A stretch of 64,000 bases of DNA, from the IMG/VR virus record IMGVR_UViG_3300013121_000027, positions 1-64,000 of that record; one strand, written 5' to 3'. Positions within the stretch are counted from its first letter, which is position 1. The number at the start of each line of letters is the position of its first letter. The position numbers and the translations under genes were made by a program. Positions 1 through 64,000 of the stretch are shown piece after piece. This stretch comes from a virus (lineage: Duplodnaviria; Caudoviricetes). Under the pieces are notes generated by a model that saw only the letters and a list, made by a program, of their open reading frames with translations, had not been told where the DNA came from and made no database searches.

Positions 1-5
1 AAGTC

Positions 6-506
6 ATGAAGAAGATCATGGGTACTGGGTCACGCTCAATGGTGACTCATCCAGATGCCAAGATCATCTACGCCAATCTGGAAGCCAAGATTCTCCAGAT
101 AGCGGAAAAGGAAGAAGTCATGCTGATCACAGGCATGGCTGAGGGTTGGGATGAAGCGATTGCTAAGGTTGGAATGCGCAACAACATTCCATATGTCGCA
201 TACGTTCCCAATCAGGGGTACGGTCAGTATTACTGGGGCAAGAACAGTCTGCTCAAGGTCAACCGTATGCCGTTGTATCAGGATCTGTTGGCACATGCCA
301 TGCAGGTCATCTTCGTGTGTCAGACCATTTATGTGAATGGAGTTCATGCGAATTTCATCCGTAATCAGGCGATGGTTGATGCATGCGACATGGCTATGGT
401 CTACGACTCCAACTCATCAGGTACTCGGGATGCGGTTGCGAGATTGAAGATCGCCAACAAGCCATACCTCATTTATCCATTCAACCTGCAGGAGGCTTTA
501 TTCTAA
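6..506 (+). CDS. SLOG/YspA-like (DUF1273-type) nucleotide-binding protein
   Basis: GTGSR, ITGMAEGWD, RNQAMVD and SSGT motifs are typical of the SLOG superfamily. Confidence 0.75.
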   Translation: MKKIMGTGSRSMVTHPDAKIIYANLEAKILQIAEKEEVMLITGMAEGWDEAIAKVGMRNNIPYVAYVPNQGYGQYYWGKNSLLKVNRMPLYQDLLAHAMQVIFVCQTIYVNGVHANFIRNQAMVDACDMAMVYDSNSSGTRDAVARLKIANKPYLIYPFNLQEALF

Positions 507-774
507 ACAGCCGCTTCCAGGTTCTACCGTACTCTGAAAAAGATGGGATCGTTACCGTTATCTGTACTACGGAATGATTCACTGATAGATATGTGTACAG
601 GGTATCCAGAGAAGACCGACTCTGAGGTGGGATGCGTATACCAAATAACGCATATTGGCATTTGTGGGTATAGGAGTTTTGCGGATTTTCCGACACATTC
701 TAAACTCACAGATGCCTCAGGAGAGGAAAAAGAGGGGATTCATTCCGGATTCCCACCTGACATAAGGAGATGTC

Positions 775-1149
775 ATGAACGTCAAGGAACTCACCCAGAA
801 GGTCACCGATCCCGTGGTGCTCGCCACCGGCACCGTGGTCGAGGGTATCCAGACCCGCAAGCTCGCCCGTCGTGCCTTCAAGGCTGCCAAGGAGCAGATG
901 AAGGCGGAAATGATCGCGGCAGGAATGCCCATCGTGATCGCTCAGGACGAGCAGAAGCGCATCGAAGAGGAAGCTGCCAAGGCTGCCCGACTCGCGGAGA
1001 AGGAGAGCAGGGATGCTGCCAAGCAGGCTGCTGCCATGGTCGAGACCCAGACCACGCTCACCGAAGCCATCGCGGAGCTCAACGCCAACGTGGTGAAGCT
1101 CTTCCAGGAGAAGGCTGTCAACAACACCACCGGTCAGCCCACCAGCTGA
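775..1149 (+). CDS. Hypothetical coiled-coil protein with GC3-rich (host-like) codon usage
   Basis: AAGGAG RBS, strong C/G third positions, downstream hairpin. Confidence 0.8.
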   Translation: MNVKELTQKVTDPVVLATGTVVEGIQTRKLARRAFKAAKEQMKAEMIAAGMPIVIAQDEQKRIEEEAAKAARLAEKESRDAAKQAAAMVETQTTLTEAIAELNANVVKLFQEKAVNNTTGQPTS

Positions 1150-1164
1150 TCTCACTCATGATAT

Positions 1165-1210
1165 TTGGGGTAGGACTTGTGGGGGATTCCACAGGTTTCT
1201 ACCCCATTTA
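1165..1210 (+). terminator. Stem-loop / probable intrinsic terminator
   Basis: tggggtaggacttgtgg...ccacaggtttctacccca followed by tttt. Confidence 0.55.
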
Positions 1211-1320
1211 TCACTCTCCGTGACATTATCCCTATAAACGGGATTCTACCCCGGAGAAAAATGACACCACCACCCTGATGTGGGTACCAAATAACCACCC
1301 TGAGTGATCATGGACCCATC

Positions 1321-1440
1321 TGCCCGAGCGAAGCGAGGGCAATAACCCGAGCGGAAGCGAGGGTTAGTAGACTATATAGGCGAGCGCAGCGAGCCATTGT
1401 TTCACGTGAAACATAGCGAGCGAAGCGAGCGACTATATAG
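1321..1440. repeat. Four CGAG-C(G)GAA/GCA-GCGAG hairpin repeats (ssDNA hairpin, primosome-assembly-like)
   Basis: cccgagcgaagcgaggg, cccgagcggaagcgaggg, ggcgagcgcagcgagcc, gcgagcgaagcgagc; gactatatagg occurs twice. Confidence 0.75.
1398..1413. promoter_or_regulatory. parS: parS site (perfect consensus palindrome)
   Basis: TGTTTCACGTGAAACA is an exact match to the canonical bacterial parS. Confidence 0.8.
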
Positions 1441-1527
1441 GCTAAAAATCCCCGTCTGCGTAGCAGCTTCTTGCAAAAAGAGGGGATTTCCCGCTCATTA
1501 CAAACGTCTCAAAGGAGGGACTCAACC

Positions 1528-1962
1528 ATGCTGTCCATGGGACTCATCTTGGCTGTCATGTCAGTGGCAGTGGAGATGTTCTTCGTCATTCAGTACGATG
1601 GGATCAGGCGATTCATGCTTCGGCATGAGAAATTCGGTCTGATCTTCTCGTTCCTGTTGTCGTTCTTCATCGGTGAGGTCTTTGGCGCTCATGGCGTCAT
1701 TGCTCTGTTCGCAGGCATGACCTCTACCGTGATCACGGCTGTGATCTATCAATCGGACGCTCTCGTCCTGGTAGATCGCTATAGGGAGCGTAAAGGTGAG
1801 ATTTCCACAAAACTCCATTCTTCCTGGACCAAGTTCCAGAATGTGGTGAAGTTCTGGTGGAAGATCATCTGCTTCCCTTATACATGCTGGATTGCCATCA
1901 AGGCTTTCTTCCAGCGTGTATCCAACAGCTACGACAGAGCGAAGAGCTTCATCCACCGCTGA
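1528..1962 (+). CDS. Hypothetical membrane protein
   Basis: GGAGG RBS before ATG 1528; about three hydrophobic segments. Confidence 0.75.
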   Translation: MLSMGLILAVMSVAVEMFFVIQYDGIRRFMLRHEKFGLIFSFLLSFFIGEVFGAHGVIALFAGMTSTVITAVIYQSDALVLVDRYRERKGEISTKLHSSWTKFQNVVKFWWKIICFPYTCWIAIKAFFQRVSNSYDRAKSFIHR

Positions 1963-2093
1963 TCTACTGCCAAGCACAACACCTCGCTACTGCCTTGGGG
2001 AGCAATCCCCAGGGCTGGTAGCCTATTCCCTTTCATAGGGAAAAATTAATGGTGTTGTAATGAATCTCATGTTGCAAAAGTCTCAAGGGGGCG

Positions 2094-2131
2094 GCAGGTT
2101 AAAAATCCTGTACAGCAGGTTAAAAATCCTG
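2094..2131 (+). repeat. 17-bp direct repeat GCAGGTTAAAAATCCTG x2 (21-bp period)
   Basis: Copies at 2094-2110 and 2115-2131; partial third copy near 2159. Confidence 0.8.
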
Positions 2132-2414
2132 AACCATCCTTGATTCGTTGAGATGGGGGCAGGTTAACTTATGGCATTAATTGCCTTCGTTAGCCAACAT
2201 ACTTATTCCCTTATACATGGATATTTATGTACACTGTGCTATATGCATATGTGTATGTATTATCATTCATGTGTGTGGAAGCATTTATGGGGATATGTAT
2301 GTGGTGCGGAAATTTTCCGTTTCTAAACCACCCGGTCTCTCTAACAGAGGTTTCGGTAATGCGGGTCTAATATTCGTGTTCTAATTCACCTGTAAAAAAG
2401 AGGGGATCGTGGAT

Positions 2415-2810
2415 CTCACTTCTTGTACAGGTGCTACTGCGTGCACTGTGCGGGAAGTTTCTCTTCCTCCTTGATACCGTGCACTGGTTCTGGTTTGCTG
2501 CCTTGTTCTACTTGGCGCAACCTCACGTAGTAGCATCTGTAGAGGATGTGAGTACCGTCCTCTGTCCCCGTACTCGGGGTCACTAACTGTCCACTTTGTC
2601 CGGTGGATACCCGCGAAGCGTTGCCGAGCGGATATGGCGATAAGCGTGAAGCTCACCACGCGAAACGCGAGCATACCCTGAGCAAGTATGTGGACACCCT
2701 TCGCTGCTCCTATGGAGCCATTCAATGCACTGTCCCGGTGCAGCTGACCTACTGATAAGATGGCTCGCTTAGCCATTCGAAACAGTAAGACACCTTAAGC
2801 AAGTGTTGGG
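2415..2810 (+). ncRNA. Candidate structured ncRNA
   Basis: No plausible ORF; 18-bp stem 2426-2443/2524-2541 with G.U pairs, several further hairpins; follows an AAAAAGAGGGG motif. Confidence 0.55.
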
Positions 2811-2886
2811 AACTCATTCTCACGATGGAAAAGAGGGGCAATCATTCTTGAGTGCCTCTCAAACTATATCGGCTAAGGAGACTGGT

Positions 2887-3066
2887 ATGTCATGCGTTTA
2901 CGCCCTCTGTACCGATCACCAACACTCCTGTGATGCTGATTCGTACTACAACCCGCAACCTTGCTACACTTGTGAACAAGCAAGTGAATGTGAGGAGTGC
3001 ATTCGTCTCTCTAAGGAGGCTGAAGATGCAACAGCAGATGATGCGGAATTTCACATCCCGCAGTAA
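2887..3066 (+). CDS. Small Cys-rich hypothetical protein
   Basis: AAGGAG RBS; CxxC-type clusters. Confidence 0.55.
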   Translation: MSCVYALCTDHQHSCDADSYYNPQPCYTCEQASECEECIRLSKEAEDATADDAEFHIPQ

Positions 3067-3320
3067 CTCTCATCCCGTACTCGCTACAGGTAATCTCATT
3101 GAGGGTACCCTTGGCGTCTTTGCCGTAGGTATGGGGATTTATTCCCTATTCCTGTATGGCTTCGGTGCCTCCCTCATCCTGTCACTCTGCTATACAGCAG
3201 CTGTGACCGTCATCGCTTTGATGAGCGCCTACAACCTCATGTAGTAGGTGCTCTTCGGAGTGGAAAAAGAGGGGTAGATAACTCATCTGCCCCACGGTTC
3301 ATCAGACATAGGAGGTCATC

Positions 3321-3902
3321 ATGAACCTGTCCCCGTCCACCCTGGTCGCTGCGATCAACCTGGAAGAGATCCCGGAGTCGTCCGTCAAGGACATCCGTCT
3401 TCCCGGTGGCAGCGCCGATGCGCGCAACGTGATCACCGGCAAGCAGTGCCGGACCATCCTGCGCTTCTTGCAGGACACCTTCGTGCCGCGTGATCCCGCG
3501 GTCACCCTGGAGTCCGGTCTCACCGTGCTCCGCCAGCGTGCTGGCATCACGGGCGGGTCCTTCGACTTCGGTCTGGTGGAGTACATCTTCCACCAGCTCC
3601 GCGAGCTGACGAAGGACGAGGCGCTCACCGAGCAGCAGGAGAAGCTCGCTGCGACGTGCACCCAGGCGCTCTCGGGCGTCAAGGATCACTTCGACGCCAG
3701 CATCCAGGCGCGCATCAACGCCCAGGACCGCATGATCCGTAACAAGATCATGCTCCAGTTCCTCGGCGTGCGCACCCGTGGCGATCTCACCGTCGCCATG
3801 AACATGTTCACGAACGTGTTCGGTGCTCCGCAGCCCAAGGGTGTCCTCACCCTGGACGAGCTGACCGGGGAGACCAGCGGTCTCGTCATCGGTCAGTTCT
3901 GA
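3321..3902 (+). CDS. Hypothetical protein, GC3-rich
   Basis: AGGAGG RBS, host-like codon bias, downstream hairpin 3918-3975. Confidence 0.8.
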   Translation: MNLSPSTLVAAINLEEIPESSVKDIRLPGGSADARNVITGKQCRTILRFLQDTFVPRDPAVTLESGLTVLRQRAGITGGSFDFGLVEYIFHQLRELTKDEALTEQQEKLAATCTQALSGVKDHFDASIQARINAQDRMIRNKIMLQFLGVRTRGDLTVAMNMFTNVFGAPQPKGVLTLDELTGETSGLVIGQF

Positions 3903-4116
3903 TCCACTCGATGTGGTTCTTCGCTCCTGCCTCACTCTTGCCTTCATGACTTGAGTGAGGTGGGGGCGAAAACCCTGCTTTACCAGGTGAATTAGATTGG
4001 CGTCTTAAAGTGTCATAATATTGTAATATGTAATTCGCACTTACGATTTATACACTTTTTTATATATACTACTATATAACTACATTTTTGTAGTTTAGAT
4101 TTAAGGTAGGTATTTT

Positions 4117-4326
4117 GTGAATACAATGCAAACCTTTCAGTATCGACAGAAGCCTCTTACTGCTATGGATTTTGTTAAGTCCATGACAGTAGGATTTGTT
4201 GGCGGATTTTCCGCCACATTCTTGACAGTCCTTGGACTGGCTATCCTTGGCTGGTGGTCACTGCTTATCACTATCCCCATTGCTTTTGCCATTGGTTGGG
4301 GTATTGGAGTGTATGCAGTAAGTTAA
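4117..4326 (+). CDS. Small membrane protein
   Basis: Two hydrophobic helices. Confidence 0.55.
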   Translation: MNTMQTFQYRQKPLTAMDFVKSMTVGFVGGFSATFLTVLGLAILGWWSLLITIPIAFAIGWGIGVYAVS

Positions 4327-4578
4327 ATAAAGACTCCATAAATAGGTGGAAAAAGAGGGGGAGATATCTCATGTCGAATCCTGATTGTGTCGCACGTAAT
4401 TGTACTAATGAAGCTACTGAAATCATCGAAGATGATGTATGCTTCTGTGCACAGCATGCACTGGATTTTTATTGGTATAAAAACCATGAAAATTATCCAG
4501 TTGAAGTTGCTATATCAGTACTGTGTGACTGACACTCTATCATACGAATATTATCCGCTACTAAGGAAGGACTTAGTA

Positions 4579-4941
4579 ATGATCATCCAAGATCAAACTC
4601 CTGAAGAGTTTTCTTCTGAAGAACTTCATGAAATCGATCATGACATCTGGGTCGCTGAAGCAGCAGCACAGGAGGGATTTCCTATTGCTGGCTTCGTAGA
4701 AGATATCTATGAAGATGCCGTAGTTCTTCTCATCGGTCCCATGTTTCGCTTTGACTGGCTCAAGCGAAAGCTCAAGATGGGACGTGTTATTCATATCAGT
4801 AAGATTAGCTCTGGTGGTATTCGTAGCTTTATCCTTCTTACTGAAGATGGTACGCAAGTTTCTTGCGTTTACGGTGGTACGTATCCGTGTTATTTCGCTT
4901 TGCCGGAAAACACCGAGGACAAATTCCGCATTCAATCCTAA
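4579..4941 (+). CDS. Hypothetical protein
   Basis: AAGGA RBS before ATG 4579. Confidence 0.6.
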   Translation: MIIQDQTPEEFSSEELHEIDHDIWVAEAAAQEGFPIAGFVEDIYEDAVVLLIGPMFRFDWLKRKLKMGRVIHISKISSGGIRSFILLTEDGTQVSCVYGGTYPCYFALPENTEDKFRIQS

Positions 4942-4954
4942 TAAGGAAATTGAA

Positions 4955-5206
4955 ATGCCAGAAGTATCCCAATACACTCTTGACTCATTAAAAAAGTTGG
5001 AGCAACGCGATCAAGAAGACGCAGCGCGAGCGCAAGCGAGCGCTGCTCCCACTCTTGAGTCTCTTGCGAAAGAGATCGCAGAACTGAAGGACGAAGTTCA
5101 TATACTTCGCGCCATCATTGATATCCACAATCAAGTCAATGTAACACAGGCTCAAATCAATCAAGAAGTTATCAAAAAACTTCGATTGTTTGGCATCATT
5201 ATCTAA
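4955..5206 (+). CDS. Hypothetical coiled-coil protein
   Basis: AAGGA RBS before ATG 4955. Confidence 0.6.
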   Translation: MPEVSQYTLDSLKKLEQRDQEDAARAQASAAPTLESLAKEIAELKDEVHILRAIIDIHNQVNVTQAQINQEVIKKLRLFGIII

Positions 5207-6186
5207 CTCGATCAGACGAGTAAAAATAGGAGTTTAAGTCTGATGCGTCCCTACCTGAAATTAAGTCAAAGGGGTAGGGGGTACTCAAGTCCCTGTGAGC
5301 TAATCCGCGCTCGGCATGTAGTCTTTAAATATTTTTGTGATATCACTATTGGCGTAGAAGATTTCGGATTATCGCCAAACAATCGTATCTATGTAGATTC
5401 TATAATCATAGATACACCTTTCAAACAATTATTATCTTGCTCAAATTAACATATGCTAAAGTCCCATAAAGTTATATATTTATGGGCATTGGGTTGAGTT
5501 CTAAAAAGGTGCTATTGAGTTCGATTAGTTCTGCTCATAGAAATGGATCTTCCAGCCTTCTATGCTCCAAATGCTAAGTCTATTGGGAAATAAACTTTGC
5601 GTTTGCCCCTTCATCTTTTTGATAGTTTGTTACGGGAATGTAAAATACTATGGACTACTCTTGTGTTATATCTGCAATGCGACAAGATATACCATAATAC
5701 CATTGAATTATAGCAATGGAAAATTTACATTCCCTTAAGAGATTATCAAAAGGAGTAATTAAATGATTGCTGCTTCAACACAAACAGAAGATATTCGTGG
5801 AGGAATTCTCTTTGTAGTTGTATTTGGTTTAGGAATTGGCTTTCTTTGGCTGATTACCCGCAATGCAACTATTTATCCGCCTCAGAAAAAGAGGGGAAGG
5901 AAAACTTCCTAAAAATCGTATCTTAAGTACTTAATTAATATGTGGAAATCTTAAGAACGCCTTACTCAATAACCTGAGAGTAATGGGTTGCATAGTTGGG
6001 TAACGCTATGTGACAAGCAAGTAAAACACTTAAAAGTCCCAGTCATGAGGAGACGTCTTGCCGTCTGTTATACCCCCCGCATGACTGGGCACTGATCTCG
6101 TATGTACCTCCTATATCATTGTGTGTACAAAAGGGTTTTACGGCTTTCCTTTAAAAACCGTATTGATCTAATAAGGAGACAAATGG

Positions 6187-6381
6187 ATGGCTCGTACCGA
6201 TGGACTATCGAAAGTTCTTGAGGAAGCTTTCGAACGAGGTTGGGTGATAGCTCGTAATAAAAATCACCTAATCATTCGATTCCCTCAGAACAATCAATGT
6301 GTCTCAATTTCGAAAACGGCATCCGACTGGCGTGCAATTCGAAATATCGAAAAGCAAATTCAGCGTTCTGAATTAGCTTAA
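6187..6381 (+). CDS. HicA-like protein
   Basis: GW..RNKNH...TASDWRAIRN pattern of phage HicA-like proteins; AAGGAG RBS. Confidence 0.6.
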   Translation: MARTDGLSKVLEEAFERGWVIARNKNHLIIRFPQNNQCVSISKTASDWRAIRNIEKQIQRSELA

Positions 6382-6853
6382 AGATCAACTCTGAGTGCCT
6401 TACCTCGGTGGTCCCATAGTCCGAATATTGTGTAGCTTGATCTGTGCATAAAACACATGGATTTAGGATATAACCAAAGATAGCTTGCTATCCGCTACTA
6501 AAAAGCGATCCGATAAACGAAGATATTTGGGTAAACACTATGGCAACTTTGCTTAATAACAGATTGAAAAGTAATGCAAGTCCTATATCTATAAGCTCAC
6601 TGTTAAGCTCATGTAATGGTATAGATATAGGCAGTTTCTACTTCTGGATATTAATACGATATAAAAAGTTCAGTTCTTTCGTGAACGAACTACGTGAATA
6701 TCCGACCCTCATCCGGCTGGAGGGTAAATACAGCGTGGGCGTGCCTGCTTGACTCCTTCGGGGAATAACACGTAATACGTAAGGAGATTAGGTTGGTTGT
6801 GGGTGACTACCATAAAAGTGGAACCCTCAATTTTTTTTCATGAAAGGATAAAC

Positions 6854-7045
6854 ATGAGAGTTGTTTGTGAAAATTCAGATCAACCTGGACAACCATGGCA
6901 TTATCTTGCAGATAGCATTCCTGCTCTTCCAATTCGTACAGCTGCTCGTGCAATTGGACAATTGACCAATTCCGCAAAAGAATGTATTGCGGTTACCGTT
7001 CATTTTGATGATGGTACTTCTACTAAAGTGACAGCATATGTCTAA
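6854..7045 (+). CDS. Hypothetical protein
   Basis: AAGGA RBS; overlaps the next ORF. Confidence 0.55.
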   Translation: MRVVCENSDQPGQPWHYLADSIPALPIRTAARAIGQLTNSAKECIAVTVHFDDGTSTKVTAYV

Positions 7046-7235
7046 CTTTGAAGTTCAAGTTCGATCTGAAAAAACAGGTATTCGGACTTTTCCAACAATC
7101 AAAGAAGCTTTTGATTTTGCCGAAACAAATTTTGATGTTTGGAAAATCAGCTTCGATGCAGCCAATGGCGAACGAGTTCGTCTTGTTCGCTTTGGTGTTT
7201 CTGCCAACACATTTCTTTACGAACCAATCATGTAG
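7038..7235 (+). CDS. Hypothetical protein
   Basis: Overlaps the preceding gene; VWKISF pattern. Confidence 0.6.
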   Translation: MSNFEVQVRSEKTGIRTFPTIKEAFDFAETNFDVWKISFDAANGERVRLVRFGVSANTFLYEPIM

Positions 7236-7256
7236 CTAAGAAAGGAGCCATATCCC

Positions 7257-7730
7257 ATGAATGTATTCGATTACATTCGCGAATCATGCGTCATGCAAAA
7301 TGCAACTCAGCCAGAAGATTTCATCGGTATGGCTCGTGCATATGACGTTCTCTACTACAAGTATCATGCAGGACAAGCTCTTCCTACTTTGGGAATCTTG
7401 CCTGACTTGATCTGCAATATTCTTGCAGAGCCTCATTGGGTAGATTGGCGGCGTCAACCTGCCACATTTGCCAATGGTAGAGTTGCAACTTCTCCAGAAC
7501 AAATCGAACGTTGCATCAAGCAATTGATGATGGTTCTTGAGAACGGTATTCTTACCGATCCTAATGAATTCTACTTCGATTTCGAAGAAATTCATCCTTG
7601 GCATGATGGCAATGGTCGAGTGGGTTCCCTTTTGTGGAATCTCATGAACGGCACGATTGCCTCTCCCATTCATCCACCTCAGCATCCTTCATGGATTCTT
7701 CCAAAAAAGAAAGCTGAACTGATCTATTAG
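7257..7730 (+). CDS. Fic/Doc family protein
   Basis: IHPWHDGNGRVG matches the Fic motif HPFxDGNGR. Confidence 0.85.
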   Translation: MNVFDYIRESCVMQNATQPEDFIGMARAYDVLYYKYHAGQALPTLGILPDLICNILAEPHWVDWRRQPATFANGRVATSPEQIERCIKQLMMVLENGILTDPNEFYFDFEEIHPWHDGNGRVGSLLWNLMNGTIASPIHPPQHPSWILPKKKAELIY

Positions 7731-8701
7731 TATCCAGGTACGCCTCGCTTGTACGTAAATCGGATAAACCAACATTCCTGAAAAGGTGAGGTTTTCCGTC
7801 GCTACTGAAAAACGAGTAAAGCGCCACTGCCTCGATACTGGACGCAGGACAACAAGCGTATTGTTGTTAAGCCTGGTCATGCTTTTCAAAACTGACCATC
7901 TTAATATATATCGATAAGAGAGTATAGATAGTTGGAGGTAAGCCATTAAAAGCAAAAGATATCGTAAGTATCTGAGCTCTATCTATACTCTTCTATGGGT
8001 ATATATTAATAAAAGATTTTTGGCGAGCCTAAAGTAAATCATAAGCGCTTATGAAAGAAATAGGAACAACTCAAAATAAACTACGTTTTATATCTAATAG
8101 TGCGGCTCAGCGACCTTTAGCTAGATGAGTACTAAGCGTGAAAATGTTTATATTGCGAAAACCGATGTCGCGCCAAATTTAAATGTTCACGAGAAATGCG
8201 CGCCTCGCCGCATCATGAACGTGACCTATCAGTGGATATAGGTATTGCGGAATTAGTTAATTCTAATTTAAATGATTTGACGCAAATTCCACACTTCTTG
8301 AAGAAGATCTAATATATCTGAATAGGGGGATATAATGATTGCCGATACTAGCAATAATACTGCACTTGTTATTATGGGAGTTGCCAGCTTAGTTGCTTTG
8401 TGTTTCATTTTTTGGCTAGCAACTCGCCACTAAAAATATTTATCTTGGATCTCACGGTTGGAAAGCTTCCAGTATCTTGCGTACAAGCCCAGAGCAGCAA
8501 ACGTTTGAAGCGTTTGCCAGGCATGGTAAGTTATTAGGTTATAAGGGTTTGTTTAGTTGCGCTGTCTTTCAGACCCGCGGCTAAACAAAACGCCTAATAA
8601 TAATACAAGATAATAGCTTAGTCCTGGTAGGTTTACATGGTGAGTTGGATGAGCCACGCGCAGCCAAACTACCAGGCAATCTCGATTAAGAAAGGATATG
8701 T

Positions 8702-9166
8702 ATGGCTTTAGAAACTATTACATATAACGATCTTTTAAAAGAGCGTAATCGTTGTCAACAACTGAAGATGCCTAAAGCTGTTATAGATGCAACTAATGTT
8801 GTACTCTTACCAGCTTTTCTCTATGGCATTGAAGATCATGTTGATGTTGCGCAATTTCATAAATACCACAAATGGATGCGTTGGAAAGTCTTCAAGCAAA
8901 AAGGCTTTGCTTGCATTTATTGCGGTCTTATTGGTACACATGCTGTACTTTGGGAAGAAGAAAACTGGGTTGCAGATGTTATTCAAGGACACTGTGATTT
9001 AGTTCATATTGGTGAAGATGGAAAACGCATTCTTCTAACTTTAGATCATTTCGTACCCAGATCTAAAGGTGGTTCAAATCGTATTGAAAATCTTTACCCT
9101 GCATGTTATATTTGTAATCATGTCAAAAAAGATAAAATCTTAATTGATTTTTCTCTTCCGTCTTAA
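8702..9166 (+). CDS. HNH endonuclease
   Basis: CIYCG...LTLDHFVPRSKGGSNRIENLYPACYICNHVK. Confidence 0.85.
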   Translation: MALETITYNDLLKERNRCQQLKMPKAVIDATNVVLLPAFLYGIEDHVDVAQFHKYHKWMRWKVFKQKGFACIYCGLIGTHAVLWEEENWVADVIQGHCDLVHIGEDGKRILLTLDHFVPRSKGGSNRIENLYPACYICNHVKKDKILIDFSLPS

Positions 9167-9609
9167 AGAATTAAGATATTTCGGATTTATCAATTGTAAT
9201 TATCGGGAATATCTTGCTCTTAATATAAGCTCTGTGGTCAGTAAGATTCGTTCTACTGTTTATGTGTATTATTGAGAGTGGGTTTGATTTCCACCGATTA
9301 CCGCCAACATATCTTATATCTCATATATGGGGACAGCCTCGGATTCATCCCTGCAGGTAAGAGGTTGCTTGAGAGTAGTATGCCAATGAATCACAGGCTT
9401 ATATGGATAACTTAGTGATTATTCATATAAGTCAGCTGGACTAAGAAGAAGCCAGCCGGACATGGTGATAGTTAGGCATTGCAAAGCTTCACCCATATTT
9501 GATTTCTCCGCTGTGTGGCACGCTCAGCATTAAGGGGATACTGATAAGTCTGGGATTAGTTATCCCATAGACGAAACAGTATAGGATGTAGACTGCATCT
9601 GTGCAACTA

Positions 9610-10365
9610 TCACGTACCAACTAATGCATTAAAAGCAGTTCCGTAGTCTAATACTGTATAGTTTAGACTTCTCAGCTTCATATTCGCATCCGCTAAAGAT
9701 GTATCTGCTGCTACACTAATCTGTAGTTTTGGATACATTCTATATATATTTTCCGTGTTCGGAATATAAACCCATCCTGATCCTCCAAATGAAGTATATT
9801 TTGTTGAAAATATACTATCAAATGTACATGGATAAGTAGCTGCGTGATATGGTGTAACAACTGGAATTCGCGAAAATTCTAAATAGTCTTCATCTCCTGC
9901 ATCATAAAAATCTGTACTAATAAAACCATCTTCAGAAATGCTTGTTACATCTGCTGCAGCATGTGTTCCAGAGGTTGACACAAAAGCAGAAAAAGATATG
10001 TGGTATAGATGTCCCATAATGGGGACTAATGTTCTTGTAGTTGAATTATTCCAACTTGCTTCATCACTAAAAGTGTAACTTGCGTTTTCATATCTAATTA
10101 CCCAAGGACTAACGCTGTTTGTCCATAAAGCATTAGTTACCGGCAATGAATAAGTCGCTGTTAAATCACCACCACCAAGAACTTTATCCATATCAATTCC
10201 TGATGCACCAGTACCTAAAGAATACATTGTTACTAATGTAATTAATGAATCTATTGAAGTACCTATTGGCGTTGATGGTGTTGCGGATTCTAATCCATTA
10301 AGTAATAAATTTCCGCTATTGATTTCCCATAAATTATTTCTGGTTAAAGAATAGTTACCCGGCAT
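9610..10365 (-). CDS. Hypothetical protein (beta-rich, possibly virion-associated)
   Basis: 251-aa S/T/G-rich ORF with AAAGGA RBS and TACTATA upstream. Confidence 0.65.
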   Translation of the reverse strand: MPGNYSLTRNNLWEINSGNLLLNGLESATPSTPIGTSIDSLITLVTMYSLGTGASGIDMDKVLGGGDLTATYSLPVTNALWTNSVSPWVIRYENASYTFSDEASWNNSTTRTLVPIMGHLYHISFSAFVSTSGTHAAADVTSISEDGFISTDFYDAGDEDYLEFSRIPVVTPYHAATYPCTFDSIFSTKYTSFGGSGWVYIPNTENIYRMYPKLQISVAADTSLADANMKLRSLNYTVLDYGTAFNALVGT

Positions 10366-10508
10366 GTCATTGTCCTTTGATCGAAGAATTCCCTTTCTAT
10401 AGTACCTTGAAGAATTGATTTCTTTTAAAGAGGAAAAAGAGGGGAACCTAAATCTTCTTCCACCTGCCGGGGGAAGATCAGTTCACGATCTGATTAAAAA
10501 TCGCACTT

Positions 10509-10597
10509 GTCCGGTTATTCAGGAGACGTGGTAAATCCATCTTTCAGTTGGGTTGTCAACGAAACTGCGCATGGGTTCGATTCCCTAAACCGGCACT
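10509..10597 (+). ncRNA. tRNA-like RNA (non-canonical or degenerate)
   Basis: ccggtt/aaccgg acceptor-like stem, GGGTTCGATTCCC T-arm, GG-containing D-like loop; no clean anticodon arm. Confidence 0.4.
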
Positions 10598-10635
10598 AAT
10601 AGATCCTGGCAGCTGTGCACAACATCGACAGCGGC

Positions 10636-11127
10636 TCAATTTAAGGTGAAACGATAATGTATGCCAGTCTTGTAGTTTGGATTATTCAACCCCTTTGAGC
10701 TTGTTTTAAAAGCTTCACTTCTACAAGAAATAGAACAAAAAGGATTTTCTGGATTTCTTACTTGCTTCTCATAACGTTTGAATAATTTAAAACATTGAGC
10801 ACAAATCCAATCTTTTCGTGTATCCTGTCCTCTTCTGCATGTTCCTACTTGTCCTCCAGAAGAAGAATTGTATCCTATTTTAGGATCACATGATTTAAAA
10901 TAAGATATCCAAAAAATTTCACGATCATTTAAGATTTCATCTTCGCATTCTTCGATTAACTCAATTTTGAAAAATTCTCTACCGTATTTTCTTATTGCTC
11001 GTGAAATAGGCATTTTTTCGCTTTTAGATGTACAATGCCTACTGAATCTTTCGTTTAATGGACGTATCGTTTGTCCAATATATACTTTATTATTTGACAA
11101 ACAAGTTATTTTGTAAATATTTCCCAT
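10636..11127 (-). CDS. GIY-YIG homing endonuclease
   Basis: NIYKIT...VYIGQT...R...E motif plus C-terminal Zn ribbon; TGATATAAT 6 nt before ATG. Confidence 0.9.
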   Translation of the reverse strand: MGNIYKITCLSNNKVYIGQTIRPLNERFSRHCTSKSEKMPISRAIRKYGREFFKIELIEECEDEILNDREIFWISYFKSCDPKIGYNSSSGGQVGTCRRGQDTRKDWICAQCFKLFKRYEKQVRNPENPFCSISCRSEAFKTSSKGLNNPNYKTGIHYRFTLN

Positions 11128-11175
11128 ATTTAAATTATATCATATTTTTATATGATAGAAAGGAGTTTATTCGAA

Positions 11176-11783
11176 ATGACTATCTGGCTCACTTCGGATC
11201 TTTGATCCACTTTGATCACAAAAACATTCTTAAATACTGCAATCGTCCATTTCAAGATGTAGATCATATGGCTGAAATCCTTGTTAGAAATTGGAATACT
11301 GTTGTAGATCCCTCTGACATGGTATTCATTGTTGGCGATTTCGCAATGGGACGTAGAGAAGAAACTCTCCCTATTGCTAAACGACTCAATGGCTTTAAAG
11401 TTCTTGTTCCCGGTAATCATGATCATTGTCATCCAATGTATGATGATGCGTCTGAAAAGTATAAAGCATATAAAAAGCTTTATGAAGAATACTTTGACGA
11501 CATTGTTTATGATCATGTGTATCAATTAGAAGATTTCATTCTTTGTCATTTTCCATATAGCGAAGGCAAAACTGATTACGCTGGTCGTGATTTCAGTGAA
11601 TGGGAACCAATGGATATTGGTATGCCTCTTCTTTGTGGACATGTTCATGAACTGTGGAGAATTAAGCTTTCTCCAAATGGGACTTGGATGTTTAATGTTG
11701 GTGTAGATGCGCCCGGCAATGATTATGCCCCAGTATCTTTAGACTACATTAAAACTTTGTATTTTGATTTGCTCATGCATTAA
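11176..11783 (+). pseudogene. Calcineurin-like metallophosphoesterase, frameshifted at codon 10
   Basis: AAGGAG RBS, then MTIWLTSDL, an extra TGATC, then HFDHKNI...GDF...GNHD...GHVH...NVGVD. Confidence 0.8.
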
Positions 11784-12054
11784 TTATACCATATCCACGG
11801 GATACTCAGCCGTGTAAGCTCATAGCGTACAAACCTATGAGACAGTCTTAATTGACTGAAGTGTAGAGCCGCGTTTTGGCATTATGAACGTGGGATCAGG
11901 ATCATGCCCAACTCTACTGATCAGAAGTTGTTAAACTCAGATCACTTACTTCTTTCCTTTAACTGGTGGTTTTACCCCAGTTGCTGGCATTTTGTTTGTA
12001 CCTGGTGCCTTAGCTATTACTGATTGTGGTCTAAAATTTTTAAATGGATTTAAA

Positions 12055-12165
12055 TTAGCATTTTTTGCCGCCACCAGATCCACCTTTCTTAGGTGTTGAC
12101 TTATGCATCGGCATAGGAGAAGATTTAGGTCCTGATTTTTTTGATGATTTCTTTTTTCCAGCCAT
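12055..12165 (-). CDS. Small Lys-rich peptide MAGKKKSSKKSGPK... (36 aa)
   Basis: TAAGGAG RBS, TACTATAAT upstream; below the ORF-track size cut-off. Confidence 0.6.
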   Translation of the reverse strand: MAGKKKSSKKSGPKSSPMPMHKSTPKKGGSGGGKKC

Positions 12166-12366
12166 TGGAAGCTCCTTAAGTAAGGTGAACTTCTATTATA
12201 GTAATTCTATATATTGTCTGTTGCATAGGCGTCAGATTGGGGTGGTTTTGGGAGGACAGCTAAACATATCCAAACCTAAACCTATGCAACAGAGAGTATA
12301 TAGATATTTCTTGCTTGAAAAAGAGAGGGAAAGCAAGCATATTAAAGCACGGATTGGAGATAAATC

Positions 12367-12963
12367 ATGTGCGTACATGTTGCTCAAAGCTATAAAACAA
12401 TTCATAAATTTCAGCAAATTACTCGTCTTCCATTTAGATTTGGATTTGATCATTCAAAGGTTGTAGGCTATGCTACAGCTGGTAAGACTACTATTGTAGT
12501 CGCTGCAACTTTGAAGGATACAGAAGGTAATCTTCAAAAATTCATCACTAACTGTGGATGGGGAACTAATATTGGTAATAACCTTGCATTCAATGCTCGG
12601 TTTGAAACCATGGCTTCTAAGCCTACTTGGAGGAATTCCGTCCAGGATCAGAGAATCCTTGTTCCTGTTGATGGATTCTATGAACGCGGATATTATATCC
12701 GTCCAGAAGATCCAGACAAGGCATTTGCTCTTGCTGGAATTACCGTAATGAATTCTCATCATCAAGCTATTATTGCCACACGTCCAGCTGCTAAGGCTAT
12801 TGCTGCAATTCATACTCGTATGCCAGTAATTGTCCCTGTTGATAAATGGAATGATTGGTTGAATCCAGAAGTTCCATTCTCTGAATTCGCCAATCTCATT
12901 AATCTTTCATTCCCATTTGGTATAGAAAGATCTGGTGAACACAGTGAAAGCAAAGCTTCATAA
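12367..12963 (+). CDS. SRAP (SOS response-associated peptidase, HMCES/YedK family)
   Basis: N-terminal MC, NARFET, DGFYE and HTRMPVI motifs. Confidence 0.85.
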   Translation: MCVHVAQSYKTIHKFQQITRLPFRFGFDHSKVVGYATAGKTTIVVAATLKDTEGNLQKFITNCGWGTNIGNNLAFNARFETMASKPTWRNSVQDQRILVPVDGFYERGYYIRPEDPDKAFALAGITVMNSHHQAIIATRPAAKAIAAIHTRMPVIVPVDKWNDWLNPEVPFSEFANLINLSFPFGIERSGEHSESKAS

Positions 12964-13268
12964 ATTTCTTTCACATAAGTTGGCATAGTTGCTAAAATAA
13001 TGGCTCTTTATTATCACGAAGAAGAAAAAGAAGCTGAGTTAACAGAGATTTTTGAGCATGTATTTGGTAGGTGCGATTGCACTGCGGAAGAACCAGATGA
13101 AAATTGTCCTGAACATGGTGATTTTCAACATGCATAGATTTGGACATATTTAACGCTAAATCTATCCTTGGCAAAAACCAAAATGAGAAGAACTAACTTA
13201 GTTTAGCATCGTGCTAATTCTTCCCGTTATATATGTCCAATATTCTTTAAAAAAGAGGGGAGGTAATA

Positions 13269-13628
13269 ATGATCTATGAACATTTAGTATTTGATGATTT
13301 GCGAGAGTTTGACCCTCCCATTGATGGAGTGACTTACTGTCGCAATACACAAGAAGCCCAAGATGCTCTTATGAATGGTTACAACCATATTTGTAATCTT
13401 TGGCTTGATTTCGATCTTGGTATGGATGATACCACTCTCAGTATCGTAAATGATCTTGCAAGTATGTCTATTCATGATGCAGGCAAATGCACCGTTGACA
13501 ATGTTTTTATTGTCACAGCAAATCCTGTAGGTAGAGATCGTATCTTTGGACTTTGCGAAATGTTTGCGGATTCCGTAAAAGTCGTAAATCCACTTGACCA
13601 CAATTTGGTTAATAAAACCAAGTGGTAA
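13269..13628 (+). CDS. Cyclic-phosphate-processing receiver-domain protein
   Basis: DDLR...LDFDLG...TANPVG motifs. Confidence 0.7.
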   Translation: MIYEHLVFDDLREFDPPIDGVTYCRNTQEAQDALMNGYNHICNLWLDFDLGMDDTTLSIVNDLASMSIHDAGKCTVDNVFIVTANPVGRDRIFGLCEMFADSVKVVNPLDHNLVNKTKW

Positions 13629-13991
13629 ATTTTCTCTGTGCTTTGCCAGAGGAACCTATAGACAAGGAGTCAAAGGTCTACAGCTGCAAGATGTACTTGG
13701 TTTGTATTCTACAGTCTGTGATGTAAGCTCATCTGTATTGCTTTATGCATGCTTGTAGCCTCTACGATCAATAACAAACCTGTGTCGGGATAGCTCAAAT
13801 ATAGCTCACAATGCCCGAGAGCCAGTAAGCATGTAGAGCTGGCACTTAATAAATTTAAGTTGTAGTAGGTGCTGTCATATGATGACATACCTCGTGAATG
13901 CAATCCATCCGATGAGAAAAAATAAATACAGTTTGAATTAGAAATAGTTCAATTTTTCCCATCTACTACAACTTAATTTATATTCTTTTGA

Positions 13992-14276
13992 ATGCGGCAC
14001 CACTTTCGCATAATGAAAAAGAAAATGGACGAAAATAATTATCGAGATGTAGGCGCTTGTGCCAGACATATAGAATGGCAAGAATGTTTTTCTATATACT
14101 ATCAAATAGATAGGACTGAGAAGAGAAAAAGGGGAGAAAGAGGTCCGTGGAAATTAATACATGGGATTTCTCTTCCTGATTCTCCTTATTATGAATTAGG
14201 TGATTTTGAAAAAGATCTTGCTAAAATAGATATTTCAAAACTACCTATTTACGATCCATCTAAACATCATAAATAA
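13992..14276 (+). CDS. Hypothetical protein
   Basis: ORF track. Confidence 0.45.
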   Translation: MRHHFRIMKKKMDENNYRDVGACARHIEWQECFSIYYQIDRTEKRKRGERGPWKLIHGISLPDSPYYELGDFEKDLAKIDISKLPIYDPSKHHK

Positions 14277-14463
14277 TCTATATTGAATAGATTACTGATT
14301 TGGGCAACTATAATAATGCTTTAATAATAACGTTTCACAGTAAGCAATTGAGACACACGACACGTACGGCATACTTGTCTTAAGATTTCATGATAAGCTT
14401 CTTACATTAAAAAGTGAATCCAATTATAATCAGTAATCTCTTCAATATAGATTTGAGGAATAA

Positions 14464-14739
14464 ATGTTTTATATTATTTTTGGTACTTTTGTACTTCTTT
14501 ATTTCACTTTTCGTGATTTAGGATTTCTCACTCGTTTCGAAACCTGCTATAATTATGCTGTTCATGTTCTAATGATCAATTGTGGGCTTACGCAATATTA
14601 TGCACATGCCTACATGAATCGTCATTCATCTTTTTTAAATGGTCGTTCTCCATATGAAATTATTAAAGATGAAAATGAAAATGGATTAGATAAAGTTTTA
14701 ACTTTAATTTCTCAACACTTTGAAGTAGGAAGTTTTTAA
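14464..14739 (+). CDS. Hypothetical protein (Xre/MbcA/ParS antitoxin-like C-terminus possible)
   Basis: GAGGA RBS; LNGRSPYEII motif. Confidence 0.45.
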   Translation: MFYIIFGTFVLLYFTFRDLGFLTRFETCYNYAVHVLMINCGLTQYYAHAYMNRHSSFLNGRSPYEIIKDENENGLDKVLTLISQHFEVGSF

Positions 14740-15074
14740 TGACTATTTGTGTAAAGTGTAAAACAGAATTAGTTCTGGATTCTGGTGTTCAACCGGATAA
14801 TCAATATGCCTATGATAATGCTCTATGGATTGCTTTCCATGGTGGCTATGGCATGTTTGTTGACAACATCGATGCTACGCTTGATGGCAATTATGGCGTT
14901 ATTAAGGGCGCTGACTATGAACTCGTTCTTTGTCATGAATGTGCACATGCCTTCTTTGACCATAACCCATGGTTAACAGAAATTGTAAATCCCCACGATT
15001 CACATGCTCACACAACAGCTTATCATAAAGCCCATCCTGATCATAAAGGTTGGGATTATGACAAGAAAGAGTAG
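14739..15074 (+). CDS. Hypothetical Zn-binding protein
   Basis: CVKC...GGYG...LCHEC. Confidence 0.65.
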   Translation: MTICVKCKTELVLDSGVQPDNQYAYDNALWIAFHGGYGMFVDNIDATLDGNYGVIKGADYELVLCHECAHAFFDHNPWLTEIVNPHDSHAHTTAYHKAHPDHKGWDYDKKE

Positions 15075-15193
15075 CTTGACATGAGTACTGGGACTAAAAA
15101 ATGAGTGACAACGGAACGTATCACGTTTCCCAGTACTCTTATGAGGCTATGTCTTAAATTGAAATAAAATAATATAAAGAAAAGGAGATAATT

Positions 15194-15670
15194 ATGGATG
15201 AAATTACCTCATTTACTGGTGAGTATCATTTTCTTTCTAATTTTTATCCTTCCCCTTTTGTTTGGCAAGGTAATGTTTATCCAACTAATGAGCATTTCTA
15301 CCAGGCTGCTAAGGCTATAAACGAACTTATGCAAGAAAAAATTAGATTAGCTGCTACACCTGGACTCGCTAAAAAACTTGGAAGACAAGTTCCTCTTCCA
15401 GCACATTGGGAAGCTGATAAAGAGCGTGTCATGCTTCTTGGACTTATGTTCAAATTTACCCAAAATGCTGATTTGCGTAAACAACTTCTTGCCACAGGTG
15501 ATGCTCTTCTTGAAGAGGGAAATAACTATGGAGATAAGTATTGGGGAACAGTCAATCGAATGGGTCTCAATAGACTTGGCAAACTTCTTATGAATGTTCG
15601 TAGTTATCTTCGCGATTATGACAAAATTCAACAACAAGAAAAAGAAAAGTTAACAACTGCTGTTGATTGA
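15194..15670 (+). CDS. NADAR family (YbiA-like) protein
   Basis: FLSNFY, EHFYQAAK, KFTQN, LLATGD, D.YWG, NRLGKLLM. Confidence 0.92.
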   Translation: MDEITSFTGEYHFLSNFYPSPFVWQGNVYPTNEHFYQAAKAINELMQEKIRLAATPGLAKKLGRQVPLPAHWEADKERVMLLGLMFKFTQNADLRKQLLATGDALLEEGNNYGDKYWGTVNRMGLNRLGKLLMNVRSYLRDYDKIQQQEKEKLTTAVD

Positions 15671-16109
15671 GATTTCTTATGTATGTAAATAACAGTGATC
15701 GTCGCTCAACCTGTGCCTATTTTCACAATCACGCTACTTACATATGTAGCTGTGGTATTATTGTAGGCACATGTCTCTGCACAGATGAAAAAAAAGAAGA
15801 AATTCATTTTGACAATTGCTGGCATGATAAAACTGTAAAACATGCCGATTTGACAAAGCTAAAAGTAAATGCTGCTGAATTGAAAAGGATAAGACTTGAA
15901 GCCAAAAAAAGTGGATGGTAAAGAAATACAACACACCATTAAATTTGGTTTCAGAGGCTATAGATGTAGATGGATGTGTTCTTGTGGTATAGGATCTTCG
16001 CCTTATACCACAGACACAATTCTTGGCGCTACAAGAGGATCTCAAGCTCATTTGCAAAAAGTAGGTGGAGATCTAACACAAGAATTTGTCTCAGTTCCAT
16101 ATTATGAAC

Positions 16110-16138
16110 TTGACAAAAAAGAAAATAGTTAGTACTAT
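16110..16138 (+). promoter_or_regulatory. Sigma70-type promoter, leaderless for the HNH gene
   Basis: TTGACA-17-TACTAT, ATG 7 nt downstream. Confidence 0.7.
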
Positions 16139-16145
16139 TTAATGC

Positions 16146-16538
16146 ATGGCTTTACGCGATGATCCAGAATTAATGAAACAATATAAAAGAGAATGGACAG
16201 CTCGTCGTAGAGCCGCTTGGTTTGCAGATAAATATTGTGTTTCGTGTGGATCTATTGAGAGATTAGAATTAGATCATATTAATCCTGCTTTAAAAGCTTC
16301 TCACAATATTTGGTCTTGGTCAGAAAAACGCAGAGACGAAGAAGCAGCTAAATGTCAAGTTTTATGTCATGATTGTCATCAAGAAAAAACAATAGCTTTT
16401 ATTAAAAGAGATATTACTCATGGAACTCATTCGAAAGGCTATTTAAGAGGATGTAGATGTGTTGATTGTACAAATGCACATCGTATCTATAATAATAACT
16501 ATAGATTAAAAAAGAAAAATCAAACGGGTGTAGGCTAG
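16146..16538 (+). CDS. HNH homing endonuclease (stop codon lies inside tRNA-Met)
   Basis: CVSCG..LELDHINP...KCQVLCHDCH; C-terminal HG...GCRC..C. Confidence 0.88.
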   Translation: MALRDDPELMKQYKREWTARRRAAWFADKYCVSCGSIERLELDHINPALKASHNIWSWSEKRRDEEAAKCQVLCHDCHQEKTIAFIKRDITHGTHSKGYLRGCRCVDCTNAHRIYNNNYRLKKKNQTGVG

Positions 16539-16599
16539 TCCGGTTCACGCCACGTCTTTCATATGGACGAGATCGTGGGTTCAAATCCCACCACCCGCA
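16524..16599 (+). tRNA. tRNA with CAT anticodon (Met or Ile2)
   Basis: Cloverleaf: cgtct-ttCATat-ggacg, gtggg-ttcaaat-cccac; 1:72 mismatch. Confidence 0.8.
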
Positions 16600-16644
16600 C
16601 AATATATTACCTATTCCCTTTAATGAGAAGATACCATCGCCACT

Positions 16645-16968
16645 ATGACAGAAATACCAGAGCATTTACTTGTACGAGCACAGAAAGCTCGTGATGATGC
16701 AATGATACGAAATCCAATTCCTGTTCAACCAACAGAAGAAACCGTAAGTGCAAAGACCGCTGTAGTGGTTCCTACTCATGTAGAATCTCTTGGCGTTGTC
16801 TTACCCGATCTATCAACTTCTGAATTAACTCGTGATCAGCATATTAGAGCTTTTGCTTTGCAGCAAGCTCAATATTTTTATAGTGGAGAGTCTAATGACC
16901 CAGAAGTGATCTGCAGTGTAGTTCTTCCTATAGCAAAAGCTTTTGAAGAATATATTCGCGGATATTAA
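16645..16968 (+). CDS. Hypothetical protein
   Basis: ORF between two tRNAs. Confidence 0.6.
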   Translation: MTEIPEHLLVRAQKARDDAMIRNPIPVQPTEETVSAKTAVVVPTHVESLGVVLPDLSTSELTRDQHIRAFALQQAQYFYSGESNDPEVICSVVLPIAKAFEEYIRGY

Positions 16969-16975
16969 TTTTCTT

Positions 16976-17050
16976 GCCGCGTTAGTTTAATGGTAAAATC
17001 TTAGACTTTCAATCTAAAGAGCAGGGGATCGATACCCCTACGCGGTGCCA
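16976..17050 (+). tRNA. tRNA-Glu(TTC)
   Basis: gccgcgt/acgcggt acceptor, ttaga-ctTTCaa-tctaa, encoded CCA. Confidence 0.9.
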
Positions 17051-17079
17051 TATAAAATGCTATTTAAAGGTAGATTTAA

Positions 17080-18174
17080 TTGACTACTGAATTAGATATT
17101 GTTGCAGATCAAGTTTTATCTGCAAAACGTCCAGAAGATATTTTTGGACTTCTTTTTGACATAGATGACGTATCTGAAAAATTTCGCGAAGTTAAAAGAA
17201 TTTACTATAAGCTTTCATTGATTCTTCATCCAGACAAAAATCATGGATCTAAACTGGCAAATGAAGCCTTTGCTAAATTAGGTAATCTTTATGAGACTGC
17301 CGGGGCAACCATACAAAGTGGTATATATGGTGCTCCTGCTCCTATTCTTGAGTTAGAAACTAAAAAGTTTACTTATAGTATCTTTGAGCCTCACTTTGAT
17401 TTTGGTATTACAACTGGATATGAATGCATCATAGATGCACGTATACCCGTAATATTTAATATTGCGAAATTACCAAAATTCAATTCTCGTATAGACCATG
17501 AAGCTAAAGTATTAAAAATTCTTTTCGATACTTCTGTTCCAACTGCTACTGGATTTTTCTCTATGCTTCCAGGAGTCTACGAAACTGTAAGCTACCAGGA
17601 AAATGGATTTTTGCGTAAAGCCAACCCATTTTTCCTTCCTCCCGGATATTGCACATTAGCTCAGGCTATTCAAGCTTATCCCGGTGGAATTTCGGCAGAA
17701 AGCCTTGTATGGATTTATCGCAGACTTCTTGATATTATTGGATTTGCCCATTCCAAAAAGATTATTCATGGCGCTGTTACACCAAATAATATTCTTATTG
17801 GACAAGATGATATTCACGAAGTTAAGTTAATTAACTGGCATAATGCAATTATAAACCCTGAAGAAGATAAGAAGTTTATTCCCTCTATTGAAAATCAGTG
17901 GAAGGATTTCTATCCACCAGAAGTATTTGAAAAAGAAATTCCTACTTATTCAGTAGATCTTTATATGGCAGCTATGTCAATTAAAGCTCTGCTTCTTAAA
18001 ATTCAAGTTCCACTTTCTCCAGAAACTAAAATTGCTTCTTTTCTTATTAGTTGTACGTCATCTAAACCTGCCTCGCGTCCTCATGACGCATGGAAGTTGA
18101 GGGAAGAGTTTACTGCTCTCACTAATAAAATATGGGAAAAGAAAAAGTACGTTCCATTTTCTTTGTCAAAATAA
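17080..18174 (+). CDS. J-domain (DnaJ-like) plus protein-kinase-like fusion
   Basis: HPDKN J motif; IIHGAVTPNNILI, YPPEV and DLYMAA kinase subdomains. Confidence 0.85.
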   Translation: MTTELDIVADQVLSAKRPEDIFGLLFDIDDVSEKFREVKRIYYKLSLILHPDKNHGSKLANEAFAKLGNLYETAGATIQSGIYGAPAPILELETKKFTYSIFEPHFDFGITTGYECIIDARIPVIFNIAKLPKFNSRIDHEAKVLKILFDTSVPTATGFFSMLPGVYETVSYQENGFLRKANPFFLPPGYCTLAQAIQAYPGGISAESLVWIYRRLLDIIGFAHSKKIIHGAVTPNNILIGQDDIHEVKLINWHNAIINPEEDKKFIPSIENQWKDFYPPEVFEKEIPTYSVDLYMAAMSIKALLLKIQVPLSPETKIASFLISCTSSKPASRPHDAWKLREEFTALTNKIWEKKKYVPFSLSK

Positions 18175-18192
18175 CAAAAAGGATATAACACT

Positions 18193-19203
18193 ATGGGTTC
18201 CTCTTCAACCACTGCTGATGATCTTGCTGCACGTGCAGCTTATCGTGCAGCTACTGGCACAAGCTATGCTTACAGTGCAACCATGCACGCTGTTCCCTTT
18301 CATGATCGTAAGATTCATGAATCTCTTGATCCTAAGCGTTTGAATACTCTTGGCAAGCAGATTCGCGAATGTTTCGATTCTATCGAGCATCCCCTTACCG
18401 TTCCTGTTGTATTTGGTTTTGATCAAACCGGATCTATGGGTAATGGTCCTCGCATCATCCAGGAGAAGCTTTCTACATTGAAGGGGCTTACCCTTCGTGC
18501 TGGTATGCCTGATGTTCAGCTTTGTTTTGGTGCATATGGTGATGCCCAGAACCATGAAATCGCCCCTTGTCAAGTTGGTCAATTTGAGTCCGGTCTTGAA
18601 ATGGAAGACTGGCTGAATAATCTTTTCCTTGAAGGTAATGGTGGCGGAAATGGTGGAGAGACCGCAGGTCTTTTTCTCTATTTCCTTGCTAACTATACCG
18701 ATCTCGATTCCGTTAACAAGCGTGGCAAGAAGGGCTATGTCTTTCTTACTGGAGATGAGATTGCTCTTCCCGTGACGCGCGCTGAGCTCAAAACCTATAT
18801 CGATGAAGATTCCGAAACTGATTATACCATCCAGCAAGTAATTGAGATGGTTACCAAGAAGTTTGAAGTTTTCTTTTTCTTGGTTGAGAATGGTGCCGCT
18901 CGTGCGCAGGGTTCTTTGAAGTTTTGGAGTGATCTTCTTGGCAATGATCACGTTATTGTTGTTGAGGATCTCAATAACATTAGTGAACTTGCTGCAACCC
19001 TTCTCGCCAATGAAGAGGGTATGATCACCAGTATTGATCATGCTACCGATCTTCTCAAGGCTGAAGGCGCTGCTGGCACGGCTATCGAAGTTGTTTCCAA
19101 GACCCTTGCTCATCGTGGCGTAGCAAGTACTACTGCCTCTGTTGCTACTACGACTGGTGGTACTCTTGCTGCCACTACAGCAGCGGATACGACTGACCTT
19201 TAA
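18193..19203 (+). CDS. vWA-domain protein
   Basis: DQTGSMG MIDAS motif, GGGNGGE, FLTGDE. Confidence 0.85.
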   Translation: MGSSSTTADDLAARAAYRAATGTSYAYSATMHAVPFHDRKIHESLDPKRLNTLGKQIRECFDSIEHPLTVPVVFGFDQTGSMGNGPRIIQEKLSTLKGLTLRAGMPDVQLCFGAYGDAQNHEIAPCQVGQFESGLEMEDWLNNLFLEGNGGGNGGETAGLFLYFLANYTDLDSVNKRGKKGYVFLTGDEIALPVTRAELKTYIDEDSETDYTIQQVIEMVTKKFEVFFFLVENGAARAQGSLKFWSDLLGNDHVIVVEDLNNISELAATLLANEEGMITSIDHATDLLKAEGAAGTAIEVVSKTLAHRGVASTTASVATTTGGTLAATTAADTTDL

Positions 19204-19344
19204 TTTCTTAATTAATGATTGTGGTCAGGCACCCGGTAATGATTTGATAGTTATAAGGGCTCGAACTGACTTTTGTCGATGACTACAGGTAACCACAATT
19301 ATTTTATTTAAGGAATTTATTTATGTCTCATGCCCGTGTAAGTA

Positions 19345-19977
19345 CTATTTTTTAAGCCATTCAATAGCCGCATGCAAATAATCAATATTATCTTTAAACA
19401 TTCCAAGACCCATATTGCAGGCATTGCATAGTAATCCTCTTACGCAATTGCGACAACCTTTTTTACAACATTTGTGATCATGATCAATAGCCCATTGATT
19501 ATCTTTACCGCCAGGTTTTTCATTACCACAAATTCCACATTGTTTCAATTGAGCATTATACCATTCAATATTTAAACCACGTCGAATCAATCGTTGATAC
19601 TTGCTTAAATATTCCCTATAATCTTTATCTTTTTTGTAACGAGGTTTACGCATTAAACGATTTTTGTTTGCAATAAAATTGGCGTGATGCATTTTGCATT
19701 CTAAAGACTTGCAAACCGGTAAAATTGTGTTGATTTGTTTTTGATGGAATGTACTTCCACAGTAAGTGCATTGAAAATCATACCAAATTTCACCATATCG
19801 ACTTCCGTCTTCTCTTTTATGTGAGTCATGAGCAATACCCAGTTGTCTTCTTTTTTTAAGTCGTTGATTTTTACCAATTCTGGATTTAAGTTTACATTCT
19901 TCACAACTTGGTATTCTTCCACGAGGCTTTGTCCTCGTCACCTCATTTGTTTTACATTGATCACAATAATAAATCAT
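19345..19977 (-). CDS. Endonuclease VII-family homing endonuclease
   Basis: CGICG...IDHDH...VRGLLCNACNMGLGMFKDN; TGGTACTAT 6 nt before ATG 19977. Confidence 0.9.
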   Translation of the reverse strand: MIYYCDQCKTNEVTRTKPRGRIPSCEECKLKSRIGKNQRLKKRRQLGIAHDSHKREDGSRYGEIWYDFQCTYCGSTFHQKQINTILPVCKSLECKMHHANFIANKNRLMRKPRYKKDKDYREYLSKYQRLIRRGLNIEWYNAQLKQCGICGNEKPGGKDNQWAIDHDHKCCKKGCRNCVRGLLCNACNMGLGMFKDNIDYLHAAIEWLKK

Positions 19978-20012
19978 ATTTAAATAGTACCATTTAAAAG
20001 GCGAAAAAATAG

Positions 20013-21386
20013 ATGTCGCACGCAAAAATTTCATGTGTTATTGATTTGTCCTTTGGTGATTCCGGCAAGGGCGCACACGTAGATTATCTCTGTCGTAATG
20101 ACAATGCTCGTCTCGTTGTTCGCTTTAATGGTGGAAACCAAGCAGGTCACAATGTTGTGACTCCAGAAGGCTTGCATCATTGCTTCCATCTCTTTGGCAG
20201 TGGAAGCTTTATTCCTGGAGTAAATACTTATCTTGCTCCTACTGTTCTTGTAAATATTCAGGCGCTTCTAAAAGAAGTTCATGATCTTAACAAATACGTT
20301 ATTGCTCCTCTCCTTCCGAGAATGTTTATTCATGAAGATTGCCCTATCATTACTCCATATCATATTTATATGAATAGGTATATGGAAATTCTTCGTGAAG
20401 ATAGTCCTCATGGTTCTTGTGGGCAGGGGATTGGTGCTTGTGCAGCAGATCTTGAAACACTTCATCCTGCTCTTATTCTTAGGATAAGAGATATTAGGAA
20501 TCCTGAAATCTTGAAGAAGAAGCTTCAAGCTCTTTATGACAGATGTGTCTTTGATTTTCCTCTTCATCTTCTAACTGATGAGCAAGCAAAAAGAATTGGG
20601 ATTTATACCGATTATCTTGAAGAAAACTGGATAAATCAGCTCACAAACTATTATGTAAATTCTTCTTCTCTTCTTCAAATCGTAGATAATACCTTCTTTG
20701 CTAATGCTCTTGAACAATATGAACATATTGTATTTGAAGGAGCACAAGGGGTACTTCTTGATGAGTGGTATGGTTTCCATCCTTATACTACTTGGAGTAG
20801 TACTAATCTTCGCAATGTCCATGCTATATTTGATCAGTATAATTATGCTGGTGAATACCATAATTATGGTCTTCTCCGAGCATATACAACTCGTCATGGT
20901 GCTGGTCCATTTCCAACAGAAGATTCAACATTGCTTGAATTTCTTAACGATGAATACAATCCAACGAATGAATGGCAACAAGACTTTAGGGTAGGACATT
21001 TTGATCCTTCTCTCGTAATCTATGCTATTCGTATGGCAAAAGATCCTGAATCTAAATGGCGCGGAATTGATAGCCTTGTTATTAGTAATGTGGATAGAAT
21101 GTTTGGTCTTCATCCAAAAATTGCATCACATTATCATATAACTTTTGGACAAAAAGATATTAATCATCAAGCAGAAAAAGCTTCTCTCTTAATGCATATG
21201 AATCTTTCTAACTATTCAGGAGTTACTCATGATGTACTGAGCTTCGAAAATATGATGTCTTATATTAAAGATATCATTGATGAAGTTGGTAGATTTGTTT
21301 CTCCCATTGGAGCAGTTTCTATTGTTGGTGTTGGTCCAACTTCAAAAGATAGAATCGTTATTAATACTCCTATTTACAAATCCTGA
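20013..21386 (+). CDS. purA: Adenylosuccinate synthetase-like protein (PurA family)
   Basis: GDSGKG, RFNGGNQAGHNV, GSCGQGIG, FEGAQG, TRHGAGPFP. Confidence 0.85.
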   Translation: MSHAKISCVIDLSFGDSGKGAHVDYLCRNDNARLVVRFNGGNQAGHNVVTPEGLHHCFHLFGSGSFIPGVNTYLAPTVLVNIQALLKEVHDLNKYVIAPLLPRMFIHEDCPIITPYHIYMNRYMEILREDSPHGSCGQGIGACAADLETLHPALILRIRDIRNPEILKKKLQALYDRCVFDFPLHLLTDEQAKRIGIYTDYLEENWINQLTNYYVNSSSLLQIVDNTFFANALEQYEHIVFEGAQGVLLDEWYGFHPYTTWSSTNLRNVHAIFDQYNYAGEYHNYGLLRAYTTRHGAGPFPTEDSTLLEFLNDEYNPTNEWQQDFRVGHFDPSLVIYAIRMAKDPESKWRGIDSLVISNVDRMFGLHPKIASHYHITFGQKDINHQAEKASLLMHMNLSNYSGVTHDVLSFENMMSYIKDIIDEVGRFVSPIGAVSIVGVGPTSKDRIVINTPIYKS

Positions 21387-21401
21387 ATGGAAGGTTAGTT
21401 T

Positions 21402-21833
21402 ATGGCGTTTTCTACTTGGGGAATAATTGCTTATGCAGTTATTGCTATTGCTCTTGTAACTTCAATACATTTCAAAAAGAAAATTACATCTATTGTTTTA
21501 TTCTTTTTGCTTTTTGCTTCTATCATTTTCATTATTCTTTCTCAAGTTCATGAAAATGATACAAAGTCAGATAGAAAATCCAATAAGGAATCTCTTGCGC
21601 GAGATCTTAATGTCTCACATATTAATGATATAACATTAACTGTTCAATGTTTTACTTATGAAAACAATGATTCTGTTATTGTGGAATTTCCAAAAGTAGA
21701 TTTGGATGACGGGACTTCTGATTATATTTATCTTGATGCGGAATCTGGAAAATGGTCTCGCGCGAATCTCAATGATCTAAAATCTTTTGAGATTTTTCAA
21801 TCCTATATTAACTGTAGCTATAATCCTAAATAA
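21402..21833 (+). CDS. Membrane protein
   Basis: Two N-terminal TM helices. Confidence 0.65.
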   Translation: MAFSTWGIIAYAVIAIALVTSIHFKKKITSIVLFFLLFASIIFIILSQVHENDTKSDRKSNKESLARDLNVSHINDITLTVQCFTYENNDSVIVEFPKVDLDDGTSDYIYLDAESGKWSRANLNDLKSFEIFQSYINCSYNPK

Positions 21834-21845
21834 AAGGATATAAAA

Positions 21846-22454
21846 ATGTTTTGGTTTTATTTGAGTATTGTTCTATTTATTGCTTTTGTTGTTATTCAAC
21901 TTATCTTTTGCGTACCTTGGTACTTGAATAAGAATGTACCACTTAAGGATGCAGAAGGTAAAGTTCAAAGAAATGGATGGAATGAAGTTATCTATACCAA
22001 GAAGCCAGTCAATGCTTTGGGTACAAGCTGGACTTTCTTTGGTTTCAGTATGTTTATTTTCTTTGTGGTTTGTGGAGTTTCCACAATAGCCATTTATACC
22101 GATACTTTTGATCTTCGCAAGCAAGAAGCCATGCTTCCTCAAAAGCTTGAACAAAAGCAAAAACTTGTTAAGCTTGTAGATGAACAGCTTTCGGCAGATA
22201 AACTTGCTGCTCTTGTTGATGCTACTACCATGGAAAGTGTTCTTGTCATCCTTGGTAATCCTTCTGGTCCTGCAGCAGCAGTTCTAATTGAACGCGCAAA
22301 TCAAATTGTTCTTCTTAATGTTGAAATCAATGAACTAAAGAATAGTATTACTTCTAAGTCTATTGATATCTGTAATGCTAAGGATAATATGTTTGTGCCA
22401 CGAATTCCATTTGTTGACATCAACTGTAAATATGATTTTCCTGAAGGAATCTGA
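21846..22454 (+). CDS. Membrane protein
   Basis: AAGGA RBS; two TM helices and a coiled coil. Confidence 0.7.
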   Translation: MFWFYLSIVLFIAFVVIQLIFCVPWYLNKNVPLKDAEGKVQRNGWNEVIYTKKPVNALGTSWTFFGFSMFIFFVVCGVSTIAIYTDTFDLRKQEAMLPQKLEQKQKLVKLVDEQLSADKLAALVDATTMESVLVILGNPSGPAAAVLIERANQIVLLNVEINELKNSITSKSIDICNAKDNMFVPRIPFVDINCKYDFPEGI

Positions 22455-22672
22455 TGATTTCTAAAATTGTAAAAGCCGCATTCTTTCTTTTCTCAATTTC
22501 TTTTATAGTTTCTTGTGGCGAAGATGCTTATTATCAAGATCATGATGATAAAGTAAGAGAAAATGCAGAACATGTAAAGTATTGTATTCAATCCGGCGGC
22601 GAACCATTTTATACTTCTAATAAATATGGAGAAGTAGAAGAATGGCTTGGCTGTAAATATCCCAACCCTTAA
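22454..22672 (+). CDS. Small lipoprotein
   Basis: Signal peptide with IVSC lipobox; paralogue at 41293. Confidence 0.65.
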   Translation: MISKIVKAAFFLFSISFIVSCGEDAYYQDHDDKVRENAEHVKYCIQSGGEPFYTSNKYGEVEEWLGCKYPNP

Positions 22673-22681
22673 AGGATTTAA

Positions 22682-22963
22682 ATGAATATTTCTTATATTA
22701 TTGCTTTTGTAATTATTGCCTCATTCATAGTTCTTACTATTTGTGTTTTAAATACTACGACCATCGATAAGCAGACTAAGGCTGGTTGGCTGACTCTTGG
22801 TGGAATTATTACAGTAGCCGCAGTAGCTATTTGTACTGCAGTTGGTGTTGATTTGAATAAGACTAATCTTCGTAGAGAATGCCGCCAGAACCAAATTCTC
22901 ACAATCAATACTAATCTATCAATTGAAGAACAAACTACTCTCTTAAATACGATTTGTAAGTAA
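22682..22963 (+). CDS. Membrane protein
   Basis: Two TM helices. Confidence 0.6.
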   Translation: MNISYIIAFVIIASFIVLTICVLNTTTIDKQTKAGWLTLGGIITVAAVAICTAVGVDLNKTNLRRECRQNQILTINTNLSIEEQTTLLNTICK

Positions 22964-22965
22964 TT

Positions 22966-23556
22966 ATGTTCCCTAATTACGATGACATTACTTCTCGTAT
23001 AACAGAAGATCCTACTTGGTATACCAAGCAGGGAGTTCCAAGATACGGTGAATTTAAGCCAGCTGAATGTAATATTTACGCATACTATTCTTTACTGATG
23101 GAAATTGGTTGTCAAGATTGTGGCAAACGATTTCTTATTGGTCAAGATTACGATGGTATGGATATCGTTAAAGTATTGCTTGATCCAAGTAAAATAGAAC
23201 CGCCAATTTATGATCTAACAAAAGATCTCTGGATATCTATCAGGCATGGAATTTACGCTCCTAACAAACTTGATGAAAATGGAAATCACCAATATAAGAC
23301 TTTAACTCTCAAGGATCTCATAGAGGGTTGGGCTTTTGGTGACCCACCTAATCACGGTTGTGTTGGTGATACCATGGGTTCCATTGAGATTAGGTGCGTT
23401 CAAGCTTGGGATCTTAGATTCGGTCAAGAAACTGAAGATAGAACCGCTGACAACGGTAATACATATAGTGTTATTGTTAAGATGGGAACACCAACAAGAA
23501 TAACTGAACTTGAAGAATTCAAGTTTGAAATTCCAGAATGGTACCGATATGGCTAA
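22966..23556 (+). CDS. Hypothetical protein
   Basis: GVPRY, CQDCG and GDPPNHGC motifs. Confidence 0.7.
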   Translation: MFPNYDDITSRITEDPTWYTKQGVPRYGEFKPAECNIYAYYSLLMEIGCQDCGKRFLIGQDYDGMDIVKVLLDPSKIEPPIYDLTKDLWISIRHGIYAPNKLDENGNHQYKTLTLKDLIEGWAFGDPPNHGCVGDTMGSIEIRCVQAWDLRFGQETEDRTADNGNTYSVIVKMGTPTRITELEEFKFEIPEWYRYG

Positions 23557-23776
23557 AAGTCACATCACAGATGGAACTTCTGATTATGAGAAAAAAATTC
23601 CACCAATTGTAACTGTCCTTAAGTGCAGCAATTGTGGTGGAACTCATATCCATCTTACTTTTAAATACTCATATCAGTATTATGCCTGTGCTGATTGTCC
23701 TGCTACTTGGGATTCGTTAGAATCTAATGGTATACTTCCTGGTGATCCCAACCCCTCTTTTCAATAAGGAATATAA

Positions 23777-24178
23777 ATGACTATTGCAACATTCTTCACT
23801 TGGTGTCTCGTTATTTCAATTCCACTTCTAATTGCTCTTCTGATAATTTCTTCTATTCTGGAGAAACAAAAGAAGAAGCTAAAGCTGAATAAATGGAGTG
23901 ATCTTCCAGCTAACTTGCAAACTCTTGAGGATACTGATTCTATTTTAGTTGTTCTCAACATTGTAGCTTGGATCTTTACTGTCGTTATTGGGCTTGTATG
24001 TCTTTTTGGTTTCGTTGACACAAATCAAAGTCGCAAAGATTGCGGAATTTTCCAAAAAGAAACTGGCTATGAAACCAAATGGGTCAAGAAAGATTCTTTT
24101 ACCAATTGGTGTTATGTCAAGTATGAAGATAAATGGGTTGACGTTGATGACGTAACTCTTATCTTGAATAAGAAGTGA
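23777..24178 (+). CDS. Membrane protein
   Basis: AAGGA RBS; two TM helices. Confidence 0.65.
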   Translation: MTIATFFTWCLVISIPLLIALLIISSILEKQKKKLKLNKWSDLPANLQTLEDTDSILVVLNIVAWIFTVVIGLVCLFGFVDTNQSRKDCGIFQKETGYETKWVKKDSFTNWCYVKYEDKWVDVDDVTLILNKK

Positions 24179-24218
24179 CAAAAAAGATGATGGTTCTGTA
24201 TCTTAAAATATGAACCAC

Positions 24219-24650
24219 TTAATCTCTTTTTCTTCCCATGTAATCTACATTTTTCTCCCTATACTCTTTTCTCCATTGTTTACATAAATTACATCTACAT
24301 TTTTCTTTGTTATACATATGTCCACTTCCATGATTATAATCATCAATTCTATTGTGTCCTCCGCCAAATTCTCCATTTAATTTAGTTTTTAATTCATGAT
24401 GATCTTTACATAGCAATTGACATTTGGTTAATTCTTTTAAATAATCTTTTTTGTTAATCGACCATAGTTTAGATATTGGAAAAGCTTTCGTTTTTGGATT
24501 AATATGATCTATTTCCAATTTCTCTGTCGTTTGACAAATTATACAACAACCTCCTAAAATTTCTATTGATTCTTTTCTTCTTTCATAATATCTTTCTAAG
24601 ATCTTTTTTTTCATATATTCATTATATTGATCTTTATCTTTTAAACTCAT
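24219..24650 (-). CDS. HNH homing endonuclease (paralogue of 16146 and 40291)
   Basis: CIIC..LEIDHINP...KCQLLCKDHH; HG...CRCNLC. Confidence 0.88.
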   Translation of the reverse strand: MSLKDKDQYNEYMKKKILERYYERRKESIEILGGCCIICQTTEKLEIDHINPKTKAFPISKLWSINKKDYLKELTKCQLLCKDHHELKTKLNGEFGGGHNRIDDYNHGSGHMYNKEKCRCNLCKQWRKEYREKNVDYMGRKRD

Positions 24651-24719
24651 TAGTTAATCCTTGTCTTTTAATCCTTACTATGATAGTATCATAATACGTG
24701 TATAAAAGCAAGAAATTAT

Positions 24720-24792
24720 GCGCCTTTAGCTCAGTTGGTAGAGCAGGACACTTTTAATGTCAAGGTCGTGGGTTCGAGCCCCACAGGGCGTA
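24720..24792 (+). tRNA. tRNA-Lys(TTT)
   Basis: gcgcctt/agggcgt acceptor, ctTTTaa loop, canonical D and T arms. Confidence 0.92.
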
Positions 24793-24802
24793 CAAAGTTT
24801 TT

Positions 24803-24838
24803 GCTCTTTTAATTGGGGTTCGAGCCCCACGGAAGGTA
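24803..24838 (+). pseudogene. 3' remnant of a second tRNA-Lys
   Basis: cttttaa loop followed by ggg-ttcgagc-cccac and ggaaggta. Confidence 0.55.
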
Positions 24839-24841
24839 CTT

Positions 24842-26747
24842 ATGATAAAAACAACTTATATCTCTTGTGGTGAAGAAGATAACCAAGCCCTTTATATTGA
24901 TGGTAAATATGTAACTGGGCATTATTATTTAATGCTTGATGGGGCAATTGATATCGTTAAACATCTTGCCCCAGAGGCTGAAATAAAAACATATGAAATG
25001 CCTGAAGAAACTATGGAAGATTTAAATGGCTTTCCTGTTGAACTTCCAAACAATTTCGTTGAGCTTTGGAACTTAGTCGATACTCATCTATTTGAAGACT
25101 AAGGAATTATTACTATGAGTATATATTCTACAAGAGTAATATTAGGCGATGATGATTTTTTTGTAGAAACTGGTCCTGGTATTGTGCTTCAGTATAGCGC
25201 CTCACATATTTATCCAGATACTGAAACTCATGAACAAACTTCCTTAGAAACTGCGCATATTCCTCATTTTTGTATGCCAGGTGGTTATGATCTTGATGAT
25301 GAAGACCATCTGTTATATGCACCATGGATGAGATTATCCCTTGATGGAGTAAATGTCATTTTGGATAAAGAAGCAGTTAAATTATTAAAAGATGATTTGG
25401 AAGAATGGTTAAGTCATTTCCATGGGTAAATATCTTTATACTCCACCTGAAAAAGTTCAGCCAATGATTCATTTTTGCTATCAACCCTCTTTAACTAAAT
25501 CACAAATTGGTACTATCTGGGAATGCAGCTGTGGTCAAAGATGGCGACTTAATCGTGATTTTTTGCTTGTATGTAGCTGGCGAAGAATTTCTAAATGGCG
25601 TTCTAATAGAATATTAAAAAAACATAATGGTTGAATCATGTACTAATTGTAAATTTAGCTGGATTGAAGAAACTGGTTTTGGTTGTTCTCAAATGTATTG
25701 TCGTAGAAATCCACCATCTCCTTTTACTTCTTTTGCTTATCCATATCCCAAAACATATGATGGACAATGGTGTGGCGAATATAAATCTAATGAGCCACCT
25801 CTCTGAGAGATATTTTTTAAAATGAAAATTTATAGCTTTCAACCTGTTATATTATCTGAACCTTTTCAACCCAATAGTTCTCGTGTAGAAATTTCACTTG
25901 GTGATGTAGTAGTATTTACACATTTCATTTCTGAACAAGGACAAAGCGCTCCTACTTGGGAAGAAGAAATGATTGATGAAGCTTTTCGTATTTTTGCTGA
26001 GAAGCTTAAAAAGGCTATAGAAAATGTTTAGAAAATGTAAGCATAAATGGACTATTGTAAATCGTAAATTTACTCCACCAATTCCTAATATTGTAAAACT
26101 TTCAGGTCCAGATAGTGATCAAAAATTTTTTACTCTTTATGGTTTTACTACTATAGAGCAAAAATGTACGATTTGTGGTCAAATCAAGTTTGTTCACTGT
26201 CAAGGCAATCAAACATGAATGACCTTACAAAACTACTTGGACAAAGATGGTGGAGCGCTATTCCTCCTGGTTCTGTTTTAATTACTCCTTATCTTAGTAT
26301 TGAAAATGACAATGTTGCAATTTTTCAATTTAATGATATTATTTTTACAGTGACTTTATGGGAAGATAATATTATTAAAATTGAACAAGGTAATCTTGTC
26401 TATCAGTTAAAGAAAAATGATGATGAGTTATAAATGTCCTAAATCAAAAACTGAAAAATATTTTTGGCATATTTATGAGTTTCTGTTCTTATCCCTTGCC
26501 TTTATATTTTCTGTTCCATATGCTATATACTTGAAGATTAGATATCGTAAAAGTAAAAGGAGAATTGATGAAGGCTAAAGTGATTATTGAAATAGAAGTT
26601 TCTGCTGAGTTTCATAATCAAGCTACTCAAGATATGGTTGATGAATTAACTACTACCTTGTCTACTATTTTATCTGCGCAAAAAAATAATCCTGGATTTA
26701 AATTCTCAAAAGCACGAGTTAGATCTATTCTTAAAAAGAAGAGATAA
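24842..26747 (+). CDS. Run of small hypothetical ORFs (24842-25102, 25115-25429, 25422-25634, 25822-26031, 26024-26218, ~26215-26433, 26565-26747)
   Basis: Tightly packed or overlapping + strand ORFs. Confidence 0.55.
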
Positions 26748-26752
26748 TACAC

Positions 26753-26785
26753 AGGGGTATCGTCTAACGGTTAAGGCACTGAGCT
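26753..26785 (+). pseudogene. 5' half of a split tRNA-Gln
   Basis: AGGGGTATCGTCTAACGGTTAAGGCACTGAGCT; ends at U33. Confidence 0.8.
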
Positions 26786-27434
26786 ATATTAAATTATAAA
26801 GTTTTGCTCTTTTTCTAACTGCATTATCTGATACTCCAAATATTTTTCCTGCTTGTACAAAATTTGTTGTTTTAAGAATTTTTTCTAACTCTTCTTTTGT
26901 AGGATTAAATTTTCTTAAATGAGATCTTCCAATTTTATTTCTTTCTTTTTCTTCTTTATCTTTTAACTTCTTTTCTAAATTTCTTCCTGCATAGCTTTGT
27001 GTTTGTGTATGACAATTAGGACATAGAATTTGTAGATTTTCTATTCTATGATCATTATATATTCCATTAATATGATCTAATTGTAAAGTTAATGGTTTTC
27101 CATTCCATTCTGATCCAATTTTACATTCATTACATTTTTCTTCTAATATATTATTTTGATAAAGTTTTTTCTTTATCAAATCTCTGTTTGTATATAAAGA
27201 ATTTTCTTTAAAAATATCTTCCCATGGAATCATTATATAACCTCTGGCATGGTTTATATTACTTTTTCCTATTTTGGGTTTTAGTCCAAATTCTTTACAT
27301 GCGTTATGAAATGCTTTAAAATTTCCTCCAGCAGATCTTAATCCTAAAAACTTTAAAGCATCTGAGATACTTTCTGTTTTCTCTATAGCTTCTTTGAGTT
27401 CTTCTCTATTTTGTAGTATACTTCTTGTTCTCAT
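26784..27434 (-). CDS. HNH homing endonuclease inserted in tRNA-Gln
   Basis: CNEC...LQLDHINGIYNDHRIENLQILCPNCH; C-terminal HTH-like GVSDNAVRKR. Confidence 0.9.
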   Translation of the reverse strand: MRTRSILQNREELKEAIEKTESISDALKFLGLRSAGGNFKAFHNACKEFGLKPKIGKSNINHARGYIMIPWEDIFKENSLYTNRDLIKKKLYQNNILEEKCNECKIGSEWNGKPLTLQLDHINGIYNDHRIENLQILCPNCHTQTQSYAGRNLEKKLKDKEEKERNKIGRSHLRKFNPTKEELEKILKTTNFVQAGKIFGVSDNAVRKRAKLYNLI

Positions 27435-27445
27435 TATTATTCCTT

Positions 27446-27527
27446 TGGGGAGTAGCCGACATTGGTATAGGCATCAGCCTTTGGAGCTGACGCGAAAGCA
27501 TTGAGGGTTCGATTCCTTCCTCCCCAA
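27446..27527 (+). tRNA. tRNA-Gln(TTG) with a long variable arm
   Basis: tggggag/ctcccca acceptor, tcagc-ctTTGga-gctga, variable region cgcgaaagcatt. Confidence 0.88.
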
Positions 27528-27567
27528 CTGCTACTTCATGTAGTAATTCTATTTATTGGCAAACTAA

Positions 27568-27596
27568 CATTTAGGGTTCGAATCCTTATACCCCTA
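27568..27596 (+). pseudogene. 3' half of the split tRNA-Gln
   Basis: CATT-TAGGG-TTCGAAT-CCTTA-TACCCCT-A; TACCCCT pairs 7/7 with AGGGGTA at 26753. Confidence 0.8.
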
Positions 27597-27598
27597 CT

Positions 27599-28066
27599 AT
27601 GAAATATATATCTTGTCCATTTGGAACTCAATTTCATCCTATCAAATGTGAATTAAAAGATGACACTTTACTTTTAGCTAATTTTGACCTACTTCAAAAG
27701 GCTTGGGGCGCTTTAGGATATTCTCCTTATCCTCATTATTGGTATCAATTTCGTAATGGCTTTGGACTATCTGTTTTTAAGTATAAAAAAGACTTATGGG
27801 AATATGCAGTTTTGGATCATACTGAAAGTATTGCCGGATTTTATCTTCCAGACGTAGCTCACATTTTTAATGGCGCATTAACACCAGGCAATCAACATTT
27901 AGTTCATGCAGTGGTAGAAAAGGGCGTTCATACAATACTTAATGCTCTTCAATCTCATCCTAAAATCTTTGAATTTGATCCTCTTTATGTGGTTTATTCT
28001 TTTTCAGATGATCCAATTCCCCTAAAGCCTGTACAAGCTGATGAGGATAAAATTGATTTGTTTTAA
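27599..28066 (+). CDS. Hypothetical protein
   Basis: FRNGFGLSV pattern. Confidence 0.65.
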   Translation: MKYISCPFGTQFHPIKCELKDDTLLLANFDLLQKAWGALGYSPYPHYWYQFRNGFGLSVFKYKKDLWEYAVLDHTESIAGFYLPDVAHIFNGALTPGNQHLVHAVVEKGVHTILNALQSHPKIFEFDPLYVVYSFSDDPIPLKPVQADEDKIDLF

Positions 28067-28088
28067 AAAAGAGGGGAAATAGTTTTCT

Positions 28089-28451
28089 ATGGTTCAAATT
28101 TATAATCAAAGACATAAAGATGCTCCTTATGGAGCACTTTACGTTGGTCGTCCAACTCAATACGGTAACAAGTTCACTCATCTAAAATCTAAAACTTTAG
28201 CTGAGGTTCAGGTTGCAACAGTTGCCGAATCAATTGAATCTTATTATAAATACATTAGATCTCTTTATCCTCAATTTGATACCCAAGAGGCTCATGACTT
28301 TTTTGCTCCTCTTGTAGACAAAGATCTGATTTGTTGGTGTGCCCCCAAAGGAGGTATTCCTCACCAGCAACGTCCTTTTATTTGTCATGCTCAAATCCTT
28401 GCCTTTATGGCTGAATCCTATAAGATTCTATTTTCACAGAAATCAAAATGA
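28089..28451 (+). CDS. DUF4326 family protein
   Basis: YVGRPTQYGNKF...KDLICWCAP...CHA. Confidence 0.8.
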   Translation: MVQIYNQRHKDAPYGALYVGRPTQYGNKFTHLKSKTLAEVQVATVAESIESYYKYIRSLYPQFDTQEAHDFFAPLVDKDLICWCAPKGGIPHQQRPFICHAQILAFMAESYKILFSQKSK

Positions 28452-28556
28452 AAAAGAACTGTTCTATTAATGGTTGTCAATATCCATTTGGTGTTTGTCA
28501 AGCTGAAGCCGATAATAGCATTGTAAATACTGAAGATCCCGCAATTCTTAAATTTA

Positions 28557-29081
28557 TTGAAATTCGTTGCGCTCAAGCTAAAGAAATGGATAGTGAACGC
28601 GGTGCCTATTACAATTTTAGAAAAGACTGATTTACTTTCTCTTGAAGTTGATATGATAGCTCATGGAGTTAACTGCCAAGGTGTAATGGGTGCTGGAGTA
28701 GCTTTGGCTATTCGTAATAAGTACCCCGATGTATTCAAGTCCTATACCACTTTCATTAGTGCATACCGTAAGATGAAGATTTCACCTCTTGGTATGGCTC
28801 ATTTATGGCAAGATCCACAAACTAAAATCACCATTGCTAATCTCTTTACCCAAGATAAGTATGGACGAGACCCTAAAATCCAATATGCCTCATATGAGGC
28901 TATTCAAACTGCTTTTCATTGGATGTTTCTCTATGCAAAAGCCCGCAAAATGCAGTCAATAGCTATGCCTAAAATTGGTTGCAACTTAGGTAATGCACAA
29001 TGGGATAAGGTTCTTTCTATTCTTACTGAAGAATATGAGAAAAGTAAATGGACTGGCGAATTGAAAGTAGCAGTTTTGTAA
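28557..29081 (+). CDS. Macrodomain (ADP-ribose-processing, Poa1p/TARG1/DarG-like)
   Basis: IAHGVNCQGVMGAGVA...IANLFTQ...MPKIGCNLG; true start is probably a GTG near 28600. Confidence 0.88.
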   Translation: MKFVALKLKKWIVNAVPITILEKTDLLSLEVDMIAHGVNCQGVMGAGVALAIRNKYPDVFKSYTTFISAYRKMKISPLGMAHLWQDPQTKITIANLFTQDKYGRDPKIQYASYEAIQTAFHWMFLYAKARKMQSIAMPKIGCNLGNAQWDKVLSILTEEYEKSKWTGELKVAVL

Positions 29082-29683
29082 TGTCCTTTGTTCAACCTAT
29101 TATAGTACCTAATCGTGGTACTCACGAAAATACAATTAAGGCTGTAGTCTTTGCTGCCTATGCCGCTTTTATGGGTCGCTTTGCAAATCCCCATTACCCT
29201 ATTGAAAATTGGGATAAGTGGCTTGCTGGTTCTTTTACTAAAAGTATCCGACGAGCAGATGAAAAACTTTGGAAGAAAATTCATTTGCTCTCAGGTAAAA
29301 CTATTGTTTCTTTAGATGGTGGTACAGGTCAAGCTATAGCTTTTCCTCCAATGAAAGAATTTCCAAAAGAAATTAAAAAGTGTCAAGTAGCTGATACCGA
29401 CTTTGAACGAACTGGATGGATTCATCCTCCAGCTAATGGATTTGTTCTTGCAATTAATCCTAATGTTCAGATGACTACAGGTAAAACTGCTGCACAGTGT
29501 GCTCATGCATATTTAGGATTTCATCTTTCTTATCCTGATATTCGCTGTTCTTTGCGAATAACTGATGATCCAATAGCTTTTCAGGTTCTTAAGAATTCTC
29601 GAAAAGAAAAGGTAGAAATAAATGATGCTGGATTTACTGAGGTAGATCCTGGTACACTTACTGTAATAGCTGGTATACTCTAA
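29081..29683 (+). CDS. Peptidyl-tRNA hydrolase Pth2-like protein
   Basis: MTTGKTAAQCAHA and DAGFTEVDPGTLT motifs. Confidence 0.85.
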   Translation: MSFVQPIIVPNRGTHENTIKAVVFAAYAAFMGRFANPHYPIENWDKWLAGSFTKSIRRADEKLWKKIHLLSGKTIVSLDGGTGQAIAFPPMKEFPKEIKKCQVADTDFERTGWIHPPANGFVLAINPNVQMTTGKTAAQCAHAYLGFHLSYPDIRCSLRITDDPIAFQVLKNSRKEKVEINDAGFTEVDPGTLTVIAGIL

Positions 29684-29835
29684 GGGATCTCTTATGTTGA
29701 TTGGTGCACTTTTAGTTGCGTGGGGAGTCACACTCGTTAAGGCTCCTCCCCCTCATAGTGACGATTTCTTTTGGGGTGTCGTTTGGATACTTGTTGGTTC
29801 CGGCATCTTTCTTAGAAATCTATTTGAAGATTAAA

Positions 29836-30102
29836 ATGACCGAAATTCCCAAAATCAAACATCGTTTCTTTTGGTGGAAACCACAGTGGGGATATAGATT
29901 TCCTATCTATTTTACTCGTGGAGAAGATGAGTTTGGTTGGCGAAATATAGGTATTATTACTTGGGCTGGTTCTGTATTCTTTCGTACCAACATGTGCTAT
30001 AATGATGAATGTGTTCAAGCTCGTCTTGAACATTGGAAATTCGTCAAGGAAGAATTTCCTGAAGAATATATTTCTTATTTTAAAGAAAAGAAAAAGAAGT
30101 AA
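29836..30102 (+). CDS. Hypothetical protein
   Basis: ORF track, in-frame ATG at 29836. Confidence 0.5.
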   Translation: MTEIPKIKHRFFWWKPQWGYRFPIYFTRGEDEFGWRNIGIITWAGSVFFRTNMCYNDECVQARLEHWKFVKEEFPEEYISYFKEKKKK

Positions 30103-30121
30103 AAATCCTTCTTAACAGTTT

Positions 30122-30312
30122 CGTGTAGTGCGTTGAGCATATTTATGCAGACGAGTATGTTCAATCTCCCCGATCGCACTACACGTATACAAGTCCTACT
30201 GGATACAGTTCGTTTCTCCTTTCTGGCTGTAACCAGTAGGCGATTTCTTTACAGGTCGATATGGGGATTGGGATAATTCCTTTGTCATAAAATTTATCCC
30301 TTTCCCCATATC
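30122..30312 (+). ncRNA. Three consecutive long hairpins (candidate ncRNA)
   Basis: cgtgtagtgcg/cgcactacacg; cctactgg/ccagtagg; gatatgggga/tccccatatc. Confidence 0.55.
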
Positions 30313-30544
30313 AAATATTATGGCAAAACCAACTCAAGATAATTTTCTATGTAATTTAACCCCTCATACAACTCATGTACTCTGCGACATTCTTGGCAGT
30401 TATCAAACTCGTTGCCAAATAGCAGCTGAAGAAGGATTTCCTTCTCTTCTAAAAGAATATGAAGTAATTGCTCCATTTCATGAAGCACTTGCTAAACACC
30501 TCAATACAATTAGATATTAACTTAACTTTTTTTAAGGAGATAAA

Positions 30545-31576
30545 ATGACTACTACCACCGCCCTAAAGACTGTGTTTGCTAAGGACGAGAGGACTGAGAA
30601 TTGGCTAAGGAGTCATGGTGTAATCTTTACCGGTCCAGTCGCAATTAAGCTCACTGACATTGACCGGAAAGTTTCTCGCAACAACCAAGCTCGTGACAAG
30701 GCTCTTATCGAAGATGCCGTAGATAGCTATCGTCAGGCACTTCGTAATGGGCAAGCCCTCCCGGCTATTGTTGTTCACAAGGTCGGTGCTAAGTATGTCA
30801 TCGTAGATGGCAATAATCGAGATCAAGCCGCCAATGAAGAAAAAGCTCTCAAGGCAATGGCTTATGTTCTCGATCCCGCTACTCCTTCAGAAACCATCAC
30901 TCTTCTTACCGTTACCGCAAACACCACTAATGGTGTTCGTGTTGATAAGTCTTGGTCCCTTCACAATGCTCTTTATCTCACTGAGCTTGGTTGGACTAAG
31001 GACAAAGCTGCTCGCGCCTTGAACGTTTCTGTTGCAGCTATTTCCGCTCATGAAAAAGAGCGCAACACTGGCAAGCGTGCTGTCGATCTGCGTATCACTG
31101 GGTGGAATACCATGCCCGTTCGCGTTCGTCAGATGCTTGGTCGCATTAAGCTTGATAAGCCGTTTGTGATTGTTGCTGAGGCGGCGATCGTTACTAAAAT
31201 TGGCTCATCTACTGAACTCAATGAAACGATTACCAAGATCAATCACGCAACCACTGAAGAAGAAGCAATTGAAATTGCTTCTCAGTGGGCTCGCGCAACT
31301 ATTGAAAATGCCAAGCAAAATGCTCGTATGGGCAAGAAGCATGGTAAGACCGACAACCCTAAGCTCAGTCTTATGACTGGTCTTGGTAAGGTTTCTGCTT
31401 TTAATCTTGGCATCTTCAATGCTACTTTCTCAACTGATGAAGATCGCCGCATCATCAAAGAGCGTCTTGACACCACTCTTGAAAAGCTTCTTCAAATGCG
31501 TTTCCGTTTGGTTGGAAAAGACGAAACCGAAGAGCAGGTTCTCACACTGCTCGACAATATTGGTAACGAGGGGTAA
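30545..31576 (+). CDS. ParB-like protein (ParB N-terminal domain plus HTH)
   Basis: LPAIVV...IVDGNNRDQAA (GxxRxxA) and KAARALNVSVAAIS HTH. Confidence 0.75.
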   Translation: MTTTTALKTVFAKDERTENWLRSHGVIFTGPVAIKLTDIDRKVSRNNQARDKALIEDAVDSYRQALRNGQALPAIVVHKVGAKYVIVDGNNRDQAANEEKALKAMAYVLDPATPSETITLLTVTANTTNGVRVDKSWSLHNALYLTELGWTKDKAARALNVSVAAISAHEKERNTGKRAVDLRITGWNTMPVRVRQMLGRIKLDKPFVIVAEAAIVTKIGSSTELNETITKINHATTEEEAIEIASQWARATIENAKQNARMGKKHGKTDNPKLSLMTGLGKVSAFNLGIFNATFSTDEDRRIIKERLDTTLEKLLQMRFRLVGKDETEEQVLTLLDNIGNEG

Positions 31577-31578
31577 CA

Positions 31579-32226
31579 ATGCCCAGATCACCTGAGTATG
31601 ATTTAATCATGAGTGAACTCACTTTTGATTGGGTCAATATTGAGGATTTGATTTCTAAACTTTCCGGAAAAGTTCTTCCTGGTAAAGCTGTTCGCGAATA
31701 TCAACAGGCTTTTGATCTCCATCGCGCCAAGGCTAAAGGAACTGGTCCCGCTAAGGGACCTCTTCCCCAAGATCAGCAAATTTATTCTGGTGCGCGTTCT
31801 ATTCTGCGAGGCGCTTTACGTTCTGCTGAACTTGCTAATAATGTTCAAATTCGCAAAATAGCTAACGTAACTTATGTTCGCCGTAATGTTTTTACTGCTG
31901 ATGAAGTTGAAGCTATTGTAGCTGATAAAGTTTCAAATGAAATTCAAATTCCTCAAGTAATTGCGGATGCTTTAATTCCTCATATTTTTGATACTTTGAT
32001 GTTTGATATTCGAACTGTCAAGACTGTTGAAGTTCGTTGCAATCAGGATAAAACAAATGTCACTATCACTTTCAAAGATGTTCTTGATAAACAGAATTTG
32101 ACCGTTGCCCTTACTGAACAGGCTGCCGACTGGTTAAGTGATCAGTTAGGCATTCAGGCATTGATGGCTCGTAATGGTGCTGATAACCCACGTAAAGCTA
32201 TTCCTCATTCGTCTCGTTTTACCTAA
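31579..32226 (+). CDS. Hypothetical protein
   Basis: Starts 2 nt after the ParB-like gene ends. Confidence 0.7.
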   Translation: MPRSPEYDLIMSELTFDWVNIEDLISKLSGKVLPGKAVREYQQAFDLHRAKAKGTGPAKGPLPQDQQIYSGARSILRGALRSAELANNVQIRKIANVTYVRRNVFTADEVEAIVADKVSNEIQIPQVIADALIPHIFDTLMFDIRTVKTVEVRCNQDKTNVTITFKDVLDKQNLTVALTEQAADWLSDQLGIQALMARNGADNPRKAIPHSSRFT

Positions 32227-32362
32227 ATCTCTTTCCTGCTTGGAAAAGAAAAAGATTTTATTCAGATTTCTGAACTCAATCTTTAATAACAAATAATAAC
32301 AACCATAACTTACCTTAACCCTTTATGGGCTATCTGAGTTTATTAGCTATTGGAGTATAACA

Positions 32363-33409
32363 ATGAATCACGCTCTTCTCGATGGGCTCCTGGAAGATTT
32401 CGGTACCTTTGATGATACCCTTGAGCAGTTGGAAATGTCCGGTGAGATCGTAACGATCGCTGCCGGTAAATGGAACAACGCTCAGGAAGCTATTGTCGTT
32501 GGTGACAAGAGTCATATGTTCAATGTGAGGTATCGCTTCGCTGATCCGATTCTGTCCTCGATCATTCTTCGTAAGACTCTTACCGCTACTCATCCTGAGG
32601 GTCGCATCGACTTCAATGCCACTATCGTTTCCCACCGCGACCTTCAGGTCCAGGTTGGTGACGATTGGATTGACATCGGCGCCTTTGCCGCTGCTGCGGT
32701 TCGTCGTGCCTCGCCCAATGCTCATCAGACTGATGACACCATCCTGAACATTCTCGCTCAGTATGGTTGGAATCCTACTGAGCGTTTTCCGATGTATCTC
32801 CAGCACCTTGGCGCTGGTCAGGATGCATTCAACCAGATCGCTAGTCATTTTGTGAGCATTGGTGCTACCGACAATACCAAGGATGTGCGTTCTCGTGCAC
32901 AGGGTCAGCGTAGCTCTGTTCTCGCTGCCTATCGTCATCCTGGTGATGTTCCCGTCATTTCCATGGAAACCTCCAAGGCAAACCGCAGTCTCAGCATGAC
33001 GGGCTCTGGCTTCATCGGTTTCCTCGATGGCACTTGGGGTACCTTGACCAAGGTTCTTGTTGCTCACCGTACTCGTCAGGCTCTCCAGACGATTCTCGAC
33101 AACCCGAACTCTACTGAGGCTCAGCGTACTCAGGCAGCTGCCAATCAGGCTCACATTCGCAACATTTTCACCACTCCCGTTCTTGCCCGTGCCTTCCGTA
33201 ACTGGGGTGGCACGACTGAAGTTCCTGATGTTCTCGGTGAGAACCCCAGCCGCTACTTCGCACAGCAGGTTCCTTGTGGTCGTTTCACCATTGACGGTGG
33301 TACGACCTACTCGGTGTGGACTTCTCGTGCAGATGGTACCGCTACGGCAACTCTTCCTGCTGCGACTCTTGCGGACGCTCTTCCTGCTTTGGAAACTGGT
33401 ACTTTCTGA
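32363..33409 (+). CDS. Hypothetical protein with high-expression codon bias
   Basis: GGAG RBS; strong optimal-codon usage. Confidence 0.8.
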   Translation: MNHALLDGLLEDFGTFDDTLEQLEMSGEIVTIAAGKWNNAQEAIVVGDKSHMFNVRYRFADPILSSIILRKTLTATHPEGRIDFNATIVSHRDLQVQVGDDWIDIGAFAAAAVRRASPNAHQTDDTILNILAQYGWNPTERFPMYLQHLGAGQDAFNQIASHFVSIGATDNTKDVRSRAQGQRSSVLAAYRHPGDVPVISMETSKANRSLSMTGSGFIGFLDGTWGTLTKVLVAHRTRQALQTILDNPNSTEAQRTQAAANQAHIRNIFTTPVLARAFRNWGGTTEVPDVLGENPSRYFAQQVPCGRFTIDGGTTYSVWTSRADGTATATLPAATLADALPALETGTF

Positions 33410-33639
33410 AAAGAAAGATGTAGCGCCAATATTCTCATATAGGTGCTACAAAGATGGTTTTAAATTCTTTTAATTGGTTGCTCATCGAATTAAAGGAATT
33501 CTAAATCTCTTACCGCCCCCGCAAGAGATTCCAGAACGCCATCGATAAAACTAAAGTTTAGAATTAGGTTTTATCGCTCTTTTATATGATAAGATACGAT
33601 ACTGTTAATATCCTTTCTCATTAAAGGTATTTCAATATC

Positions 33640-33852
33640 GTGACCAAACAACATAATTGTAAAGAAGTAAATTCAATGCTGAAGCAGATTGAGAAGCATG
33701 GCTTTTCCGTCTCCGCAAAAGCTAAATCTGGTAGCGTTAAGATAACTCCACCTTCAAATATTAAAGGTACTGTTTATCATACCCATGCTACTCAATCTTC
33801 ACTTCATCAAATCAGACGTGATTTTGCACGATTATATGGAGTGAAACTTTAA
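33640..33852 (+). CDS. HicA-like small protein
   Basis: HGFSV...GSVKITPP...H...IRRDF resembles the dsRBD-like HicA fold. Confidence 0.45.
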   Translation: MTKQHNCKEVNSMLKQIEKHGFSVSAKAKSGSVKITPPSNIKGTVYHTHATQSSLHQIRRDFARLYGVKL

Positions 33853-33950
33853 GTTGATGTTTTGTTACTCGTCTTTGAAAAAGATGGGGAATAATTCAAG
33901 TTCTGCAAATAAATATCAATCAACTTTACAAGGGGAGAAGTTTCAATACC

Positions 33951-36572
33951 ATGACTTTTTTTAGAGTTTACGACAACTCTGATTACGTCAAGTGCAATTT
34001 CATTTCGGATGATGCTTTGGCAGCTGAAATGAATGAGCGTAACCGTGCTAACGACTATCCAGCCGTTAGCTCGCCTGCTCTTATGGGGGGATACTGTTAT
34101 CCGATTCTGGATGACATCGTAGCGACTCATGCTAAAGGCGCTACGTATCAGATTCTTAAGGCTGGACTTCCTAAGAATGATGTCGCTAATCACGACAAAA
34201 TTTTGAGGCTTGTCGCTCAGCCTGAAACGCTCTATGCCTATGTAGATTCGGGTGACATCACTGTCGTCCAAATCGAAAATTGGAACCGTGCAGCGCTTCC
34301 TTTGTCTTCTATCAATTGGCTCATTTCCAACGGTAACAAGACTTTTAAGCGTCTCAAAACTCTTAATCGTCCTTTCCGTCTTTGGGATATTTCCGAAGAA
34401 GAGCTTCGCGTTATCGTTGTTGAAGATGATGATTATACCAATGAAGACCTTTCGGATTACACTGAAGCAGAGATTGAGCGCCTCTTGGATGGCGCTATCG
34501 TCATCAATCCCAAACTTTTTCAGGATTGTCTTGCTAATATCAAGTTTCCTGAATATGTTCAAGATGACAATCATCCCGAATTCGCCGTTGACTATTATCG
34601 TCAACAAGAATATTTGCGTCAGAGTGCAAACTTTCATGCATTCAATGGTCGCATTTTTGGACCGATGCATTTCATTGGTCTTCATCCTGGTGAAGAAGAT
34701 GATAAGTATCGCCGTCCTGGTATGCTCAAGGGTGAAGTTTTTCTTGATGTATCTGGTATGTGCGAACGGATGCATGCCGATATCATCTGTGCCCGTAGTG
34801 CCTTGAAGTTTGAAGTTGCCAATACCACTCAGCGTATTGTTCTTCTTGAGCCTCAAAAAGCCAAGTTGTCTGGCGTTTCTTCCGATCTTCAAACCATGAT
34901 CAATGTTCCTGCATTGTATCAGCCTGAAGATGTTCAGAAATGGACTCGCAACTTCTTGTTGGCTAACTTTAATCGTCTCAAGAACAATGAAGTCATGGAA
35001 TCTTGGTACGATATGTCCACTCCATTCTTCAATTCAAGTGCACGTATTTTCAATCAGAATGATGTACTCACTCTGACTAAGTGGAATGCTCGTGCTTGGT
35101 TGATGAGTGGTTTGCGTCTTACCGACTCTCCTTGGCTCTTTGAACAAATGGGTTCTGCAATCGCTAAGACTCTTCGTGTTCAAGATGAACAAAAGCTTCG
35201 CTTTCCGATTCCCTGCGCTGTACGTGCTCAGGTAGTCTCTGCATCATTTGCCTCTATGGCAGGATGTGATATGGAGGTCGTTCCTCAATCTGCTCGCTGG
35301 TGTGAAGATCTCGAAGCTATCGTTGTCAACGATATCGATTGGTTGGAAATGTATCGTAGTCATGGCGGACCTGATCTTGATGACTTCTTCGTTGCATACT
35401 GGCGTACTATTGGAAATACTCGCAAGATTGTTCTTGTTCGTTCTCCCAATGATTTGGGTGAATACAGCATTTTTGATTACGTCGAAGGTGACTGGTATCC
35501 TCAGATGGAAACTCATGATGGAGGATTTATTCTCTTTCCTGAAGTTTCTAACGATCCTAATCTTTGGGCTCAGCGCTTGTCTGAAGCCTATGAGTTGGGC
35601 GAAATCATCTACACCGGATTGCCCTCCGATGCTGATACAACTAAACCTGATCCTCATCCATACTGTTATGACGATGTAAAGTATCTTATCGAAAATAACG
35701 TCGCATCTGCGTCTTGTGTTGGTGCAAATGTCAACGCTCGTAGCTTGTGGGCATTGACTAAGCGTGAGCATCGTAAGGTTCAGTTGACTACCATGGAATC
35801 CTGCATTGACACAGGAACTCAAGGTGGACATCAAGACGATATTCAGGCTGTTCATGCTGAGGCTCGCCAGATTGTTGATGATATCATTGCAGATACTACT
35901 CTGAAGATTGACTCATATATGTGGTATACGAGATTCGCTAGCATTTTCAAGATGCCATTTTCTCCATCTCGTTTGACTTCAGATACGCATGTTTCTCGCG
36001 CAAATCAATTCCGTAAGGATGCTGCTCGCTCTTTCAATAAGATGGTTCGTGATTACGCTCAAACCCACCTTGTTAAGAACTTGAATCCAGTCATTCATGC
36101 ACTTGGCGCAAAACGTCTTCGTGCAGGATATGAAGTGATTCGCGAAACTCGTATGCAGATGTATCGCATGCAGACTACCGGAGATCAGACTCTTGAATAC
36201 AACTCTTGGCAGGATGTACATAAACTTATGTTGGAAAAGATTCATGAATTTAAATCTGATGTCGACAAGTTTGATTTTGTTCTTGGTATGTATTCCGCAT
36301 GTTTCAAAGCCCCTACCACTGCAGGTGGACGCATCACTGATCAATTGGTGATGAATCCACACATCTTTCCGTATCTCCTTAACGCACTTCGTTTCTATGG
36401 TCTTGCCTTCTACATCAATGTTGATGATGAAGGTCAGATCGTTCGGAATAAGGTGAACGAATGGGAGCTTGAGTGTAAGGTTTGCGGCGTTATAAAGACT
36501 ACGGATAATCCTACGATTCTCCAGTCTTATCACACCCATCTTGGTGTGTGTATGGAATGCCGTAACCCTTAA
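33951..36572 (+). CDS. Putative single-subunit two-barrel RNA polymerase (cellular RdRP/YonO-like), non-canonical DLDD site
   Basis: DGAIVIN, FNGRIFG..MLKG, RSALKFE, GL..DSPWL..KLRFPI, GGPDLDDFFVAYW, VRSP, VGANVN, CIDTGTQG; C-terminal CxxC..CxxC. Confidence 0.7.
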   Translation: MTFFRVYDNSDYVKCNFISDDALAAEMNERNRANDYPAVSSPALMGGYCYPILDDIVATHAKGATYQILKAGLPKNDVANHDKILRLVAQPETLYAYVDSGDITVVQIENWNRAALPLSSINWLISNGNKTFKRLKTLNRPFRLWDISEEELRVIVVEDDDYTNEDLSDYTEAEIERLLDGAIVINPKLFQDCLANIKFPEYVQDDNHPEFAVDYYRQQEYLRQSANFHAFNGRIFGPMHFIGLHPGEEDDKYRRPGMLKGEVFLDVSGMCERMHADIICARSALKFEVANTTQRIVLLEPQKAKLSGVSSDLQTMINVPALYQPEDVQKWTRNFLLANFNRLKNNEVMESWYDMSTPFFNSSARIFNQNDVLTLTKWNARAWLMSGLRLTDSPWLFEQMGSAIAKTLRVQDEQKLRFPIPCAVRAQVVSASFASMAGCDMEVVPQSARWCEDLEAIVVNDIDWLEMYRSHGGPDLDDFFVAYWRTIGNTRKIVLVRSPNDLGEYSIFDYVEGDWYPQMETHDGGFILFPEVSNDPNLWAQRLSEAYELGEIIYTGLPSDADTTKPDPHPYCYDDVKYLIENNVASASCVGANVNARSLWALTKREHRKVQLTTMESCIDTGTQGGHQDDIQAVHAEARQIVDDIIADTTLKIDSYMWYTRFASIFKMPFSPSRLTSDTHVSRANQFRKDAARSFNKMVRDYAQTHLVKNLNPVIHALGAKRLRAGYEVIRETRMQMYRMQTTGDQTLEYNSWQDVHKLMLEKIHEFKSDVDKFDFVLGMYSACFKAPTTAGGRITDQLVMNPHIFPYLLNALRFYGLAFYINVDDEGQIVRNKVNEWELECKVCGVIKTTDNPTILQSYHTHLGVCMECRNP

Positions 36573-36595
36573 ATCTCCTGCTGGAAGCAAAAGGT

Positions 36596-36675
36596 GAGGG
36601 GATGGGGTATTGTATTTTGTTCGATGTGAATACTCCTATTATTCGCTACGTAAGTATACAATGCTCCATCCCCTC
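36596..36675 (+). ncRNA. 20-bp closing-stem RNA domain after the polymerase-like gene
   Basis: gaggggatggggtattgtat pairs with atacaatgctccatcccctc (2 G.U). Confidence 0.55.
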
Positions 36676-37024
36676 CTTGGAATGATCTGAGGTTTCTTAA
36701 TGAATAATAAATCGCAAAATGCATGGTTGAAAACTCAAACTGCATGGACGTTGATTATTGTTCTTATGCTATTGAATCTTTCTCCTATTGCAATTATTGT
36801 ATTTATTCTTTGGCTTTTTAACGTGGAGTAATTCAATGTTTTTCAAAAAGACAAAAGAACAGCTGATTCAGAAATCAGAAAATATAACCTCAATTCTAAC
36901 TTTCAAGTTGGATGAGGCTAATAGGAATCTTATTAAAGTTTCCGACGTAGCTTCTACCCTTCTTGCTCTTTTAATGATGAATATGTTAGTTCTCACGGTA
37001 GCTGTCATATTCCTTATTTTTTAG

Positions 37025-37520
37025 ATCTGAGACTCAATTGCGTCAGACAAGAAAAAGATGGATCCCGTTAGTTCGCCCACGCTCGCAAGAGGCAGTGCTT
37101 AGGATTGAAACGATAGCTTCTATTATCTGATTGAGTTAAAATCAGAAGGTTCAGTCAAGAACCTTTTTTGAGGTTTGCGCAAAACCAATAAATAAATAGC
37201 TTTTATAAGAACTTTACTTTGTGAAAAGTAGATGACTTTCTCCCAGTAAATGGTAGGTTCATTAAGTTGAACTGGATTCAAAAAGAGAAGAATTTCTTTA
37301 TAAAAGAGTGATACAGGTGGAGTACCTGAGGGTGTGATGATACCTTAGTATCCTAACCATGAGTTTGGTAGAGCTTATGTAAAAGTAGAGTTTACTCGTG
37401 ATTTAAAAGAGACGATCTTATTAACTTATTTTAATAAATCAAGCGCTTTTAATACAGGTGACGACGATCTGTAGAGCTTGTCAGTTGCTGTAAAATTGGA
37501 ACTGTCGCTTTCACAGGAAG
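37025..37520 (+). ncRNA. Candidate large ncRNA (~500 nt)
   Basis: No credible ORF; many short hairpins; upstream of the tRNA-Pro locus. Confidence 0.4.
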
Positions 37521-37527
37521 GACAAGT

Positions 37528-37938
37528 ATGGGATATCGTAAAAGAAATATAGATCCAGATCCTGTTTGTCCAACTTGTGGAAAATATAAAGAATATAGAG
37601 TTCTTCATGGTGTTTATATAAAGCACGGACGAGTCTATAATAGACCCGCTAGAAACTGGACTACTAAAATTATTTTTTCTAAAAGATTAAATAAATTTAT
37701 AAGTAGAAAAATAGCAGATGAAAATCCAACCGTTAGAACTCGCGTCAATAAAAAGAAGTATCGTATACCATTTGATCGCGTAAGAAAATATGCTTTTTGT
37801 TCCGATCCTTTCCATGATTATATTTCTAAAGAAGATCGTCCAAAAGAAAAAGTTATACCACCAAAAGTTCACAATCCTGACTTAACTGAAAAGAAAAAAT
37901 TAATGAAACGCGATCTTCAAGGAAAACATCGTCGTTAA
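37528..37938 (+). CDS. Basic hypothetical protein (Zn ribbon)
   Basis: AAGGA RBS; CPTCG...CSDPFH. Confidence 0.65.
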   Translation: MGYRKRNIDPDPVCPTCGKYKEYRVLHGVYIKHGRVYNRPARNWTTKIIFSKRLNKFISRKIADENPTVRTRVNKKKYRIPFDRVRKYAFCSDPFHDYISKEDRPKEKVIPPKVHNPDLTEKKKLMKRDLQGKHRR

Positions 37939-37955
37939 CATTTTGTAAAAGTGAT

Positions 37956-37984
37956 TTGACAGCTTTTTCAATCATTTGTATACT
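37956..37984 (+). promoter_or_regulatory. Sigma70-type promoter
   Basis: TTGACA-17-TATACT upstream of the tRNA-Pro remnant. Confidence 0.75.
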
Positions 37985-38023
37985 AGCAATTACTAACTAA
38001 TAGCTATTAAACTTTTTTATTTA

Positions 38024-38064
38024 CGGGACGTAGCTCAGCTTGGTAGCGCACCTGCTTTTGGTGC
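38024..38064 (+). pseudogene. 5' part of a truncated tRNA-Pro
   Basis: CGGGACGTAGCTCAGCTTGGTAGCGCACCTGC followed by a mutated loop; no T arm. Confidence 0.75.
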
Positions 38065-38081
38065 AAAAAATCCAAACTTGA

Positions 38082-38276
38082 TCTTCTGCCAACGACTACT
38101 ATGGGATTAAGTGTTGTAATGAAAACTGCCTTTTAACCGTTAAACAAATTAATATTCCAAAAGAACTTATAGATGTCCATCATATTGATGGCAATAGAAG
38201 TAACAATAATTTAGATAATTTAATACCTCTTTGCGTATGGTGTCATGCTATCACAACAAGAAATGTTATACTATAA
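38082..38276 (+). pseudogene. HNH endonuclease remnant (no start codon)
   Basis: Frame reads KCCNENC...IDVHHIDGNRSNNNLDNLIPLCVWCHA. Confidence 0.8.
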
Positions 38277-38283
38277 AATTTAC

Positions 38284-38354
38284 CGGGCATTGGTATAGTG
38301 GTAAAACACTTGCTTTGGGAGCAAGAGTCACAGATTCGATTTCTGTATGCCCGA
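38284..38354 (+). tRNA. tRNA-Pro(TGG)
   Basis: cgggcat/atgcccg acceptor, cttgc-ttTGGga-gcaag. Confidence 0.88.
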
Positions 38355-38357
38355 CTT

Positions 38358-38693
38358 ATGGAACCTTATAAACTAGATCAAGAATTTCTTGAAGCAAAAT
38401 CTCTTTTAGAAAATCTTTTTGCGCAGCTTCAACAATTAGAAGTCCTTGGATCTTTAAATCAATCTCTTATTCCAGAAACGATTGAAATCATGAAAATGAT
38501 GTTTAATCGCATTATTGAATTAGATTGCATGTTTGATAAATCTGATGATTTTGCTTTGCGTCTTAATCAAGCTTTATCTAAAGCAGATCCAGTAGCCGCA
38601 CTTCCCCTTGCTATTGAAGGGGTAGTCCTTCTTGATGATGTAGATGATCTTATTGCTAATTTCATATTTAAAGTTGATTCTGATGAAACATGA
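38358..38693 (+). CDS. Hypothetical protein
   Basis: ATG directly after tRNA-Pro. Confidence 0.6.
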   Translation: MEPYKLDQEFLEAKSLLENLFAQLQQLEVLGSLNQSLIPETIEIMKMMFNRIIELDCMFDKSDDFALRLNQALSKADPVAALPLAIEGVVLLDDVDDLIANFIFKVDSDET

Positions 38694-39047
38694 TTTCACT
38701 AATCAAGCCGCTATCATAAAAGGATATTATCTTAATCATGAAGGTTCGACCCATTACGAAGATTGCTGGAAATCGCACCCCCGTTGTGCTATTTCGCGAC
38801 TTACTCACATCGTCTTCTGTGCCGAGGAAGAAATCAAAAGGCTCGAAAAAGCGTTAGGTGAGCAAACTGAGTCTGTTCGTAAATGGAAAAATCGCGAACA
38901 TTCAAAATCTAAAAGACTCGCTAAAGCTCGTCAAGAAGCAGAACATCTTAAATCTATTATTAAGCTTCTTAAACCATCTCCATCTAATGTAAACAACTTC
39001 AAAAATAGATGGAATAACAAAAAAAAGCTATAACAGAAAGGTAAGCT

Positions 39048-40235
39048 ATGGTACGTACATACGACATCCTTGATTCCGATGGAAATGAGGGTCGTGCGCA
39101 ATATAAAAGTCCCATTAAGAAATATGTTGCATTGGGAGTTGTTGGGGTTTTCCTCTTCATTTCTTTCATTGTAATCCTTGTTGGGGCTTCTCTCAACCGT
39201 GTTTCTGCCAATGAATGGGGTTGTCTGTACGGTGGCGGTCTTTATGAAAGCCACGGTTTGAAGGAAACCATTGCGCCAGGTAAGTCTGGTGGCATGACGA
39301 TTTTCGACACAATGAAAACCGTTCCTTCGGATGATCGGTTTTACTTTATCGATACAGATCCAAATACCGCAGACATTGGCGCAACTCCCATCATTGTCCC
39401 CGCACAGGGCACCTCAGACGAGTCTCAGGGCATTGTGAATGTAAGTGTTGAGGTTCAGGTTCGTTTCGTTATTAACGAGAACGCCTGTCAGCTTTACACT
39501 TCTAAACTCAAGCGTCTTGAACCACTCAACTTTGATACTCCCAGCGGTAAGTCTCCTGGTGGTTGGGGAAGCTTCCTTAATACTCAGTTGAATCAGGCAC
39601 TCATCAAGGCTTCTCGTCCTTTGGTTGCCCCATATAACTACATTCAATTGTATTCCAATAGTCAGATTCAAGTTGACGGTAAGAATACCCTTGTCTATGA
39701 CTTTATGGAAACTGAGTATGCTCAAAAGCTTACTGATGAGTTGAATACCACTCTTGGTGGTACTTTCTTCTGTGGACCCACGTATCGTTATGATGGTCAT
39801 GTTGATGGCGATTTCGATAATGGTTGTCCTCCGATTGAAGTTACCGTTAAGCGTGTTGCCCCAACTGATCCACAGCTGATCACTAACCTTGAGACTACTG
39901 TTAAGAACCAGGAACAGATCAAGGTGATTAAGTCCGAGCAAGAAAAGAAGCTTGCTCAGACTGCCGCAGATCAGGCAACTCAGCTTGCTGAAATCAAGCG
40001 TCAACAAGAAGTTGAAACTGCTCAGGCAGCCAAGGATCTTGTTGTTGCGCAGGCACAGAAGCAACTCTTCCTTGCGCAGAATGAAAATGCTCAAGTGAAG
40101 GCTCTTGCTGAAACTGCATTCTGTACTCAGCTTGCTGAAATTGGCGTAAACTGCGCTGATTATTGGGCATCAATGAATTGGCGCCCAACCACAATTCTTA
40201 GCGATGCAACTGGCGTTAACGTCAATTTGAAGTAG
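39048..40235 (+). CDS. SPFH/Band-7-like membrane protein
   Basis: N-terminal TM helix, SPFH-like core, Ala/Gln-rich coiled coil. Confidence 0.7.
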   Translation: MVRTYDILDSDGNEGRAQYKSPIKKYVALGVVGVFLFISFIVILVGASLNRVSANEWGCLYGGGLYESHGLKETIAPGKSGGMTIFDTMKTVPSDDRFYFIDTDPNTADIGATPIIVPAQGTSDESQGIVNVSVEVQVRFVINENACQLYTSKLKRLEPLNFDTPSGKSPGGWGSFLNTQLNQALIKASRPLVAPYNYIQLYSNSQIQVDGKNTLVYDFMETEYAQKLTDELNTTLGGTFFCGPTYRYDGHVDGDFDNGCPPIEVTVKRVAPTDPQLITNLETTVKNQEQIKVIKSEQEKKLAQTAADQATQLAEIKRQQEVETAQAAKDLVVAQAQKQLFLAQNENAQVKALAETAFCTQLAEIGVNCADYWASMNWRPTTILSDATGVNVNLK

Positions 40236-40245
40236 CTAATGGTTT

Positions 40246-40272
40246 TCCGAGATAACTCAATCGGTTAGAGTA
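40246..40272 (+). pseudogene. 5' fragment of a tRNA (acceptor strand plus D arm)
   Basis: TCCGAGA-TA-ACTC-AATCGGTTA-GAGT-A, then the HNH promoter TGATATAAT. Confidence 0.7.
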
Positions 40273-40290
40273 TTGTGATATAATGTAGAT

Positions 40291-40806
40291 ATGTCATATA
40301 AATACATTAAATCATTTCGCGAACGAAGACGAGTTTTCTTACGGGAATACCTTGGTGGTAAATGTGTCATTTGTGGGGCTACAGAGGAGTTGGAATTCGA
40401 TCATATAAATCCAGATTTAAAATTATTTGATATTTCTAATCATTTACATTTAAATCTTAAAGATCTTTTGATCGAAGTTAATAAATGTCAACTTCTCTGT
40501 AGCCCCCACCACATCGCTAAAAGTATTAGAGATTCTTTAGGAAAGAATTCTTGGAATGCAGGTACTGCTACGCATGGAAAACGTTATACTGCGTATACTT
40601 TAAATTGTAATTGTAATAAATGCGATCAGTTTAAAATAAATCAAAGATCTAAAACTAATCCTTATATTCATTTTGGTGGATCACAAATTATTCACGGAAC
40701 AAGAGGTGGCTATTTGAAAGAGGGGCGGTTAGGATTGGAGAGATGTGAAGCTTGTAAGAAAGCGAATGCAGAGTACCATAATAAATTTCGAGGACGTATA
40801 GTTTAG
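40291..40806 (+). CDS. HNH homing endonuclease (stop codon lies inside tRNA-Ile)
   Basis: CVICG..LEFDHINP...KCQLLCSPHH; two HG...C..C repeats. Confidence 0.88.
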   Translation: MSYKYIKSFRERRRVFLREYLGGKCVICGATEELEFDHINPDLKLFDISNHLHLNLKDLLIEVNKCQLLCSPHHIAKSIRDSLGKNSWNAGTATHGKRYTAYTLNCNCNKCDQFKINQRSKTNPYIHFGGSQIIHGTRGGYLKEGRLGLERCEACKKANAEYHNKFRGRIV

Positions 40807-40866
40807 CTTGGTTAAAACATTATCCTGATAAGATAAAGAGCGGAAGTTCAAATCTTTCTACGTCTA
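40792..40866 (+). tRNA. tRNA-Ile(GAT)
   Basis: ggacgta/tacgtct acceptor, ttatc-ctGATaa-gataa. Confidence 0.88.
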
Positions 40867-41292
40867 CTATGGCAAACGAAAAACAAAAAGAGCTTGCTGC
40901 AAGGGTTCATGCAGCTCATCTTCTTTCTGATATCCCACCTTGGATACATAAACTCTTAGATGATCTATCTCAAGAATTATCTGAAGTTCAACAAGCTTTA
41001 GATTATGAACTTGATGATACCGCCTGGCATATATAAAGGAAAATTAAATGTTTGAAATTATAGTTATTATTGTAGTTGCTCTTATAACTTCTTTGTGTAC
41101 TTCTACCCTTGCAGCTACGGTTTTGAGTGGTATTGATACACCAAGTCCTTGGTATAATAGACTTTATTCTACTATGCCTCGTAGGATTTTATCTACTCTT
41201 TTTGCTCTTCTTTGGCTTCCTTTTGTTTTTCTTTCTTTTTTTAAGCTTATCTTTATTGTACTGTGGGATTTTATAGTTAAAGGAAAATTAGA

Positions 41293-41505
41293 TTGATTTC
41301 ACGAATTGTAAAAGCAGCCTTTTTTATTTTTTCATTTGGTGTCATAGCTACTGCTTGTGGAGATGATATTCAAAGGGACGATAGTTGGGATAGAGAACAA
41401 CTTCAAAAATGTCTCGATGAAGGCAATACCCCTCTTTATACTCAACAATCACATTATAATGATACAGTAACTATTACGTTTATTGCGTGTGATCCTGCTC
41501 CATGA
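41293..41505 (+). CDS. Small lipoprotein (paralogue of 22454)
   Basis: ISRIVKAAFF...ATAC lipobox. Confidence 0.6.
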   Translation: MISRIVKAAFFIFSFGVIATACGDDIQRDDSWDREQLQKCLDEGNTPLYTQQSHYNDTVTITFIACDPAP

Positions 41506-41609
41506 GAACTTATTTGTTATGATTGATTTTGTCATCATAATAGTTCTTGCTATAATTTTTATATATCTAAGTTATTTTGCTGATAGCATAAAAGATAAGG
41601 ATTAATAAT

Positions 41610-42005
41610 ATGAGCCTTTATAATCTTTTGTTTGGCGCCAATCCAGATAGAGAAGCTCTTGTCGCTGTTGTAAATGAAATCCAACCAATTGATGTTGGTC
41701 GTTTTCGTGATGTTTGGGTCGAGAAAAAAGATGGCGAATTAGCCATTGCTATTTATACTCGTAATGGTGGTGGAAATCGCGAAGATTATCAAAACCAAAT
41801 AGAATCCATGCAAGAACATCCCTGGTATGTTTCTGACGCGGATGACTATTTTGATGAAACTTACGCAACTTTTTATTTTCGAATTCCCAAAGATCTAGAT
41901 CCTAAAATACTTGAGAAGCTTTATTCTATGGCTGTAGATCCAGTTGATACGAGTGCTGTATGGCAAGAAGTAATAGAGCAGTTGGAGAAACAAAATGAAG
42001 CTTAA
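41610..42005 (+). CDS. Hypothetical phage protein
   Basis: GRFRD...YTRNGGGNRE...DDYFDETYA. Confidence 0.7.
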   Translation: MSLYNLLFGANPDREALVAVVNEIQPIDVGRFRDVWVEKKDGELAIAIYTRNGGGNREDYQNQIESMQEHPWYVSDADDYFDETYATFYFRIPKDLDPKILEKLYSMAVDPVDTSAVWQEVIEQLEKQNEA

Positions 42006-42265
42006 AACTCGACGTAACGGCAATATAGCTATAATAGCTATATGGGTAGGCTTTTGGGCTTATGTCTTCATTAGGACTCTCTGATGGAAAGAAAACCATT
42101 TATTGAAAAACAAGGTTTTTTGGCGGATTTAATTAATTTTCTTCTTTGCCGTCGCCTTTATAGAGTTCCCAAAAGAACATTAGCTAATGGTGGAAAAGTC
42201 TATAAAAACTATGTCTTTGATGGAGAGATTTGGCGATCCGCCGATGATTTGAAAAAGCACAACAA

Positions 42266-43538
42266 ATGAAATTTAAACCGACTCGTCTTGGTATTATTAT
42301 TCTTTTTCTTTTTTTTCTTTCCATTCTTTTTCTTGCATTTGGATGGAAAGGTGCTGCTCAAATAACTTTTCTTGTTTTATTTTTTATTGTGTTGTCTTTT
42401 AGAGATCCTGTTCTCTATTGTAATCAAACTAAAATTAAACAAGAATTTAAAGTTGAAATTGAACAAAAACCTAGTGAATTTATTCTATTACAAAATTCAC
42501 TAAGAGATGCCCTTGTTGCTGATCCTAATAGTAGGCAAGTTCAAGCTGATCTTATTATGTCAAATTTTGCATTACAACTTACAACATTTGCACCTCAGTG
42601 GAATAAAAAAGATTATGATGTAATGGATGCATACCAATACTATTATAAAACTTTTTTAAAAGATGATTAAAAATGACTGATTTAGAATATGAATTAGAAG
42701 AAATTCGCCAACTTCGCAACTCTTATACTGATCAGCAATTAGACGCCCCAATAGTTGTTAACTACTCTGATGGCACCTCAAGTACTTTATGTACTCTTCG
42801 AGAATCTTTTACTCGTGAGATGGAAAATTTGATTATTGCGGATTATCTTATTGATCAATATCCTAATATTCCTTTTGGTTATGAAATGCCAGAAGATTTA
42901 GCCCAAAAAATTAAACAAGAACTCGAAAAATAAAATTGCTTAAAAAAACAAAAAGCAGTACAATTAGAACTTAAGGTATAATTATGGTATCTATATCTTT
43001 AATTCATCAGTGCTCATTTAAAAAGTGTAAAAATATCGCAATATATAAAATCACTTTAGAAAATGGAAAAGAAGTAGCTCAATCTTGTGAGCTACATAAG
43101 TTTTGGGCTAAAAGATTAGCTAAAGAAATTGAAAATTCGTAAAAAGGATTTTATGACAACTGAAAGAAATTGGGCTGATGAAAGATCTGAAAAAGATGCT
43201 CCTTGTCATTATAATAACGAAGAAGCTCATGCTTGGGTGGCTGGATATAATTCCGCAATAGAAGCATTTAAAAAAGAATTAGTTAACGACTTAGCCAATT
43301 TTATATCTAAACCATGAAATTAGTTAAACATCAAAGATATGAAACACAACGTTCTAAGCCCTGGCATATTATAGATGAAAGTCGCAATAGAACTTTTTGT
43401 GGAGCTTTAATGTATCATGGTAAAAGCTATATTAATTTAGAATACGATATAATTATTGATGAATTACCTCAAGGTCAAATATTTTGTTCTGTTTGTGAAA
43501 AACTACATTTGAAAAAACCATTAACATTACTTGAATAA
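42266..43538 (+). CDS. Small hypothetical ORFs (42266-42670, 42673-42933, 43129-43317, 43314-43538)
   Basis: Packed ORFs; TTGCTT-17-TACAAT promoter at 42936-42964. Confidence 0.55.
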
Positions 43539-43551
43539 AAATAAAAATCTT

Positions 43552-43627
43552 TCCGGCGTAATTCAATTGGCAGAATGTCGCGCTGTTAACGCGAAAGTTA
43601 GGGGTCCGAGTCCTCTCGCCGGAGCCA
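43552..43627 (+). tRNA. tRNA-Asn(GTT)
   Basis: tccggcg/cgccgga acceptor, tcgcg-ctGTTaa-cgcga, encoded CCA. Confidence 0.92.
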
Positions 43628-44113
43628 TTAGTATATTTAGTTTAAAATAGCTATTTATTATATTATACAATACAAATAGAAAGTTATTTTAAATGACTAG
43701 AAATAAAAGATTTTTTTTTGAATCTTATGTTATAAAAAGACGCTATCTTTCAGAATATTATATAAAAAGAACGGAAGAGTATAAATTAAAAAACCTTGAT
43801 ACAAAAAATCTTAAGATTTCTGAAAAACTGTGGTTTGTTAAAACTCACGAAACTCCCAATCAAAATGTAATCAAATTTTGTAGATTAACTTCAGAAGATA
43901 TATTAACTGGCAATGCTTATAATAAGTATTACAATAATGCTAGTGAACAATTTAGTGATTTTAAACCCGATGAATTAAAATGGTTATCTCGTAGATGCTA
44001 TCCTCTTTCTAAATTTATTCTATTATTAAAAGTAAATAATGTAGCTATAACTATTTATACATCTGTAACAATAGCTTTTCTTATAAATCTTTTACTTTAT
44101 AATTAATTATTTT

Positions 44114-44188
44114 CGCCACATAGCTTAAATCTGGTTAAAGCCCCATATTTTTGTTGGGAAGATATAGGTTCGAATCCTATTGTGGCAC
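44114..44188 (+). tRNA. tRNA with a degenerate anticodon arm (identity undetermined)
   Basis: gccaca/tgtggc acceptor, D and T arms intact, anticodon arm irregular. Confidence 0.6.
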
Positions 44189-44189
44189 T

Positions 44190-46003
44190 ATGAAAAATAA
44201 TTTTAATGTGCGACTTTCCCATGTTTGGTATGATGGACCAAATGTAGCAATAGAAGTTTTAGAAGACAATGAATGGATTCCTTATGGAAAAAGTTTATTG
44301 GCGGATTCTATTGATGAATGGGCTAATGAGAATTCTGTAGATATGGAACTTGATCCTGATATTCATACTCCTGGTTTATATTACTTTGATGGTATAGATA
44401 TGGAAAAGGTTGATGAATCAAAAACTTAAAGATGAGTTAGCTTCTGTTATTGATGAGACAACAGCTCCAGATGATTTATTCAATAAGCTCTTAGTATTTA
44501 TTGAATATAATTATGAATTTAAATGTCCGGCGATTATTTATGGTGGTCCCGGACATCAATCAAGACATACTTGTGATCGAAATAATCCACATTCTATTGA
44601 TGATACTCATTATAATGATTATGGATATGAATGGACTGAAACTGCTGTAGTTGAAAATGGAAAATTAATATTTAATCCAAAAAATATGGAATGCTCCAAC
44701 TATTATTGGTGAAGAAAGCACTGAGATAAGAGTATATCGCGGATTTGTATACTATCCAGGCGCAATGGCTGAAATCAAAGAGGATATATGAAACTATGGC
44801 TTTTAACATATGAACATAGTATCGATTATGAAGGTGTCGAGACGAATATAATTGGTATTTTTGATGAAATTGAAAAGGCATTAGAAGCCGCAAAACCAAT
44901 TGAAACATATTTACGTAAAGAATATGAAAATTATTCTACAAATAGAAAATGGTTTGATTGGAACGGAAATGAAGAAACTGGTTATTATCTTCAAATGGTA
45001 TATTTAGTTGGTAATTATTCTGTTTCTATTAGCCCTATTGAATTAAATAAAGCTGAGATACCAAATTATGTCTTCTAATGATCCAGAACTTGCTGAACAA
45101 CTATTAAAGAGGTTATAAATAATGTCTGATATAAAATGTCCTTTTAAAATAGGTGATAAAATACAACATCTTAGTAGTTTGCCTTCACCTCGTGACGTTG
45201 TATTTGTCGGAAAAAAATTCATGGTCGTTAGCTATAAAGATAATGACTTTGATACAATTGTCCACGATATCAGTTATAAACATTGGAAAATTTGGGAACC
45301 TGAATGTCCATTTAAAATAGGTGATACCGTATATCATCGCAATGCTGGCAATTTTGTGGTAAAAAATATTGAACGCCATCCAACCATTAATGCTTGGCTA
45401 ATTAATGGTCACTTATTACATGAAGATGACCCCACAAGTATATATAGATTAACTAAAGTAGATCCGCCAAACCAAAGAACTACTTGGCAATTTGAAACAG
45501 AATATACATATCCTGCTATTGGTGATAGATTTATCTACGGCAAAGAACAGTATATTACTGTAGCAAACAATATGGATGTTAATCATCTACAAGAGGTAAT
45601 TGTACGTGATTCTATTAAAAAAATAGATCCTTATAATTCACAATATCTTAGATGTGGATTTTGCGATCATACATATATATATTCTTTAGTTAATGGTAAA
45701 GCAATAGATTATTGTTATCGTTGTGGATCTAATAATCTATTGGATTTTGATAATAGATTTGTTGGACCTCAGCCAAAATTCTAACCAATGAAAATTATAT
45801 TTGATATCTTATACTATGCTGCACTATGGATATCCCCTGGATTGTTTCTTGTAATCTGGATTAAAGTCCATTTTAAATTGCACAAATCCTCATTTAAACT
45901 TACTGATCGTGAAGTCTTTTTATATTTGTTGCTTGGTCCTATATCTTTCTTTATGATATTAGCCGCAATTACCATTCATCTTTATAAGGAATTTAAACAA
46001 TGA
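44190..46003 (+). CDS. Small hypothetical ORFs (44190-44429, 44410-44712, 44788-45078, 45122-45784, 45788-46003)
   Basis: Packed + strand ORFs; the 45122 protein has repeated CPFKIGD units. Confidence 0.55.
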
Positions 46004-46575
46004 CTCGCCAAATTCAATTAACGAATATTGAAATTCCTATTTTTGAAAAAGCCAAACTTACTAATATTCCATTTTTCCTCGTGCGAGAAAGTGATCCCTG
46101 GTCATCTATTCAACCCGTTCCACCCGCCGAGTTCGTGCAGGCGTGTGCGCCGTGCGAGACGTGCGGGGACGTTCGACGCCGCACCGTCAAGGACATGAGC
46201 GGCATAGAGACCTTCGGCGTGCCCTGCCTCAACTGCCGTATCGAACTGGTGAGTCAGTGCTCATGGTGCTATGAATACGGACTCGTAGCCGACGAATTCA
46301 GACACTGGGGACCACGCGCCCACAATCGACGCACCCTCGGCTACGCCTACGCCGTGGGGTCGCCGCTGGTGATCATCGCTCAGCCATCTGCCGATACGTG
46401 GCCCGCCACAGAGTGCATTGTCGTCATGGGGCAGAGGATCGAGCACTGGAAGCCAACGCACAATCCTTCGGGTGCCATCGTGACGTTCGACATCACCGAC
46501 CACCTCGCCCACTACGGTGATCCTAAACTATTAGTTGGTAAATGGTTGATTAAGTTAAATGTGATGAAAAAATGA
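46000..46575 (+). CDS. Hypothetical mosaic protein with a GC-rich Zn-finger core
   Basis: AT-rich ends, GC-rich 46120-46520, CxxC motifs. Confidence 0.6.
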   Translation: MTRQIQLTNIEIPIFEKAKLTNIPFFLVRESDPWSSIQPVPPAEFVQACAPCETCGDVRRRTVKDMSGIETFGVPCLNCRIELVSQCSWCYEYGLVADEFRHWGPRAHNRRTLGYAYAVGSPLVIIAQPSADTWPATECIVVMGQRIEHWKPTHNPSGAIVTFDITDHLAHYGDPKLLVGKWLIKLNVMKK

Positions 46576-47012
46576 AACGTAGAACTTGTGTAATTTGTGG
46601 AAAAAAATACTTTCCATTTTTTAAATCAATGGGAGTTAGATCATTAGGTAAAAATAAAACCTGTTCTTGGAAATGTGTTAGTTCTTATATGGAACGTAAT
46701 TGTCAGGATACAATCTATGGATAAGATTTCTGATGAGCGAATTGAAAGAATCACCACGCGACATTCTGATGAATGTCATTGTGATGAATTGCATGTTGCT
46801 TTAGCTCGTGAAGTTCAATATTATCGTACTCTTGAAGCTCGTTGCTCTATTGCTGGTTTCTCTTTAGAGGAACTTACAAGCGAAGAAGAAGCGTGTGCAG
46901 CATTTCAAGTTCTTCGCGATTTCGAAGCTCGCTGTAAAAAAATTGGTTTTACATTAGAAGAAGTTATATTGCGATTTGAACAAAATAGCTATGATACTCC
47001 GAAAGAAGAAAA

Positions 47013-47438
47013 ATGAGTACTGCAAAAGATATTATTTCTCAATTTTATAAGAATAAGTTTCCAACATACAAAGATTTAATTAAAAGTGTTGTTAATGGTG
47101 ATCTTTCACAACCATATCTTCGATATGCATTAATTAAAGACTATAAAACTTGGGCTGTTAAAATCGGTGACATGGAAGTCGTATTCCTTAATGATCGCTC
47201 TGCACATTGGTATATAGATTATTTCCGTCAAATTAAACTTAATCCATGGCGTCTTAAGCGTGCTCTAAGAAAAAGAGGAGTTTCTCTTGATGTAATTCCC
47301 ATAAATCCATATCAAGAGTATGTGGATGAACTTATTGGTCAATATAAACAAGAAGCTTTAGATCGTTTTGAAAAAATGTATGTAAAGTATAAATCACACG
47401 TAGAAAAGCCTGTATATCATGATAAAGAACTTTTTTAA
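47013..47438 (+). CDS. Hypothetical protein
   Basis: Overlaps the neighbouring ORFs. Confidence 0.6.
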   Translation: MSTAKDIISQFYKNKFPTYKDLIKSVVNGDLSQPYLRYALIKDYKTWAVKIGDMEVVFLNDRSAHWYIDYFRQIKLNPWRLKRALRKRGVSLDVIPINPYQEYVDELIGQYKQEALDRFEKMYVKYKSHVEKPVYHDKELF

Positions 47439-47656
47439 AAAAATTTGTAGAGAATGGGCTGATATCTGGGATGACGATTGGATTGTTGGCATAATCGTAG
47501 TTTTTTTAACTTTGATTATTTTAGGTATGTCTGGAACTCTGCTTTATGCAATAATACTTCTTTGTGTATTAAACCCCATACCATTTGGTATTGTCCTTCT
47601 TGGTTTTACTTTTATAATTGGACTTTTGTGGATTATGTATAAAATAGGAAAGACGA

Positions 47657-47911
47657 ATGACTGATCTTTCTCTTGATAAAGAACTTGACATTACTCTTGA
47701 TACTGAGGAGCCTAAAGCCGCCCATATTGTAGATAGAGGTGAAGATACTCGTTCCGCCCCTACTATTATTCTTGAAGCTATGATTAACGGTACCTCTATT
47801 ACCGCCTTGTGTGGTCATACGTGGGTTCCAAGCCGTGATCCTAACAAGTATCCTGTCTGTTCTAAATGTCTTGAGATATTTGAATTTGTGAAAGATTATA
47901 GGGGCGTTTAA
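47657..47911 (+). CDS. DUF3039 family protein (actinobacterial)
   Basis: ALCGHTWVPSRDPNKYPVCSKCLEIF. Confidence 0.85.
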   Translation: MTDLSLDKELDITLDTEEPKAAHIVDRGEDTRSAPTIILEAMINGTSITALCGHTWVPSRDPNKYPVCSKCLEIFEFVKDYRGV

Positions 47912-47920
47912 AAAAACAAA

Positions 47921-47993
47921 GGGCGCATAACTCAGCTGGCAGAGTGCTTCTTTTACAAGGAAGTGGTCGGGAGTTCAAGTCTCTCTGCGCCCA
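47921..47993 (+). tRNA. tRNA-Val(TAC)
   Basis: gggcgca/tgcgccc acceptor, cttct-ttTACaa-ggaag. Confidence 0.92.
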
Positions 47994-47997
47994 CCTT

Positions 47998-48071
47998 GGT
48001 AGTCATAGTGTTAGCGGTTAGCACGTCAGTTTGTGGCACTGAAAGCATGGATTCGAATTCCATTGATTACC
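47998..48071 (+). tRNA. tRNA-His(GTG)
   Basis: G-1:C73 pair, tcagt-ttGTGgc-actga. Confidence 0.9.
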
Positions 48072-48324
48072 CAAAGTATGAAGAAGTATATTAAAAGAAA
48101 TAACATAAGATTTCCTTATCATATCCTTAAAGATATAACAAATGGAACTCCTATTATATGGAATTCTTATTGTAAGGCTTTTCAAGGTTATGAATGGATT
48201 GGTTCTACTTATGGTCCATATAAAGATTTTACTGAATATGATGATATAAATAAAATTCCATCAAAAGATTTTGTTTGTCGAAATTGCATTAGGGCTTATG
48301 AAAAAGCTAATCCATAATTTAAAT

Positions 48325-48407
48325 GGAGACTTCGCCTAATTGGTATGGCAGCACTTTGCTAAAGTGCCGGGGTAACACCTGTGCAAGTTCGATCCTTGCA
48401 GTCTCCG
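48325..48407 (+). tRNA. tRNA-Ser(GCT)
   Basis: ggagact/agtctcc acceptor, ttGCTaa loop, long variable arm, G73. Confidence 0.92.
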
Positions 48408-48429
48408 CTATAGAGAAAAGAGAATATCA

Positions 48430-49765
48430 ATGTCTGATGAACAAAATGGGAAGCCCCCTTCTTTAAAGGACGCTTTACAACAGCAAGTTAATACCGTTAA
48501 AACCCAAACTTCCTCTATTATAGCAAGTAATGATCTAATAACCAGTTTTTGGGGTCCAGTAGCCGGAACCCTACTTACAGCTAAAGTTCCTTCCGACAAT
48601 ACTGTTTATATTGAATCTTCTCCATCTTACCACACTGTATCCCCCTATACTCAATCTACTATAATAAAATGCCCTATTTGTGAAGCTGACTCTAAACTAA
48701 TTGAAAATTGTAAGTTTTGTGGTGGGCGAGGAAGTTTGGGTATTGATATTCTTAGAAGTTTTGTAAAACAAGTTTTTGAGATTGAGGATATTAAGGGTGA
48801 AAGTGGATTTTCTCAAGGTGTGAATTCAATTTTGAGTGCTATACGCAAGCTACCGCAATTGATTGCTGAAAAACGAGCCTTAGCAAAAGTCACTCAATAC
48901 ACAAATAACCATTCAGGCGATCACTCACATACACCTAAGCCAATGGGATCTATATTTCCTCCTAAAATTTCTTCTAAATTGATTAAATATAATAAGCCTT
49001 CTTCTTTTATTGACGAAGCAAATCTTTATTAATATGAAATCTATTCAAGAAACATTAAATGCTTTTAGTATTGGTACAATCACTTTCACTAATAGGTGTA
49101 TGAATATACCTATTTTTTTAGATGGAAAGCCATTTAATCATAGTTATTCTCTTCAATACCTTCTTCGTCAAAGTGAAACTCCACAAATATTAGAATTTCC
49201 AAAAGGATTTCCTATCGATCAGTTTAGGTCCTTTTTATTTCCTTCTTTACAACCAATTTGTAATGTCCTAAAAAGTAAGACTTCATCTGTACGATGCTCA
49301 CAACCTCTTGGGCATAGCACTATAATCCATACACATTGTAAAGGTTATGAGTATACTGAAGGTCATCTTCTGTTTGAAGTGATTGGTGAAAATAGACGTT
49401 ACTTTTGTTTAGAAGATGAGTTCTTTCAAAATAAGCTATTTTACGACTATCATTTTCATAAGTTTTCTAATTTTCAATTATATACATCTCTATTTAATTC
49501 TCAAATCAATACAATTCTTCAAGCTTATCCACTGACTGCATTAACTAAACAAAATGTCTTTGATTATTATTTAATTTATTGTTTAACATATCATGCATTT
49601 GATCCTTCTTTTTTAAATGTTAAGATCATATATAATTTAATCCCATTTATACAAGATCGTAACTCTCCAGATCCTATTAAAATGAGCGATGATTGTATTA
49701 AAGCTTGTGAAAATGAAATCTTTTTTAAAAATAATAAAGAATATATAAAGGATTATTTACCATGA
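48430..49765 (+). CDS. Two hypothetical proteins (48430-49032 with a CxxC..CxxCGG Zn finger; ~49010-49765)
   Basis: ORF track. Confidence 0.55.
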
Positions 49766-49938
49766 AGCGCAAAATAGGTTTTGTTCTTACTGCACTTGGT
49801 GCAACCTCTGGTCTTGCTTCTATTTGGTGGTGGGCTACTGGAACCATGACAGAAAAACAAGGTGTTGCTGCTGCTGTTACAACTGGTGTATTGTTATTAT
49901 CTGGTGGATTGATTTTCGAATAGAAAATAAAGATACAT

Positions 49939-50028
49939 GGGGGCGTGGCGAAGCTGGCTGAAACGCAGCAGACTTAAAATCTGCTACCCACGAGGTAAAC
50001 ACCGCGGGTTCGATCCCCGCCGCCCCTA
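49939..50028 (+). tRNA. tRNA-Leu(TAA)
   Basis: gggggcg/cgcccct acceptor, gcaga-ctTAAaa-tctgc, long variable arm. Confidence 0.92.
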
Positions 50029-50084
50029 CAATTAAGATAAAAATCCCTTTTAACTATATTGTTACCATTTAAAGGTAGTGTAAA

Positions 50085-50702
50085 ATGACTTCTGAAAAAG
50101 CTGCTCAATCATATATAGATCACCATCCAGAGGCAGAGCAATATCGCGATAAGCTTGCGGATTTCTTTAATCATTTTGAAGGACCAAAAGTAATTGAATG
50201 TGGTATAGGATGGCTTCCGACCATTCTTTTAGCTCATGAAGCCCTTAAGCTTATTACTCCTGATTACAAGATATCTCAAATTAAAGAGAAATTTGGCGGC
50301 TTAAGATATTACGCTGGTGGTGGATTTCCTTGGGACACTCCACAAGGCTATGCTTTCGAATCTATTCTTGGAAATGCCGAAAGAGAAGCTTCTACTATCT
50401 GTGAGAATTGTGGAGAAAAAGGTTATGGTCCTAACTTCTTTTACGTAAAAATACGCACTTTCTCTGGTTGGCATCATACTTACTGTGATCCTTGCGAAGT
50501 TGAATATATTCAAAAGCGTTATGGCAAAAAATGTGAAACTGATGAAAAAGTTAAACAGTATTTTGATTCTGTTAAAGCTGAAGTTGAACGTATGAAGCAA
50601 TTTCATATTGAATCTGCTGAACGAGCCAAAAAATATGAAGAAGAGAATCAAGCTAAAATAGCTGAACGAGAAGCAAAGAAAAATGCAGCGAATTCTGACT
50701 GA
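50085..50702 (+). CDS. Conserved phage hypothetical protein
   Basis: ECGIGW...QIKEKFGGLRYY...CENCG. Confidence 0.75.
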   Translation: MTSEKAAQSYIDHHPEAEQYRDKLADFFNHFEGPKVIECGIGWLPTILLAHEALKLITPDYKISQIKEKFGGLRYYAGGGFPWDTPQGYAFESILGNAEREASTICENCGEKGYGPNFFYVKIRTFSGWHHTYCDPCEVEYIQKRYGKKCETDEKVKQYFDSVKAEVERMKQFHIESAERAKKYEEENQAKIAEREAKKNAANSD

Positions 50703-51003
50703 AGAACAAAGGGATCATCTACGTGAATGTTTTGAAGATTGTGATCTTATTTGGGATAGCGAAATTCATCTCTATCCTCTTTATTCTGGCAGATTCATGT
50801 ACGGAGAACAATGTTTCGGATTTGTAATTGATGAACCCGGAAAACTCTTTTTTGCATTAGGATATCTCGCAGCAAAAGATCAAAATCTTTCAATCGACCT
50901 AATGAATTCTCATAAGACAGACAATATGGGCAAAGACTATATCGTTTATTTCCCTGGCTATCTTTGGACTGAACATGCAAACACCGCAGCAATTAACGCT
51001 TGA
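50683..51003 (+). CDS. Hypothetical phage protein
   Basis: YSGRFMYGEQC...DNMG...YFP. Confidence 0.65.
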   Translation: MQRILTEEQRDHLRECFEDCDLIWDSEIHLYPLYSGRFMYGEQCFGFVIDEPGKLFFALGYLAAKDQNLSIDLMNSHKTDNMGKDYIVYFPGYLWTEHANTAAINA

Positions 51004-53143
51004 TCTTATAGATTTAAAACCTATAAATTTTATACCTGAAAACGTTGAGGATGCGATAGATGATTTTCTTGAAGCTCCTATATATTGGAAAAAGTTCAGT
51101 AGATCTATTGATACTGCCAAAAGGAATAAGCAAGTTATTTCAGAACGTAATTGGAACTTTAAGAATTTGAAAAAGTCCTCTGGTACTTTTTTCTATCAGT
51201 TCTTTCTTCCAGTTAGAGAAACTCAATTAGCTACTCATCTGAATTCTCAGATACTGTTCCCAACTTGCTTGTTAAAAAGGTCTGATCGAAATAAAAGTAT
51301 ATATTTTTCTTTAAATGAAGATCAAATAATATCTCCTGATTTTATCAAAGAATATAATCTGATTCCCGAATTTACAACTAATATTGGACAAGGATCTTTC
51401 AAATATTTACTTGAATCTGCATTTTTTTCTTCTTCTTCTAAATCGTTTACTTTTACTCTGTGTTCTTCTACATTAATACTTTTTCAACCTTCTTTATTTC
51501 TTAAAAATAAGCGCTATAGAATATCTCCTATTCTTAGTTCACAAAGTGTTGAACCAAGAGTAAAGATAGTCACTCACTATTCCTTTAAACTTGGATCTAA
51601 TTCTAATCTAACTATAGATCCAGCAAAGTCTTTTGTTATAGTTAATAACCCATTATTAAAAACTCAAACTAAATTTCTTTTTAGAGACTACCCAGATAAA
51701 TATCTTATTCCATTCGCTAAGGATATATTTGAATTTTTTTCAAATAATTCATTTAGAGTGGATGGCTCTGTTGCCAATCAACATAGATATTATACTTCAG
51801 CTATAAGTCAAACCTTTCAGTTTCTTTATGCTCGGCTTATTAATTTCTCTGATATTTTTAAAGAACAAGATTTTCAACCTTTATCAAAAGAACAACATTT
51901 TCAACCTTTATCAAATGTATATGATAATAATCTATACGCTAGTTTGCTACCAATATTTATCTTAAACTATTCTATTTTTCTTAGAAAGAATTTTGTTCAT
52001 AAATTTAGCATTTGGGCTGATCTTTTTAAAGATGAAACTCTTATGTCTTCTTCTTTGGGAAATAAACCTGGTTCTCATCTTTTAGCAGTATCTTTGTATA
52101 AAACAGATAACCAAATACTTGACATAGAAAAAAAAATATCTTCTAAGATTAAATTAAATCCTTATTGTTATTTATATGATTCTTATCTCTTTGATATATT
52201 TTTCGGAGAAAGATCTTATCATCTTTACGCGAAAGAACATTTAGCAACTGTTTTTAAGGATATTAATCTTACTAATTTTAATTGGGCTATAGCAAAAACT
52301 TATCAAGTTATATCTGCCGATCAGAAAAAATTTATTGGACCTTTAGATTCTCTCCAAAGAAATTTATCTTTTCTTTTATCTTTTTATACTATAGTATATT
52401 ATTACCATTCTCATGAACTTGCTAATGTAGATGAATTATTTCCAAAAGCCCATGTTCTAGCTTGCATGCAACATCGAAACTTTATTCCAATTTGGATTGC
52501 TTTTGAGAAATCTCCTTCTTTCTTTTCCCTTCAAAAAAAAAGAACTTTCTTTAATCAATATTTTGCGCTTAGGGAATGTCAATATCTTTCTGATGCCGCA
52601 TCTATCTTAAAAAGTATTGCTCAAACTTTAGGTAATTTAACTGATTTTAAAAATGCCATTGATTGGCGTAATATTAGAACTATTCAAGAAATGCATAATC
52701 ATGTTGCTAAAGTTCAAACTACTTTACGGCATAAAAATATTCCATGTTCGAATCCTTATTATTCAGATTTGGATATATTAGATTTAAATGTTCCTGACAC
52801 TTCTTATCAAATTAAATTTGCCCCAGATACCCATACTGTAATAGGTTGGGGAACTGAACAGCGTCATTGTATTACCAACTATAAAGATTACATTAATAAA
52901 TCAGACTATCTTATATTTGGTGTCTGGGATAAAGAAAATAATAAATGGTTTGGTCATTGCATTCTTTATTATTATCCTAATACTCAATCTTATAAAGAAT
53001 GGCAATTCTACGGCTTTGCTAATTCCGCTCTTGATAAGGATGTCAAAGCAAAGATAAATAAATTTGTATTTAATCTTTTATTTAAAGAAAAACCAAAACT
53101 GTTAGAAGAAAAGAAAAAGAATAACAATCTTGCCTTTGTTTAA
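50975..53143 (+). CDS. Large protein with a C-terminal PcfJ-like domain
   Basis: EMHNH...WGTEQRHCI..Y...QFYGFAN. Confidence 0.6.
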   Translation: MQTPQQLTLDLIDLKPINFIPENVEDAIDDFLEAPIYWKKFSRSIDTAKRNKQVISERNWNFKNLKKSSGTFFYQFFLPVRETQLATHLNSQILFPTCLLKRSDRNKSIYFSLNEDQIISPDFIKEYNLIPEFTTNIGQGSFKYLLESAFFSSSSKSFTFTLCSSTLILFQPSLFLKNKRYRISPILSSQSVEPRVKIVTHYSFKLGSNSNLTIDPAKSFVIVNNPLLKTQTKFLFRDYPDKYLIPFAKDIFEFFSNNSFRVDGSVANQHRYYTSAISQTFQFLYARLINFSDIFKEQDFQPLSKEQHFQPLSNVYDNNLYASLLPIFILNYSIFLRKNFVHKFSIWADLFKDETLMSSSLGNKPGSHLLAVSLYKTDNQILDIEKKISSKIKLNPYCYLYDSYLFDIFFGERSYHLYAKEHLATVFKDINLTNFNWAIAKTYQVISADQKKFIGPLDSLQRNLSFLLSFYTIVYYYHSHELANVDELFPKAHVLACMQHRNFIPIWIAFEKSPSFFSLQKKRTFFNQYFALRECQYLSDAASILKSIAQTLGNLTDFKNAIDWRNIRTIQEMHNHVAKVQTTLRHKNIPCSNPYYSDLDILDLNVPDTSYQIKFAPDTHTVIGWGTEQRHCITNYKDYINKSDYLIFGVWDKENNKWFGHCILYYYPNTQSYKEWQFYGFANSALDKDVKAKINKFVFNLLFKEKPKLLEEKKKNNNLAFV

Positions 53144-53164
53144 TTTCCCTTTAGAAAGAATTAT

Positions 53165-54676
53165 ATGCTGCCCTCTTCTATCGTTCAGGATAAGGTTTCT
53201 GCTGTACTTAATAGATCTCCAGAAACTGTATTTATACAGCTTCCAGTAACTTATCAAGTTTTAAACCAACATTTGTGGATTTGTTTTGTTGCTGAAACTC
53301 TATTTGGACAACAAGATTTACGTCCAACCTTTATTACAGGTATGTGTCCAAAGTGGAAAAATTATAATCTTTTTCTTGAATTCTTTTATAGCTATCTTAA
53401 ATCTAATGGATCATTAAAGGGTATATTAGGTCCTGTAATAAAAGATTTAGATGATGTTGAATTGGATAATGTTCTTAATTATGGCATTGAGTTAAAATGT
53501 CATTATAGAGATATTATTCATAAAATGCAACAAGAAGTTGATTTCTTTTTGGATGAACTAAATGTCACTTCTCTTCCTACTGCATATCTTCATATGTTTC
53601 ATGAATGGTATGATCTTATGTTTGAGAAGACTTCTGATATTCATCGAAATGCATACTATTTCTATGCTCAGGGTAAAATAGAAATTTCTGAAATGCATGC
53701 ACTTTTACTGGCACAGCCAGTAACTATAGAAACGCTTGCGATTAAAAAAGAAAAAGTACAACATAATTGCGTATGGGAATACGATCAACTATCTAATGAA
53801 CTTGTTTGTACTTGCGGTAGTCGCCGGTCAATTTATGCATACTGAGGGTAAATGTCTTTTCCAACATTCTTAAATATAGATTCTTTAGTTAATGAAGCAA
53901 AAGATTATCTTGAAACTGAAATAACTTTTGGTCGTAAAGTTAAACCAATCTTTACTGTTTGTAAAATTGATCAAAAACTTTTAACAGTTAAACTTCCTTT
54001 AGTTGATAGCTACGATCAAAGGCTTGAAACATTAACTCAACTTTCTTGGTTGAGTACCTCTCTTGGAACTGATTGTCTTTTGTTTGCAATTGACTCTTCT
54101 CTTACTCTTCCAAATGATAAGGGAGAACTTATTGATCAAGATGTTTTCTTAGTCTTCTATTCTAATAAAATGGGAGCTATGTTAACTCCCTTGTTTTATA
54201 GTTTTGATCCAGAATTGAATAAATTTCAATGGATTGATAAAAAAATAGATGAGAAAATAATCACAGATACTCAAAAGCGTATTATTCTATTTTTAGGTTC
54301 TCAATTCTTTTTCCCTCCATATTCACATCCTTGGAAAGAATACGTTAAGTATTTGGATTCTAAAGGATTTGAATTCGTATACCATCATCCATTCTCTGAG
54401 CTTATTGTTGAATATGCTCAAGATTGTCTCTATTCTCCTTAGAAAGAAAAGAAAATGGCTCAAGGATTTATCTTAGATGGTGGCACATTAAAAGACGTCT
54501 TTATTTATGAAGGCGAACGTATCGCCGTAGAATATCCAGATGGCACTACGTTTGAAGTTCCTTCGGACAAAGTGCATATGATGCTGAAACCCTCCGTTTT
54601 GCCTTCTGGCGAAACTTGCCATATTTTAATGGAAAAATCCCCAGTAACACGTCTACCACTTGTAGTGTTAGAATAA
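53165..54676 (+). CDS. Hypothetical proteins (53165-53845, 53852-54442, 54455-54676)
   Basis: Contiguous ORFs. Confidence 0.6.
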
Positions 54677-54698
54677 CCACAGAAAGAAAATAGCTATC

Positions 54699-54899
54699 AT
54701 GAAGAAGAGTACTTTCCAGTATGATATTTGGCTGCGCGATGCCAAGGATTCCGCCAAGGACATTCATGTCACTAAGGATGGTCCCGTAACTATCGAAGCT
54801 ACCAGTCAGGCTGCAGCTCGTGACAAGGCTGTTCGCGCGGTTCCCGCCGAGTTCGAGGATCGTCTGGACGAACTGGACATCCTCGTTCGTGCATTCTAA
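54699..54899 (+). CDS. Small hypothetical protein, GC3-rich; paralogous to the N-terminus of 55417
   Basis: MKKSTFQYDI vs MKKQTYQYTI; similarity runs over about 65 aa. Confidence 0.75.
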   Translation: MKKSTFQYDIWLRDAKDSAKDIHVTKDGPVTIEATSQAAARDKAVRAVPAEFEDRLDELDILVRAF

Positions 54900-54944
54900 A
54901 AAGGATTTTATTCCTTTCTGATTTTTTCTATTACTATTTAATAC

Positions 54945-55454
54945 ATGAAAGAATTTTTATGTACTAAATGCAATCAAATAAAATCAGAATCAGAATTTAA
55001 ATTCTATAAAAGTGGTAAGAAAAAAGGTTCAAGACGCGCTTGGTGTTCTGACTGTGAACGTTCATATCAGAATTATAGATATCATAATCGTCCATTTGAG
55101 AAAAATAGATATGATGAAACTTATAGGCGTAAGGTTTATCTAAAACAGTGTCTTTTTTGGGAATATTTAAGTCTTAATCCATGCGTTAAATGTGGCGAAA
55201 CTAATCCTCTCACTCTACACATAGACCACATAGACCCCCTTAAAAATTCTAAAGTTAAACGGATCGCAAGTATGGTATCAAATGGTACCGCTTGGGCTAC
55301 TGTTTTAAGGGCTATTGAAGAACAGGGCTGTCAAGTTCTTTGTTCAAATTGCCACTCAATAAAAACTCATCAAGACAACAATTCTTGGCGATGGAAGAAA
55401 TGGATATTACTTCAAAATGAAGAAACAGACATACCAATACACGATTTATTATAG
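54945..55454 (+). CDS. HNH homing endonuclease
   Basis: CTKC..CSDC; CVKCG..LHIDHIDP...CQVLCSNCHSIKT; TACTAT 7 nt before ATG. Confidence 0.88.
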   Translation: MKEFLCTKCNQIKSESEFKFYKSGKKKGSRRAWCSDCERSYQNYRYHNRPFEKNRYDETYRRKVYLKQCLFWEYLSLNPCVKCGETNPLTLHIDHIDPLKNSKVKRIASMVSNGTAWATVLRAIEEQGCQVLCSNCHSIKTHQDNNSWRWKKWILLQNEETDIPIHDLL

Positions 55455-55929
55455 AGATCCGCAAGATAACACAAAAGATAAGGCTCTTTCTCCAATTAAA
55501 TCTGTTGAGGCAGTAAGTGAAGAGCATGCTAAGCGAATTGCTATCCGTTCACTCGGTGCTGAGTGGGACGAAAAACTTCATTTTATTGAATTAACAGTTA
55601 AGCCCTTTCTGAGTTCGCCAGAAAAAGCAGAAGCGGCAACGTCTTCCTTGGCTAGCGTTATTGCTGCCGAGGGGGGCAGGACTCCTCCGATCCCTCCACT
55701 TCCTGCTTCTTCTGGCGCTTGGCAAATAACCGAACTTGATAAGCAAGACGGATTTAGGACTTTTGCTGCCGTTAAAGGCATTAGGCTTCTTTATACGTTC
55801 AGTGTTCGCCCTCAAACAAATGGCATAGGCGTTTTTCCGATTAAACAATATTCTATAGATGCTTATCAACATGTCGCTGACGCCGCAGCAGCCGTCTTTA
55901 GTCACTGCATGAAAAACAATATTCGGTAA
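55417..55929 (+). CDS. Hypothetical protein (paralogue of 54699 plus a C-terminal extension)
   Basis: See the 54699 entry. Confidence 0.7.
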   Translation: MKKQTYQYTIYYRDPQDNTKDKALSPIKSVEAVSEEHAKRIAIRSLGAEWDEKLHFIELTVKPFLSSPEKAEAATSSLASVIAAEGGRTPPIPPLPASSGAWQITELDKQDGFRTFAAVKGIRLLYTFSVRPQTNGIGVFPIKQYSIDAYQHVADAAAAVFSHCMKNNIR

Positions 55930-55949
55930 TAAAATAAAAGGTATAAACT

Positions 55950-56423
55950 ATGACTACAATTCAAACTAATCTTACTGACCGGCAAATCACTATGATGGGC
56001 GGTGATCCTAATGCTTCAGTAGAGATTTTGGATGTTATCCAACTTGTCACTGATCACGCTAGCATTACTGAAATCACTGCTATCGTTCAACGTGATCTCG
56101 TCAAAGTAACTGGTACTGCTCGCCGTTCTCCAGAAGATAAGCCCAACCGTCAGATTGGTCAGATGCTTGCTACCGCTCGTGCGTATAACGCCCTTGGTAG
56201 GACCGTAGAGCGCCGTGCTCGTGGTCTCGTGGAGCACCATGCGGATATCAAGGTTCAGCGTCCTGTTCAGCGTCTAAAGTCTGAAATCTTCAAGCAGAGA
56301 ATTGCTGCTGTCGCTTCTGCTGATGATAACGTCCAAAAGGCTGTTATTCGTCAGATTCGTGAACAAGAAGGTACTTGGGTTCCCAAGGCTATGCGGGCGG
56401 CTCAACATGAGCCAACAACCTGA
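55950..56423 (+). CDS. DUF1876 / dsRBD-fold protein (actinobacterial)
   Basis: GTARRSPED...IGQMLATARAYNAL. Confidence 0.7.
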   Translation: MTTIQTNLTDRQITMMGGDPNASVEILDVIQLVTDHASITEITAIVQRDLVKVTGTARRSPEDKPNRQIGQMLATARAYNALGRTVERRARGLVEHHADIKVQRPVQRLKSEIFKQRIAAVASADDNVQKAVIRQIREQEGTWVPKAMRAAQHEPTT

Positions 56424-56618
56424 ACCATCTTTTAAGGCATATCCCATTTGTTGTAGTTGTGGTGAATTAATAGTAGAAGAAGATGCTTTTTCTGCTCATA
56501 TTCACCATGACTACGACACGTGCGATTTCTTTCCTTTTGATAAGGAAACTGCAGAAGTACAGATGCATGAATTGTCATGCAAATACGTTCTTTTTTATCA
56601 TGAGGAATGTTGTAGGAA

Positions 56619-57260
56619 ATGCGGACATTATTTTGCTGGAGTATAAAAATGTTAAGATATAAAATCACCAAACCATTTTTATCATGTGCTATTAATGGAT
56701 ATCTGAAAGTCCTGACTAAGCTTTCTAAAAAAGACTCTCAGTTTTACGTTTTCTTTTTTATGATTGCATTTCTTGCTATTAGATTAATATCGACTTTTCT
56801 TACTTTATTGTATACCAGTAATTTCGCTGAAGCTGGTTGGAATCTTGGCTTTGACGCTCTTTGGATATTTCTTGTCTTTGCAGATTGGAATTTTTCAAAA
56901 GAATCCTTTGATGCAGTAAAAGCTGCATATAAACCCAATACTATTGTTTCAATGCCTGAAGCTTTTCCTCATCGAAGTGGTAGATATCGTAATCACGCTT
57001 TAATGATAATGATCTTTGCGCTGACTGCTTTGCTTGCCTTCACATTTTCTATTATCGATTTAGTCGCTACGAATTATTTTACTAGCTTTAGTTATTTCCT
57101 TAGTGCTTTTTCTGCTTTGTGCTACTGTCTACAAGATTCTTTCTATTTCTTTTATGCTCAATCTATGCAGCCAACTCTTTTTGCTAAGGCAAAAGAGAAG
57201 ATTAAAAATAGTTTAGAAAATCGCCAAAGAACTCCTGTTCTCCTTCCAACTGGGGTATAA
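56619..57260 (+). CDS. Membrane protein
   Basis: Four hydrophobic segments. Confidence 0.65.
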   Translation: MRTLFCWSIKMLRYKITKPFLSCAINGYLKVLTKLSKKDSQFYVFFFMIAFLAIRLISTFLTLLYTSNFAEAGWNLGFDALWIFLVFADWNFSKESFDAVKAAYKPNTIVSMPEAFPHRSGRYRNHALMIMIFALTALLAFTFSIIDLVATNYFTSFSYFLSAFSALCYCLQDSFYFFYAQSMQPTLFAKAKEKIKNSLENRQRTPVLLPTGV

Positions 57261-57316
57261 TATAAATATGAATAAATATTGTCGAATATATAGCCATAGA
57301 GATTTTCCCCTCTCTA

Positions 57317-57392
57317 CTGGCTGTATCCCCTCAATCTTATAAATTGTTGAAAGGGTAGATGGTACACGTGGGTTCAATCCCCACCAGCCAGA
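57317..57392 (+). tRNA. Non-canonical D-arm-less tRNA-like RNA, anticodon TAT (Ile)
   Basis: ctggctg/cagccag-A acceptor, caat-ctTATaa-attg, gtggg-ttcaatc-cccac T arm. Confidence 0.6.
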
Positions 57393-57632
57393 CTCTTTTG
57401 CTTGAATATAGGTTCAATTTATGGCTATCCTAGATTTTGTTATTTATGAAGATGATTTTTTAAATCGAAGATTTTGTCGTGAAAAACGTAAATATACATC
57501 TGCTCATTGTGAACGTGACCCTTCTCATGTTGAACGTAATGAACAACATATAGGTCGAGACATACTTGGTAGATATCATTTTTGGGACTTGCGCATAGAA
57601 CAATTAACTCTCTTTTAGCTACAAGGAACTAA

Positions 57633-57926
57633 ATGCTATTTAAATTAGAAGTTGGATCTGTTCATACAGAATATAAGTATAACCATACTGTTATTACTTA
57701 TGAGATTAAATATACCTGTTATATGACTCCAGATCTTACCGATACCTGGCACGAAAAGAATATGAAGCACTTGGTTGACGCTGCTTTTCCAGAAGTTGAG
57801 GAAGCTGGAAGTTTTGGAAGATCTCTTAATGTACGATTCGTAAAAGTTAGCAGTCCAGTTGAAGATGACCAAAAAAATTGGATTCATACTTACCATTTAG
57901 ATCGTGATGTTCCTGGAAATGACTAA
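57633..57926 (+). CDS. Hypothetical protein
   Basis: AAGGA RBS. Confidence 0.6.
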   Translation: MLFKLEVGSVHTEYKYNHTVITYEIKYTCYMTPDLTDTWHEKNMKHLVDAAFPEVEEAGSFGRSLNVRFVKVSSPVEDDQKNWIHTYHLDRDVPGND

Positions 57927-57928
57927 CT

Positions 57929-58813
57929 GTGGAAACTAAATTAGATAAAATTAAGTTGCCTGCAAAGCTTAATTTAGAACAAAAAAATCTTTTAAACTTC
58001 TTCAATGATTTTTCTGGGTTTAACCCTAATCTTATTAATACTTATTTTGATTTTAAGAGGGGACATTACTATTTTCTTTTTCATGTTCCACCTACTTCTC
58101 ATCTAACTCATTTCCATCTTTATACATCTGATTTTTCTTTGCAAGTTCCCTTTCCTCATATGTATTTCTTTCTTAGTTTTACTATGAAGAGAATTGGTAA
58201 TGCGAATCAACTTTATATAAATGGGTTTATTAGAGATTTATATTTTGTTTCTGAACATATATTTGATCAGGATTTAGAATTACTTCCTAAATATAAACAT
58301 ACTACCCCAAATATTAGTTCGTTTCTTCCAAATATTAGAGATGAACATGCTTGTCTTGGGTATTCTTACGCCCAATATCATGAAGAAGAAGATGCTCTTT
58401 CTATAGCTTTAGCAAGAGTTTTTCAAAATTTCTATAGCTCAGTCTTTAATACTGATATTATGGACTTGAATTCTCCATCTTTGCATTATCTTCTTAGTCG
58501 TTTTTCTAATAAAGTAAAATTTAACTCTGATGTTATAAAATATATTTTGGAAGCTATTTCTAAAAACGTCAATGTAGAATCTTATATCTATAATAAAGCA
58601 AATCAGTGGACTGAATTTTGGAAAGACTATCAAAAACTTTTAGAAGCTCTTTCTAATGAATTAGGTTTTTGGGATAAACCATATATTGGTAAATTCTCTT
58701 CTCGTAAACCTCATCTTACAAAACCTTATGATTTAGATCTTTCTTATATTCCATATTTGAAATATTCCGATATGATTAGCCTTATCTCTAAGGCAAAATT
58801 CGATTATCTCTAA
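57929..58813 (+). CDS. Prokaryotic E2-like (Prok-E2 family D-like) protein
   Basis: VPFPHMYFF...FLPNI...ACLG...FYSSVFNTD. Confidence 0.45.
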   Translation: METKLDKIKLPAKLNLEQKNLLNFFNDFSGFNPNLINTYFDFKRGHYYFLFHVPPTSHLTHFHLYTSDFSLQVPFPHMYFFLSFTMKRIGNANQLYINGFIRDLYFVSEHIFDQDLELLPKYKHTTPNISSFLPNIRDEHACLGYSYAQYHEEEDALSIALARVFQNFYSSVFNTDIMDLNSPSLHYLLSRFSNKVKFNSDVIKYILEAISKNVNVESYIYNKANQWTEFWKDYQKLLEALSNELGFWDKPYIGKFSSRKPHLTKPYDLDLSYIPYLKYSDMISLISKAKFDYL

Positions 58814-58963
58814 GGTAAAATTCCAATAGTCAATTCAAAAAATTGATAAAAAATTTTTGGTCGAAATCGACTTTTTAAAAGTCAAATTTTTTCTGGAAGA
58901 AAAATAAAAGCTATTGTTCATAAAAGCTATCAATGTTTTAAATTTTCCCAATTACTTTTATGA

Positions 58964-59290
58964 ATGGATAGTTTAATGGGTCGCAAGAATAATAATTCGG
59001 TTTTATCCGATGTTATTGATTCTCGATATGAAGGTGCCTCTTCTCGTAAACGTACCTCTATGGATAATGCTGAACAATCTAAGCCCGGCAATAATATAAA
59101 GGATCCAGTTCGCTGTCCTTTATGTTCTGCAAAGCTTCTATGTCCACGTAATAAAGACTATGAAGAATTTATAGAGAACAAGATTTTACGCTGTACCACA
59201 AGCGGGGATCCCATTTGTAAGGCTGCTTGTTCTAATCCTAAAAACCAGGACTATATAGCTAAGCTAAAGAAGCGAGCTCACAATGACTGA
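58964..59290 (+). CDS. Cys-rich hypothetical protein
   Basis: CPLC..CP...C...CKAAC. Confidence 0.6.
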   Translation: MDSLMGRKNNNSVLSDVIDSRYEGASSRKRTSMDNAEQSKPGNNIKDPVRCPLCSAKLLCPRNKDYEEFIENKILRCTTSGDPICKAACSNPKNQDYIAKLKKRAHND

Positions 59291-60305
59291 GATCGCTATT
59301 AAAGCCGTTAAAGCTAAGCCCGCTAAAAAAGAAGTTTCATTTTCTGATTTTCTTTATCAATCTATAGATGAACTCGTACAAGATGTTAGATTTACAAGCT
59401 CTAACTTGATAGCTGCTAATGTTGTGGGTTCTAATATAGGTAAAGGACTTGGGAGATTCTCGATTAATTTTATTTACTCTCTTGTTCCTGAAGTAAGAAA
59501 TGTCTTTTATACCTTTAGGGAAATAACAGCTGAAAAACTTGATAAAACATTTGCTATTCCATTTCCCAATAGATATCTTTCTATTCCATTAAGTTTTTCA
59601 AGTACTACATCTAATTATGGTGGAAAAACTGAAATAGCTGTTAGTTATTCTGCAAAAATTGGATTCTTACTTTATTCTGCTTTACATCAACATGACTTAG
59701 CCAAGCAGACACTTAATTTAAAATCTCATATAGGATCATTTTTATCTAATTCAAGATTCTATAACAGTGATTTAACTTTCTGTTCTGCTTGGGGATATAA
59801 CAAAAATTATAAGACTCATACCAAAGATCATTTGACTGAAGCCATCTATCAAACCCTTCAAAATTATTATTGGTCTCAATACAATAATCATTGGTTTGAA
59901 AATTGTTTACGTTCTCCTTCTATATTTTTGATGATGCGAGATTTATCCAAGGGTATAAAGTTTGAAGGTGTTGCCTTTCAAAAGATGCAAAAATTGAGTA
60001 AGACTAAACTTGCCACTCATGATGGATACATTAAGTCTGCATATTTTGCTCATGTTTATGGACTTCAACAAAATGAATGGAATAATCATCCCTCAATTTC
60101 CATGATAAAAGATTATTATAAATTACTTGAAGCTCTTCAAAAAGTTCCTGATTATTGGAATAATCTTTCCGAAAAAAAACACATAGTTGCCCCATTGGGT
60201 GGATTACTTAACTCTTTTTACCAAACTAAGAATCTTATTTATTTCAATGCAGAAAATCCAAAAGCATTTGTGGATTCACTACATAAAGCATTAACAAAGG
60301 CGTAA
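59283..60305 (+). CDS. Hypothetical protein, distant paralogue of 57929
   Basis: IPFPNRY...FLSN...FCSAWG...YYWSQYNN; YYKLLEAL vs YQKLLEAL. Confidence 0.5.
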   Translation: MTEIAIKAVKAKPAKKEVSFSDFLYQSIDELVQDVRFTSSNLIAANVVGSNIGKGLGRFSINFIYSLVPEVRNVFYTFREITAEKLDKTFAIPFPNRYLSIPLSFSSTTSNYGGKTEIAVSYSAKIGFLLYSALHQHDLAKQTLNLKSHIGSFLSNSRFYNSDLTFCSAWGYNKNYKTHTKDHLTEAIYQTLQNYYWSQYNNHWFENCLRSPSIFLMMRDLSKGIKFEGVAFQKMQKLSKTKLATHDGYIKSAYFAHVYGLQQNEWNNHPSISMIKDYYKLLEALQKVPDYWNNLSEKKHIVAPLGGLLNSFYQTKNLIYFNAENPKAFVDSLHKALTKA

Positions 60306-60306
60306 G

Positions 60307-60921
60307 ATGACAAATTTAACTGAAGTTCAAAATACTGAAGTAGTAGATGAAGAAGAATTTGATACATCTTCAGAAGCTGTTATGTATATAGAGCAGCTTC
60401 TGAAACAAGATCCACTAAATCTTTTTCCTATTATACCTGGAGCATTTGACACAGAAATTCAATTTCAAGAGCTTCTAAATTTCCTAGTCAGTCAATCATA
60501 TGTTTATGCTCCTGATGCTAAAAATGAAGATGATATAGTCTTTGATAGTGACACATATGCAGCTCTTCTTGAAAAAGTCTTAGCATCTATGTATAGTTAT
60601 TTTAATTTCACTGCTCAAATCCTAGGCTTAGCTAAGTTATATACTAATAATTTAACTAATTCTAATTTAATACCTATAGATCTTGAAGCTAAGAAATATG
60701 GAATAAAGATTGACGATTTATTTAAGTCTCCAGATATTCCTATTTATCTTTTCGTTAAAGCTTTATTTAAATTTGATTCTCAAAAGCAACTATATCCTAA
60801 CGTCTATAATATTGACAATATTATGAATTTCTATTCTATTCTTCCATCATCTATGCGTGATTTTCTCAATAAAGATATGGAAAAAATAATAAAAAAAGTT
60901 TATCCAGCGGAATCACAATAA
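60307..60921 (+). CDS. Hypothetical protein
   Basis: Contiguous ORF. Confidence 0.6.
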   Translation: MTNLTEVQNTEVVDEEEFDTSSEAVMYIEQLLKQDPLNLFPIIPGAFDTEIQFQELLNFLVSQSYVYAPDAKNEDDIVFDSDTYAALLEKVLASMYSYFNFTAQILGLAKLYTNNLTNSNLIPIDLEAKKYGIKIDDLFKSPDIPIYLFVKALFKFDSQKQLYPNVYNIDNIMNFYSILPSSMRDFLNKDMEKIIKKVYPAESQ

Positions 60922-60923
60922 TT

Positions 60924-61385
60924 ATGGCGGCTGCTTCTTACATTCAAGCATTTATAGATGGCGCGACAAGAAATCAAGGAACTGGTCGTAAGACCGATTC
61001 TGCTTGTGCTTGCGTTATCTATCATAACAGAAAAGAAGTAGTTAGATTTGCAAGACCTATTGGGTCAAGAACTAACAATGCAGCTGAATACGAGGCATTG
61101 ATTCAATGTCTTTTAATTTGCTCTATGAGTGACTTTAATCGTCCCATTATTTATTCTGATTCTGCTGTAGTAGTTAATCATACTAAGGGTATATGGAAGT
61201 GTAGATCTGAAGATCTTCTTCCTTATTACATGACTGTTAAACAACTACAAGAAGAAAATCCATTTGATATAGTTCAAGTTCCAAGAGATAAAGTATGGCT
61301 TCCAGATAGACTTTGTAATGAGGCATTAGATCAATTGGAAGAGCAAAGGAATTTACTTAAATTAATTTCTGTTAGGAATGAGTAA
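60924..61385 (+). CDS. rnhA: Ribonuclease HI family protein
   Basis: FIDGA.RN, TNNAAEYEAL, YSDS, VPR, DRLCN catalytic pattern. Confidence 0.88.
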   Translation: MAAASYIQAFIDGATRNQGTGRKTDSACACVIYHNRKEVVRFARPIGSRTNNAAEYEALIQCLLICSMSDFNRPIIYSDSAVVVNHTKGIWKCRSEDLLPYYMTVKQLQEENPFDIVQVPRDKVWLPDRLCNEALDQLEEQRNLLKLISVRNE

Positions 61386-61390
61386 TTAAT

Positions 61391-62170
61391 ATGAATTATG
61401 ACGATGATGATATCTTTAAGAAAAATGATGACGATATTCTTCAAACATCTTCATTTTCTTCTTCAGAACGCGTAAGAGGTCTTAATGTCCCAGGTTATCT
61501 TCGTGATGCTCTTGAGCGTTATATAAAAGATAATCCTGGTTTTGGAAATTCATTTAAGCAATTTCAAAATAATGAATTTAAGAATATCTATAAAGTTATA
61601 GATCTCTTTTCTTCTGTTCAAAAGATGTTGATTAAATTTGCTCCCGATACTTCTTATGGACCTCTTGCCAGGGCTTTAACTCATGTTCTTGATAGCGCTT
61701 ATGAAGGCGCTATTCAAAGAACCTATAAGGCTATCGTTATAGAGTCTGATCTTATTGCTCTTCATATGAACTTGAATTTCTTGTCTTCAACTCAAGAAGC
61801 TATTATAAATTCAGGACAAGAACTTCATGAAGCTGGTGAAATCTTTTATCAATTTCTCCTTACTTCAATAGAATTAACTATTTTCTGCATTAAACAAAAG
61901 GCGATAGATTACGTCTCCGCTTGTGAAACTTCTAATCTTAAACCAGATACTAATATAATTGAATATGGTTTTCGTAAAGAAGCAGATTTTCCATTTGATG
62001 TAGGAACTAAAGCTTATACTATAGGATATCATTATATTTATGGAGATGTCAGAGATGTTTCCGTAAATTACGAAGCCTCCATACGAAATAACTTCATTAA
62101 GTATTTTGTTCCAATGTTGTATAAAGATGAGGCTAAGGCATATGAGTCAATCTCCGCTAATATTGCCTGA
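61391..62170 (+). CDS. Hypothetical protein
   Basis: Contiguous ORF. Confidence 0.65.
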   Translation: MNYDDDDIFKKNDDDILQTSSFSSSERVRGLNVPGYLRDALERYIKDNPGFGNSFKQFQNNEFKNIYKVIDLFSSVQKMLIKFAPDTSYGPLARALTHVLDSAYEGAIQRTYKAIVIESDLIALHMNLNFLSSTQEAIINSGQELHEAGEIFYQFLLTSIELTIFCIKQKAIDYVSACETSNLKPDTNIIEYGFRKEADFPFDVGTKAYTIGYHYIYGDVRDVSVNYEASIRNNFIKYFVPMLYKDEAKAYESISANIA

Positions 62171-62630
62171 AGAACGAATCCAAGGTACTTATCCGGAATT
62201 TCAAAAAGAAATAAAACAACGTTCAATTGAATGTCAAATAGCATTAGATAATGATGCAGCTTGCCGACGACAAGGGCTTCATCCGTATTTTCTAAATCCA
62301 GCTAAAGCTCAATTTGTTATTCAAACTTTCTGTAAGGAATGTTTGGTTCGACAATATTGTTTAGATCTTGCCTTAATAGATCAAATAGAACCTGGAACTT
62401 GGGGTGGCTTTGATGAATTTTATAGAAAAGGAATTCTTACTGCCACAAGACGAGAATTTTGCGCTAAAAACCCAGACGTAAGTCCATCTATTCTTCCATC
62501 TCATCATCCTGATTTTTGGAATCTACTTCAGCTTAGATTTACTCAGGCTGCTAAAAGTCCTAAAAGACTTTATACCAAGCTTGGAATACCTCTTAGAAAA
62601 AGTAAAGATAAGAATTATTTAGCTCTTTAA
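62142..62630 (+). CDS. whiB: WhiB-family transcription factor
   Basis: AAC...F...CKECLVRQYCLDLAL...GTWGG (four Cys plus GxWGG). Confidence 0.85.
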   Translation: MSQSPLILPEERIQGTYPEFQKEIKQRSIECQIALDNDAACRRQGLHPYFLNPAKAQFVIQTFCKECLVRQYCLDLALIDQIEPGTWGGFDEFYRKGILTATRREFCAKNPDVSPSILPSHHPDFWNLLQLRFTQAAKSPKRLYTKLGIPLRKSKDKNYLAL

Positions 62631-62932
62631 TACAATAAGATACGATACATAGTCATTTAACTTCAATCGAAAGACTCCATGTACGTGTCCTCAAATCAAT
62701 CATTATATAAGGCTATCTATTTTCAAATTTCGAAACATATTGATAATCTTACAGAAAAAATTTTCATCACTAATAATTTAAAATTTCTGGATTTACAAGT
62801 AACGCAACGACTCATAAGAGTTTTTACGTCTTTGTTATCTTTCTTGGCTACTTTGTATGAATTTGTATATTACTGCATTTCAATGCGATTTACCCAATTG
62901 ATTGTCTAACAACTTTTAAGGAGTTCTTCTGC

Positions 62933-63337
62933 ATGTTTGACATTGAGAATATATCTACAGGCATTGACAAGCCGGTTGATCCAGCTGATAAAGATTTTAA
63001 GTTTTCTTTTCAAGTTGGATCTCATCCCGATTTTCTATCTCAAAAAATAGATTACCGCAATGCTTTAGCAAGTAGATTAGAGCGTTTGATCACGGAACCT
63101 ACTGTAGATGGTCATCCCTATATTCAATACTTGTTTAAAAATATTGAGCGTCCAACCTCAGAAGAACTCCTTATTTTATCTAAGGCTTTAGAACGTATTA
63201 GCCAACTTATTGAACCTTTTAGAAAGCTTGATGAAGAAGTAAAGGGATTGGTATGGGCAAGAGAAAATGCAAAGTTAGTTGCGTGTGCTTTTGGAGATTT
63301 TCCAGTCCCTGACATTCAAGATTTTCTTAACCCCTGA
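62933..63337 (+). CDS. Hypothetical protein
   Basis: AAGGAG RBS. Confidence 0.65.
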   Translation: MFDIENISTGIDKPVDPADKDFKFSFQVGSHPDFLSQKIDYRNALASRLERLITEPTVDGHPYIQYLFKNIERPTSEELLILSKALERISQLIEPFRKLDEEVKGLVWARENAKLVACAFGDFPVPDIQDFLNP

Positions 63338-63348
63338 AATTATACTGT

Positions 63349-64000
63349 ATGAAATATGTAATAGATACCGAAAATAAAACCGTTATAGGTCCATTATCTA
63401 ATCTTGAAAAAGCTGCCGATACTTTTTCTTTTCCTGTTGCGAAACTAATTGAAAATGCATCTGCTCTTGCTCGAATTGAAACTGGTCTTCTTCCAGTCCA
63501 AGGCTCTGGACTCGTTTCTTATCGAGCAGCTGCTGAGCATGAACAAATTGTGATTCAATTAGAACCTGGTATTTATACTGTAAAATGGGGACAAAGAGAA
63601 CGCGATGTCAATGCTCAGCTTTTTAGCTTAGCAATGCCTTATCGTATAATTATTGCTGATTTTTATAAAAATGAATTTTTGGGTTCCCGTCATTTCTTTT
63701 CTATGACTCCAGCTTACTCTTGGGATCTTCAACTCTATGTAACTGGATTCTCCAATACAAATAATCTCGGCTATGCCGATACTTCTATTGGTTGGATTTG
63801 TCATTATCATAATAATGCGGGTAAAGAATGTAAAAATCTTAGTGAAAAGATTGACTATGTAATAGATCGTGAATCTGGATTAGGCGAGCCATATAACTAT
63901 AATAATATGAGCGAAACCGATGGTCCTAAATTCTATAGCAAGTTTATGCCCACTAAAACTCATTTTCATAATGCAAGTCATTGGGCGAATAAAACTTCTA
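63349..64000 (+). CDS. Partial ORF running off the window, Prok-E2_D-like
   Basis: MKYVID...TGLLP...LAMPYRIII...LYVTGFSNTN...GWICHY; absent from the ORF track because it has no stop. Confidence 0.5.
   Translation, partial: MKYVIDTENKTVIGPLSNLEKAADTFSFPVAKLIENASALARIETGLLPVQGSGLVSYRAAAEHEQIVIQLEPGIYTVKWGQRERDVNAQLFSLAMPYRIIIADFYKNEFLGSRHFFSMTPAYSWDLQLYVTGFSNTNNLGYADTSIGWICHYHNNAGKECKNLSEKIDYVIDRESGLGEPYNYNNMSETDGPKFYSKFMPTKTHFHNASHWANKTS

Follow-up and report, generated by a model that had tools for sequence, protein, structure and literature searches.

An all-purine 11-base motif as a candidate promoter for the two-barrel RNA polymerases of an uncultured jumbo phage

The window, i.e. the whole stretch of DNA analysed here, comprises the first 64,000 nucleotides of a phage genome of 231,459 bp (G000). 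Its + strand carries repeated copies of AAAAAGAGGGG, an asymmetric word of eleven purines, and the genome encodes three related polymerases, RNAP-1, RNAP-2 and RNAP-3 (Table 1). The GC content of the genome is about 36%, with an island of 52-56% GC running from about 223.4 kb across the record origin to about 3.95 kb. The window further contains a canonical palindrome, TGTTTCACGTGAAACA, at 1398-1413, separate from the motif, and a ParB-like gene at 30545-31576.

Table 1. Motif copies and polymerase genes of G000. Distances are counted from the last motif base to the first start codon downstream that has a ribosome binding site (RBS) of its own.
Feature	Position	Strand	Context
AAAAAGATGGG, one mismatch	537..547	+	first site past the RNAP-2 operon
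AAAAAGAGGGG, exact	727..737	+	37 nt to ATG 775, own RBS AAGGAGA
AAAAAGAGGGG, exact	1475..1485	+	42 nt to ATG 1528, own RBS AAGGAGG
AAAAAGAGGGG, exact	2395..2405	+	followed by 429 nt without credible ORF, strong predicted RNA structure
GAAAAGAGGGG, one mismatch	2828..2838	+	48 nt to ATG 2887
AAAAAGAGGGG, exact	3264..3274	+	46 nt to ATG 3321; 9-bp hairpin begins at the G-run
AAAAAGAGGGG, exact	4350..4360	+	10 nt to ATG 4371
AAAAAGAGGGG, exact	5886..5896	+	290 nt without credible ORF, then ATG 6187
AAAAAGAGGGG, exact	10434..10444	+	flanked by two minus-strand ORFs; ORF-free stretch downstream
AAAAAGAGAGG, one mismatch	12318..12328	+	38 nt to ATG 12367
AAAAAGAGGGG, exact	13250..13260	+	8 nt to ATG 13269
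AAAAAGAGGGG, exact	28066..28076	+	first base is last base of upstream stop codon; 12 nt to ATG 28089
AAAAAGATGGG, one mismatch	33878..33888	+	62 nt to RNAP-1 start (33951); closer relatives read AAAAGAAGGG at the homologous position
RNAP-1	33951..36572	+	873 aa, GGPDLDD loop; closes the block that carries the motif
RNAP-2	G000:227585-230275		outside the window, just before the motif block; DLDD loop
RNAP-3		minus	late-gene block; 1470 aa, beside a 2158-aa ORF

All nine exact copies lie within the first 28 kb on the + strand, at the positions given in the original prediction, and the rest of the record holds no additional exact copy on either strand. The number expected by chance is 0.06 in the window and 0.10 in the genome; apart from a tRNA T-arm word, no 11-mer is more over-represented in this genome. 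The copies are clustered between two polymerase genes: the interval from the end of RNAP-2 to the start of RNAP-1 makes up 15% of the genome and holds nine of nine (chance probability about 4e-8). The GC island carries just four of them. Along the roughly 70 kb of + strand genes downstream of RNAP-1 there is no copy of the motif.

Four of the five one-mismatch copies on the + strand fall within the same interval, while two-mismatch copies are at background level. Near-copies had been proposed at about 2829, 12318 and 33878 and are indeed present; two more, at 537 and 47270 (AAAAAGAGGAG), had been missed, and the one at 47270, within an ORF, is probably a chance match. Conservation among the sites of G000 spans no more than 11-12 nt, and upstream of this block they share nothing.

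The start codons at 775, 1528, 2887 and 3321 have RBSs separate from the motif, as had been noticed before, and lie 37-48 nt from it (Table 1). In long intergenic regions the motif is 37-48 nt from the downstream start and 198-430 nt from the upstream stop. Pooling the class II sites (this motif and its variants in related phages, n=58), 64% are at most 65 nt upstream of a start codon preceded by a Shine-Dalgarno sequence (SD), compared with 14% of random positions (Fisher p 5e-18). The spacing is variable, from 5 to 70 nt.

Three copies, at 2395, 5886 and 10434, had been described as preceding ORF-free structured RNA. The first part of this description holds, as no credible + strand ORF follows any of them, and the minus-strand ORF at 2381-2776 does not have the GC3 bias typical of the island. 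Significant predicted structure is confined to 2402-2830 (z -4.3), with z -2.4 at 5893-6186 and z +0.1 at 10441-10700. At a permissive threshold no Rfam family matched the three stretches; the sole Rfam match is a Pistol ribozyme at 5206-5282. A tRNA-like T-arm word is found at 10573-10585, in the stretch that follows the 10434 copy.

A significant common RNA structure at the sites, with a 5' hairpin at the G-run, was not found: sites and controls do not differ in minimum free energy (p 0.34). Stems of at least 6 bp occur at 26% of sites and 15% of controls (p 0.02, uncorrected), and we do not claim the hairpin as a shared feature.

The gene at 33951 had been called polymerase-like, and its predicted structure (AF2, pLDDT 87.8) agrees. 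Foldseek matches it to RDR2/QDE-1 (E 5e-7 to 5e-5), to the P23-45-family gp64 structures 8f72 and 8f5m and to the crAss phi14:2 structure 6vr4; on this model, RNAP-1 is a two-barrel single-chain RNA polymerase. The family profile gave only noise against PDB sequences, so that a fold search was needed to identify the protein. RNAP-1 has no match in Pfam or PHROG. Among GenBank phages neither the region 28-40 kb (megablast) nor RNAP-1 (tblastn) has a match. In IMG/VR a scan with the single protein gave nothing but an alignment-based scan did find homologs; 81 homologs of RNAP-1 were found. RNAP-2 is a clear paralog of RNAP-1 (hhalign probability 99.5%, E 2.7e-23), and RNAP-3 shares an HGGHDLDD block with it (probability 94%, E 1.3e-7). 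The T7-like RNAP model PF00940 has no match in the genome, but control genomes gave none either.

Next, we compared six related genomes (G001-G004, G007 and G008) and two contigs (L102 and L103), all found through the polymerases themselves. In the genomes the interval between RNAP-2 and RNAP-1 is 4-7% of the total, and it contains lineage-specific variants of the motif: AAAAAGAAGGG in G001 (6 of 7 copies, one stray), G002 (4 of 4) and G004 (6 of 6), AAAAATAGGGG in G003 (3 of 3), AAATAGAAGGG in G007 (5 of 5) and AAGAAAAGGG in G008 (6 of 6). All copies within the interval are on the gene strand. The first class II copy comes about 100-650 nt past the RNAP-2 stop codon, and the last one 27-40 nt before the RNAP-1 ATG in G001, G002, G004 and G007. 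The contigs were retrieved by RNAP-2 alone (45-48% identity). Directly downstream of its stop, L103 has four copies of AAAAAGAGGGG and one near-copy, and L102 five copies of TAAAAGAGGGG; neither contig has a copy upstream of RNAP-2 or on the opposite strand. In closer loci the RNAP-1 gene is preceded by the variant AAAAGAAGGG (L053-L056) or a doubtful AAGGAAAGGGGGG (L052). A motif copy stands directly in front of RNAP-1 in G000, G001, G002, G004, G007 and L053-L056.

The search over the whole genome and its relatives found copies that are clustered, co-oriented and bounded by polymerase genes. The motif also co-occurs with these genes across phages, as variants in the same interval and orientation, among relatives that were all found by their polymerases.

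The block before RNAP-2 is filled by another motif, class I, in G001-G004 and G007: TTTATGGGTAG and variants, 8-14 copies. In G004, the genome inspected for this, 12 of 14 class I copies directly follow a hairpin and T-run. The last class I copy is 32-54 nt before the RNAP-2 ATG in G001, G002, G003 and G007. Each of these two polymerase genes thus stands last in a block, class I marking the block of RNAP-2 and class II that of RNAP-1. From 220.5 kb to 6.5 kb of G000 there is neither the class I motif of the relatives nor any second repeated word, and its nearest RNAP-2 relatives also have no recognisable class I motif. The first step of the relay proposed below is therefore not visible here.

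We infer that the motif acts at the DNA level, and propose that AAAAAGAGGGG forms the core of a short promoter made of a single block (class II), whose reader would be one of the two-barrel single-chain RNA polymerases that the phage encodes, most likely RNAP-2. To this reading we assign a probability of about one half. The original prediction was likewise a promoter for a phage polymerase, with the 33951 product among the candidate readers; we retain a signal resembling a transcription start and tied to the phage RNAPs, but not that reader. Since a near-copy precedes the 33951 gene, and an exact copy does so in relatives, this enzyme is likelier a product of the motif than its reader. It is gene order that points to RNAP-2. 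The paralogs all diverge together with the motif, and co-variation does not separate RNAP-2 from RNAP-1.

In the proposed mechanism the class II motif would mark the 5' ends of early transcription units, which encode proteins or, in at least one case, a structured non-coding RNA, in a block of 35 kb from just past the RNAP-2 gene through the RNAP-1 gene. As the RNAP-2 gene closes the preceding block, RNAP-2 would be made first. It would then fire the class II promoters and thereby also yield RNAP-1, which might take over the later genes in a polymerase relay. By analogy with P23-45, transcription probably starts at the G-run or about 9 nt downstream.

A few observations count against a promoter. 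The conserved block has only its 11-12 nt, and a few copies in relatives run straight into a terminator-like hairpin and T-run (G004 99796 and G008 148965). Further, at 4350, 13250 and 28066 the ATG follows the G-run by 8-12 nt, a distance at which the G-run could act as the SD of that gene. If so, the motif must be at least partly transcribed at these three sites, whether transcription begins at the G-run itself or reads through.

A wider reading covers the whole uncultured clade of phages with genomes of 200-270 kb. These would have a self-contained relay of three paralogous single-chain two-barrel RNAPs (DxDD loop), in which the block read by one enzyme would end with the free-standing gene of the next polymerase. 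Every block would have its own single-block promoter of 10-14 nt, co-diversified with the enzymes (known class II variants are GAGGGG, GAAGGG, TAGGGG and AAAGGGG); the all-purine class II word would be the RNAP-2 promoter, and an ATG 8-12 nt after the motif would give leaderless or near-leaderless mRNAs. Taken jointly, we regard these points as tentative, possible rather than probable.

The main rival is an element of the RNA, located in 5'-UTRs or between cistrons of long early transcripts, that would bind a phage RNA-binding regulator, mark where the RNA is cut or punctuated, or enhance the loading of ribosomes. The motif is strand-specific, always in the sense orientation, rich in purines and like an SD, and at the three sites with short spacing it overlaps the place of the SD. 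Most class II units have no terminators between them, and the early region has other RNA punctuation, namely the Pistol ribozyme and interspersed tRNAs. On the other hand, an RNA element fits poorly with the variable spacing to the start, the separate canonical RBSs, the copies before ORF-free RNA and the absence of a significant common RNA structure. Class I, in the equivalent position, follows terminators and must therefore restart transcription, and an exact 11-nt word confined to a polymerase-bounded block has the look of the P23-45 promoters. We consider this rival unlikely. The motif may also be a site for a phage regulator. A termination or pause signal for the phage polymerase, comparable to the class II terminator of T7 or to the conserved 26-nt motif at which the P23-45 vRNAP terminates, would explain why the first copy comes soon past the RNAP-2 stop in every genome and why the copies at G004 99796 and G008 148965 are fused to a hairpin and T-run; motif-type terminators do exist in P23-45. 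We find it very improbable, as in long intergenic regions the motif adjoins the downstream start and not the upstream stop, the RNAP-1 gene, whose expression is required, has a copy directly before it, and the sites of G000 have no hairpin and T-run on the + strand.

If the motif is a promoter, its reader could be another of the paralogs. An injected virion RNAP-3 would make the motif block the first to be transcribed. This enzyme shares the catalytic block of RNAP-1 and is encoded among minus-strand late genes, the reading fits the absence of class I in G000, and P23-45 relies on its virion enzyme for transcription of the second polymerase gene. However, in relatives with two classes it is class I that lies furthest upstream, before RNAP-2, the natural place for promoters of a virion enzyme; G000 shares the class II word with those relatives, and packaging of RNAP-3 in the virion is putative. 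This makes RNAP-3 an improbable reader. Nor do we favour RNAP-1, the polymerase named originally, for which the copy before its own gene would mean positive autoregulation. Its gene adjoins the motif block and is co-oriented with it, but in all the genomes and loci listed above it comes after the entire block, with a copy immediately in front of it, so that another enzyme must fire the motif first. The motif-free + strand genes past RNAP-1 also speak against it, and we hold this version to be distinctly improbable. RNAP-2 stays the preferred reader.

Other candidates were rejected. The motif resembles a Shine-Dalgarno sequence in being purine-rich, on the sense strand and upstream of starts, with a GAGG core. 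It differs in being an exact 11-mer in one genome block, while ordinary RBSs (AAGGAGG) are found genome-wide. A fixed spacing of 5-10 nt is not observed: SD-like spacing is seen only at 4350, 13250 and 28066, six sites with own RBSs have 37-62 nt and three sites are ORF-free, which bears out the earlier remark that the motif is not simply an SD. An intrinsic terminator can be dismissed, as no motif site of G000 has a GC-rich hairpin and T-run on the + strand; the sole match of a terminator scan at a motif site is on the minus strand (5909-5895), and by eye 3264 also folds in this way on the minus strand. In contrast to parS, a 16-bp palindrome, the motif is asymmetric, all-purine and strand-bound. 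A sigma-dependent promoter for host RNAP, bipartite or gp55-type, is rejected as there is no second conserved block and a search that covered, among sigma factors, sigma-70 region 2 (Sigma70_r2) gave no match in the genome, while controls matched.

In the literature we found no published description of the RNAP family or of the relay. If the proposal is true, it supplies the promoter of a polymerase family with neither published description nor Pfam or PHROG model, and the family becomes directly testable with an 11-bp site that has natural specificity variants. To the paradigm that P23-45 sets for phage two-barrel RNAPs it would add a second example, one with three steps. Natural variants paired with diverged enzymes offer a ready data set on sigma-free promoter recognition by minimal relatives of cellular RNAPs, and the motifs a simple means to annotate temporal gene classes across a large clade of uncultured jumbo phages.

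Several known systems resemble the one proposed here. In T7, T3 and SP6 there are also lineage-specific variants, with promoter and polymerase changing together, and an A/T-rich stretch followed by a G-run (+1 GGG in T7). A hairpin begins at the G-run of some sites, recalling the phi10 leader of T7, with an enrichment that is not significant here. However, the polymerase fold is unrelated, and the block has 11 nt instead of 23 bp. In coliphage N4 (vRNAP, then RNAPII, then host RNAP) the gene of each enzyme is likewise expressed by the previous one; its enzymes are T7-like and its vRNAP promoters are DNA hairpins, while no common hairpin is found here. The jumbo phages phiKZ and AR9 likewise encode RNAPs of both virion and non-virion type, with short promoter motifs close to where transcription starts (PMC7598289). 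Their enzymes are multisubunit and beta/beta'-like, in contrast to the single-chain, QDE-1/gp64-like ones of this phage.

An experimental precedent is the Thermus phage P23-45, whose two-barrel RNAPs, gp96 in the virion and the non-virion gp64, use compact single-block motifs (Chaban et al. 2024, PMC10770324). One of these, TTATTCCTTTA, ends at the transcription start and is often located behind a terminator, while the other, tCTAGGGGc, is followed by the start after about 9 nt; the vRNAP also transcribes the gene of the nvRNAP, and host RNAP performs middle and late transcription (PMC10770324). The motif sequences differ from those described here, although class II variants ending in TAGGGG or GAGGGG look like the gp64 core CTAGGGG, a resemblance only. 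Further, there are three paralogs here and not two, a DLDD in place of a DxDxD loop, and jumbo genomes of 200-230 kb. What is shared is the single-chain two-barrel fold (matches to 8f72 and 8f5m) and compact motifs, each a single block of about 10 nt upstream of which there is no conservation. These are also clustered by genome block with the next polymerase gene behind the previous promoter class, and terminator and promoter stand side by side, as for class I in the relatives.

The 11-nt all-purine word AAAAAGAGGGG, below called the class II word, is found nine times in the window, always on the + strand, against 0.06 copies expected from dinucleotide-preserving shuffles. There are no more exact copies on either strand in the rest of the 231,459-bp genome, and with the exception of a tRNA T-arm word it is the most over-represented 11-mer of the genome. 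Conservation is limited to about 12 nt, the next base being A in seven of the nine exact copies; copies with two mismatches show no excess over background. The repetition on the + strand described in the original prediction is thus confirmed, and the observation is real and replicated across the clade.

Notable is the position of the copies. The interval between the end of the gene for RNAP-2, a polymerase paralog outside the window, and the start of the gene for the polymerase RNAP-1 holds every exact copy and four of the five one-mismatch copies. It makes up 15% of the genome, and all nine exact copies would fall there by chance with a probability of ~4e-8. The final near-copy (33878) is 62 nt upstream of the RNAP-1 ATG.

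The window covers the first 64 kb of the IMG/VR record, whose 141-nt end repeat resembles the overlap of a circular assembly. Genes on the + strand run from ~221 kb through the record origin to ~105 kb, while the minus-strand genes (105.8-220.8 kb) form the late/structural block. The genome has roughly 36% GC, and RNAP-2 and the first motif-led cassettes are found in an island of 52-56% GC, where gene GC3 is 0.6-0.89. RNAP-2 of three contigs found only via this protein (L102-L104, 45-48% identity) lies in a similar island, indicating that the island is a conserved feature and no recent import.

Location of the features discussed (window positions, unless a genome or contig is named; G000 is the whole record)
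Feature	Location	Strand	Remark
AAAAAGAGGGG, exact copies	727, 1475, 2395, 3264, 4350, 5886, 10434, 13250, 28066	+	
AAAAAGAGGGG, one mismatch	537, 2828, 12318, 33878, 47270	+	
GCGGA(A)ATTTTCCG then TTCTAAAC	680-705, 2305-2328, 499-506		28-70 nt upstream of copies 537, 727, 2395
Class I TTTTTCTTTTATGGGTAG and variants	e.g. G004:115984-126008	minus	repeated word in relatives
RNAP-1	33951-36572	+	873 aa
RNAP-2	G000:227585-230275	+	in high-GC island
RNAP-3	G000:166642-171054	minus	1470-aa ORF, late block, adjoins 2158-aa ORF
GC island	G000:~223400-231318 and window 1-3950		
TTGCAA-17 nt-TATATT	G000:221003-221037		sigma-70-like; 7 nt before ATG opening the + strand RNAP-2 operon
Candidate non-coding RNA	2402-2830	+	429 nt
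tRNA-like piece	10511-10600	+	~70 nt 3' of copy 10434; T-arm word GGGTTCGATTCCC at 10573-10585
Pistol ribozyme (RF02679)	5206-5282	+	starts at last base of stop codon of gene 4955-5206
GCGAAGC mini-hairpin words	1321-1440		around perfect parS-type palindrome TGTTTCACGTGAAACA (1398-1413)
GAGCGAAGCGAG words	L103:13926-13975		downstream of a motif copy
ParB-like gene	30545-31576		
Adenylosuccinate-synthetase homolog	20013-21386	+	PF00709, E 1.6e-60
TATAGATCCAGAT / ATCTGGATCTATA	G000 37549, 100353, 107103, 120633, 131950, 147106, 160609, 179683, 186411, 189332, 221568	both	
(G/T)TACTATA(T), late genes	G000 gene ends e.g. 134681, 183572, 186804, 192155, 193824, 197449		35-45 nt upstream of several late genes
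(G/T)TACTATA(T), window	10398-10405	minus	before minus-strand gene 9610-10365

A number of other elements were seen in the genome. The motif-marked early block contains a Pistol self-cleaving ribozyme, scoring 43.7 bits (Rfam gathering score 34.5), and the clustered mini-hairpin words have a counterpart in L103. The best PHROG of the adenylosuccinate-synthetase homolog carries a PurZ-type name, an annotation that raises the question of 2-aminoadenine DNA. TATAGATCCAGAT / ATCTGGATCTATA has ~11 copies genome-wide, with 0.17-0.5 expected. Further, (G/T)TACTATA(T) is present in 6 of 28 upstream regions (0.33 expected), shows no enrichment genome-wide, and is a candidate late promoter or -10-like element.

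RNAP-1 has no Pfam or PHROG match, and no homologs were found among GenBank phages, but it has 81 metagenomic homologs, and from their alignment an AlphaFold2 model was built (pLDDT 87.8). The model matches maize and Arabidopsis RDR2, Neurospora QDE-1, the gp64 RNA polymerases of the P23-45 family (8f72, 8f5m) and the virion polymerase of the crAss-like phage phi14:2; judged by this predicted fold, RNAP-1 is a two-barrel single-chain RNA polymerase. RNAP-2 was found with the RNAP-1 family profile (hhalign probability 99.5%, E 2.7e-23) and has the DLDD loop; 12 contigs carry homologs of it. A third paralog, RNAP-3, has the catalytic block HGGHDLDD in common (probability 94%, E 1.3e-7). Sigma-70 region 2 is absent from the genome.

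In IMG/VR there are 43 loci with RNAP-1 homologs at about 30% identity, several of which carry multicopy one-mismatch variants of the motif on the polymerase strand, upstream of genes. Counts in related genomes were taken from whole-record scans and fetched regions. AAAAAGAAGGG lies inside the RNAP-2-to-RNAP-1 interval in 6 of 7 cases in G001, 4 of 4 in G002 and 6 of 6 in G004, as do all copies of AAAAATAGGGG in G003 (3/3), AAATAGAAGGG in G007 (5/5) and AAGAAAAGGG in G008 (6/6). The interval is 4-7% of each of these genomes. The cluster begins about 100-650 nt past the RNAP-2 stop codon, and in G001, G002, G004 and G007 the last copy is 27-40 nt before the RNAP-1 ATG. In the closest RNAP-1 relatives with DNA read (L053-L056, 72% identity), the counterpart of the 33878 copy is AAAAGAAGGG. 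L103 and L104 contain AAAAAGAGGGG four times and one near-copy within 1.7 kb past the RNAP-2 stop, and L102 has TAAAAGAGGGG five times; in L102 or L103/L104 no class II word is found upstream of RNAP-2 or on the other strand. More distant lineages show unrelated repeated words at the equivalent location. In this phage GCGGA(A)ATTTTCCG and then TTCTAAAC stand ahead of three motif copies; in L102 and L103, too, TCTAAACC is seen upstream of motif copies.

A second motif, class I, marks the block before RNAP-2 in G001-G004 and G007, where TTTATGGGTAG, CTCTTTATGG or TTTATGACTAG is present in 8-14 copies. In G004, whose flanks were read, most copies stand directly behind a hairpin and T-run and lead a small gene; as terminators precede them, class I copies must restart transcription. 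In G001, G002, G003 and G007 the RNAP-2 ATG follows the last copy by 32-54 nt. From these last-copy positions, the class I series closes with the RNAP-2 gene and the class II series with the RNAP-1 gene. Class II copies have an equivalent position relative to ribosome binding sites (RBSs). No class I word is recognisable in this phage or in L102-L104, where RNAP-2 lies in a tightly packed operon (from about 221 kb in this phage). The sigma-70-like element at its start is a possible leaderless entry point of the programme for the host polymerase.

For genes with an RBS of their own, the start codon follows the motif end by 37, 42, 48, 46, 38 or 62 nt; at 4350, 13250 and 28066 the distance is 10, 8 and 12 nt, respectively. 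Over the whole clade, 58 class II sites were compared with random positions: 64% of the sites, against 14% of random positions, have a start codon with a Shine-Dalgarno at most 65 nt downstream (p 5e-18). The spacings peak at 8-12 nt, and a second, broad group spans 17-70 nt. In line with the original prediction, this variability and the presence of separate RBSs speak against a Shine-Dalgarno role of the motif. No credible ORF was found downstream of the sites at 2395, 5886 and 10434. The structured RNA predicted there holds for 2395, where the sequence directly behind the copy has a predicted folding energy of -165 kcal/mol (z -4.3 relative to shuffles), has no Rfam match and is a candidate phage non-coding RNA; it is marginal at 5886 (z -2.4) and not found at 10434 (z +0.1). 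The tRNA-like piece near the last site has a possible acceptor pairing, CCGGTT/AACCGG, and no ARAGORN or Rfam call.

We estimate at about 0.5 the probability that the motif is the class II promoter of a relay, in which each phage polymerase transcribes the gene of the next one, most likely with RNAP-2 as the reading enzyme. Here we infer the step from a conserved motif to a transcription start, and it is gene order that points to RNAP-2. A promoter for a phage polymerase, as first suggested, is still the best reading, but RNAP-2 is a more likely reader than RNAP-1, the product of the gene at 33951. Two variants keep the promoter idea: RNAP-3, as a putative virion enzyme, could read the class II sites, which we consider quite improbable, and reading by RNAP-1, whose own gene closes the series, is slightly less probable still.

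The main rival without a promoter is that the motif acts in the RNA, as a 5' element, a reading that we regard as unlikely. A common 5' hairpin at class II sites is not supported. In the long intergenic regions of this phage the motif is 37-48 nt from the downstream gene and 198-430 nt from the upstream stop codon, which disfavours a terminator role.

No published description of the clade or its motifs was found in the literature, and the closest case is phage P23-45. There the virion polymerase, fused to the tape measure, uses TTATTCCTTTA promoters, which extend up to the transcription start and in several cases lie immediately behind a terminator. The gp64 gene is among those it transcribes, and the gp64 enzyme in turn uses promoters of the form tCTAGGGGc, located about 9 nt ahead of the transcription start (PMC10770324). 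Both systems have in common the enzyme fold, compact single-block motifs and the logic of a relay. However, the present system differs from P23-45 in its three paralogs, DLDD loop, jumbo genomes and other words.

Follow-up and report, generated by a model that had tools for sequence, protein, structure and literature searches.

The locus lies in the window (the whole stretch of 64 kb that was analysed) of a 231-kb phage, and its features are listed in Table 1. A gene designated U and a PurA-like gene, both on the plus strand, are separated by a reversed gene of the Endonuclease VII family. One gene terminus is present twice, flanking the endonuclease ORF: one copy is in frame with the PurA-like gene and the other is displaced. 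The source contig is metagenomic.

Table 1. Features between gene U and the end of the PurA-like gene (positions refer to the window).
Feature	Position	Strand	Remarks
Upstream neighbour gene U, 336 aa	18193..19203	+	phrog_2971, E 4e-48
Intergenic region	19204..19322	+	ends in Shine–Dalgarno AAGGA 19310–19314, 8 nt before the orphan ATG; probably of resident origin
Orphan stub ORF MSHARVSTIF*, 10 codons	19323..19355	+	resembles the PurA-like N terminus
Endonuclease VII-family gene, 210 aa	19345..19977	-	between stub and working start; stop TAG 19345–19347
Sigma-70-like promoter TTGATA-17-TATAAT (11/12)	19594..19622	+	consensus match only; antisense within the endonuclease gene, directed toward the PurA-like gene
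Extended −10-like element TGGTACTAT, 6 nt, then endonuclease ATG	19975..19992	-	
Spacer between the divergent start codons, 35 bp	19978..20012	.	carries weak AAGG 19998–20001, 11 nt before the PurA-like ATG
Working first seven codons, MSHAKIS	20013..20033	+	head the PurA-like ORF
PurA-like adenylosuccinate synthetase-family gene, 457 aa, intact	20013..21386	+	PF00709 205 bits, phrog_1211

The match of the PurA-like protein to PF00709 spans profile positions 2–414 of 416. The motifs GDSGKG, FEGAQG, and TRHGAGPFPTE and the histidine of the GH motif align to bacterial PurA, and its best relatives of solved structure are bacterial PurA enzymes. By profile and motifs the protein is assigned to the adenylosuccinate synthetase (PurA) family, an assignment that covers PurA (IMP as substrate) and PurZ (dGMP) alike. 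In relatives, U directly precedes the PurA-like gene: the order kinase, U, PurA-like gene is kept in loci L001–L006. By tblastn, U was located ahead of the PurA-like gene in these loci and in about 75 of a further 80, where most gaps measure between −4 and about 100 bp. In the nearest relative, P0002, the gap is 66 bp, and the gene list of its contig shows no endonuclease. No relative was found by blastn against phage genomes; tblastn against phages gave identities of at most 33%, and a scan of IMG/VR with the PurA-like protein gave at most 36%. A search of 5.8 billion proteins with the same protein returned a best full-length match of 48% identity and short fragments of 52–63%. Because the phage had no close relatives in the databases searched, the native or foreign origin of each copy and any immunity to cleavage are in the following what we infer.

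The intervening gene was matched by the Pfam profile Endonuclease_7 (PF02945) with 61.8 bits against a cut-off of 23.6 (E 6e-17) and by phrog_2914, phrog_2633, phrog_307, and phrog_1035, the last spanning residues 5–204. In its product, two CxxC zinc-ribbon modules at the N terminus precede an Endonuclease VII (HNH-like) nuclease domain at the C terminus. In the alignment with T4 endonuclease VII (1E7D), C147/C150/C184/C187 fall on the zinc ligands C23/C26/C58/C61, D165-H166-D167-H168 on D40-H41-x-H43, and N188 on N62; the protein also aligns to Hpy99I, through to the C terminus. The zinc-ligand and catalytic residues are intact and are invariant in the alignment of the four lineage members described below. 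An intron hypothesis was rejected for want of an Rfam match: a search with E values of up to 1 gave no intron family, and the endonuclease is a separate reversed ORF. Judged by its sequence, the gene falls among the free-standing homing endonucleases, within the Endonuclease VII family, and its product is presumably active as a nuclease. The initial annotation had proposed an Endonuclease VII-type homing gene, which is borne out by the profile match and by sporadic occurrence at a fixed site.

The stub reads ATG TCT CAT GCC CGT GTA AGT ACT ATT TTT TAA (19323–19355), and the PurA-like ORF opens at 20013 with ATG TCG CAC GCA AAA ATT TCA. Over the first seven residues the two copies are identical at five positions and conservatively exchanged at two, with all six codons after the ATG changed; the nucleotide identity is 10/21 over seven codons and 16/33 over 11 codons. 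The sequence is therefore as described in the initial annotation, both for the orphan start at 19323, which stands behind AAGGA and is truncated by the reversed endonuclease gene, and for the working ORF with its changed codons. From about 19344–19350 onward the tail of the stub overlaps the conserved C-terminal WLKK of the endonuclease and its stop codon. The PurA-derived portion (19323–19343, possibly to 19349) therefore amounts to seven, at most nine, codons, the remainder being the antisense of the last endonuclease codons and stop. Since P0002, the closest relative of the PurA-like protein, shows a Thr opposite stub residue 8, the junction between stub and endonuclease is placeable only to 19343–19350. 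Nucleotide-level repeats flanking this or the other nuclease genes did not exceed shuffled controls, and a search for motifs of the intergenic region or the spacer elsewhere in the genome was negative.

The significance of the resemblance was evaluated by scanning the whole 231 kb in six frames. The pair of seven-residue peptides scores 30 (BLOSUM62), every other window scores below 25, and none of approximately 460 000 genome windows was comparable to the stub match. When the N terminus of each of 350 ORFs of the phage was compared with its own upstream 1.5 kb (null mean 15.5, sd 3.1), the stub pair ranked first of 350 (z about 4.7). Six endonuclease-free relatives, a comparison that the initial annotation had suggested, show no echo (10-residue scores of 11–19, versus 32 for the stub). 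Seven-residue scores in the three other endonuclease-bearing relatives were at most 12, and the mirror test for C-terminal echoes downstream of genes gave nothing convincing. On sequence grounds, true homology links the orphan start to the working PurA-like N terminus, and chance resemblance is very improbable.

Another N-terminal echo pair, at 54699/55417 with an HNH gene between its copies, is ambiguous. Its relatives come in two sizes, about 66 aa and about 168 aa; matches in L010/L011 were weak and partial (26% identity, E 1e-5), lie inside a 617-aa ORF, and are uninformative on the ancestral form of the gene. An apparent echo in L068 (LAGES/MAGES) was rejected, as its score lies in the null range and its right-hand copy is antisense endonuclease coding sequence.

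In this phage AAGGA(G) with a spacing of 5–10 nt is the modal ribosome site, and the site of the stub fits it; the 11-nt AAGG spacing of the working copy falls in the sparse tail of the distribution. At the four shared residues the stub codons are about seven times more typical of the phage than those of the working copy. The GC3 of the PurA-like gene is approximately 0.35 in the first 60 codons versus about 0.2 in the rest (rank 3 of 116 genes), and the composition of these 60 codons is atypical (rank 3–5 of 116). These codon-usage and GC3 signals are weak (p about 0.03–0.04), and deviating codon usage is in any case frequent at 5′ gene ends. A predicted long-range stem pairing the AAGGA region is likewise weak and not significant (z −1.85). 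Only eight plus-strand sites in the 231 kb fit the promoter consensus at 11/12 or better, that at 19594 being one of them, and 6 of the 58 matches of at least 10/12 lie inside four reverse-oriented ORFs resembling homing endonuclease genes, versus 0.55 expected. The spacing between the −10-like element and the ATG of the endonuclease gene is the same as in the GIY-YIG gene at 11127 (TGATATAAT, TTAAAT, ATG), and the endonuclease mRNA would be leaderless. The window also contains a tRNA-Gln split into two halves, between which lie a reversed HNH gene and a complete replacement tRNA-Gln.

With the endonuclease as the single query, only domain-level matches were obtained; full-length relatives were found through the survey of PurA-like loci and an alignment-based scan. 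These homologues (L038/L092, L068/L094, and L093, IMG/VR) are 36–42% identical over all 210 aa, and every full-length homologue found in IMG/VR lies between U and the PurA-like gene, reversed and head-to-head, abutting the PurA-like ATG. None of 77 matches to the nuclease domain alone adjoins a PurA-like gene. Besides the phage studied here, 3 of the 80 loci that were surveyed, counting also their contigs, have an endonuclease at this junction (L038, L068, L093); in about 70 other loci U leads straight into the PurA-like gene. The same slot and orientation in four distant phages, set beside the many loci without the gene, argue for a site-specific lineage of free-standing homing endonucleases. 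Since the element stands just upstream of the start codon in three of these phages, the usual site of the lineage would be the 5′ edge of the PurA-like gene and not its interior. The placement of the insertion in the start of this gene, as given in the initial annotation, is thus upheld as an insertion relative to the conserved gene order but does not describe the usual site; its claim that a duplicate N terminus is supplied agrees with the homology of the two starts and with the head-to-head linkage in three phages.

The stub is retained only in the phage studied here; the three other endonuclease-bearing loci have neither a stub nor a PurA-like fragment at the endonuclease tail, so that the stranded start is known from a single example. 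It resembles a scar left by a single irregular junction on the left side more than a designed part of a cassette. In the lineage of L068, endonuclease-free relatives are available (L066 and L069, with PurA-like proteins 72–73% identical), in both of which the U stop overlaps the GTG start of the PurA-like gene. L068 and L069 match up to ...GACCGGCTGT, at which point L068 diverges into the cassette, and its PurA-like gene has a new ATG and altered first codons (MNKHY versus VTHV). The insertion in this lineage is exactly at the start codon (codon 1), its left junction being elsewhere than in the phage studied here. The start of L068 being rewritten relative to its endonuclease-free relatives, the endonuclease-bearing allele carries its own gene start in this second lineage too. 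A co-conversion tract in L068 was not diagnosed: third positions of the first 30 codons show low identity, but they do so between the two endonuclease-free relatives as well.

The explanation that we regard as probable is that the endonuclease arrived with the PurA-like 5′ end of its donor and that an illegitimate left junction stranded the resident start. The endonuclease would belong to a lineage specialised for the slot between U (phrog_2971) and the PurA-like gene, where it faces the start codon of the latter head-to-head, and this phage would have acquired it from a related endonuclease-bearing phage through break repair or recombination. The right-hand crossover would have been homologous and, because it lay inside the conserved 5′ coding region of the PurA-like gene, the spacer, ribosome site, ATG, and first codons of the donor (MSHAKIS...) would have been imported with the endonuclease and would now head the working gene. 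The left-hand junction would have been illegitimate, formed after resident codon 7–9 and no more than a few bases away from the endonuclease stop; on its left side the resident intergenic region with AAGGA, followed by the ATG and the MSHARVS codons, would have stayed behind as a dead stub. The occurrence of the same residues with other codons is most likely due to each copy having evolved as a real N terminus under purifying selection in separate lineages before the two were united. The nucleotide identity of 10/21, together with five identical and two conservative residues, would fit two alleles diverged under selection and not a recent local duplication. The phage-typical ribosome site and codons of the stub, the weaker site and rarer codons of the working copy, and the atypical composition of the first 60 PurA-like codons were also counted in favour of an imported start. 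Saturated synonymous divergence of donor and recipient explains the codon changes as well as selected immunity does. The N-terminal MSHA tail is not conserved among distant relatives, and donor and recipient must therefore have been fairly close; this closeness is possible alongside apparently saturated synonymous sites, if somewhat uneasy. The direction of transfer, the mechanism of repair, the nuclease activity, and any immunity to cleavage are again what we infer.

A rather unlikely alternative, the stronger reading of the initial annotation, is a self-complementing cassette of endonuclease, spacer, ribosome site, ATG, and seven recoded codons that homes after codon 7, with the stub as the left homology arm and with recoding selected against re-formation of the target site and repeat-mediated excision. 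The endonuclease stop abuts the stub without any 3′ flank, all six codons after the ATG differ, the split and replaced tRNA-Gln around the reversed HNH gene lies in the same window, and promoter-like sites within reversed nuclease genes point at the downstream gene, all of which speaks for such a cassette. Three members of the lineage nevertheless lie upstream of the start codon without a stub, the left junction of L068 being at codon 1, so that insertion at a constant position inside the gene, with a stub, does not characterise the lineage. Four shared residues with four different codons are, moreover, expected in about 15% of cases (an estimate) under saturated divergence alone, so selection for recoding is not required. 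The wider proposition, that phage homing endonucleases invade the coding sequence of a needed gene, intron- and intein-free, as self-complementing cassettes of an outward promoter, a ribosome site, a start codon, and synonymously recoded versions of the displaced codons, with recoding selected against self-cleavage and repeat-mediated loss, is unlikely to the same extent; if true, a single design would serve in this phage for a protein gene (PurA-like) and for tRNA genes.

It is improbable that the stub is a donor fragment on the endonuclease tail with MSHAKIS as the resident start, or that it is a working upstream mini-ORF tuning the PurA-like gene or the endonuclease. The direction of transfer could be proved only with close relatives, and the stub does have a strong ribosome site that the predicted stem could sequester; against this, that fold is not significant, no other lineage member carries a PurA-like fragment at the tail, and the preferred codons and ribosome-site spacing are in the stub and not in the working copy. 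A local duplication of the first 21–27 bp upon insertion (target-site-like or by a slip of repair synthesis), followed by drift of the copies, has a low probability: direct duplications are common around insertions, and the insert is indeed flanked by copies of like orientation, but 11 of 21 bases differ, almost all synonymously or conservatively, an untranslated or functionless stub would not keep its amino acids through so many changes, and repeats at the nucleotide level could not be detected. Chance resemblance or an assembly chimera of endonuclease-free and endonuclease-bearing strains, suggested by a similarity of only seven residues on a metagenomic contig, is very improbable in view of the statistics above, of a match whose first codon is an ATG preceded by a canonical ribosome site and lying where a start would be expected relative to U, and of a stub/endonuclease junction with no shared sequence able to mislead an assembler.

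Several known systems resemble the imported start. Among integrative elements, those that insert into tRNA or protein genes have in their attP a substitute for the gene end and use integrases and short identical core repeats. Here, too, the invaded gene is intact owing to a supplied duplicate of its displaced end, but a nuclease is involved, presumably in a recombination-dependent process, and the repeats have diverged. In the Aeromonas phage Aeh1, reportedly described by Friedrich et al. in 2007 under the heading "genes in pieces", mobE splits nrdA, and both gene halves are said to be expressed and to assemble into the enzyme. The likeness lies in a free-standing endonuclease within a phage metabolic gene, with no intron and with gene function kept; in contrast to nrdA, the 5′ piece is here a seven-codon relic and a replacement start takes over. 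The free-standing endonuclease genes of T4 belong to the GIY-YIG and HNH families. As with the T4 Seg/Mob endonucleases (PMC2988022), the nuclease gene lies between conserved genes and occurs sporadically among relatives. In the intronless homing of T4-like phages the donor flanks are co-converted, and an invading endonuclease can bring promoters affecting its neighbours (PMC2988022); duplication of a neighbouring gene end is unmentioned in that review, in which the word stem "duplicat" is absent.

The closest precedent is the C-terminal duplication caused by mobile endonuclease ORFs (mORFs) of mitochondria, with duplicated gene termini in Allomyces macrogynus atp6, Glomus atp6/atp9/cox2/nad3, Rhizopus atp9, and Mortierella cox2 (PMC3630166). 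In both cases an endonuclease ORF enters a protein gene intron-free. In the mitochondrial elements a foreign gene end becomes the working end and the native end is left as a remnant; in the phage this would probably be so too, the foreign origin of the working copy being hinted at weakly by codon usage and GC3. The two copies are similar in protein and diverged in DNA, as are the atp6 copies with 63.5% nucleotide versus 91% amino acid identity (PMC3630166). The phage differs in that the N terminus is duplicated and not the C terminus, over only 7–9 codons, in that the endonuclease is reversed and separately expressed and not fused in frame, and in that it is of the Endonuclease VII type, unlike the LAGLIDADG endonuclease of the Glomus atp6 element.

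The endonuclease lineage with its double zinc ribbon and Endonuclease VII domain has a fixed address in a module of kinase, U, and PurA-like gene that is common to many large phages, namely the 5′ edge of the last of these genes; the conserved P-loop coding region beside this address is a candidate target site. The stub may be regarded as a rare physical scar of homing or co-conversion, marking the end of the resident DNA and so roughly the position of the break. Such relics are missed by annotation pipelines, the database gene call here having held only 115 of the 210 endonuclease residues. Gene starts may be swappable between phages along with a selfish element. Gene-end replacement, so far described for mitochondrial mobile ORFs, would be extended to phages and to N termini, and N-terminal replacement would be one more route by which endonucleases give rise to mosaic genes.

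The module of kinase, U (the 336-aa gene upstream; phrog_2971) and adenylosuccinate synthetase-family (PurA-like) gene was found in all six first-found IMG/VR loci, the kinase being matched in only five of them. An alignment-based scan yielded 80 further loci, about 75 of them with U upstream, mostly at gaps of −4 to ~100 bp; on the contig of P0002, the closest PurA-like relative, the gap was 66 bp and carried no endonuclease. Because this order is conserved and the gaps are short, the window's 809-bp gap represents an insertion, as the initial annotation had proposed for the Endonuclease VII gene. The orphan ORF at its upstream end (the stub; see table) lies where the start codon is expected. 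In L066 and L069 (~2983-2990), as in roughly a dozen more loci, the U stop overlaps the PurA-like start (GTGA/ATGA, gap −4), a pattern that points to translational coupling between U and the PurA-like gene; with such coupling, an insertion at the junction must bring a new start. The junction is apparently a hotspot for insertion, since in L046 it is filled by a different nuclease, HNH_3 (2516-3001, co-oriented). Unexplained inserts with gaps of 600-950 bp were also seen in L012, L016 (=L002), L039, L042 and L070; their ORFs were without Pfam hits, and some were CxxC-rich.

The stub peptide MSHARVS was compared with MSHAKIS, the working start of the PurA-like gene. All codons after ATG differ, and 10 of 21 nucleotides are identical. 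The stub scored 30 against MSHAKIS, and no other 7-mer reached 25 when the whole genome was scanned in six frames; when 350 ORF N-termini were each compared with their own upstream 1.5 kb (mean 15.5, sd 3.1), this pair ranked first. In a 10-residue echo test the stub scored 32 and six endonuclease-free relatives 11-19; in the 7-residue test the three endonuclease-bearing relatives scored 12 or less. The echo is thus shown by four tests not to be due to chance, and both the orphan start with its AAGGA site and the recoded, near-identical N-terminus described initially are borne out.

Coordinates of features in the window
Feature	Position	Strand	Details
U gene end	19203		from sequence
Intergenic region, U to stub			119 bp, ending AAGGA + 8 nt; from sequence
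Stub ORF	19323-19355	+	ATG TCT CAT GCC CGT GTA AGT ACT ATT TTT TAA
Endonuclease VII-family ORF	19345-19977	-	210 aa; Pfam Endonuclease_7
Promoter-like TTGATA-17-TATAAT	19594	+	antisense in endonuclease; reads towards PurA-like gene; consensus match
PurA-like ORF start	20013	+	ATG TCG CAC GCA AAA ATT TCA TGT GTT
Sigma-70-like match	11094	+	inside GIY-YIG 10636-11127
Sigma-70-like matches	24311, 24417, 24531	+	inside minus ORF 24219-24650
Sigma-70-like match	27294	+	inside HNH 26784-27434
tRNA-Gln halves	26753-26785 and 27568-27596		complementary acceptor strands AGGGGTA / TACCCCT; by eye
HNH gene	26784-27434	-	between tRNA-Gln halves
Complete tRNA-Gln	27446-27528		between tRNA-Gln halves; 11 nt from HNH start
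Co-oriented HNH gene	54945-55454		between 66-aa and 170-aa ORFs

The C-terminal part of the inserted ORF matched Pfam Endonuclease_7 with 61.8 bits, phrog_1035 spans residues 5-204, and alignment to T4 endonuclease VII showed the zinc cysteines, all four of them, and the catalytic D-H-x-H and N to be kept. The N-terminal half carries two CxxC...CxxC modules, taken to be a putative DNA-binding part. No intron family matched over the region. The public gene call P0121 covers 115 of the 210 residues and lacks the zinc-ribbon half, so that word-based searches with the full protein gave almost nothing. Among the surveyed loci with 600-950 bp gaps, L038 and L068 hold a reversed ORF (~216-218 aa) with an Endonuclease_7 match, alignable to the window endonuclease over the full length of the latter (42% and 36% identity, respectively). 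When IMG/VR was scanned with the resulting alignment, exactly three full-length matches were obtained (the L038 and L068 contigs, and L093). In all three the endonuclease lies reversed between U and the PurA-like gene with its ATG beside the PurA-like ATG. The two start codons overlap in L068, are 14 bp apart in L038 and have a short spacer between them in L093. Of the 77 IMG/VR hits to the nuclease domain alone, none adjoins a PurA-like gene. The host phages are very different (locus GC 0.43 for L093 by our own count, 0.58 and 0.70, versus 0.38 in this genome; PurA-like proteins 36-39% identical to that of the window). This pattern, with sporadic presence, a single site and a single orientation, marks a homing endonuclease lineage that is site-specific, in support of the identity first assigned.

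The endonuclease could be aligned with Hpy99I to the very C-terminus, with the common ending ...E(W/Y)LKK. As WLKK is therefore native to the nuclease domain, CTATTTTTT (19345-19353) belongs to the endonuclease, and the last stub codons are not PurA-derived. P0002 has Thr at the position of stub Thr8, so a microhomology junction anywhere in 19343-19350 is possible.

L066 and L069, endonuclease-free relatives of L068 (PurA-like proteins 72-73% identical), have a GTG PurA-like start. L068 and L069 are identical in the final 19 bases of U, as far as ...CTGT, and differ from there on; beyond the L068 endonuclease the PurA-like gene has a new ATG and changed first codons (MNKHYIVC versus VTHVIVT), returning to common sequence at GLGFGDEGKG. 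This comparison reveals a second lineage whose endonuclease-bearing allele has its own gene start. The left junction lies at codon 1 in L068 versus codon 7-9 in the window, whereas the right sides merge in the conserved P-loop coding region. Such junctions fit a joint transfer, in which the endonuclease and the neighbouring PurA-like 5′ end would have moved as one, with the right side joined by homologous crossover and the left side irregularly. Of the proposed insertion with a recoded start, the anatomy largely stands, with one refinement. Most likely the stub is a one-off scar of irregular acquisition rather than a built-in part of the cassette, and the recoding is most simply divergence of donor and recipient alleles.

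No PurA-like relative is closer than 48% identity, so that indirect hints alone bear on which copy is native; weak one by one, they all favour the stub: it has AAGGA at the phage's usual spacing and the working start AAGG at 11 nt, a spacing rare in this phage; for the four residues common to both copies the stub codons are ~7x more phage-typical; GC3 is raised, and codon typicality lowered, in the first 60 PurA-like codons (rank 3-5 of 116 genes); and the other lineage members (L038, L068, L093) have no PurA fragment at their tail.

All expression signals given here are plain consensus matches. Upstream of the endonuclease ATG lies TGGTACTAT + 6 nt and upstream of the GIY-YIG gene at 11127 TGATATAAT, with the same TTAAAT spacer, which suggests leaderless transcripts for both. 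Six plus-strand promoter-like sites fall in the window's four reversed nuclease-like ORFs (2.2 kb) versus 0.55 expected from the genome's 58 matches, an ~11-fold enrichment; they are aimed at a downstream tRNA or protein gene. Given this enrichment, the insert may also be a source of transcription for the gene downstream. A long-range stem predicted at 19202-19318 would sequester the stub ribosome site: in it ACCACAAUUAUU..UUAAGGAAUU pairs with AAUUUCUUAA..AAUGAUUGUGGU, located just past the U stop. At −28.9 kcal/mol and z −1.85 this fold is not significant.

The whole record is a 231,459-bp IMG/VR phage with direct terminal repeats, rated complete. The window holds 12 tRNA genes and at least eight homing-type nuclease genes, including one Endonuclease VII and one GIY-YIG gene; HNH profiles matched at six places, four at or above threshold. 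By eye, a split tRNA-Gln locus appears to parallel the PurA-like stub: the HNH stop codon (CTA, plus strand) abuts the tRNA-Gln 5′ half as the endonuclease does the stub, and positions 34-47 of the old split tRNA are apparently missing. A second nuclease-flanked N-terminal echo was noted at 54699-55929, where a 66-aa ORF (54699-54899) shares 36% identity (E 3e-13) with residues 1-64 of the 170-aa ORF at 55417; both ~66-aa and ~168-aa relatives occur elsewhere, and the short ORF may be a tandem paralogue or else an N-terminal fragment that became displaced. The PurA-like protein itself (20013-21386) has GDSGKG in place of GDEGKG, and SNVD at the position of the guanine-specificity motif, which is (N/T)KxD in bacterial PurA; among solved structures bacterial PurA comes closest to it, yet the name given to its PHROG family is PurZ-type.

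The standard review on mobile elements of T4 type (PMC2988022) describes no duplications of this kind. The closest precedent is the mitochondrial mobile endonuclease ORF (mORF), with which a foreign C-terminal gene segment arrives and the native C-terminus is left as a remnant; there, as in the PurA-like copies, protein is conserved and DNA diverged (PMC3630166). Unlike that C-terminal system, the phage case is N-terminal and involves a reversed Endonuclease VII-type gene.

Follow-up and report, generated by a model that had tools for sequence, protein, structure and literature searches.

The anticodon loops of bacterial tRNAs can host group I introns with homing endonuclease ORFs. T4 SegF and MobE are examples of endonucleases that home without such an intron, and in the Aeromonas phage Aeh1 MobE splits nrdA; in such cases the two protein parts cooperate, or the product is restored by an intron or intein nearby. 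Intron-less or collaborative homing, with its 'fractured genes', has been described for endonucleases that invade a conserved gene without an intron of their own, the cost to the host gene being handled otherwise (PMC2677866; reviewed in PMC2988022). The free-standing GIY-YIG homing endonuclease SegB of T4/T6 resides in a tRNA cluster and cuts the tRNA genes of phages without SegB (PMC2330249, PMC13096335), while the T5 tRNA region encodes F-TflIV (hegA) and other F-Tfl enzymes, which are HNH site-specific endonucleases (Akulenko et al. 2004, PubMed 15456135, as cited in PMC2330249, PMC10644984 and PMC5714182). Free-standing endonucleases that cut tRNA genes, such as SegB, and HNH endonucleases of the T5 tRNA region are already known. 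Searches of the full-text literature yielded no description of a dead target gene surrounding a nuclease together with a spare copy of the same isotype, which is the arrangement analysed here.

The locus lies in a phage genome of 231,459 bp that has direct terminal repeats and is rated complete; the window, by which we mean the whole stretch of DNA analysed, is its first 64 kb. Near-identical DNA is present in wastewater, activated-sludge and aquaculture metagenomes from several studies. ARAGORN predicts 22 tRNA genes in the whole genome, spread over 16-97 kb. The first part of the window (1-4000) has a G+C content of 51-53%, against 30-44% in the remaining window. Positions 20013-21386 encode an adenylosuccinate synthetase homologue (Pfam E 1.6e-60), for which an ordinary purine gene and a PurZ-type gene (2-aminoadenine genomes) are both possible.

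A preliminary description of this DNA, made from the letters alone, had proposed a canonical tRNA-Gln gene split into halves approximately 780 nt apart, with seven of seven acceptor pairs, by an insert holding a minus-strand HNH gene and a complete, divergent tRNA-Gln(UUG) with an unusual variable arm. Sequence reading and a genome-wide scan confirm the split, and the two inner genes are likewise borne out (table 1). In the 5' half, the acceptor strand is followed by a D arm (4-bp stem, GG loop) and by the 5' side of the anticodon stem, which leads into C32 and U33; the 3' half runs from 4 nt of variable loop through a T arm with a perfect 5-bp stem and a canonical loop to the 3' acceptor strand and the discriminator, and the next gene downstream starts at 27599. 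All seven acceptor pairs between the halves are Watson-Crick. Neither side of the insert has positions 34-43 of the old gene, which would be the anticodon and the 3' side of its stem, and the old gene is therefore dead. Since its anticodon has been deleted, the isotype was assigned by likeness only: tRNA-Gln accounts for eight of the 12 best matches among 506 phage tRNAs.

Table 1. Features of the tRNA-Gln locus and of the three sister cassettes. Positions are counted from the first base of the window, which is also the first base of the genome.
Feature	Position	Strand	Basis
Old canonical tRNA-Gln-like gene, 5' half (positions 1-33, ends U33)	26753..26785	+	Sequence reading and tRNA likeness
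HNH endonuclease gene, 216 aa + TAG stop	26784..27434	-	Pfam HNH, family residues, homology to hegA
Cassette (insert), 782 bp, in place of tRNA positions 34-43	26786..27567		Sequence reading; contigs bridge both junctions
Complete cassette tRNA-Gln(UUG)	27446..27527	+	ARAGORN; Rfam tRNA 50.4 bits
Conserved box TTACTACA on HNH strand, upstream of HNH; candidate -10-type element	27539..27546	-	Recurrence across cassettes
Old tRNA-Gln-like gene, 3' half (positions 44-73)	27568..27596	+	T arm and 7/7 complement to 26753-26759
Old tRNA-Pro 5' part (positions 1-38, anticodon UGG kept)	38024..38062	+	Seven best matches all tRNA-Pro
Pro cassette HNH remnant, 64 aa open, HNH motif intact	38082..38276	+	Pfam HNH_3 E 4.2e-6
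Pro cassette complete divergent tRNA-Pro(UGG)	38284..38355	+	ARAGORN
Ala cassette: old 5' part (anticodon UGC, G3:U70) and 3' part; new tRNA-Ala(UGC)	89436-90097	HNH antisense	New tRNA: Rfam 51.5 bits
Thr cassette: old 5' half only; new tRNA-Thr	95800-96578	HNH same strand as tRNA	

Isolated halves of this kind were not detected by Rfam and were found with custom scripts. The scan covered the whole genome and required, 150-3000 nt upstream of an orphan T arm, both a D-arm-like start and an acceptor strand able to pair with it at 7/7 positions. It returned two matches, the tRNA-Gln locus and a tRNA-Ala locus described below. When the same scan was run on 30 Markov-1 random genomes of the same dinucleotide make-up, 28 gave no match and two gave one each, which places the pattern beyond chance.

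The 782-bp insert contains the HNH gene and the tRNA gene only, and this anatomy supports the view of the two as a unit inside a dead tRNA gene. The HNH ORF (26787-27434, minus strand) matches Pfam PF01844 with an E-value of 7.5e-5, which passes the cut-off. Its TAG stop codon (26784-26786) is the reverse complement of tRNA C32 and U33 plus the first inserted base, so the overlap with tRNA positions 32-33 that had been noted earlier is real. The protein keeps all 20 family-invariant residues, defined as alignment columns from 25 homologues. An AlphaFold model (mean pLDDT 85.7, with the HNH core at high confidence) has an N-terminal helical domain, the HNH core and a C-terminal helix-turn-helix. 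A structure search with the whole model matched only HNH cores (McrA, Cap5 and ZRANB3), with weak E-values, and a profile search by sequence for a solved relative found none.

The protein is a full-length homologue of T5 hegA/F-TflIV (in tblastn against 2.3 Gb, 98% of the query aligns at 26% identity with E 4e-10; pairwise blastp 28% identity, E 1e-19). The two have the same three-part build, are free-standing and lie next to tRNA genes; in the tRNA region of T5, 23 nt separate hegA from a tRNA gene. Unlike the gene in the window, T5 hegA lies between intact tRNA genes, with no broken target or same-isotype spare annotated. Recoding of TAG was also considered, as the genome has a tRNA with a CUA anticodon (amber suppressor type; full genome 82082-82155) and both intact nested HNH genes end in TAG. 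It was rejected on genome-wide ORF statistics: the TAG stop is used by 56 of 360 long ORFs, and no region gains when TAG is read as sense, so the standard genetic code was assumed.

The cassette tRNA-Gln gene runs opposite to the HNH gene and begins 11 nt away from the start codon of the latter. Its variable region of 12 nt has only a 2-bp stem with a GAAA cap; relative to an ordinary tRNA-Gln, there are eight additional nucleotides (the GAAA-capped mini-hairpin) between position 43 and the variable loop. This site (43/44) is the exact point at which the old 3' half resumes. Class II tRNAs, those with a long variable arm, have more than approximately 10 nt in this region, folded into a stem-loop; relatives have variable regions of 15-17 nt with 4-5-bp stems, and the extra-arm class makes up 12 of the 67 tRNA-Gln genes in HNH loci. 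Among 10 genes of the class from HNH loci, covariation was scored on the cloverleaf and is seen in 16 of its 19 pairs, and extra-arm tRNA-Gln genes are therefore under selection as RNAs. The cassette tRNAs of the window and of locus L002, in another phage, are 82% identical, with five compensatory pair changes. Because the fold is kept through such changes, the cassette tRNA is probably functional. Its minimum-free-energy fold is not a cloverleaf; support for the cloverleaf comes from the covariance model and from covariation.

The same design recurs within the genome. Four cassettes were found, Gln and Pro in the window and Ala and Thr outside it, each combining the remnant of a canonical tRNA with an HNH gene and with a divergent tRNA that matches the remnant in isotype. 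In the Pro cassette (38024-38355), no 3' half is left, and the HNH frame has no ATG, GTG or TTG start codon, so this copy is probably a pseudogene. In the Ala cassette, the new tRNA-Ala(UGC) is complete and divergent, and the last 12 codons of the HNH gene and its TAG stop lie inside the old 5' part. The old tRNA-Ala is 97% identical over 32 nt to an intact tRNA-Ala of another phage, and by this comparison the break removes approximately one base (position 40). The longest HNH ORF of the Thr cassette opens upstream of the new tRNA gene and runs through it on the same strand.

Old and new anticodons are readable and equal in the Ala and Pro cassettes, while the isotype match is by likeness in Gln and Thr. 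The breakpoints fall at 33/34 in Gln and, by sequence reading, at approximately 32 in Thr and 38 in Pro; that of Ala, placed against the intact tRNA-Ala, is at 39/41. All four are thus within the anticodon arm, the isotype-specific part of the tRNA gene. The four HNH proteins have only a catalytic core of approximately 45 aa in common, which suggests that they have separate specificities. D arms are of bacterial type in the remnants, and AT-rich and unusual in the new tRNAs; the extra arm is absent from the Ala, Pro and Thr cassette tRNAs.

The genome also contains other tRNA-like sequences. At 57317-57394 in the window and at 87038-87115 and 93223-93296 of the genome lie elements that have no ordinary D arm, although the acceptor stem pairs 7/7 and the T arm is canonical; ARAGORN missed all of them. 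Outside the window, at 82350-84824 (L089), a Ro60 orthologue (TROVE E 5e-40, Ro60 vWA E 3e-55) follows a stretch of approximately 600 nt made up of repeated units with tRNA-like T arms, one of which is a match to Rfam YrlA at 46.4 bits (E 3.5e-8), short of the gathering score.

Homologues of the HNH protein are numerous (1538 found), and the design recurs in unrelated phage contigs as well as within the genome. Eight places were inspected for the seven closest homologues (41-55% aligned identity), and in all eight a tRNA-Gln(UUG) gene lies within approximately 115 nt of the HNH gene, in four arrangements. L002 has an antisense HNH gene, a tRNA-Gln with the same 8-nt hairpin and the 5' half of an old tRNA-Gln broken after position 33, whose bases 32-33 again contribute to the stop codon. 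This is the junction seen in the window, in a different setting: the two old 5' halves diverge at many positions, the genes on the flanks are not related, and identity is 54-55% for the HNH proteins and 39% for the one further gene in common. L004 retains a shorter 5' fragment of an old tRNA-Gln. At L003 and L090-L093, the HNH gene stands beside an intact tRNA-Gln with no halves, and nesting is therefore not obligatory.

Looking at the HNH family more widely, the best 80 IMG/VR loci have a tRNA gene within 400 nt in 74 cases and within 120 nt in 64. The commonest nearest tRNAs in these loci are Gln (16), Leu (14), Trp (9) and Cys (8). Orphan tRNA pieces abut the HNH gene in several IMG/VR loci (L037, L049, L055 and L061). 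At L037 (2247-2979), an antisense HNH gene separates the two parts of a tRNA and ARAGORN calls no inner tRNA, and in another phage (L018, 3179-3443) a tRNA interrupted by approximately 190 nt adjoins a gene of the HNH family. Homologues are also found among the tRNA genes of cultured Enterococcus, Rhodococcus and Agrobacterium phages.

The preliminary description had pointed to a repeated 12-mer, seen again near 12200, as a possible promoter of the HNH gene. The repeat itself is not above chance: there are two copies in the window, both on the + strand, where 0.8 are expected, and 17 of 100 shuffles reach two. What does stand is an 8-nt core, TTACTA(T/C)A, found in the HNH sense upstream of the gene in six cassettes, namely the Gln, Ala and Thr cassettes of this genome and those of L002, L003 and L090. 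Its orientation tracks the HNH gene and not the tRNA. There are 26 copies in 462 kb, counting both strands, and the chance of one in a given 60-nt stretch is approximately 0.003. The core looks like a -10 element, extended by TG in two loci, and fits a candidate -10-type promoter; in the antisense cassettes, the HNH message would then begin with antisense tRNA. A sigma-70 and terminator scan of the locus gave seven promoter-like sites against 7.0 expected, and no terminator.

The preliminary description had proposed a search for relatives with an uninterrupted tRNA-Gln gene at this locus, and none was present in the collections searched. With the downstream protein as query, IMG/VR yielded no relative and a search of 5.8 billion proteins matched only the protein itself (an ORFan). 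Exact-pattern scans with the old 5' and 3' halves gave no match in IMG/VR or JGI metagenomes. The window and L002 have different old halves at the junction, so that the shared co-conversion tract expected of classical homing is not visible.

Two explanations of the insert were considered and rejected. It is not an assembly artefact, as contigs of at least 99% identity from four independent studies cross both junctions (for example, at 26143-27088 on the left and 27258-27633 on the right). No contig skipping the insert was found in four runs; these contigs are short and of low depth, so their lack of an insert-free form is weak evidence. Nor is the insert an integrase-borne island in a tRNA gene, since it has no recombinase and its left end is a bare 5' half rather than a restored gene.

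We consider it likely that the insert is a cassette that homes without an intron, cutting tRNA-Gln genes and supplying a replacement of its own. Because the design recurs in this genome and in other phages, we view it as a 'cut and replace' mobile element aimed at tRNA genes. In outline, a mobile cassette made up of an HNH gene of the hegA/F-TflIV family and a linked tRNA-Gln(UUG) would have entered the anticodon loop of a resident tRNA-Gln gene after position 33, with loss of positions 34-43, and would thereby have killed that gene; the first insertion may have been an illegitimate repair event. On co-infection with a phage that has an intact tRNA-Gln gene, the HNH endonuclease would cut that gene in or next to the anticodon arm. 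Repair of the break from the cassette-bearing genome, via the tRNA halves and any shared flanks, would copy the cassette in. The cassette tRNA gene itself would escape cutting, because both of its stems are changed and the 8-nt hairpin lies between positions 43 and 44.

The cassette tRNA would then supply tRNA-Gln in place of the destroyed gene, although this 'compensation' may not be a selected trait, because phage tRNAs are often dispensable. After fixation the element would decay, with Pro (a start-less HNH gene and no 3' half) and Thr (no 3' half) as later stages. The well-kept halves of the Gln cassette suggest that its entry into the lineage was fairly recent, and the decayed Pro and Thr cassettes, together with the halves-free loci L003, L090 and L091, fit the usual cycle of invasion, decay and loss.

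The anatomy of the locus bears on whether the insert could leave a working tRNA-Gln, either as an intron or because the halves are made separately and joined as a functional split tRNA. The old halves still have perfect stems, and the anticodon-loop target and the homing endonuclease passenger are just what is seen with group I introns in bacterial tRNAs. However, with positions 34-43 missing from both sides of the insert, the joined halves would have no anticodon arm. No Rfam intron family matches at E-values up to 10, and ARAGORN does not call the split tRNA-Gln when introns of up to 1500 nt are allowed. The HNH ORF lies outside any intron RNA match and antisense to the tRNA halves, as in free-standing types, and a whole tRNA gene is nested within the insert. 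The term 'intron-less' in the preliminary description is thus appropriate, a group I intron in the anticodon loop was rejected, and any route to a working old tRNA-Gln is highly improbable.

Nuclease-driven rearrangement has more in its favour, since SegB cuts many tRNA genes via a common T-arm motif and drives rearrangement of tRNA loci (PMC2330249, PMC13096335). HNH breaks in tRNA clusters and sloppy recombination could likewise have left a broken copy around an HNH-tRNA pair as a by-product, with no site-specific homing and no immunity. The presence of the HNH family beside tRNAs of many isotypes, the four arrangements relative to tRNA-Gln and the failure to find an empty site in IMG/VR, JGI metagenome and protein searches would all be compatible with this. 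We nevertheless regard it as unlikely: the old and new tRNA genes are too unlike to be recombination partners or duplicates, the isotype matches in four of four cassettes even though nothing but the core is common to their HNH proteins, an identical junction occurs in the different old genes of the window and L002, and the breakpoints cluster in the isotype-specific anticodon arm and not in the common T arm. It is also conceivable, at rather long odds, that the unusual tRNA-Gln is anti-defence cargo, kept because it escapes a host tRNA-cutting nuclease, with the HNH gene as its vehicle and the break in the old gene incidental. Phage tRNAs do counter tRNA-cutting defences and SegB spreads such tRNA genes (PMC13096335; see also PMC11464382), and the extra-arm tRNA-Gln recurs in HNH loci as a class under structural constraint. 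There is, however, no sign here of a host nuclease aimed at tRNA-Gln, and the cassette tRNAs for Ala, Pro and Thr have no extra arm; a role of this kind would in any case add to homing rather than exclude it.

A homing cassette that destroys and replaces its target would differ from each of the described systems in a specific way. It shares with SegB a frequent linkage to tRNA genes and, on our proposal, would share the preferential inheritance of its own tRNA region and the spread of useful tRNA genes. SegB, on the other hand, belongs to another nuclease family, recognizes a T-arm motif common to all tRNAs rather than one isotype, and acts by gene conversion of a homologous region without being nested in a dead target with a spare copy. 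Where the known fractured genes have their product restored, the RNA gene in the window is destroyed and a second, divergent copy delivered.

For the HNH-tRNA cassettes as a class, we would put at about even the chance that they are general 'cut and replace' gene drives for RNA genes, in which each endonuclease reads the anticodon arm of one isotype in DNA, destroys a rival's gene, and installs itself together with a rewired tRNA gene of that isotype that it cannot cut; for Gln, immunity would come from the 43/44 hairpin. On the usual view, a homing endonuclease can settle safely in a conserved gene only inside a self-splicing intron or intein, or else stays intergenic, and the cassette design would be a third route, in which the target is destroyed and a substitute brought along. 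With four cassettes at different stages of decay, this one genome could serve for a study of the life cycle of such elements. If the inferred specificity holds, phages would possess a natural set of endonucleases, each reading a different tRNA gene. The same specificity would provide a mechanism for the turnover and odd shapes of phage tRNA genes, such as the extra-arm tRNA-Gln, would account for the tRNA fragments scattered in phage tRNA clusters, and would make the cassettes a simple model, open to test, for gene drives equipped with a rescue copy of their own.

Follow-up and report, generated by a model that had tools for sequence, protein, structure and literature searches.

A predicted phage RNA polymerase with a shortened DxDD loop and a probably rethreaded catalytic barrel

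In the present study, we analysed a phage gene, RNAP1, that likely encodes a non-virion single-chain DNA-dependent RNA polymerase and stands for a large unannotated phage family. The gene (P0001; 33951..36572, + strand) is an intact open reading frame for a predicted two-barrel enzyme of 873 amino acids, and it lies in a window of 64,000 nucleotides, which is the whole stretch of DNA that was analysed. In all cellular transcription, the double-psi barrel with a DxDxD loop is regarded as an unchanging core. Fold changes among such barrels have so far been obtained mainly by protein engineering (PMC11258233). A natural and widespread family with a rethreaded barrel and a short metal loop allows a direct test of which parts of the core are needed and, if the reading is true, there is more than one way to build the ancient active site of RNA polymerase. 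Furthermore, the DxDD loop and the rewired barrel would explain why HMM searches miss such genes, so that phage-encoded transcription is under-counted. A single chain of 873 residues with a candidate promoter is also tractable for biochemistry.

The gene and its family

Every landmark motif that the initial annotation had read by eye was located in the 873-aa reading frame. D180-G181 lies at nt 34488, the GGPDLDD loop with its following strand at nt 35364-35402 and the RSP..GE segment at nt 35430-35462, 3' of the aspartate loop; the VGANVNA and CIDTG segments and two CxxC pairs (C842/C845 and C867/C870) were also in their places. A contig from another study (X5) covers positions 35147-35909 with zero differences, and the catalytic region is therefore not an assembly error. 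The searches gave 122 close and 178 representative homologues and 52 viral loci, and 309 distinct sequences were pooled; the conservation alignment holds about 290-297 homologues and reaches down to about 22% identity. Over this whole range, with about 290 sequences aligned, D180, K260, K286, D475, D477, D478, R497, P499 and D620 show 99-100% conservation, and the landmarks are therefore not due to chance. Together with the class-wise grouping of paralogues given below, these searches uphold the proposal of a new phage clade. RNAP1 itself has no significant match in Pfam, PHROGs, NCBIfam or the PDB (phmmer and profile searches), and the ESM Atlas feature search found nothing. In addition, there was no match in cultured phages by tblastn with RNAP1 or with its tail paralogue, in five cultured phages with related capsids by the family profile, or in plasmids searched with a distant homologue.

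The residues D475, D477, D478, R497 and P499 are invariant (297/297 aligned sequences for each Asp), and K133, R134, D180, K260, K286 and D620 are 99-100% conserved in the family alignment (K260 100%, K286 99% and D620 100%). The three aspartates lie in the GGxDxDD loop (35364..35384, + strand), which is one residue shorter than GGxDxDGD. The claimed loss of the Gly holds across the family, in which GxDxDD was read in 282 of 309 sequences and GxDxDGD in none. The R497-S-P499 gate with G503-E504 (35439..35462, + strand; R and P 100% conserved) comes after the Asp loop, as had been noticed, and the same placing was found in 277 of the 282 sequences, with RxP mostly 18-23 residues behind the loop. 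A helix with K130, K133 and R134 (34338..34352, + strand; 95-100% conserved) precedes the first barrel and, mapped by order, may correspond to the R671-bearing helix of QDE-1, whose role has been described (PMC9508822). The first, beta-like barrel covers about residues 178-301 (34482..34853, + strand; approximate boundaries from secondary structure) and bears D180, N232, R234, K260 and K286, with conservation of 83-100%. The putative bridge-helix/trigger-loop region with G591, N595, E616 and D620 was placed from its motifs at 35718..35825 (+ strand). By motif order, D180 would correspond to D709 of QDE-1, N232/R234 to Q736/R738, K260/K286 to K743/K767, R497/P499 to R962/P964 and D620 to D1116 (PMC9508822).

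The C-terminal CxxC..CxxC zinc finger (36474..36560, + strand), which had also been noted, is present. Its patchy distribution, in 38/45 close homologues, 0/73 of a second group of about 30% identity and 35/116 distant homologues, makes it accessory. Among the distant homologues, one carries a fused RecD2/PIF1-like helicase and another lies near a TraG-like ATPase. The RNAP1 gene and its close relatives have no helicase-type fusion, and no longer fused forms of RNAP1 were found with the family alignment, which is a weak test for them.

Predicted fold and threading of the catalytic barrel

The AlphaFold2 model of RNAP1 (pLDDT 92.4, pTM 0.91) agrees with the two-barrel fold that had been claimed, and all 23 Foldseek matches at E<=0.001 are single-chain two-barrel polymerases. 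With VIA-align, the model was superposed on RDR2 (Z 13.2, rmsd 6.8, 577 aligned), QDE-1 (Z 10.3, rmsd 5.8, 616 aligned), P23-45 gp64 (Z 9.6, rmsd 7.0, 468 aligned), P23-45 gp96 (Z 7.0, rmsd 4.4, 327 aligned) and phi14:2 gp66 (Z 5.8, rmsd 6.2, 496 aligned), and unrelated folds gave Z <=4.1. The core of RNAP1 is thus predicted to consist of two double-psi-type barrels in a QDE-1-like architecture. Two features of the two-barrel superfamily were found in RNAP1, namely three conserved loop aspartates that precede the strand aligning with b6, and two basic residues from the first barrel (K260 and K286). The exact DxDxD spacing is absent, the family reading DxDD (309 sequences), and for this reason RNAP1 was filed as a variant of the superfamily. 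PolD DP2 was not among the structural matches listed for the model or the domain. Some Atlas clusters linked to Acidobacteriota came up at TM 0.53-0.55.

Around a closed double-psi barrel, the strands neighbour each other as b1, b5, b2, b4, b3, b6, and two of the pairs are parallel. The beta-prime-like catalytic barrel of RNAP1 (residues 423-510; 35217..35480, + strand) has six strands in the predicted model, S1 to S6, at 423-430, 447-451, 456-459, 479-487, 490-497 and 506-510, and these would follow the chain order b1, b2, b5, helix, DxDD, b6, b3, b4. Covariation in 290 sequences of the family (effective number 190) gave antiparallel ladders for S1-S4, S4-S5, S5-S6 and S2-S3 and parallel ladders for S2-S6 and, more weakly, S1-S3, with parallel-type couplings at 447-509, 447-511 and 426-457. 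The ranking covered all 1920 closed six-stranded arrangements. Its first place (score 26.4) went to double-psi geometry with S1=b1, S2=b2, S3=b5, S4=b6, S5=b3 and S6=b4, and the canonical threading took rank 1663 (score 10.9).

The catalytic domain folded alone had a pLDDT of 94. It was aligned in an order-preserving manner to cellular and viral RNAP barrels, gp96, AAA N-domains and designed symmetric barrels, and these alignments covered 51-62 residues at rmsd 2.4-3.1 and spanned the whole target barrel. They end at model residues 77-84 (protein 484-491) and leave the RxP hairpin unaligned, the alignment to the gp96 barrel covering only model residues 15-81. Such a stop before the RxP hairpin is what a moved b3-b4 hairpin predicts. 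Since domain-level Z-scores were low (2.4-3.1), only the aligned ranges were used, and the covariation and superposition tests draw on overlapping alignments. From both tests on the modelled domain, it is very likely that the catalytic barrel of RNAP1 is rewired as b1-b2-b5-DxDD-b6-b3-b4 by transposition of a hairpin. The initial annotation had suggested a permuted double-psi barrel; the rearrangement stands, with the b3-b4 hairpin moved behind b6. A circular permutation, in which the halves of the barrel are swapped, was rejected, as it keeps the canonical pairing in chain order and ranks 1663/1920. Reordered to the canonical threading, the family profile reached its highest score against the 0305phi8-36 enzyme (3.5 bits over 64 positions, compared with -1.4); this value is below the top decoy (6.0) and was not counted.

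The strand directions are less certain than the strand order, because the runner-up arrangement (25.0, a small margin to 26.4) has the same order and differs only in being all antiparallel. We consider it unlikely that one of two sub-claims fails, either because the barrel has another topology, such as an all-antiparallel or a DZBB/RIFT-like one, or because the upstream motif discussed below is an antisense terminator or a ribosome-binding variant. For the barrel, the second place of the all-antiparallel variant by covariation is countered by the parallel-type couplings given above and by an rmsd of 2.4-2.8 over 51-60 residues against true double-psi barrels. As modelled, the rewired connectivity is not among the solved two-barrel enzymes compared here, and no DxDD or rethreaded two-barrel RNAP was described in the literature searched, a coverage that most subscription journals lie outside.

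Phage genome, paralogues and upstream motif

The window is part of a complete genome of 231,459 bp that has a terminal repeat of 141 bp and is predicted to encode 22 tRNAs. The phage is a myovirus by its capsid, portal, terminase and two sheath genes, and the WhiB gene that it carries (62253-62429) makes an actinobacterial host probable. The host assignment left out three GTDB matches, which probably stem from phage contigs placed in MAG bins. A search of the phage genome gave no sigma-70 region 2. Directly upstream of RNAP1, an ORF of 70 aa (33640..33852, + strand) is conserved across the clade, with tblastn matches in 28 related loci; it adjoins the gene in five close relatives. It has no Pfam or NCBIfam match, and we take it by eye to resemble the HicA-type small proteins.

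Two further paralogues are encoded in the genome, RNAP2 (896 aa, probable start 227585) and a tail-module protein of 1470 aa (166642-171054). The large paralogue is flanked by homologues of 0305phi8-36 gp145 and gp147, a position that belongs to the tape-measure protein gp146 in 0305phi8-36. Additional paralogues (a second or a third) occur in 11/15 related genomes, one of which (G001) also has a duplicate RNAP1 match. Across genomes, RNAP1 copies cluster with one another, as do RNAP2 copies, both with strong support; the tail-type copies also group, which may reflect long branches, and a search with the tail paralogue found only itself. The two paralogues, the upstream motif and the absence of a trigger-loop Lys had been missed in the initial annotation.

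The 11-mer A5-GAGGGG has nine exact copies on the + strand and none on the - strand, where 0.18 are expected. With one mismatch allowed, there are 14 copies on the + strand, 13 of them between RNAP2 and RNAP1 on the circular map. Eleven copies form a cluster at 536..13260 (537, 727, 1475, 2395, 2828, 3264, 4350, 5886, 10434, 12318 and 13250; + strand), further copies lie at 28066 and 47270 (+ strand), and a one-mismatch copy at 33877..33888 (+ strand), 74 nt before the RNAP1 start codon, is a candidate phage promoter element. Three lake genomes carry the variant A5-GAAGGG on the same strand and in the same interval, in 6, 4 and 6 copies (reversed control 0), and 7/10 relatives tested lack the exact motif in the corresponding interval. 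In 48 loci, which are not independent, the motif was counted 39 times forward and 7 times reverse upstream of the gene and 3 times forward downstream of it.

About half of the copies start a hairpin that reads on the minus strand as a stem plus T-run, and some stand at Shine-Dalgarno distance, as a terminator or a ribosome-binding variant would have it. Against this, the exact 11-mer is conserved while the sequences that pair with it in the stem vary, a Shine-Dalgarno apart from the motif and a start codon 48-59 nt downstream accompany five copies, and the motif drops off after the gene. No clear middle or late promoter emerged from motif discovery, nor did one for RNAP1 itself, sigma-70-like sites near the RNAP1 gene were at chance level (43 vs 35.8), and no RNA dataset was listed among the sequencing runs.

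Taking the motif as a promoter, a virion-delivered paralogue (or the host RNAP) would express the terminal region including RNAP2. One phage enzyme, most simply RNAP2, would then read A5-GAGGGG and express the early block up to RNAP1, and RNAP1 may in turn transcribe the middle or late genes. This order of tail enzyme, RNAP2 and RNAP1, drawn by analogy with P23-45, is tentative and falls short of an even chance.

Activity, template and known relatives

RNAP1 is very likely an active RNA polymerase, as predicted from its fold and its conserved residues. In the proposed mechanism, the first barrel would supply two Lys, an Arg and an Asp, and the second barrel three Asp for Mg2+ plus the RxP gate. 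The b3-b4 hairpin with RxP would be threaded after b5, the helix, DxDD and b6, the double-psi strand arrangement being kept, and thus the same residues can meet in space. Two-metal catalysis would take place where the barrels meet, and the chain would bring the same residues there by another path. Neighbouring aspartates where a strand begins usually face away from each other (gp66 paper). The shortened loop may still bind metal through D475, D477 and D478, probably by a backbone kink. The residue at the fourth loop position matters for the geometry of the Asp triad, and gp66 is active with Ile at the Gly position (DFDID), the DxDxD spacing being kept (gp66 paper).

If RNAP1 is active, we are highly confident from its context and its phage relatives that it is DNA-templated. 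An RNA-templated or dual-template enzyme that makes antisense or double-stranded RNA, like QDE-1 and RDR2, would fit the top structural scores, and QDE-1 has both template activities (PMC9508822). However, the characterised phage members YonO, gp64, gp96 and gp66 are DNA-dependent, gp64 scores only about 3.6 Z below RDR2, both with an rmsd near 7, and the phage has a dsDNA genome in which one paralogue lies among the tail genes and a DNA motif precedes the RNAP1 gene, which leaves this alternative with a slight probability.

It is equally improbable that RNAP1 is weak or inactive, with a DNA-binding or regulatory role, and that another paralogue transcribes. Two departures from the catalytic consensus would suit such a role. 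The loop has one residue fewer than that of the 0305phi8-36 control, the Gly, and position D+3 of the trigger loop (623) is T/I/V/A in the family and Thr in RNAP1, where QDE-1 has K1119, three residues after D1116, and contacts the gamma-phosphate with it (PMC9508822). The RNAP2 copies likewise are without the Lys, and 3/4 tail-type copies inspected keep a Lys in the motif. On the other side, the conservation of the three Asp, both Lys, D180, R497, P499 and D620 (99-100% in homologues of as little as about 22% identity) would be difficult to account for if the protein did no chemistry, and DxDD is common to all three paralogue classes. A two-barrel nucleotidyltransferase active on another product, be it primers, DNA (PolD-like) or template-independent polymers, is the least probable of these readings. 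The helicase-fused homologue and the one near a TraG-like ATPase favour it, but the Arg of the invariant RxP binds the 2'-OH in QDE-1 and selects ribonucleotides (PMC9508822), RNAP1 and its close relatives have no fusion of that type, and the phage already has an ORF that by eye we take to be DnaE-like.

An active, DNA-templated RNAP1 is the preferred reading. The full proposal joins an active family with b3-b4 behind b6, one psi loop lost, a DxDD loop and no basic trigger-loop residue to three old paralogues in a phage-encoded three-step relay in actinobacterial jumbo phages; as a whole, it may as well fail as hold.

Among the known systems, QDE-1 (2J7N, 7Y7P) and plant RDR2 (7W82, 7EU0) share with RNAP1 the single chain, the two barrels, the RxP gate and the order of the DG, Lys, Lys, bridge-helix and trigger-loop motifs (Z 10-13, about 570-620 residues aligned, rmsd 5.8-7.5, 10-13% identity). 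Unlike them, RNAP1 is phage-encoded, has DxDD in place of DxDGD and RxP after the loop, and has no equivalent of K1119. YonO of the Bacillus prophage SPbeta (PMC5467207) is, like RNAP1, a single-chain phage two-barrel enzyme with a GG-x-D-x-D loop start. The RdRP/YonO likeness that had been proposed stands for the fold but not for membership of the Pfam family, as RNAP1 has no match to PF05183 (RdRP) at E<=1, with the 0305phi8-36 enzyme as a positive control at E 1e-20. DxDGD with a preceding K/R-x-P strand and the trigger-loop Asp with Lys at +3, both traits of the RdRP/YonO family, are absent in RNAP1. The best reading is that RNAP1 works like YonO and gp64 yet falls outside that family by HMM, DxDGD, motif order and Lys. 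Phage 0305phi8-36 has a capsid protein and a tail gene order related to those of the RNAP1 phage, whereas its YonO-like enzyme, which served as a control with canonical motif order, has DTDGD, RSP 44 residues before the loop and the trigger-loop Lys, and is not detected by the RNAP1-family profile.

The crAss-like phi14:2 gp66 (6VR4), a virion protein of 2180 aa, shares the two-barrel fold and shows that such an enzyme can be active when the Gly of the loop is missing; gp66 substitutes the Gly, whereas RNAP1 deletes the residue. The P23-45 system of gp64 (non-virion) and gp96 (virion RNAP fused to the tape measure) resembles the present one in fold, in having paralogues, here with putative virion and non-virion roles, and in a conserved motif upstream of early genes, and its catalytic barrel is reported to be well conserved (bioRxiv 2022.12.01.518664). 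RNAP1 lacks the canonical catalytic-barrel connectivity of the gp64/gp96 type in our model, the gp96 alignment ending before the RxP hairpin. For the virion RNAP of P23-45, a putative counterpart is the large paralogue, which synteny places in the gp146 slot, and for its promoter the conserved strand-specific motif upstream of RNAP1 is a candidate. Unlike P23-45, the RNAP1 phage is a myovirus with three paralogues instead of two and a probable actinobacterial host.

Genes upstream of the polymerase

Just upstream of the gene for RNAP1, the predicted single-chain two-barrel RNA polymerase, lies a 70-aa ORF (window 33640-33852, + strand), which is conserved in 28 related loci and in close relatives is also placed directly 5' of the polymerase gene. 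No family match was obtained for it in Pfam or NCBIfam; a resemblance to HicA was noted by eye only. A 348-aa ORF with no assigned function (window 32363-33409, +), for which the Atlas search gave no usable match, likewise has a counterpart 5' of the polymerase gene in four close relatives. Three genes 5' of the polymerase, a ParB-like protein with a weak HTH match is encoded (window 30545-31576, +).

Other upstream words and base composition

The word TACTATA was found 29-90 nt 5' of six late or replication genes in other stretches of this phage genome (L054, L056, L059 and L060; genome 101996-197484, minus strand). Its genome copies include 17 of 58 that are intergenic, but 7 are antisense, so TACTATA is only a weak late-promoter candidate. 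A second word, CGCTATAT(T/C)CACAT, is common to L055:12531-12544, upstream of the paralogue RNAP2 in this genome, and to one relative's locus (L100, near 9965), upstream of RNAP1. The densest cluster of the A5-GAGGGG motif, our candidate promoter element, falls within window 1-4000, the same stretch in which G+C is raised (51-53% vs 30-44% in the remainder of the window).

Distant family members and other genes

Among distant homologues of RNAP1, the 1533-aa P0206 (L065:3863-8464) is fused to a RecD2/PIF1-like helicase, and P0257 (L066:10001-12763) has a weak TraG-type P-loop ATPase match nearby; its locus is possibly a non-phage mobile element. In the phage itself, a WhiB transcription factor gene (window 62106-62630, +) suggests an actinobacterial host, and a motif copy lies 5' of an SRAP-domain protein gene (window 12367-12963, +). 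A tRNA with a CUA anticodon (genome 82082-82155, in L057) is one of 22 predicted tRNAs. Window 17080-21386 (+) encodes a fusion of a J-domain and a kinase, a protein of PHROG 2971 and a homologue of adenylosuccinate synthetase. For this last protein, the top PHROG label is PurZ and NCBIfam leans to PurA, both below cut-off, and the PurA-type Asp is retained in its P-loop.

Follow-up and report, generated by a model that had tools for sequence, protein, structure and literature searches.

We propose that the tRNA-Pro locus described here is the relic of a homing cassette, a unit made of an HNH endonuclease gene and a tRNA gene, that displaced the resident tRNA-Pro gene of a large phage and then lost its nuclease, a history to which we assign a probability of roughly 0.6. 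The phage is uncultured and comes from wastewater; its IMG/VR record is 231,459 bp long with direct terminal repeats, and the window, by which we mean the whole stretch of DNA that was analysed, is the first 64 kb (64,000 nt) of that record and has a G+C content of 37%. The genome holds 22 tRNA genes scattered across its first 100 kb, and the complete tRNA-Pro of this locus is the sole tRNA-Pro that ARAGORN calls in all 231 kb. Upstream of it, on the same strand, lie a predicted promoter, the 5′ fragment of a second and very different tRNA-Pro and the 3′ remnant of an HNH gene (Table 1). Whether the locus arose through a cassette or through a single deletion, a divergent tRNA-Pro linked to a nuclease, itself now dead, has replaced one of bacterial type; the locus is a non-functional relic of a layout that is better studied in its intact copies.

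Table 1. Features of the tRNA-Pro locus and of the related tRNA-Gln and tRNA-Ala loci of the same genome (coordinates of the phage record)
Feature	Position	Strand	Basis or remarks
Sigma-70-type promoter TTGACA-17-TATACT, predicted	37956..37984	+	11/12 consensus positions; top site in 37500-38800
tRNA-Pro(UGG) 5′ fragment, 42 nt, canonical bacterial type, pseudogene piece	38024..38065	+	39/42 identity
Junction between tRNA piece and HNH piece	38066..38081	+	Contains 10-mer CCAAACTTGA at 38072-38081
HNH homing-endonuclease 3′ remnant, 64 codons and TAA	38082..38276	+	Stop-to-stop frame 38082-38273; TAA 38274-38276
Possible extended -10 TGtTATACT, in HNH 3′ end	38264..38272	+	Read from sequence; 11 nt before tRNA
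Complete divergent tRNA-Pro(UGG)	38284..38354	+	Rfam 62.6 bits (cut-off 29); ARAGORN
tRNA-Gln locus	26753-27598		HNH 26784-27434, minus strand
tRNA-Ala locus	89436-90098		HNH 89512-89955, minus strand; full tRNA-Ala 89970-90042

The upstream end of the locus carries what is left of a tRNA gene of ordinary bacterial type. The best among the matches listed, tRNA-Pro(UGG) genes of Bacillota (Paenibacillaceae, Leuconostoc and Weissella), are identical to the fragment at 39 of its 42 positions, which comprise the acceptor 5′ strand, the D-arm and the anticodon stem-loop up to the third nucleotide of the 3′ stem strand. A strict search pattern derived from the fragment, with a canonical anticodon loop, matches at least 120 bacterial tRNA-Pro(UGG) genes, those among the matches listed belonging mostly to Paenibacillaceae, with Leuconostoc, Weissella and relatives in addition; we rejected this distribution as evidence on the identity of the host. 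The fragment differs from the canonical gene by three changes (standard tRNA numbering): A23C, which disrupts the 12-23 pair of the D-stem, G35U, which converts the anticodon from UGG to UUG, and A38U. The point at which tRNA homology ends is independently fixed by bacterial tRNA-Pro contigs from four metagenomes, because these align only from 38024 to 38062-38066 and then diverge into a normal variable loop and T-arm. ARAGORN makes no tRNA call here, and we regard the 42 nt as a fragment and not a gene because they are absent from the matches to Rfam RF00005 even at E <= 10. The 3′ half that would complete the old tRNA-Pro was not found in a search of 4 kb on either side of the locus, in contrast to the tRNA-Gln and tRNA-Ala loci and to locus L273 described below, where the 3′ half of the broken tRNA does exist. 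The promoter lies 39 nt upstream of the fragment and presumably was that of the original tRNA-Pro gene. No plus-strand terminator was found between it and position 38354, and transcription from it presumably now extends across the relic as far as the intact tRNA-Pro. The open reading frame further upstream (37528-37938) and those downstream of the locus match no Pfam or PHROG family.

The piece that follows is the pseudogene remnant of an HNH homing endonuclease. Its 64-codon frame holds no ATG, GTG or TTG, and it scores 26.7 bits against HNH_3 (PF13392; cut-off 24.8, E = 4e-6) and 17.0 bits against PF01844, which is under the cut-off of 21.4. Its best matches among 5.8 billion proteins are four proteins of 169-177 aa (P0001-P0004), 62-71% identical over 94-97% of the fragment, the top one a 169-aa protein at E = 1.7e-23. 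Aligned to those of 169 aa (P0001-P0003, 63-71% identity), the remnant covers residues 105-169 and the C-terminal ends coincide, while the N-terminal ~105 aa of the relatives, a Zn-ribbon or zf-FCS-like region that contains three more Cys pairs and in some members matches Pfam zf-FCS, have no counterpart in it. No homologue of 35-112 aa occurs among the same 5.8 billion proteins, and the remnant is therefore a gene that has lost its 5′ two-thirds and not a member of a family of small nucleases. The upstream frame 37528-37938 was considered as the missing N-terminus of the nuclease and rejected on comparison. The part that survives preserves the two Cys pairs and the catalytic core (HH..N..N), and residues C11, C16, H33, H34, N38, N46, C51, C54 and H55 correspond to invariant columns in an alignment of 13 sequences. 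The presence of all the catalytic and Zn-binding residues in a 64-codon frame that is still open suggests a recent loss of the nuclease.

Only 7 nt separate the stop codon of the remnant from the complete tRNA-Pro(UGG), whose features include the pair C1-G72, A73, and G35, G36 and G37, and which does not encode its CCA end. Bacterial tRNA-Pro resembles the upstream fragment far more than it resembles this tRNA, and two pattern scans of viral contigs found the divergent tRNA-Pro nowhere else. Local alignment of each tRNA to its own flanks gave no link between the two tRNA-Pro copies, which are too different from one another, and this difference speaks against a recent duplication. The possible extended -10 in the 3′ end of the remnant is a putative promoter element with no -35 element, for which reason it was omitted by our promoter scan. 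Judged from its sequence, the complete tRNA-Pro appears to be the only working part of the locus. The original prediction had named a TTGACA-17-TATACT promoter, a tRNA-Pro 5′ part ending past a mutated anticodon loop, a start-less HNH fragment and a full divergent tRNA-Pro(UGG) that gives the same isotype on both sides of the nuclease, and each of these is borne out by the features above; the spacing of 8 nt that it gave between the HNH piece and the complete tRNA is corrected to 7 nt.

The locus is present in public runs from activated sludge, sludge and aquaculture metagenomes. Contigs from other studies span 37921-38116 and 38216-38412 with 0-2 differences, showing that the arrangement is real and not an assembly artefact. 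The covered regions of four metagenome runs contained neither alternative joints nor a form with an intact nuclease, and the relic form is unchanged across several metagenomes. A sister phage was found neither by megablast of 37000-39500 against phage records nor when viral contigs were scanned for a protein of 873 aa encoded nearby, and neither the phage records nor the viral contigs yielded an unbroken tRNA-Pro at the corresponding spot in such a phage.

The HNH family from which the remnant derives is tied to phage tRNA genes. We gathered relatives from viral and metagenome contigs, annotated the tRNAs around them and retained 112 non-redundant loci with at least 100 aa aligned. A tRNA lies within flanks of 2.5-3 kb on each side in 59 of these 112 full-length relatives, and a same-strand tRNA starts between -15 and +60 nt from the stop codon in 30 of them, against 2 of 72 HNH genes that match in the core only. 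The stop abuts or overlaps the start of the tRNA at 20 loci, and at 18 of these 20 the reading frame runs without a stop of its own into the tRNA and terminates in its first 15 nt, seven times at the TAG formed by U8-A9-G10, from which we conclude that nuclease and tRNA form one unit without a spacer. Of the 30 downstream neighbours, 14 are tRNA-Ala (background 9.6%, p = 2e-7); of 26 upstream neighbours, 7 are tRNA-Ala and 4 are tRNA-Pro (p = 0.04). Among the loci closest to our remnant, L273, L274, L275 and L271 have tRNA-Pro as an immediate neighbour. Replacement of a resident tRNA is not the rule of the family, since 24 of the 28 members with a tRNA right after the stop have no same-isotype flanking, and the majority of members are positioned between unrelated, intact tRNAs. 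A tblastn search with P0001 against 50,697 phage records gave three matches, none of them in T4 or T5. Vibrio phage nt-1 carries a distant member of the family with no annotated tRNA beside it.

Intact counterparts of the layout exist in other genomes, and they provide the context in which the relic is best read. The original prediction linked the nuclease to pairs of tRNA-Pro genes, and at L273 an intact homologue (protein P0006, 52-55% identical to the remnant) indeed sits between the pieces of a broken UGG tRNA and is directly followed by a full tRNA-Pro(UGG). The order there is a tRNA 5′ piece, a TTGACA-17-TACACT promoter, the intact HNH gene, the full tRNA-Pro(UGG) at 605-682 and a tRNA 3′ piece. 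The 5′ piece has the anticodon UGG and is broken directly past the anticodon loop; the 3′ piece, ~50 nt past the full tRNA, consists of a T-loop, five nucleotides, a seven-nucleotide acceptor strand, which forms pairs with nucleotides 1-7 of the 5′ piece, and ACCA. The isotype of the 5′ piece is based on its anticodon and on this acceptor pairing, its overall similarity to tRNA-Pro being weak. At locus L282, a tRNA-Gly(UCC) is truncated past ~position 46 and separated by 35 nt from an intact HNH gene, of 182 aa, that terminates within a full tRNA-Gly(UCC); as at the tRNA-Pro locus, the 3′ tRNA half is absent.

The phage genome itself holds further examples. The family profile retrieves two more members elsewhere in the genome. 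At the tRNA-Ala locus, an HNH gene and a full tRNA-Ala are nested between the halves of a canonical tRNA-Ala that has kept its G3:U70 pairing, a layout that recurs in another phage (L090) with different break points. The tRNA-Gln locus follows a matching design with an HNH gene that, as the original prediction had it, belongs to a different subfamily: it has only the catalytic core in common with our remnant (34% identity over 29 aa), and the family profile search of the genome did not retrieve it. The broken and the carried tRNA agree in isotype at all three loci of the genome (Pro, Gln and Ala). The further suggestion that replacement recurs and follows a cycle of birth and decay holds in part. 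The recurrence of the layout is seen at L273, L282, L090 and the tRNA-Ala locus, and the tRNA-Pro locus is a decayed stage of it; breakage of the resident tRNA by the cassette is not borne out at this locus, where the 3′ half is lacking, and the cycle itself would be assembled from stages in different genomes.

The 16 nt between the tRNA fragment and the HNH remnant carry a further possible trace of the nuclease gene. The same 10-mer, CCAAACTTGA, directly follows the tRNA piece both here and in L273, where it forms the predicted -35 region of the HNH promoter. A common 10-mer arose in 10 of 5000 shuffles (p about 0.002-0.01, for a comparison chosen post hoc), the 10-mer has only four matches in 2.2 Mb of related loci, and none of 110 upstream regions of other family members has a common stretch longer than 9 nt. 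It may be a leftover of the upstream region of the nuclease gene, a weak and post hoc hint, and to the same degree it hints that the left junction predates the deletion in the nuclease. A 9-mer that the locus has in common with L271 was set aside as a chance, promoter-like match.

The model that most reasonably accommodates these observations would begin with a canonical bacterial-type tRNA-Pro(UGG) behind the promoter that is still in place. A mobile unit, consisting of a gene for an HNH protein of ~169 aa, with N-terminal Zn-ribbons for DNA binding and a C-terminal HNH core, tightly joined to the 5′ end of its own divergent tRNA-Pro(UGG), would then have come to lie in the resident gene, the likely route being a break made by the nuclease in the resident tRNA gene followed by repair copied from a cassette-bearing genome. 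The resident gene would thereby have been reduced to its first 42 nt, and the tRNA-Pro of the cassette, presumably without the cut site, would have taken over decoding. After fixation nothing would have kept the nuclease, and a deletion of ~380 nt may have removed the -10 of its promoter along with the start codon and the ~105 codons at the 5′ end. The surviving tRNA-Pro would now be transcribed either from the old promoter, by way of a dead leader of ~290 nt, or from the weak -10 at 38264. RNase P and 3′ processing, together with addition of CCA, would then free it from the transcript, the tRNA and HNH fragments in front of it probably being functionless. That the nuclease cut tRNA genes, that the carried tRNA resisted it and that the events fell in this order we infer.

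Several observations count against such a displacement. No 3′ half of the old gene lies within 4 kb, unlike at the tRNA-Gln and tRNA-Ala loci and L273; the truncation points of tRNA and HNH gene are 16 nt apart, as would also be expected from one deletion; most family members stand among unrelated intact tRNAs; and neither a sister phage with an unbroken tRNA-Pro nor a second copy of the cassette tRNA-Pro was found in the searches described above. The strongest alternative, which we consider about half as probable, is that a single deletion of ~400 nt between tandem tRNA-Pro genes ran from position 42 of the first tRNA into codon ~105 of the HNH gene. The nuclease would then have been a free-standing intergenic gene that never interrupted a tRNA, and the replacement would be an accident of which copy survived. 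Such a starting point is found in nature, as a complete tRNA-Pro stands directly upstream of an intact HNH gene at four loci (L274, L275, L283 and L313) and complete same-isotype pairs, all of tRNA-Ala, enclose the HNH gene at three (L293, L295 and L084), and one deletion would account at once for the closeness of the truncation points and for the lack of a 3′ tRNA-Pro half downstream. It would still need an earlier step that placed a second, very different tRNA-Pro and a nuclease beside the first, however, and at both L282 and L273 a truncated upstream tRNA is found alongside an intact nuclease. The 10-mer common to the HNH upstream region of L273 likewise suggests that cassette-derived sequence remains to the left of the deletion.

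Far less probable is that the pieces are still functional, the remnant as a mini-HNH of ~55-64 aa translated from a rare ATT or ATA start, or the tRNA fragment as a processing, leader or decoy element. The open frame of 64 codons with every catalytic and Zn-binding residue, and the identity of the relic in several metagenomes, are what such a role would produce, but the copies in the metagenomes belong to one and the same phage species, and their identity is for that reason uninformative on selection. Besides having none of the three usual start codons, the frame shows no Shine-Dalgarno-like sequence before its ATT and ATA codons, the DNA-binding N-terminal two-thirds of the protein are gone and no homologue of comparably small size (35-112 aa) is known among the proteins searched, while a D-stem pair of the tRNA piece is broken and its T-arm is missing. 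The least credible explanations are that a group I intron encoding the HNH protein lay in a single tRNA-Pro gene or that the locus is a chimeric assembly at a repeated tRNA sequence. In favour of the first, HNH genes in tRNA group I introns do exist, and at L057 and L071 HNH genes lie between the halves of a tRNA-Leu(UAA) with no internal tRNA; against it, neither the window nor 37900-38450 matches Intron_gpI, the downstream tRNA is complete by itself and there is no 3′ exon. Against the second stand the independent contigs from other studies that span both junctions.

Displacement of a resident tRNA-Pro by a nuclease-bearing unit has parallels in several known systems. Group I introns in the anticodon loops of tRNA genes, as in cyanobacterial tRNA-fMet and tRNA-Leu, encode homing endonucleases, and there too a nuclease gene lies within a tRNA gene, close to the anticodon arm, and host function is kept; there, however, function is kept by splicing, whereas the tRNA-Pro locus has no intron RNA, a second complete copy and a dead old gene. 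In the mitochondrial atp6 gene of Allomyces, an endonuclease gene reportedly brings a replacement 3′ end while the old end persists as a pseudogene, in an account due to Paquin and colleagues. Such fungal mitochondrial endonuclease genes similarly interrupt a needed gene, carry a substitute for it and leave the displaced part to decay alongside, although they do so in protein genes of organelles and replace a part, whereas the phage unit supplies a whole tRNA gene. Goddard and Burt are said to have described homing endonuclease genes as cycling through gain, fixation, degeneration and loss. A nuclease without its 5′ two-thirds after fixation, with its cargo persisting, would correspond to the stage of degeneration, although that model was based on intron- and intein-borne nucleases without a tRNA cargo. 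Engineered cleave-and-rescue drives follow a logic similar to that of a cassette that splits a tRNA gene and supplies a spare.

The closest known relatives in setting are the free-standing endonucleases of phage tRNA clusters. The F-TflI/II/IV enzymes (HegA) of phage T5 are, reportedly after Akulenko and colleagues, HNH endonucleases of the T5 tRNA region, and resemble our nuclease in being HNH-type, free-standing genes within a phage tRNA region. We saw no close sequence relation to them, since none of the three tblastn matches of P0001 falls in T5, and a full-text literature search found no report of a split-and-replace layout for these enzymes. SegB of phages T4 and T6 is likewise a selfish nuclease gene among phage tRNA genes with its site inside tRNA genes (PMC2330249; PMC13096335): in T4 this GIY-YIG enzyme recognises a T-arm motif of tRNA genes and causes the tRNA region to be inherited preferentially (PMC2330249). 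Across phages, the homologues of SegB show a statistical association with tRNAs, and they can amplify segments of tRNA genes and leave truncated nuclease copies beside tRNAs (PMC13096335). SegB differs from the nuclease of the tRNA-Pro locus, an HNH enzyme, in its GIY-YIG catalytic family and in lying between intact tRNA genes, and a broken resident tRNA with a same-isotype spare has not been described for it. A nuclease gene fused to a same-isotype spare of the broken resident tRNA is what sets the present layout apart from known tRNA-cluster endonucleases, and our full-text literature search found no paper on a nuclease fused to a spare tRNA of the isotype of the broken resident gene.

The usual explanations for tRNA genes in phages are codon usage and evasion of host defences that cut tRNAs. 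More tentatively than for the locus itself, and still short of thinking it probable, we suggest that the Zn-ribbon HNH family, together with other HNH and GIY-YIG families in this genome, might be natural cleave-and-rescue elements, which would cut a specific tRNA gene, travel fused to a cut-resistant copy of it and invade unrelated phages by using the universally conserved sequence of tRNAs as a portable stretch of homology. The tRNA-Pro locus would then be the degenerate end stage, with a divergent tRNA permanently replacing a host-like one, and selfish nucleases would be a main driver of turnover and divergence in phage tRNA repertoires. If it is routine for nuclease cassettes to overwrite the resident tRNA genes with their own copies, the traffic in selfish elements would account, as a by-product, for some of the diversity and oddity seen in phage tRNAs, and the relic would offer a dated snapshot in which a divergent gene has taken the place of a bacterial-type one and the driver is already dead. 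Similar footprints are worth seeking near phage tRNAs in the form of tRNA fragments and start-less pieces of nuclease genes, and the intact members of the family, those at L273 and L282 and the protein P0001, are candidates for tests of tRNA-gene-specific cleavage. Database proteins of the family often carry false C-terminal tails, seen for example in P0006, that arise from read-through translation of the adjacent tRNA.

In some relatives of this family the HNH reading frame runs up to, or into, the tRNA gene that follows it. In an intact counterpart of the window's start-less HNH remnant (locus L273, on another contig), the database protein P0006, of 218 aa, carries a C-terminal tail that is the adjacent tRNA-Pro gene translated by read-through. 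Among the 20 relatives whose stop codon abuts or overlaps the tRNA start, 18 have an HNH frame that terminates within tRNA nucleotides 1-15, seven of them at U8-A9-G10.

Beyond the window, on the whole phage genome (G000), a canonical tRNA-Ala is broken into two parts, the 5' one extending as far as roughly position 43, with GTGAA repeated at both junctions and G3:U70 retained. Between the halves lie a minus-strand HNH gene, of the same family as the remnant beside tRNA-Pro, and a complete tRNA-Ala, which is divergent and whose T-loop is unusual. Two other jumbo phages have an HNH gene flanked by tRNA-Leu(UAA)-like halves with no internal tRNA, and these may represent an intron-borne form of the split-tRNA/HNH theme.

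Coordinates of tRNA pieces, nuclease genes and the ribozyme match
Feature	Sequence	Position	Strand	Remark
Region with P0006 read-through tail and adjacent tRNA-Pro gene	L273	575-736		
Split tRNA-Ala, HNH and full tRNA-Ala	G000	89436-90098		outside window
tRNA-Leu(UAA)-like halves around HNH gene	L057	2807-3532		
tRNA-Leu(UAA)-like halves around HNH gene	L071	2842-3534		
GIY-YIG endonuclease gene	window	10636-11127	-	PF01541, zf-FCS-like finger
tRNA 3' half or tRNA-like element	window	10505-10598	+	adjoins GIY-YIG gene
Second tRNA-like piece	window	24794-24840	+	directly 3' of full tRNA-Lys (24720-24793)
Several T-arm/acceptor-like pieces in a run, then tRNA-like 5' start	G000	82540-82900		outside window
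Pistol ribozyme (RF02679) match	window	5206-5282	+	43.7 bits

The GIY-YIG gene is the third nuclease type to adjoin a tRNA piece in the phage genome; the element beside it comprises a T-arm and an acceptor strand, the latter nearly pairing with sequence about 90 nt upstream. Elsewhere in the window, the piece following tRNA-Lys resembles an anticodon loop, T-arm and acceptor, its T-arm being identical to that of the full tRNA-Lys over 15 nt, and the 143-aa ORF upstream (24219-24650, minus strand) matched no Pfam family. The run of pieces outside the window sits just downstream of a suppressor tRNA with a CUA anticodon (82082-82155).

Among the matches listed in a pattern scan, tRNA-Pro(UGG) genes from Paenibacillaceae, Leuconostoc, Weissella and Fructobacillus share all 31 nt at the 5' end of the old tRNA-Pro fragment (window 38024-38054), which is at most a weak lead towards a Bacillota host. 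The window also holds a Pistol ribozyme match, scoring above the gathering score of 34.5.
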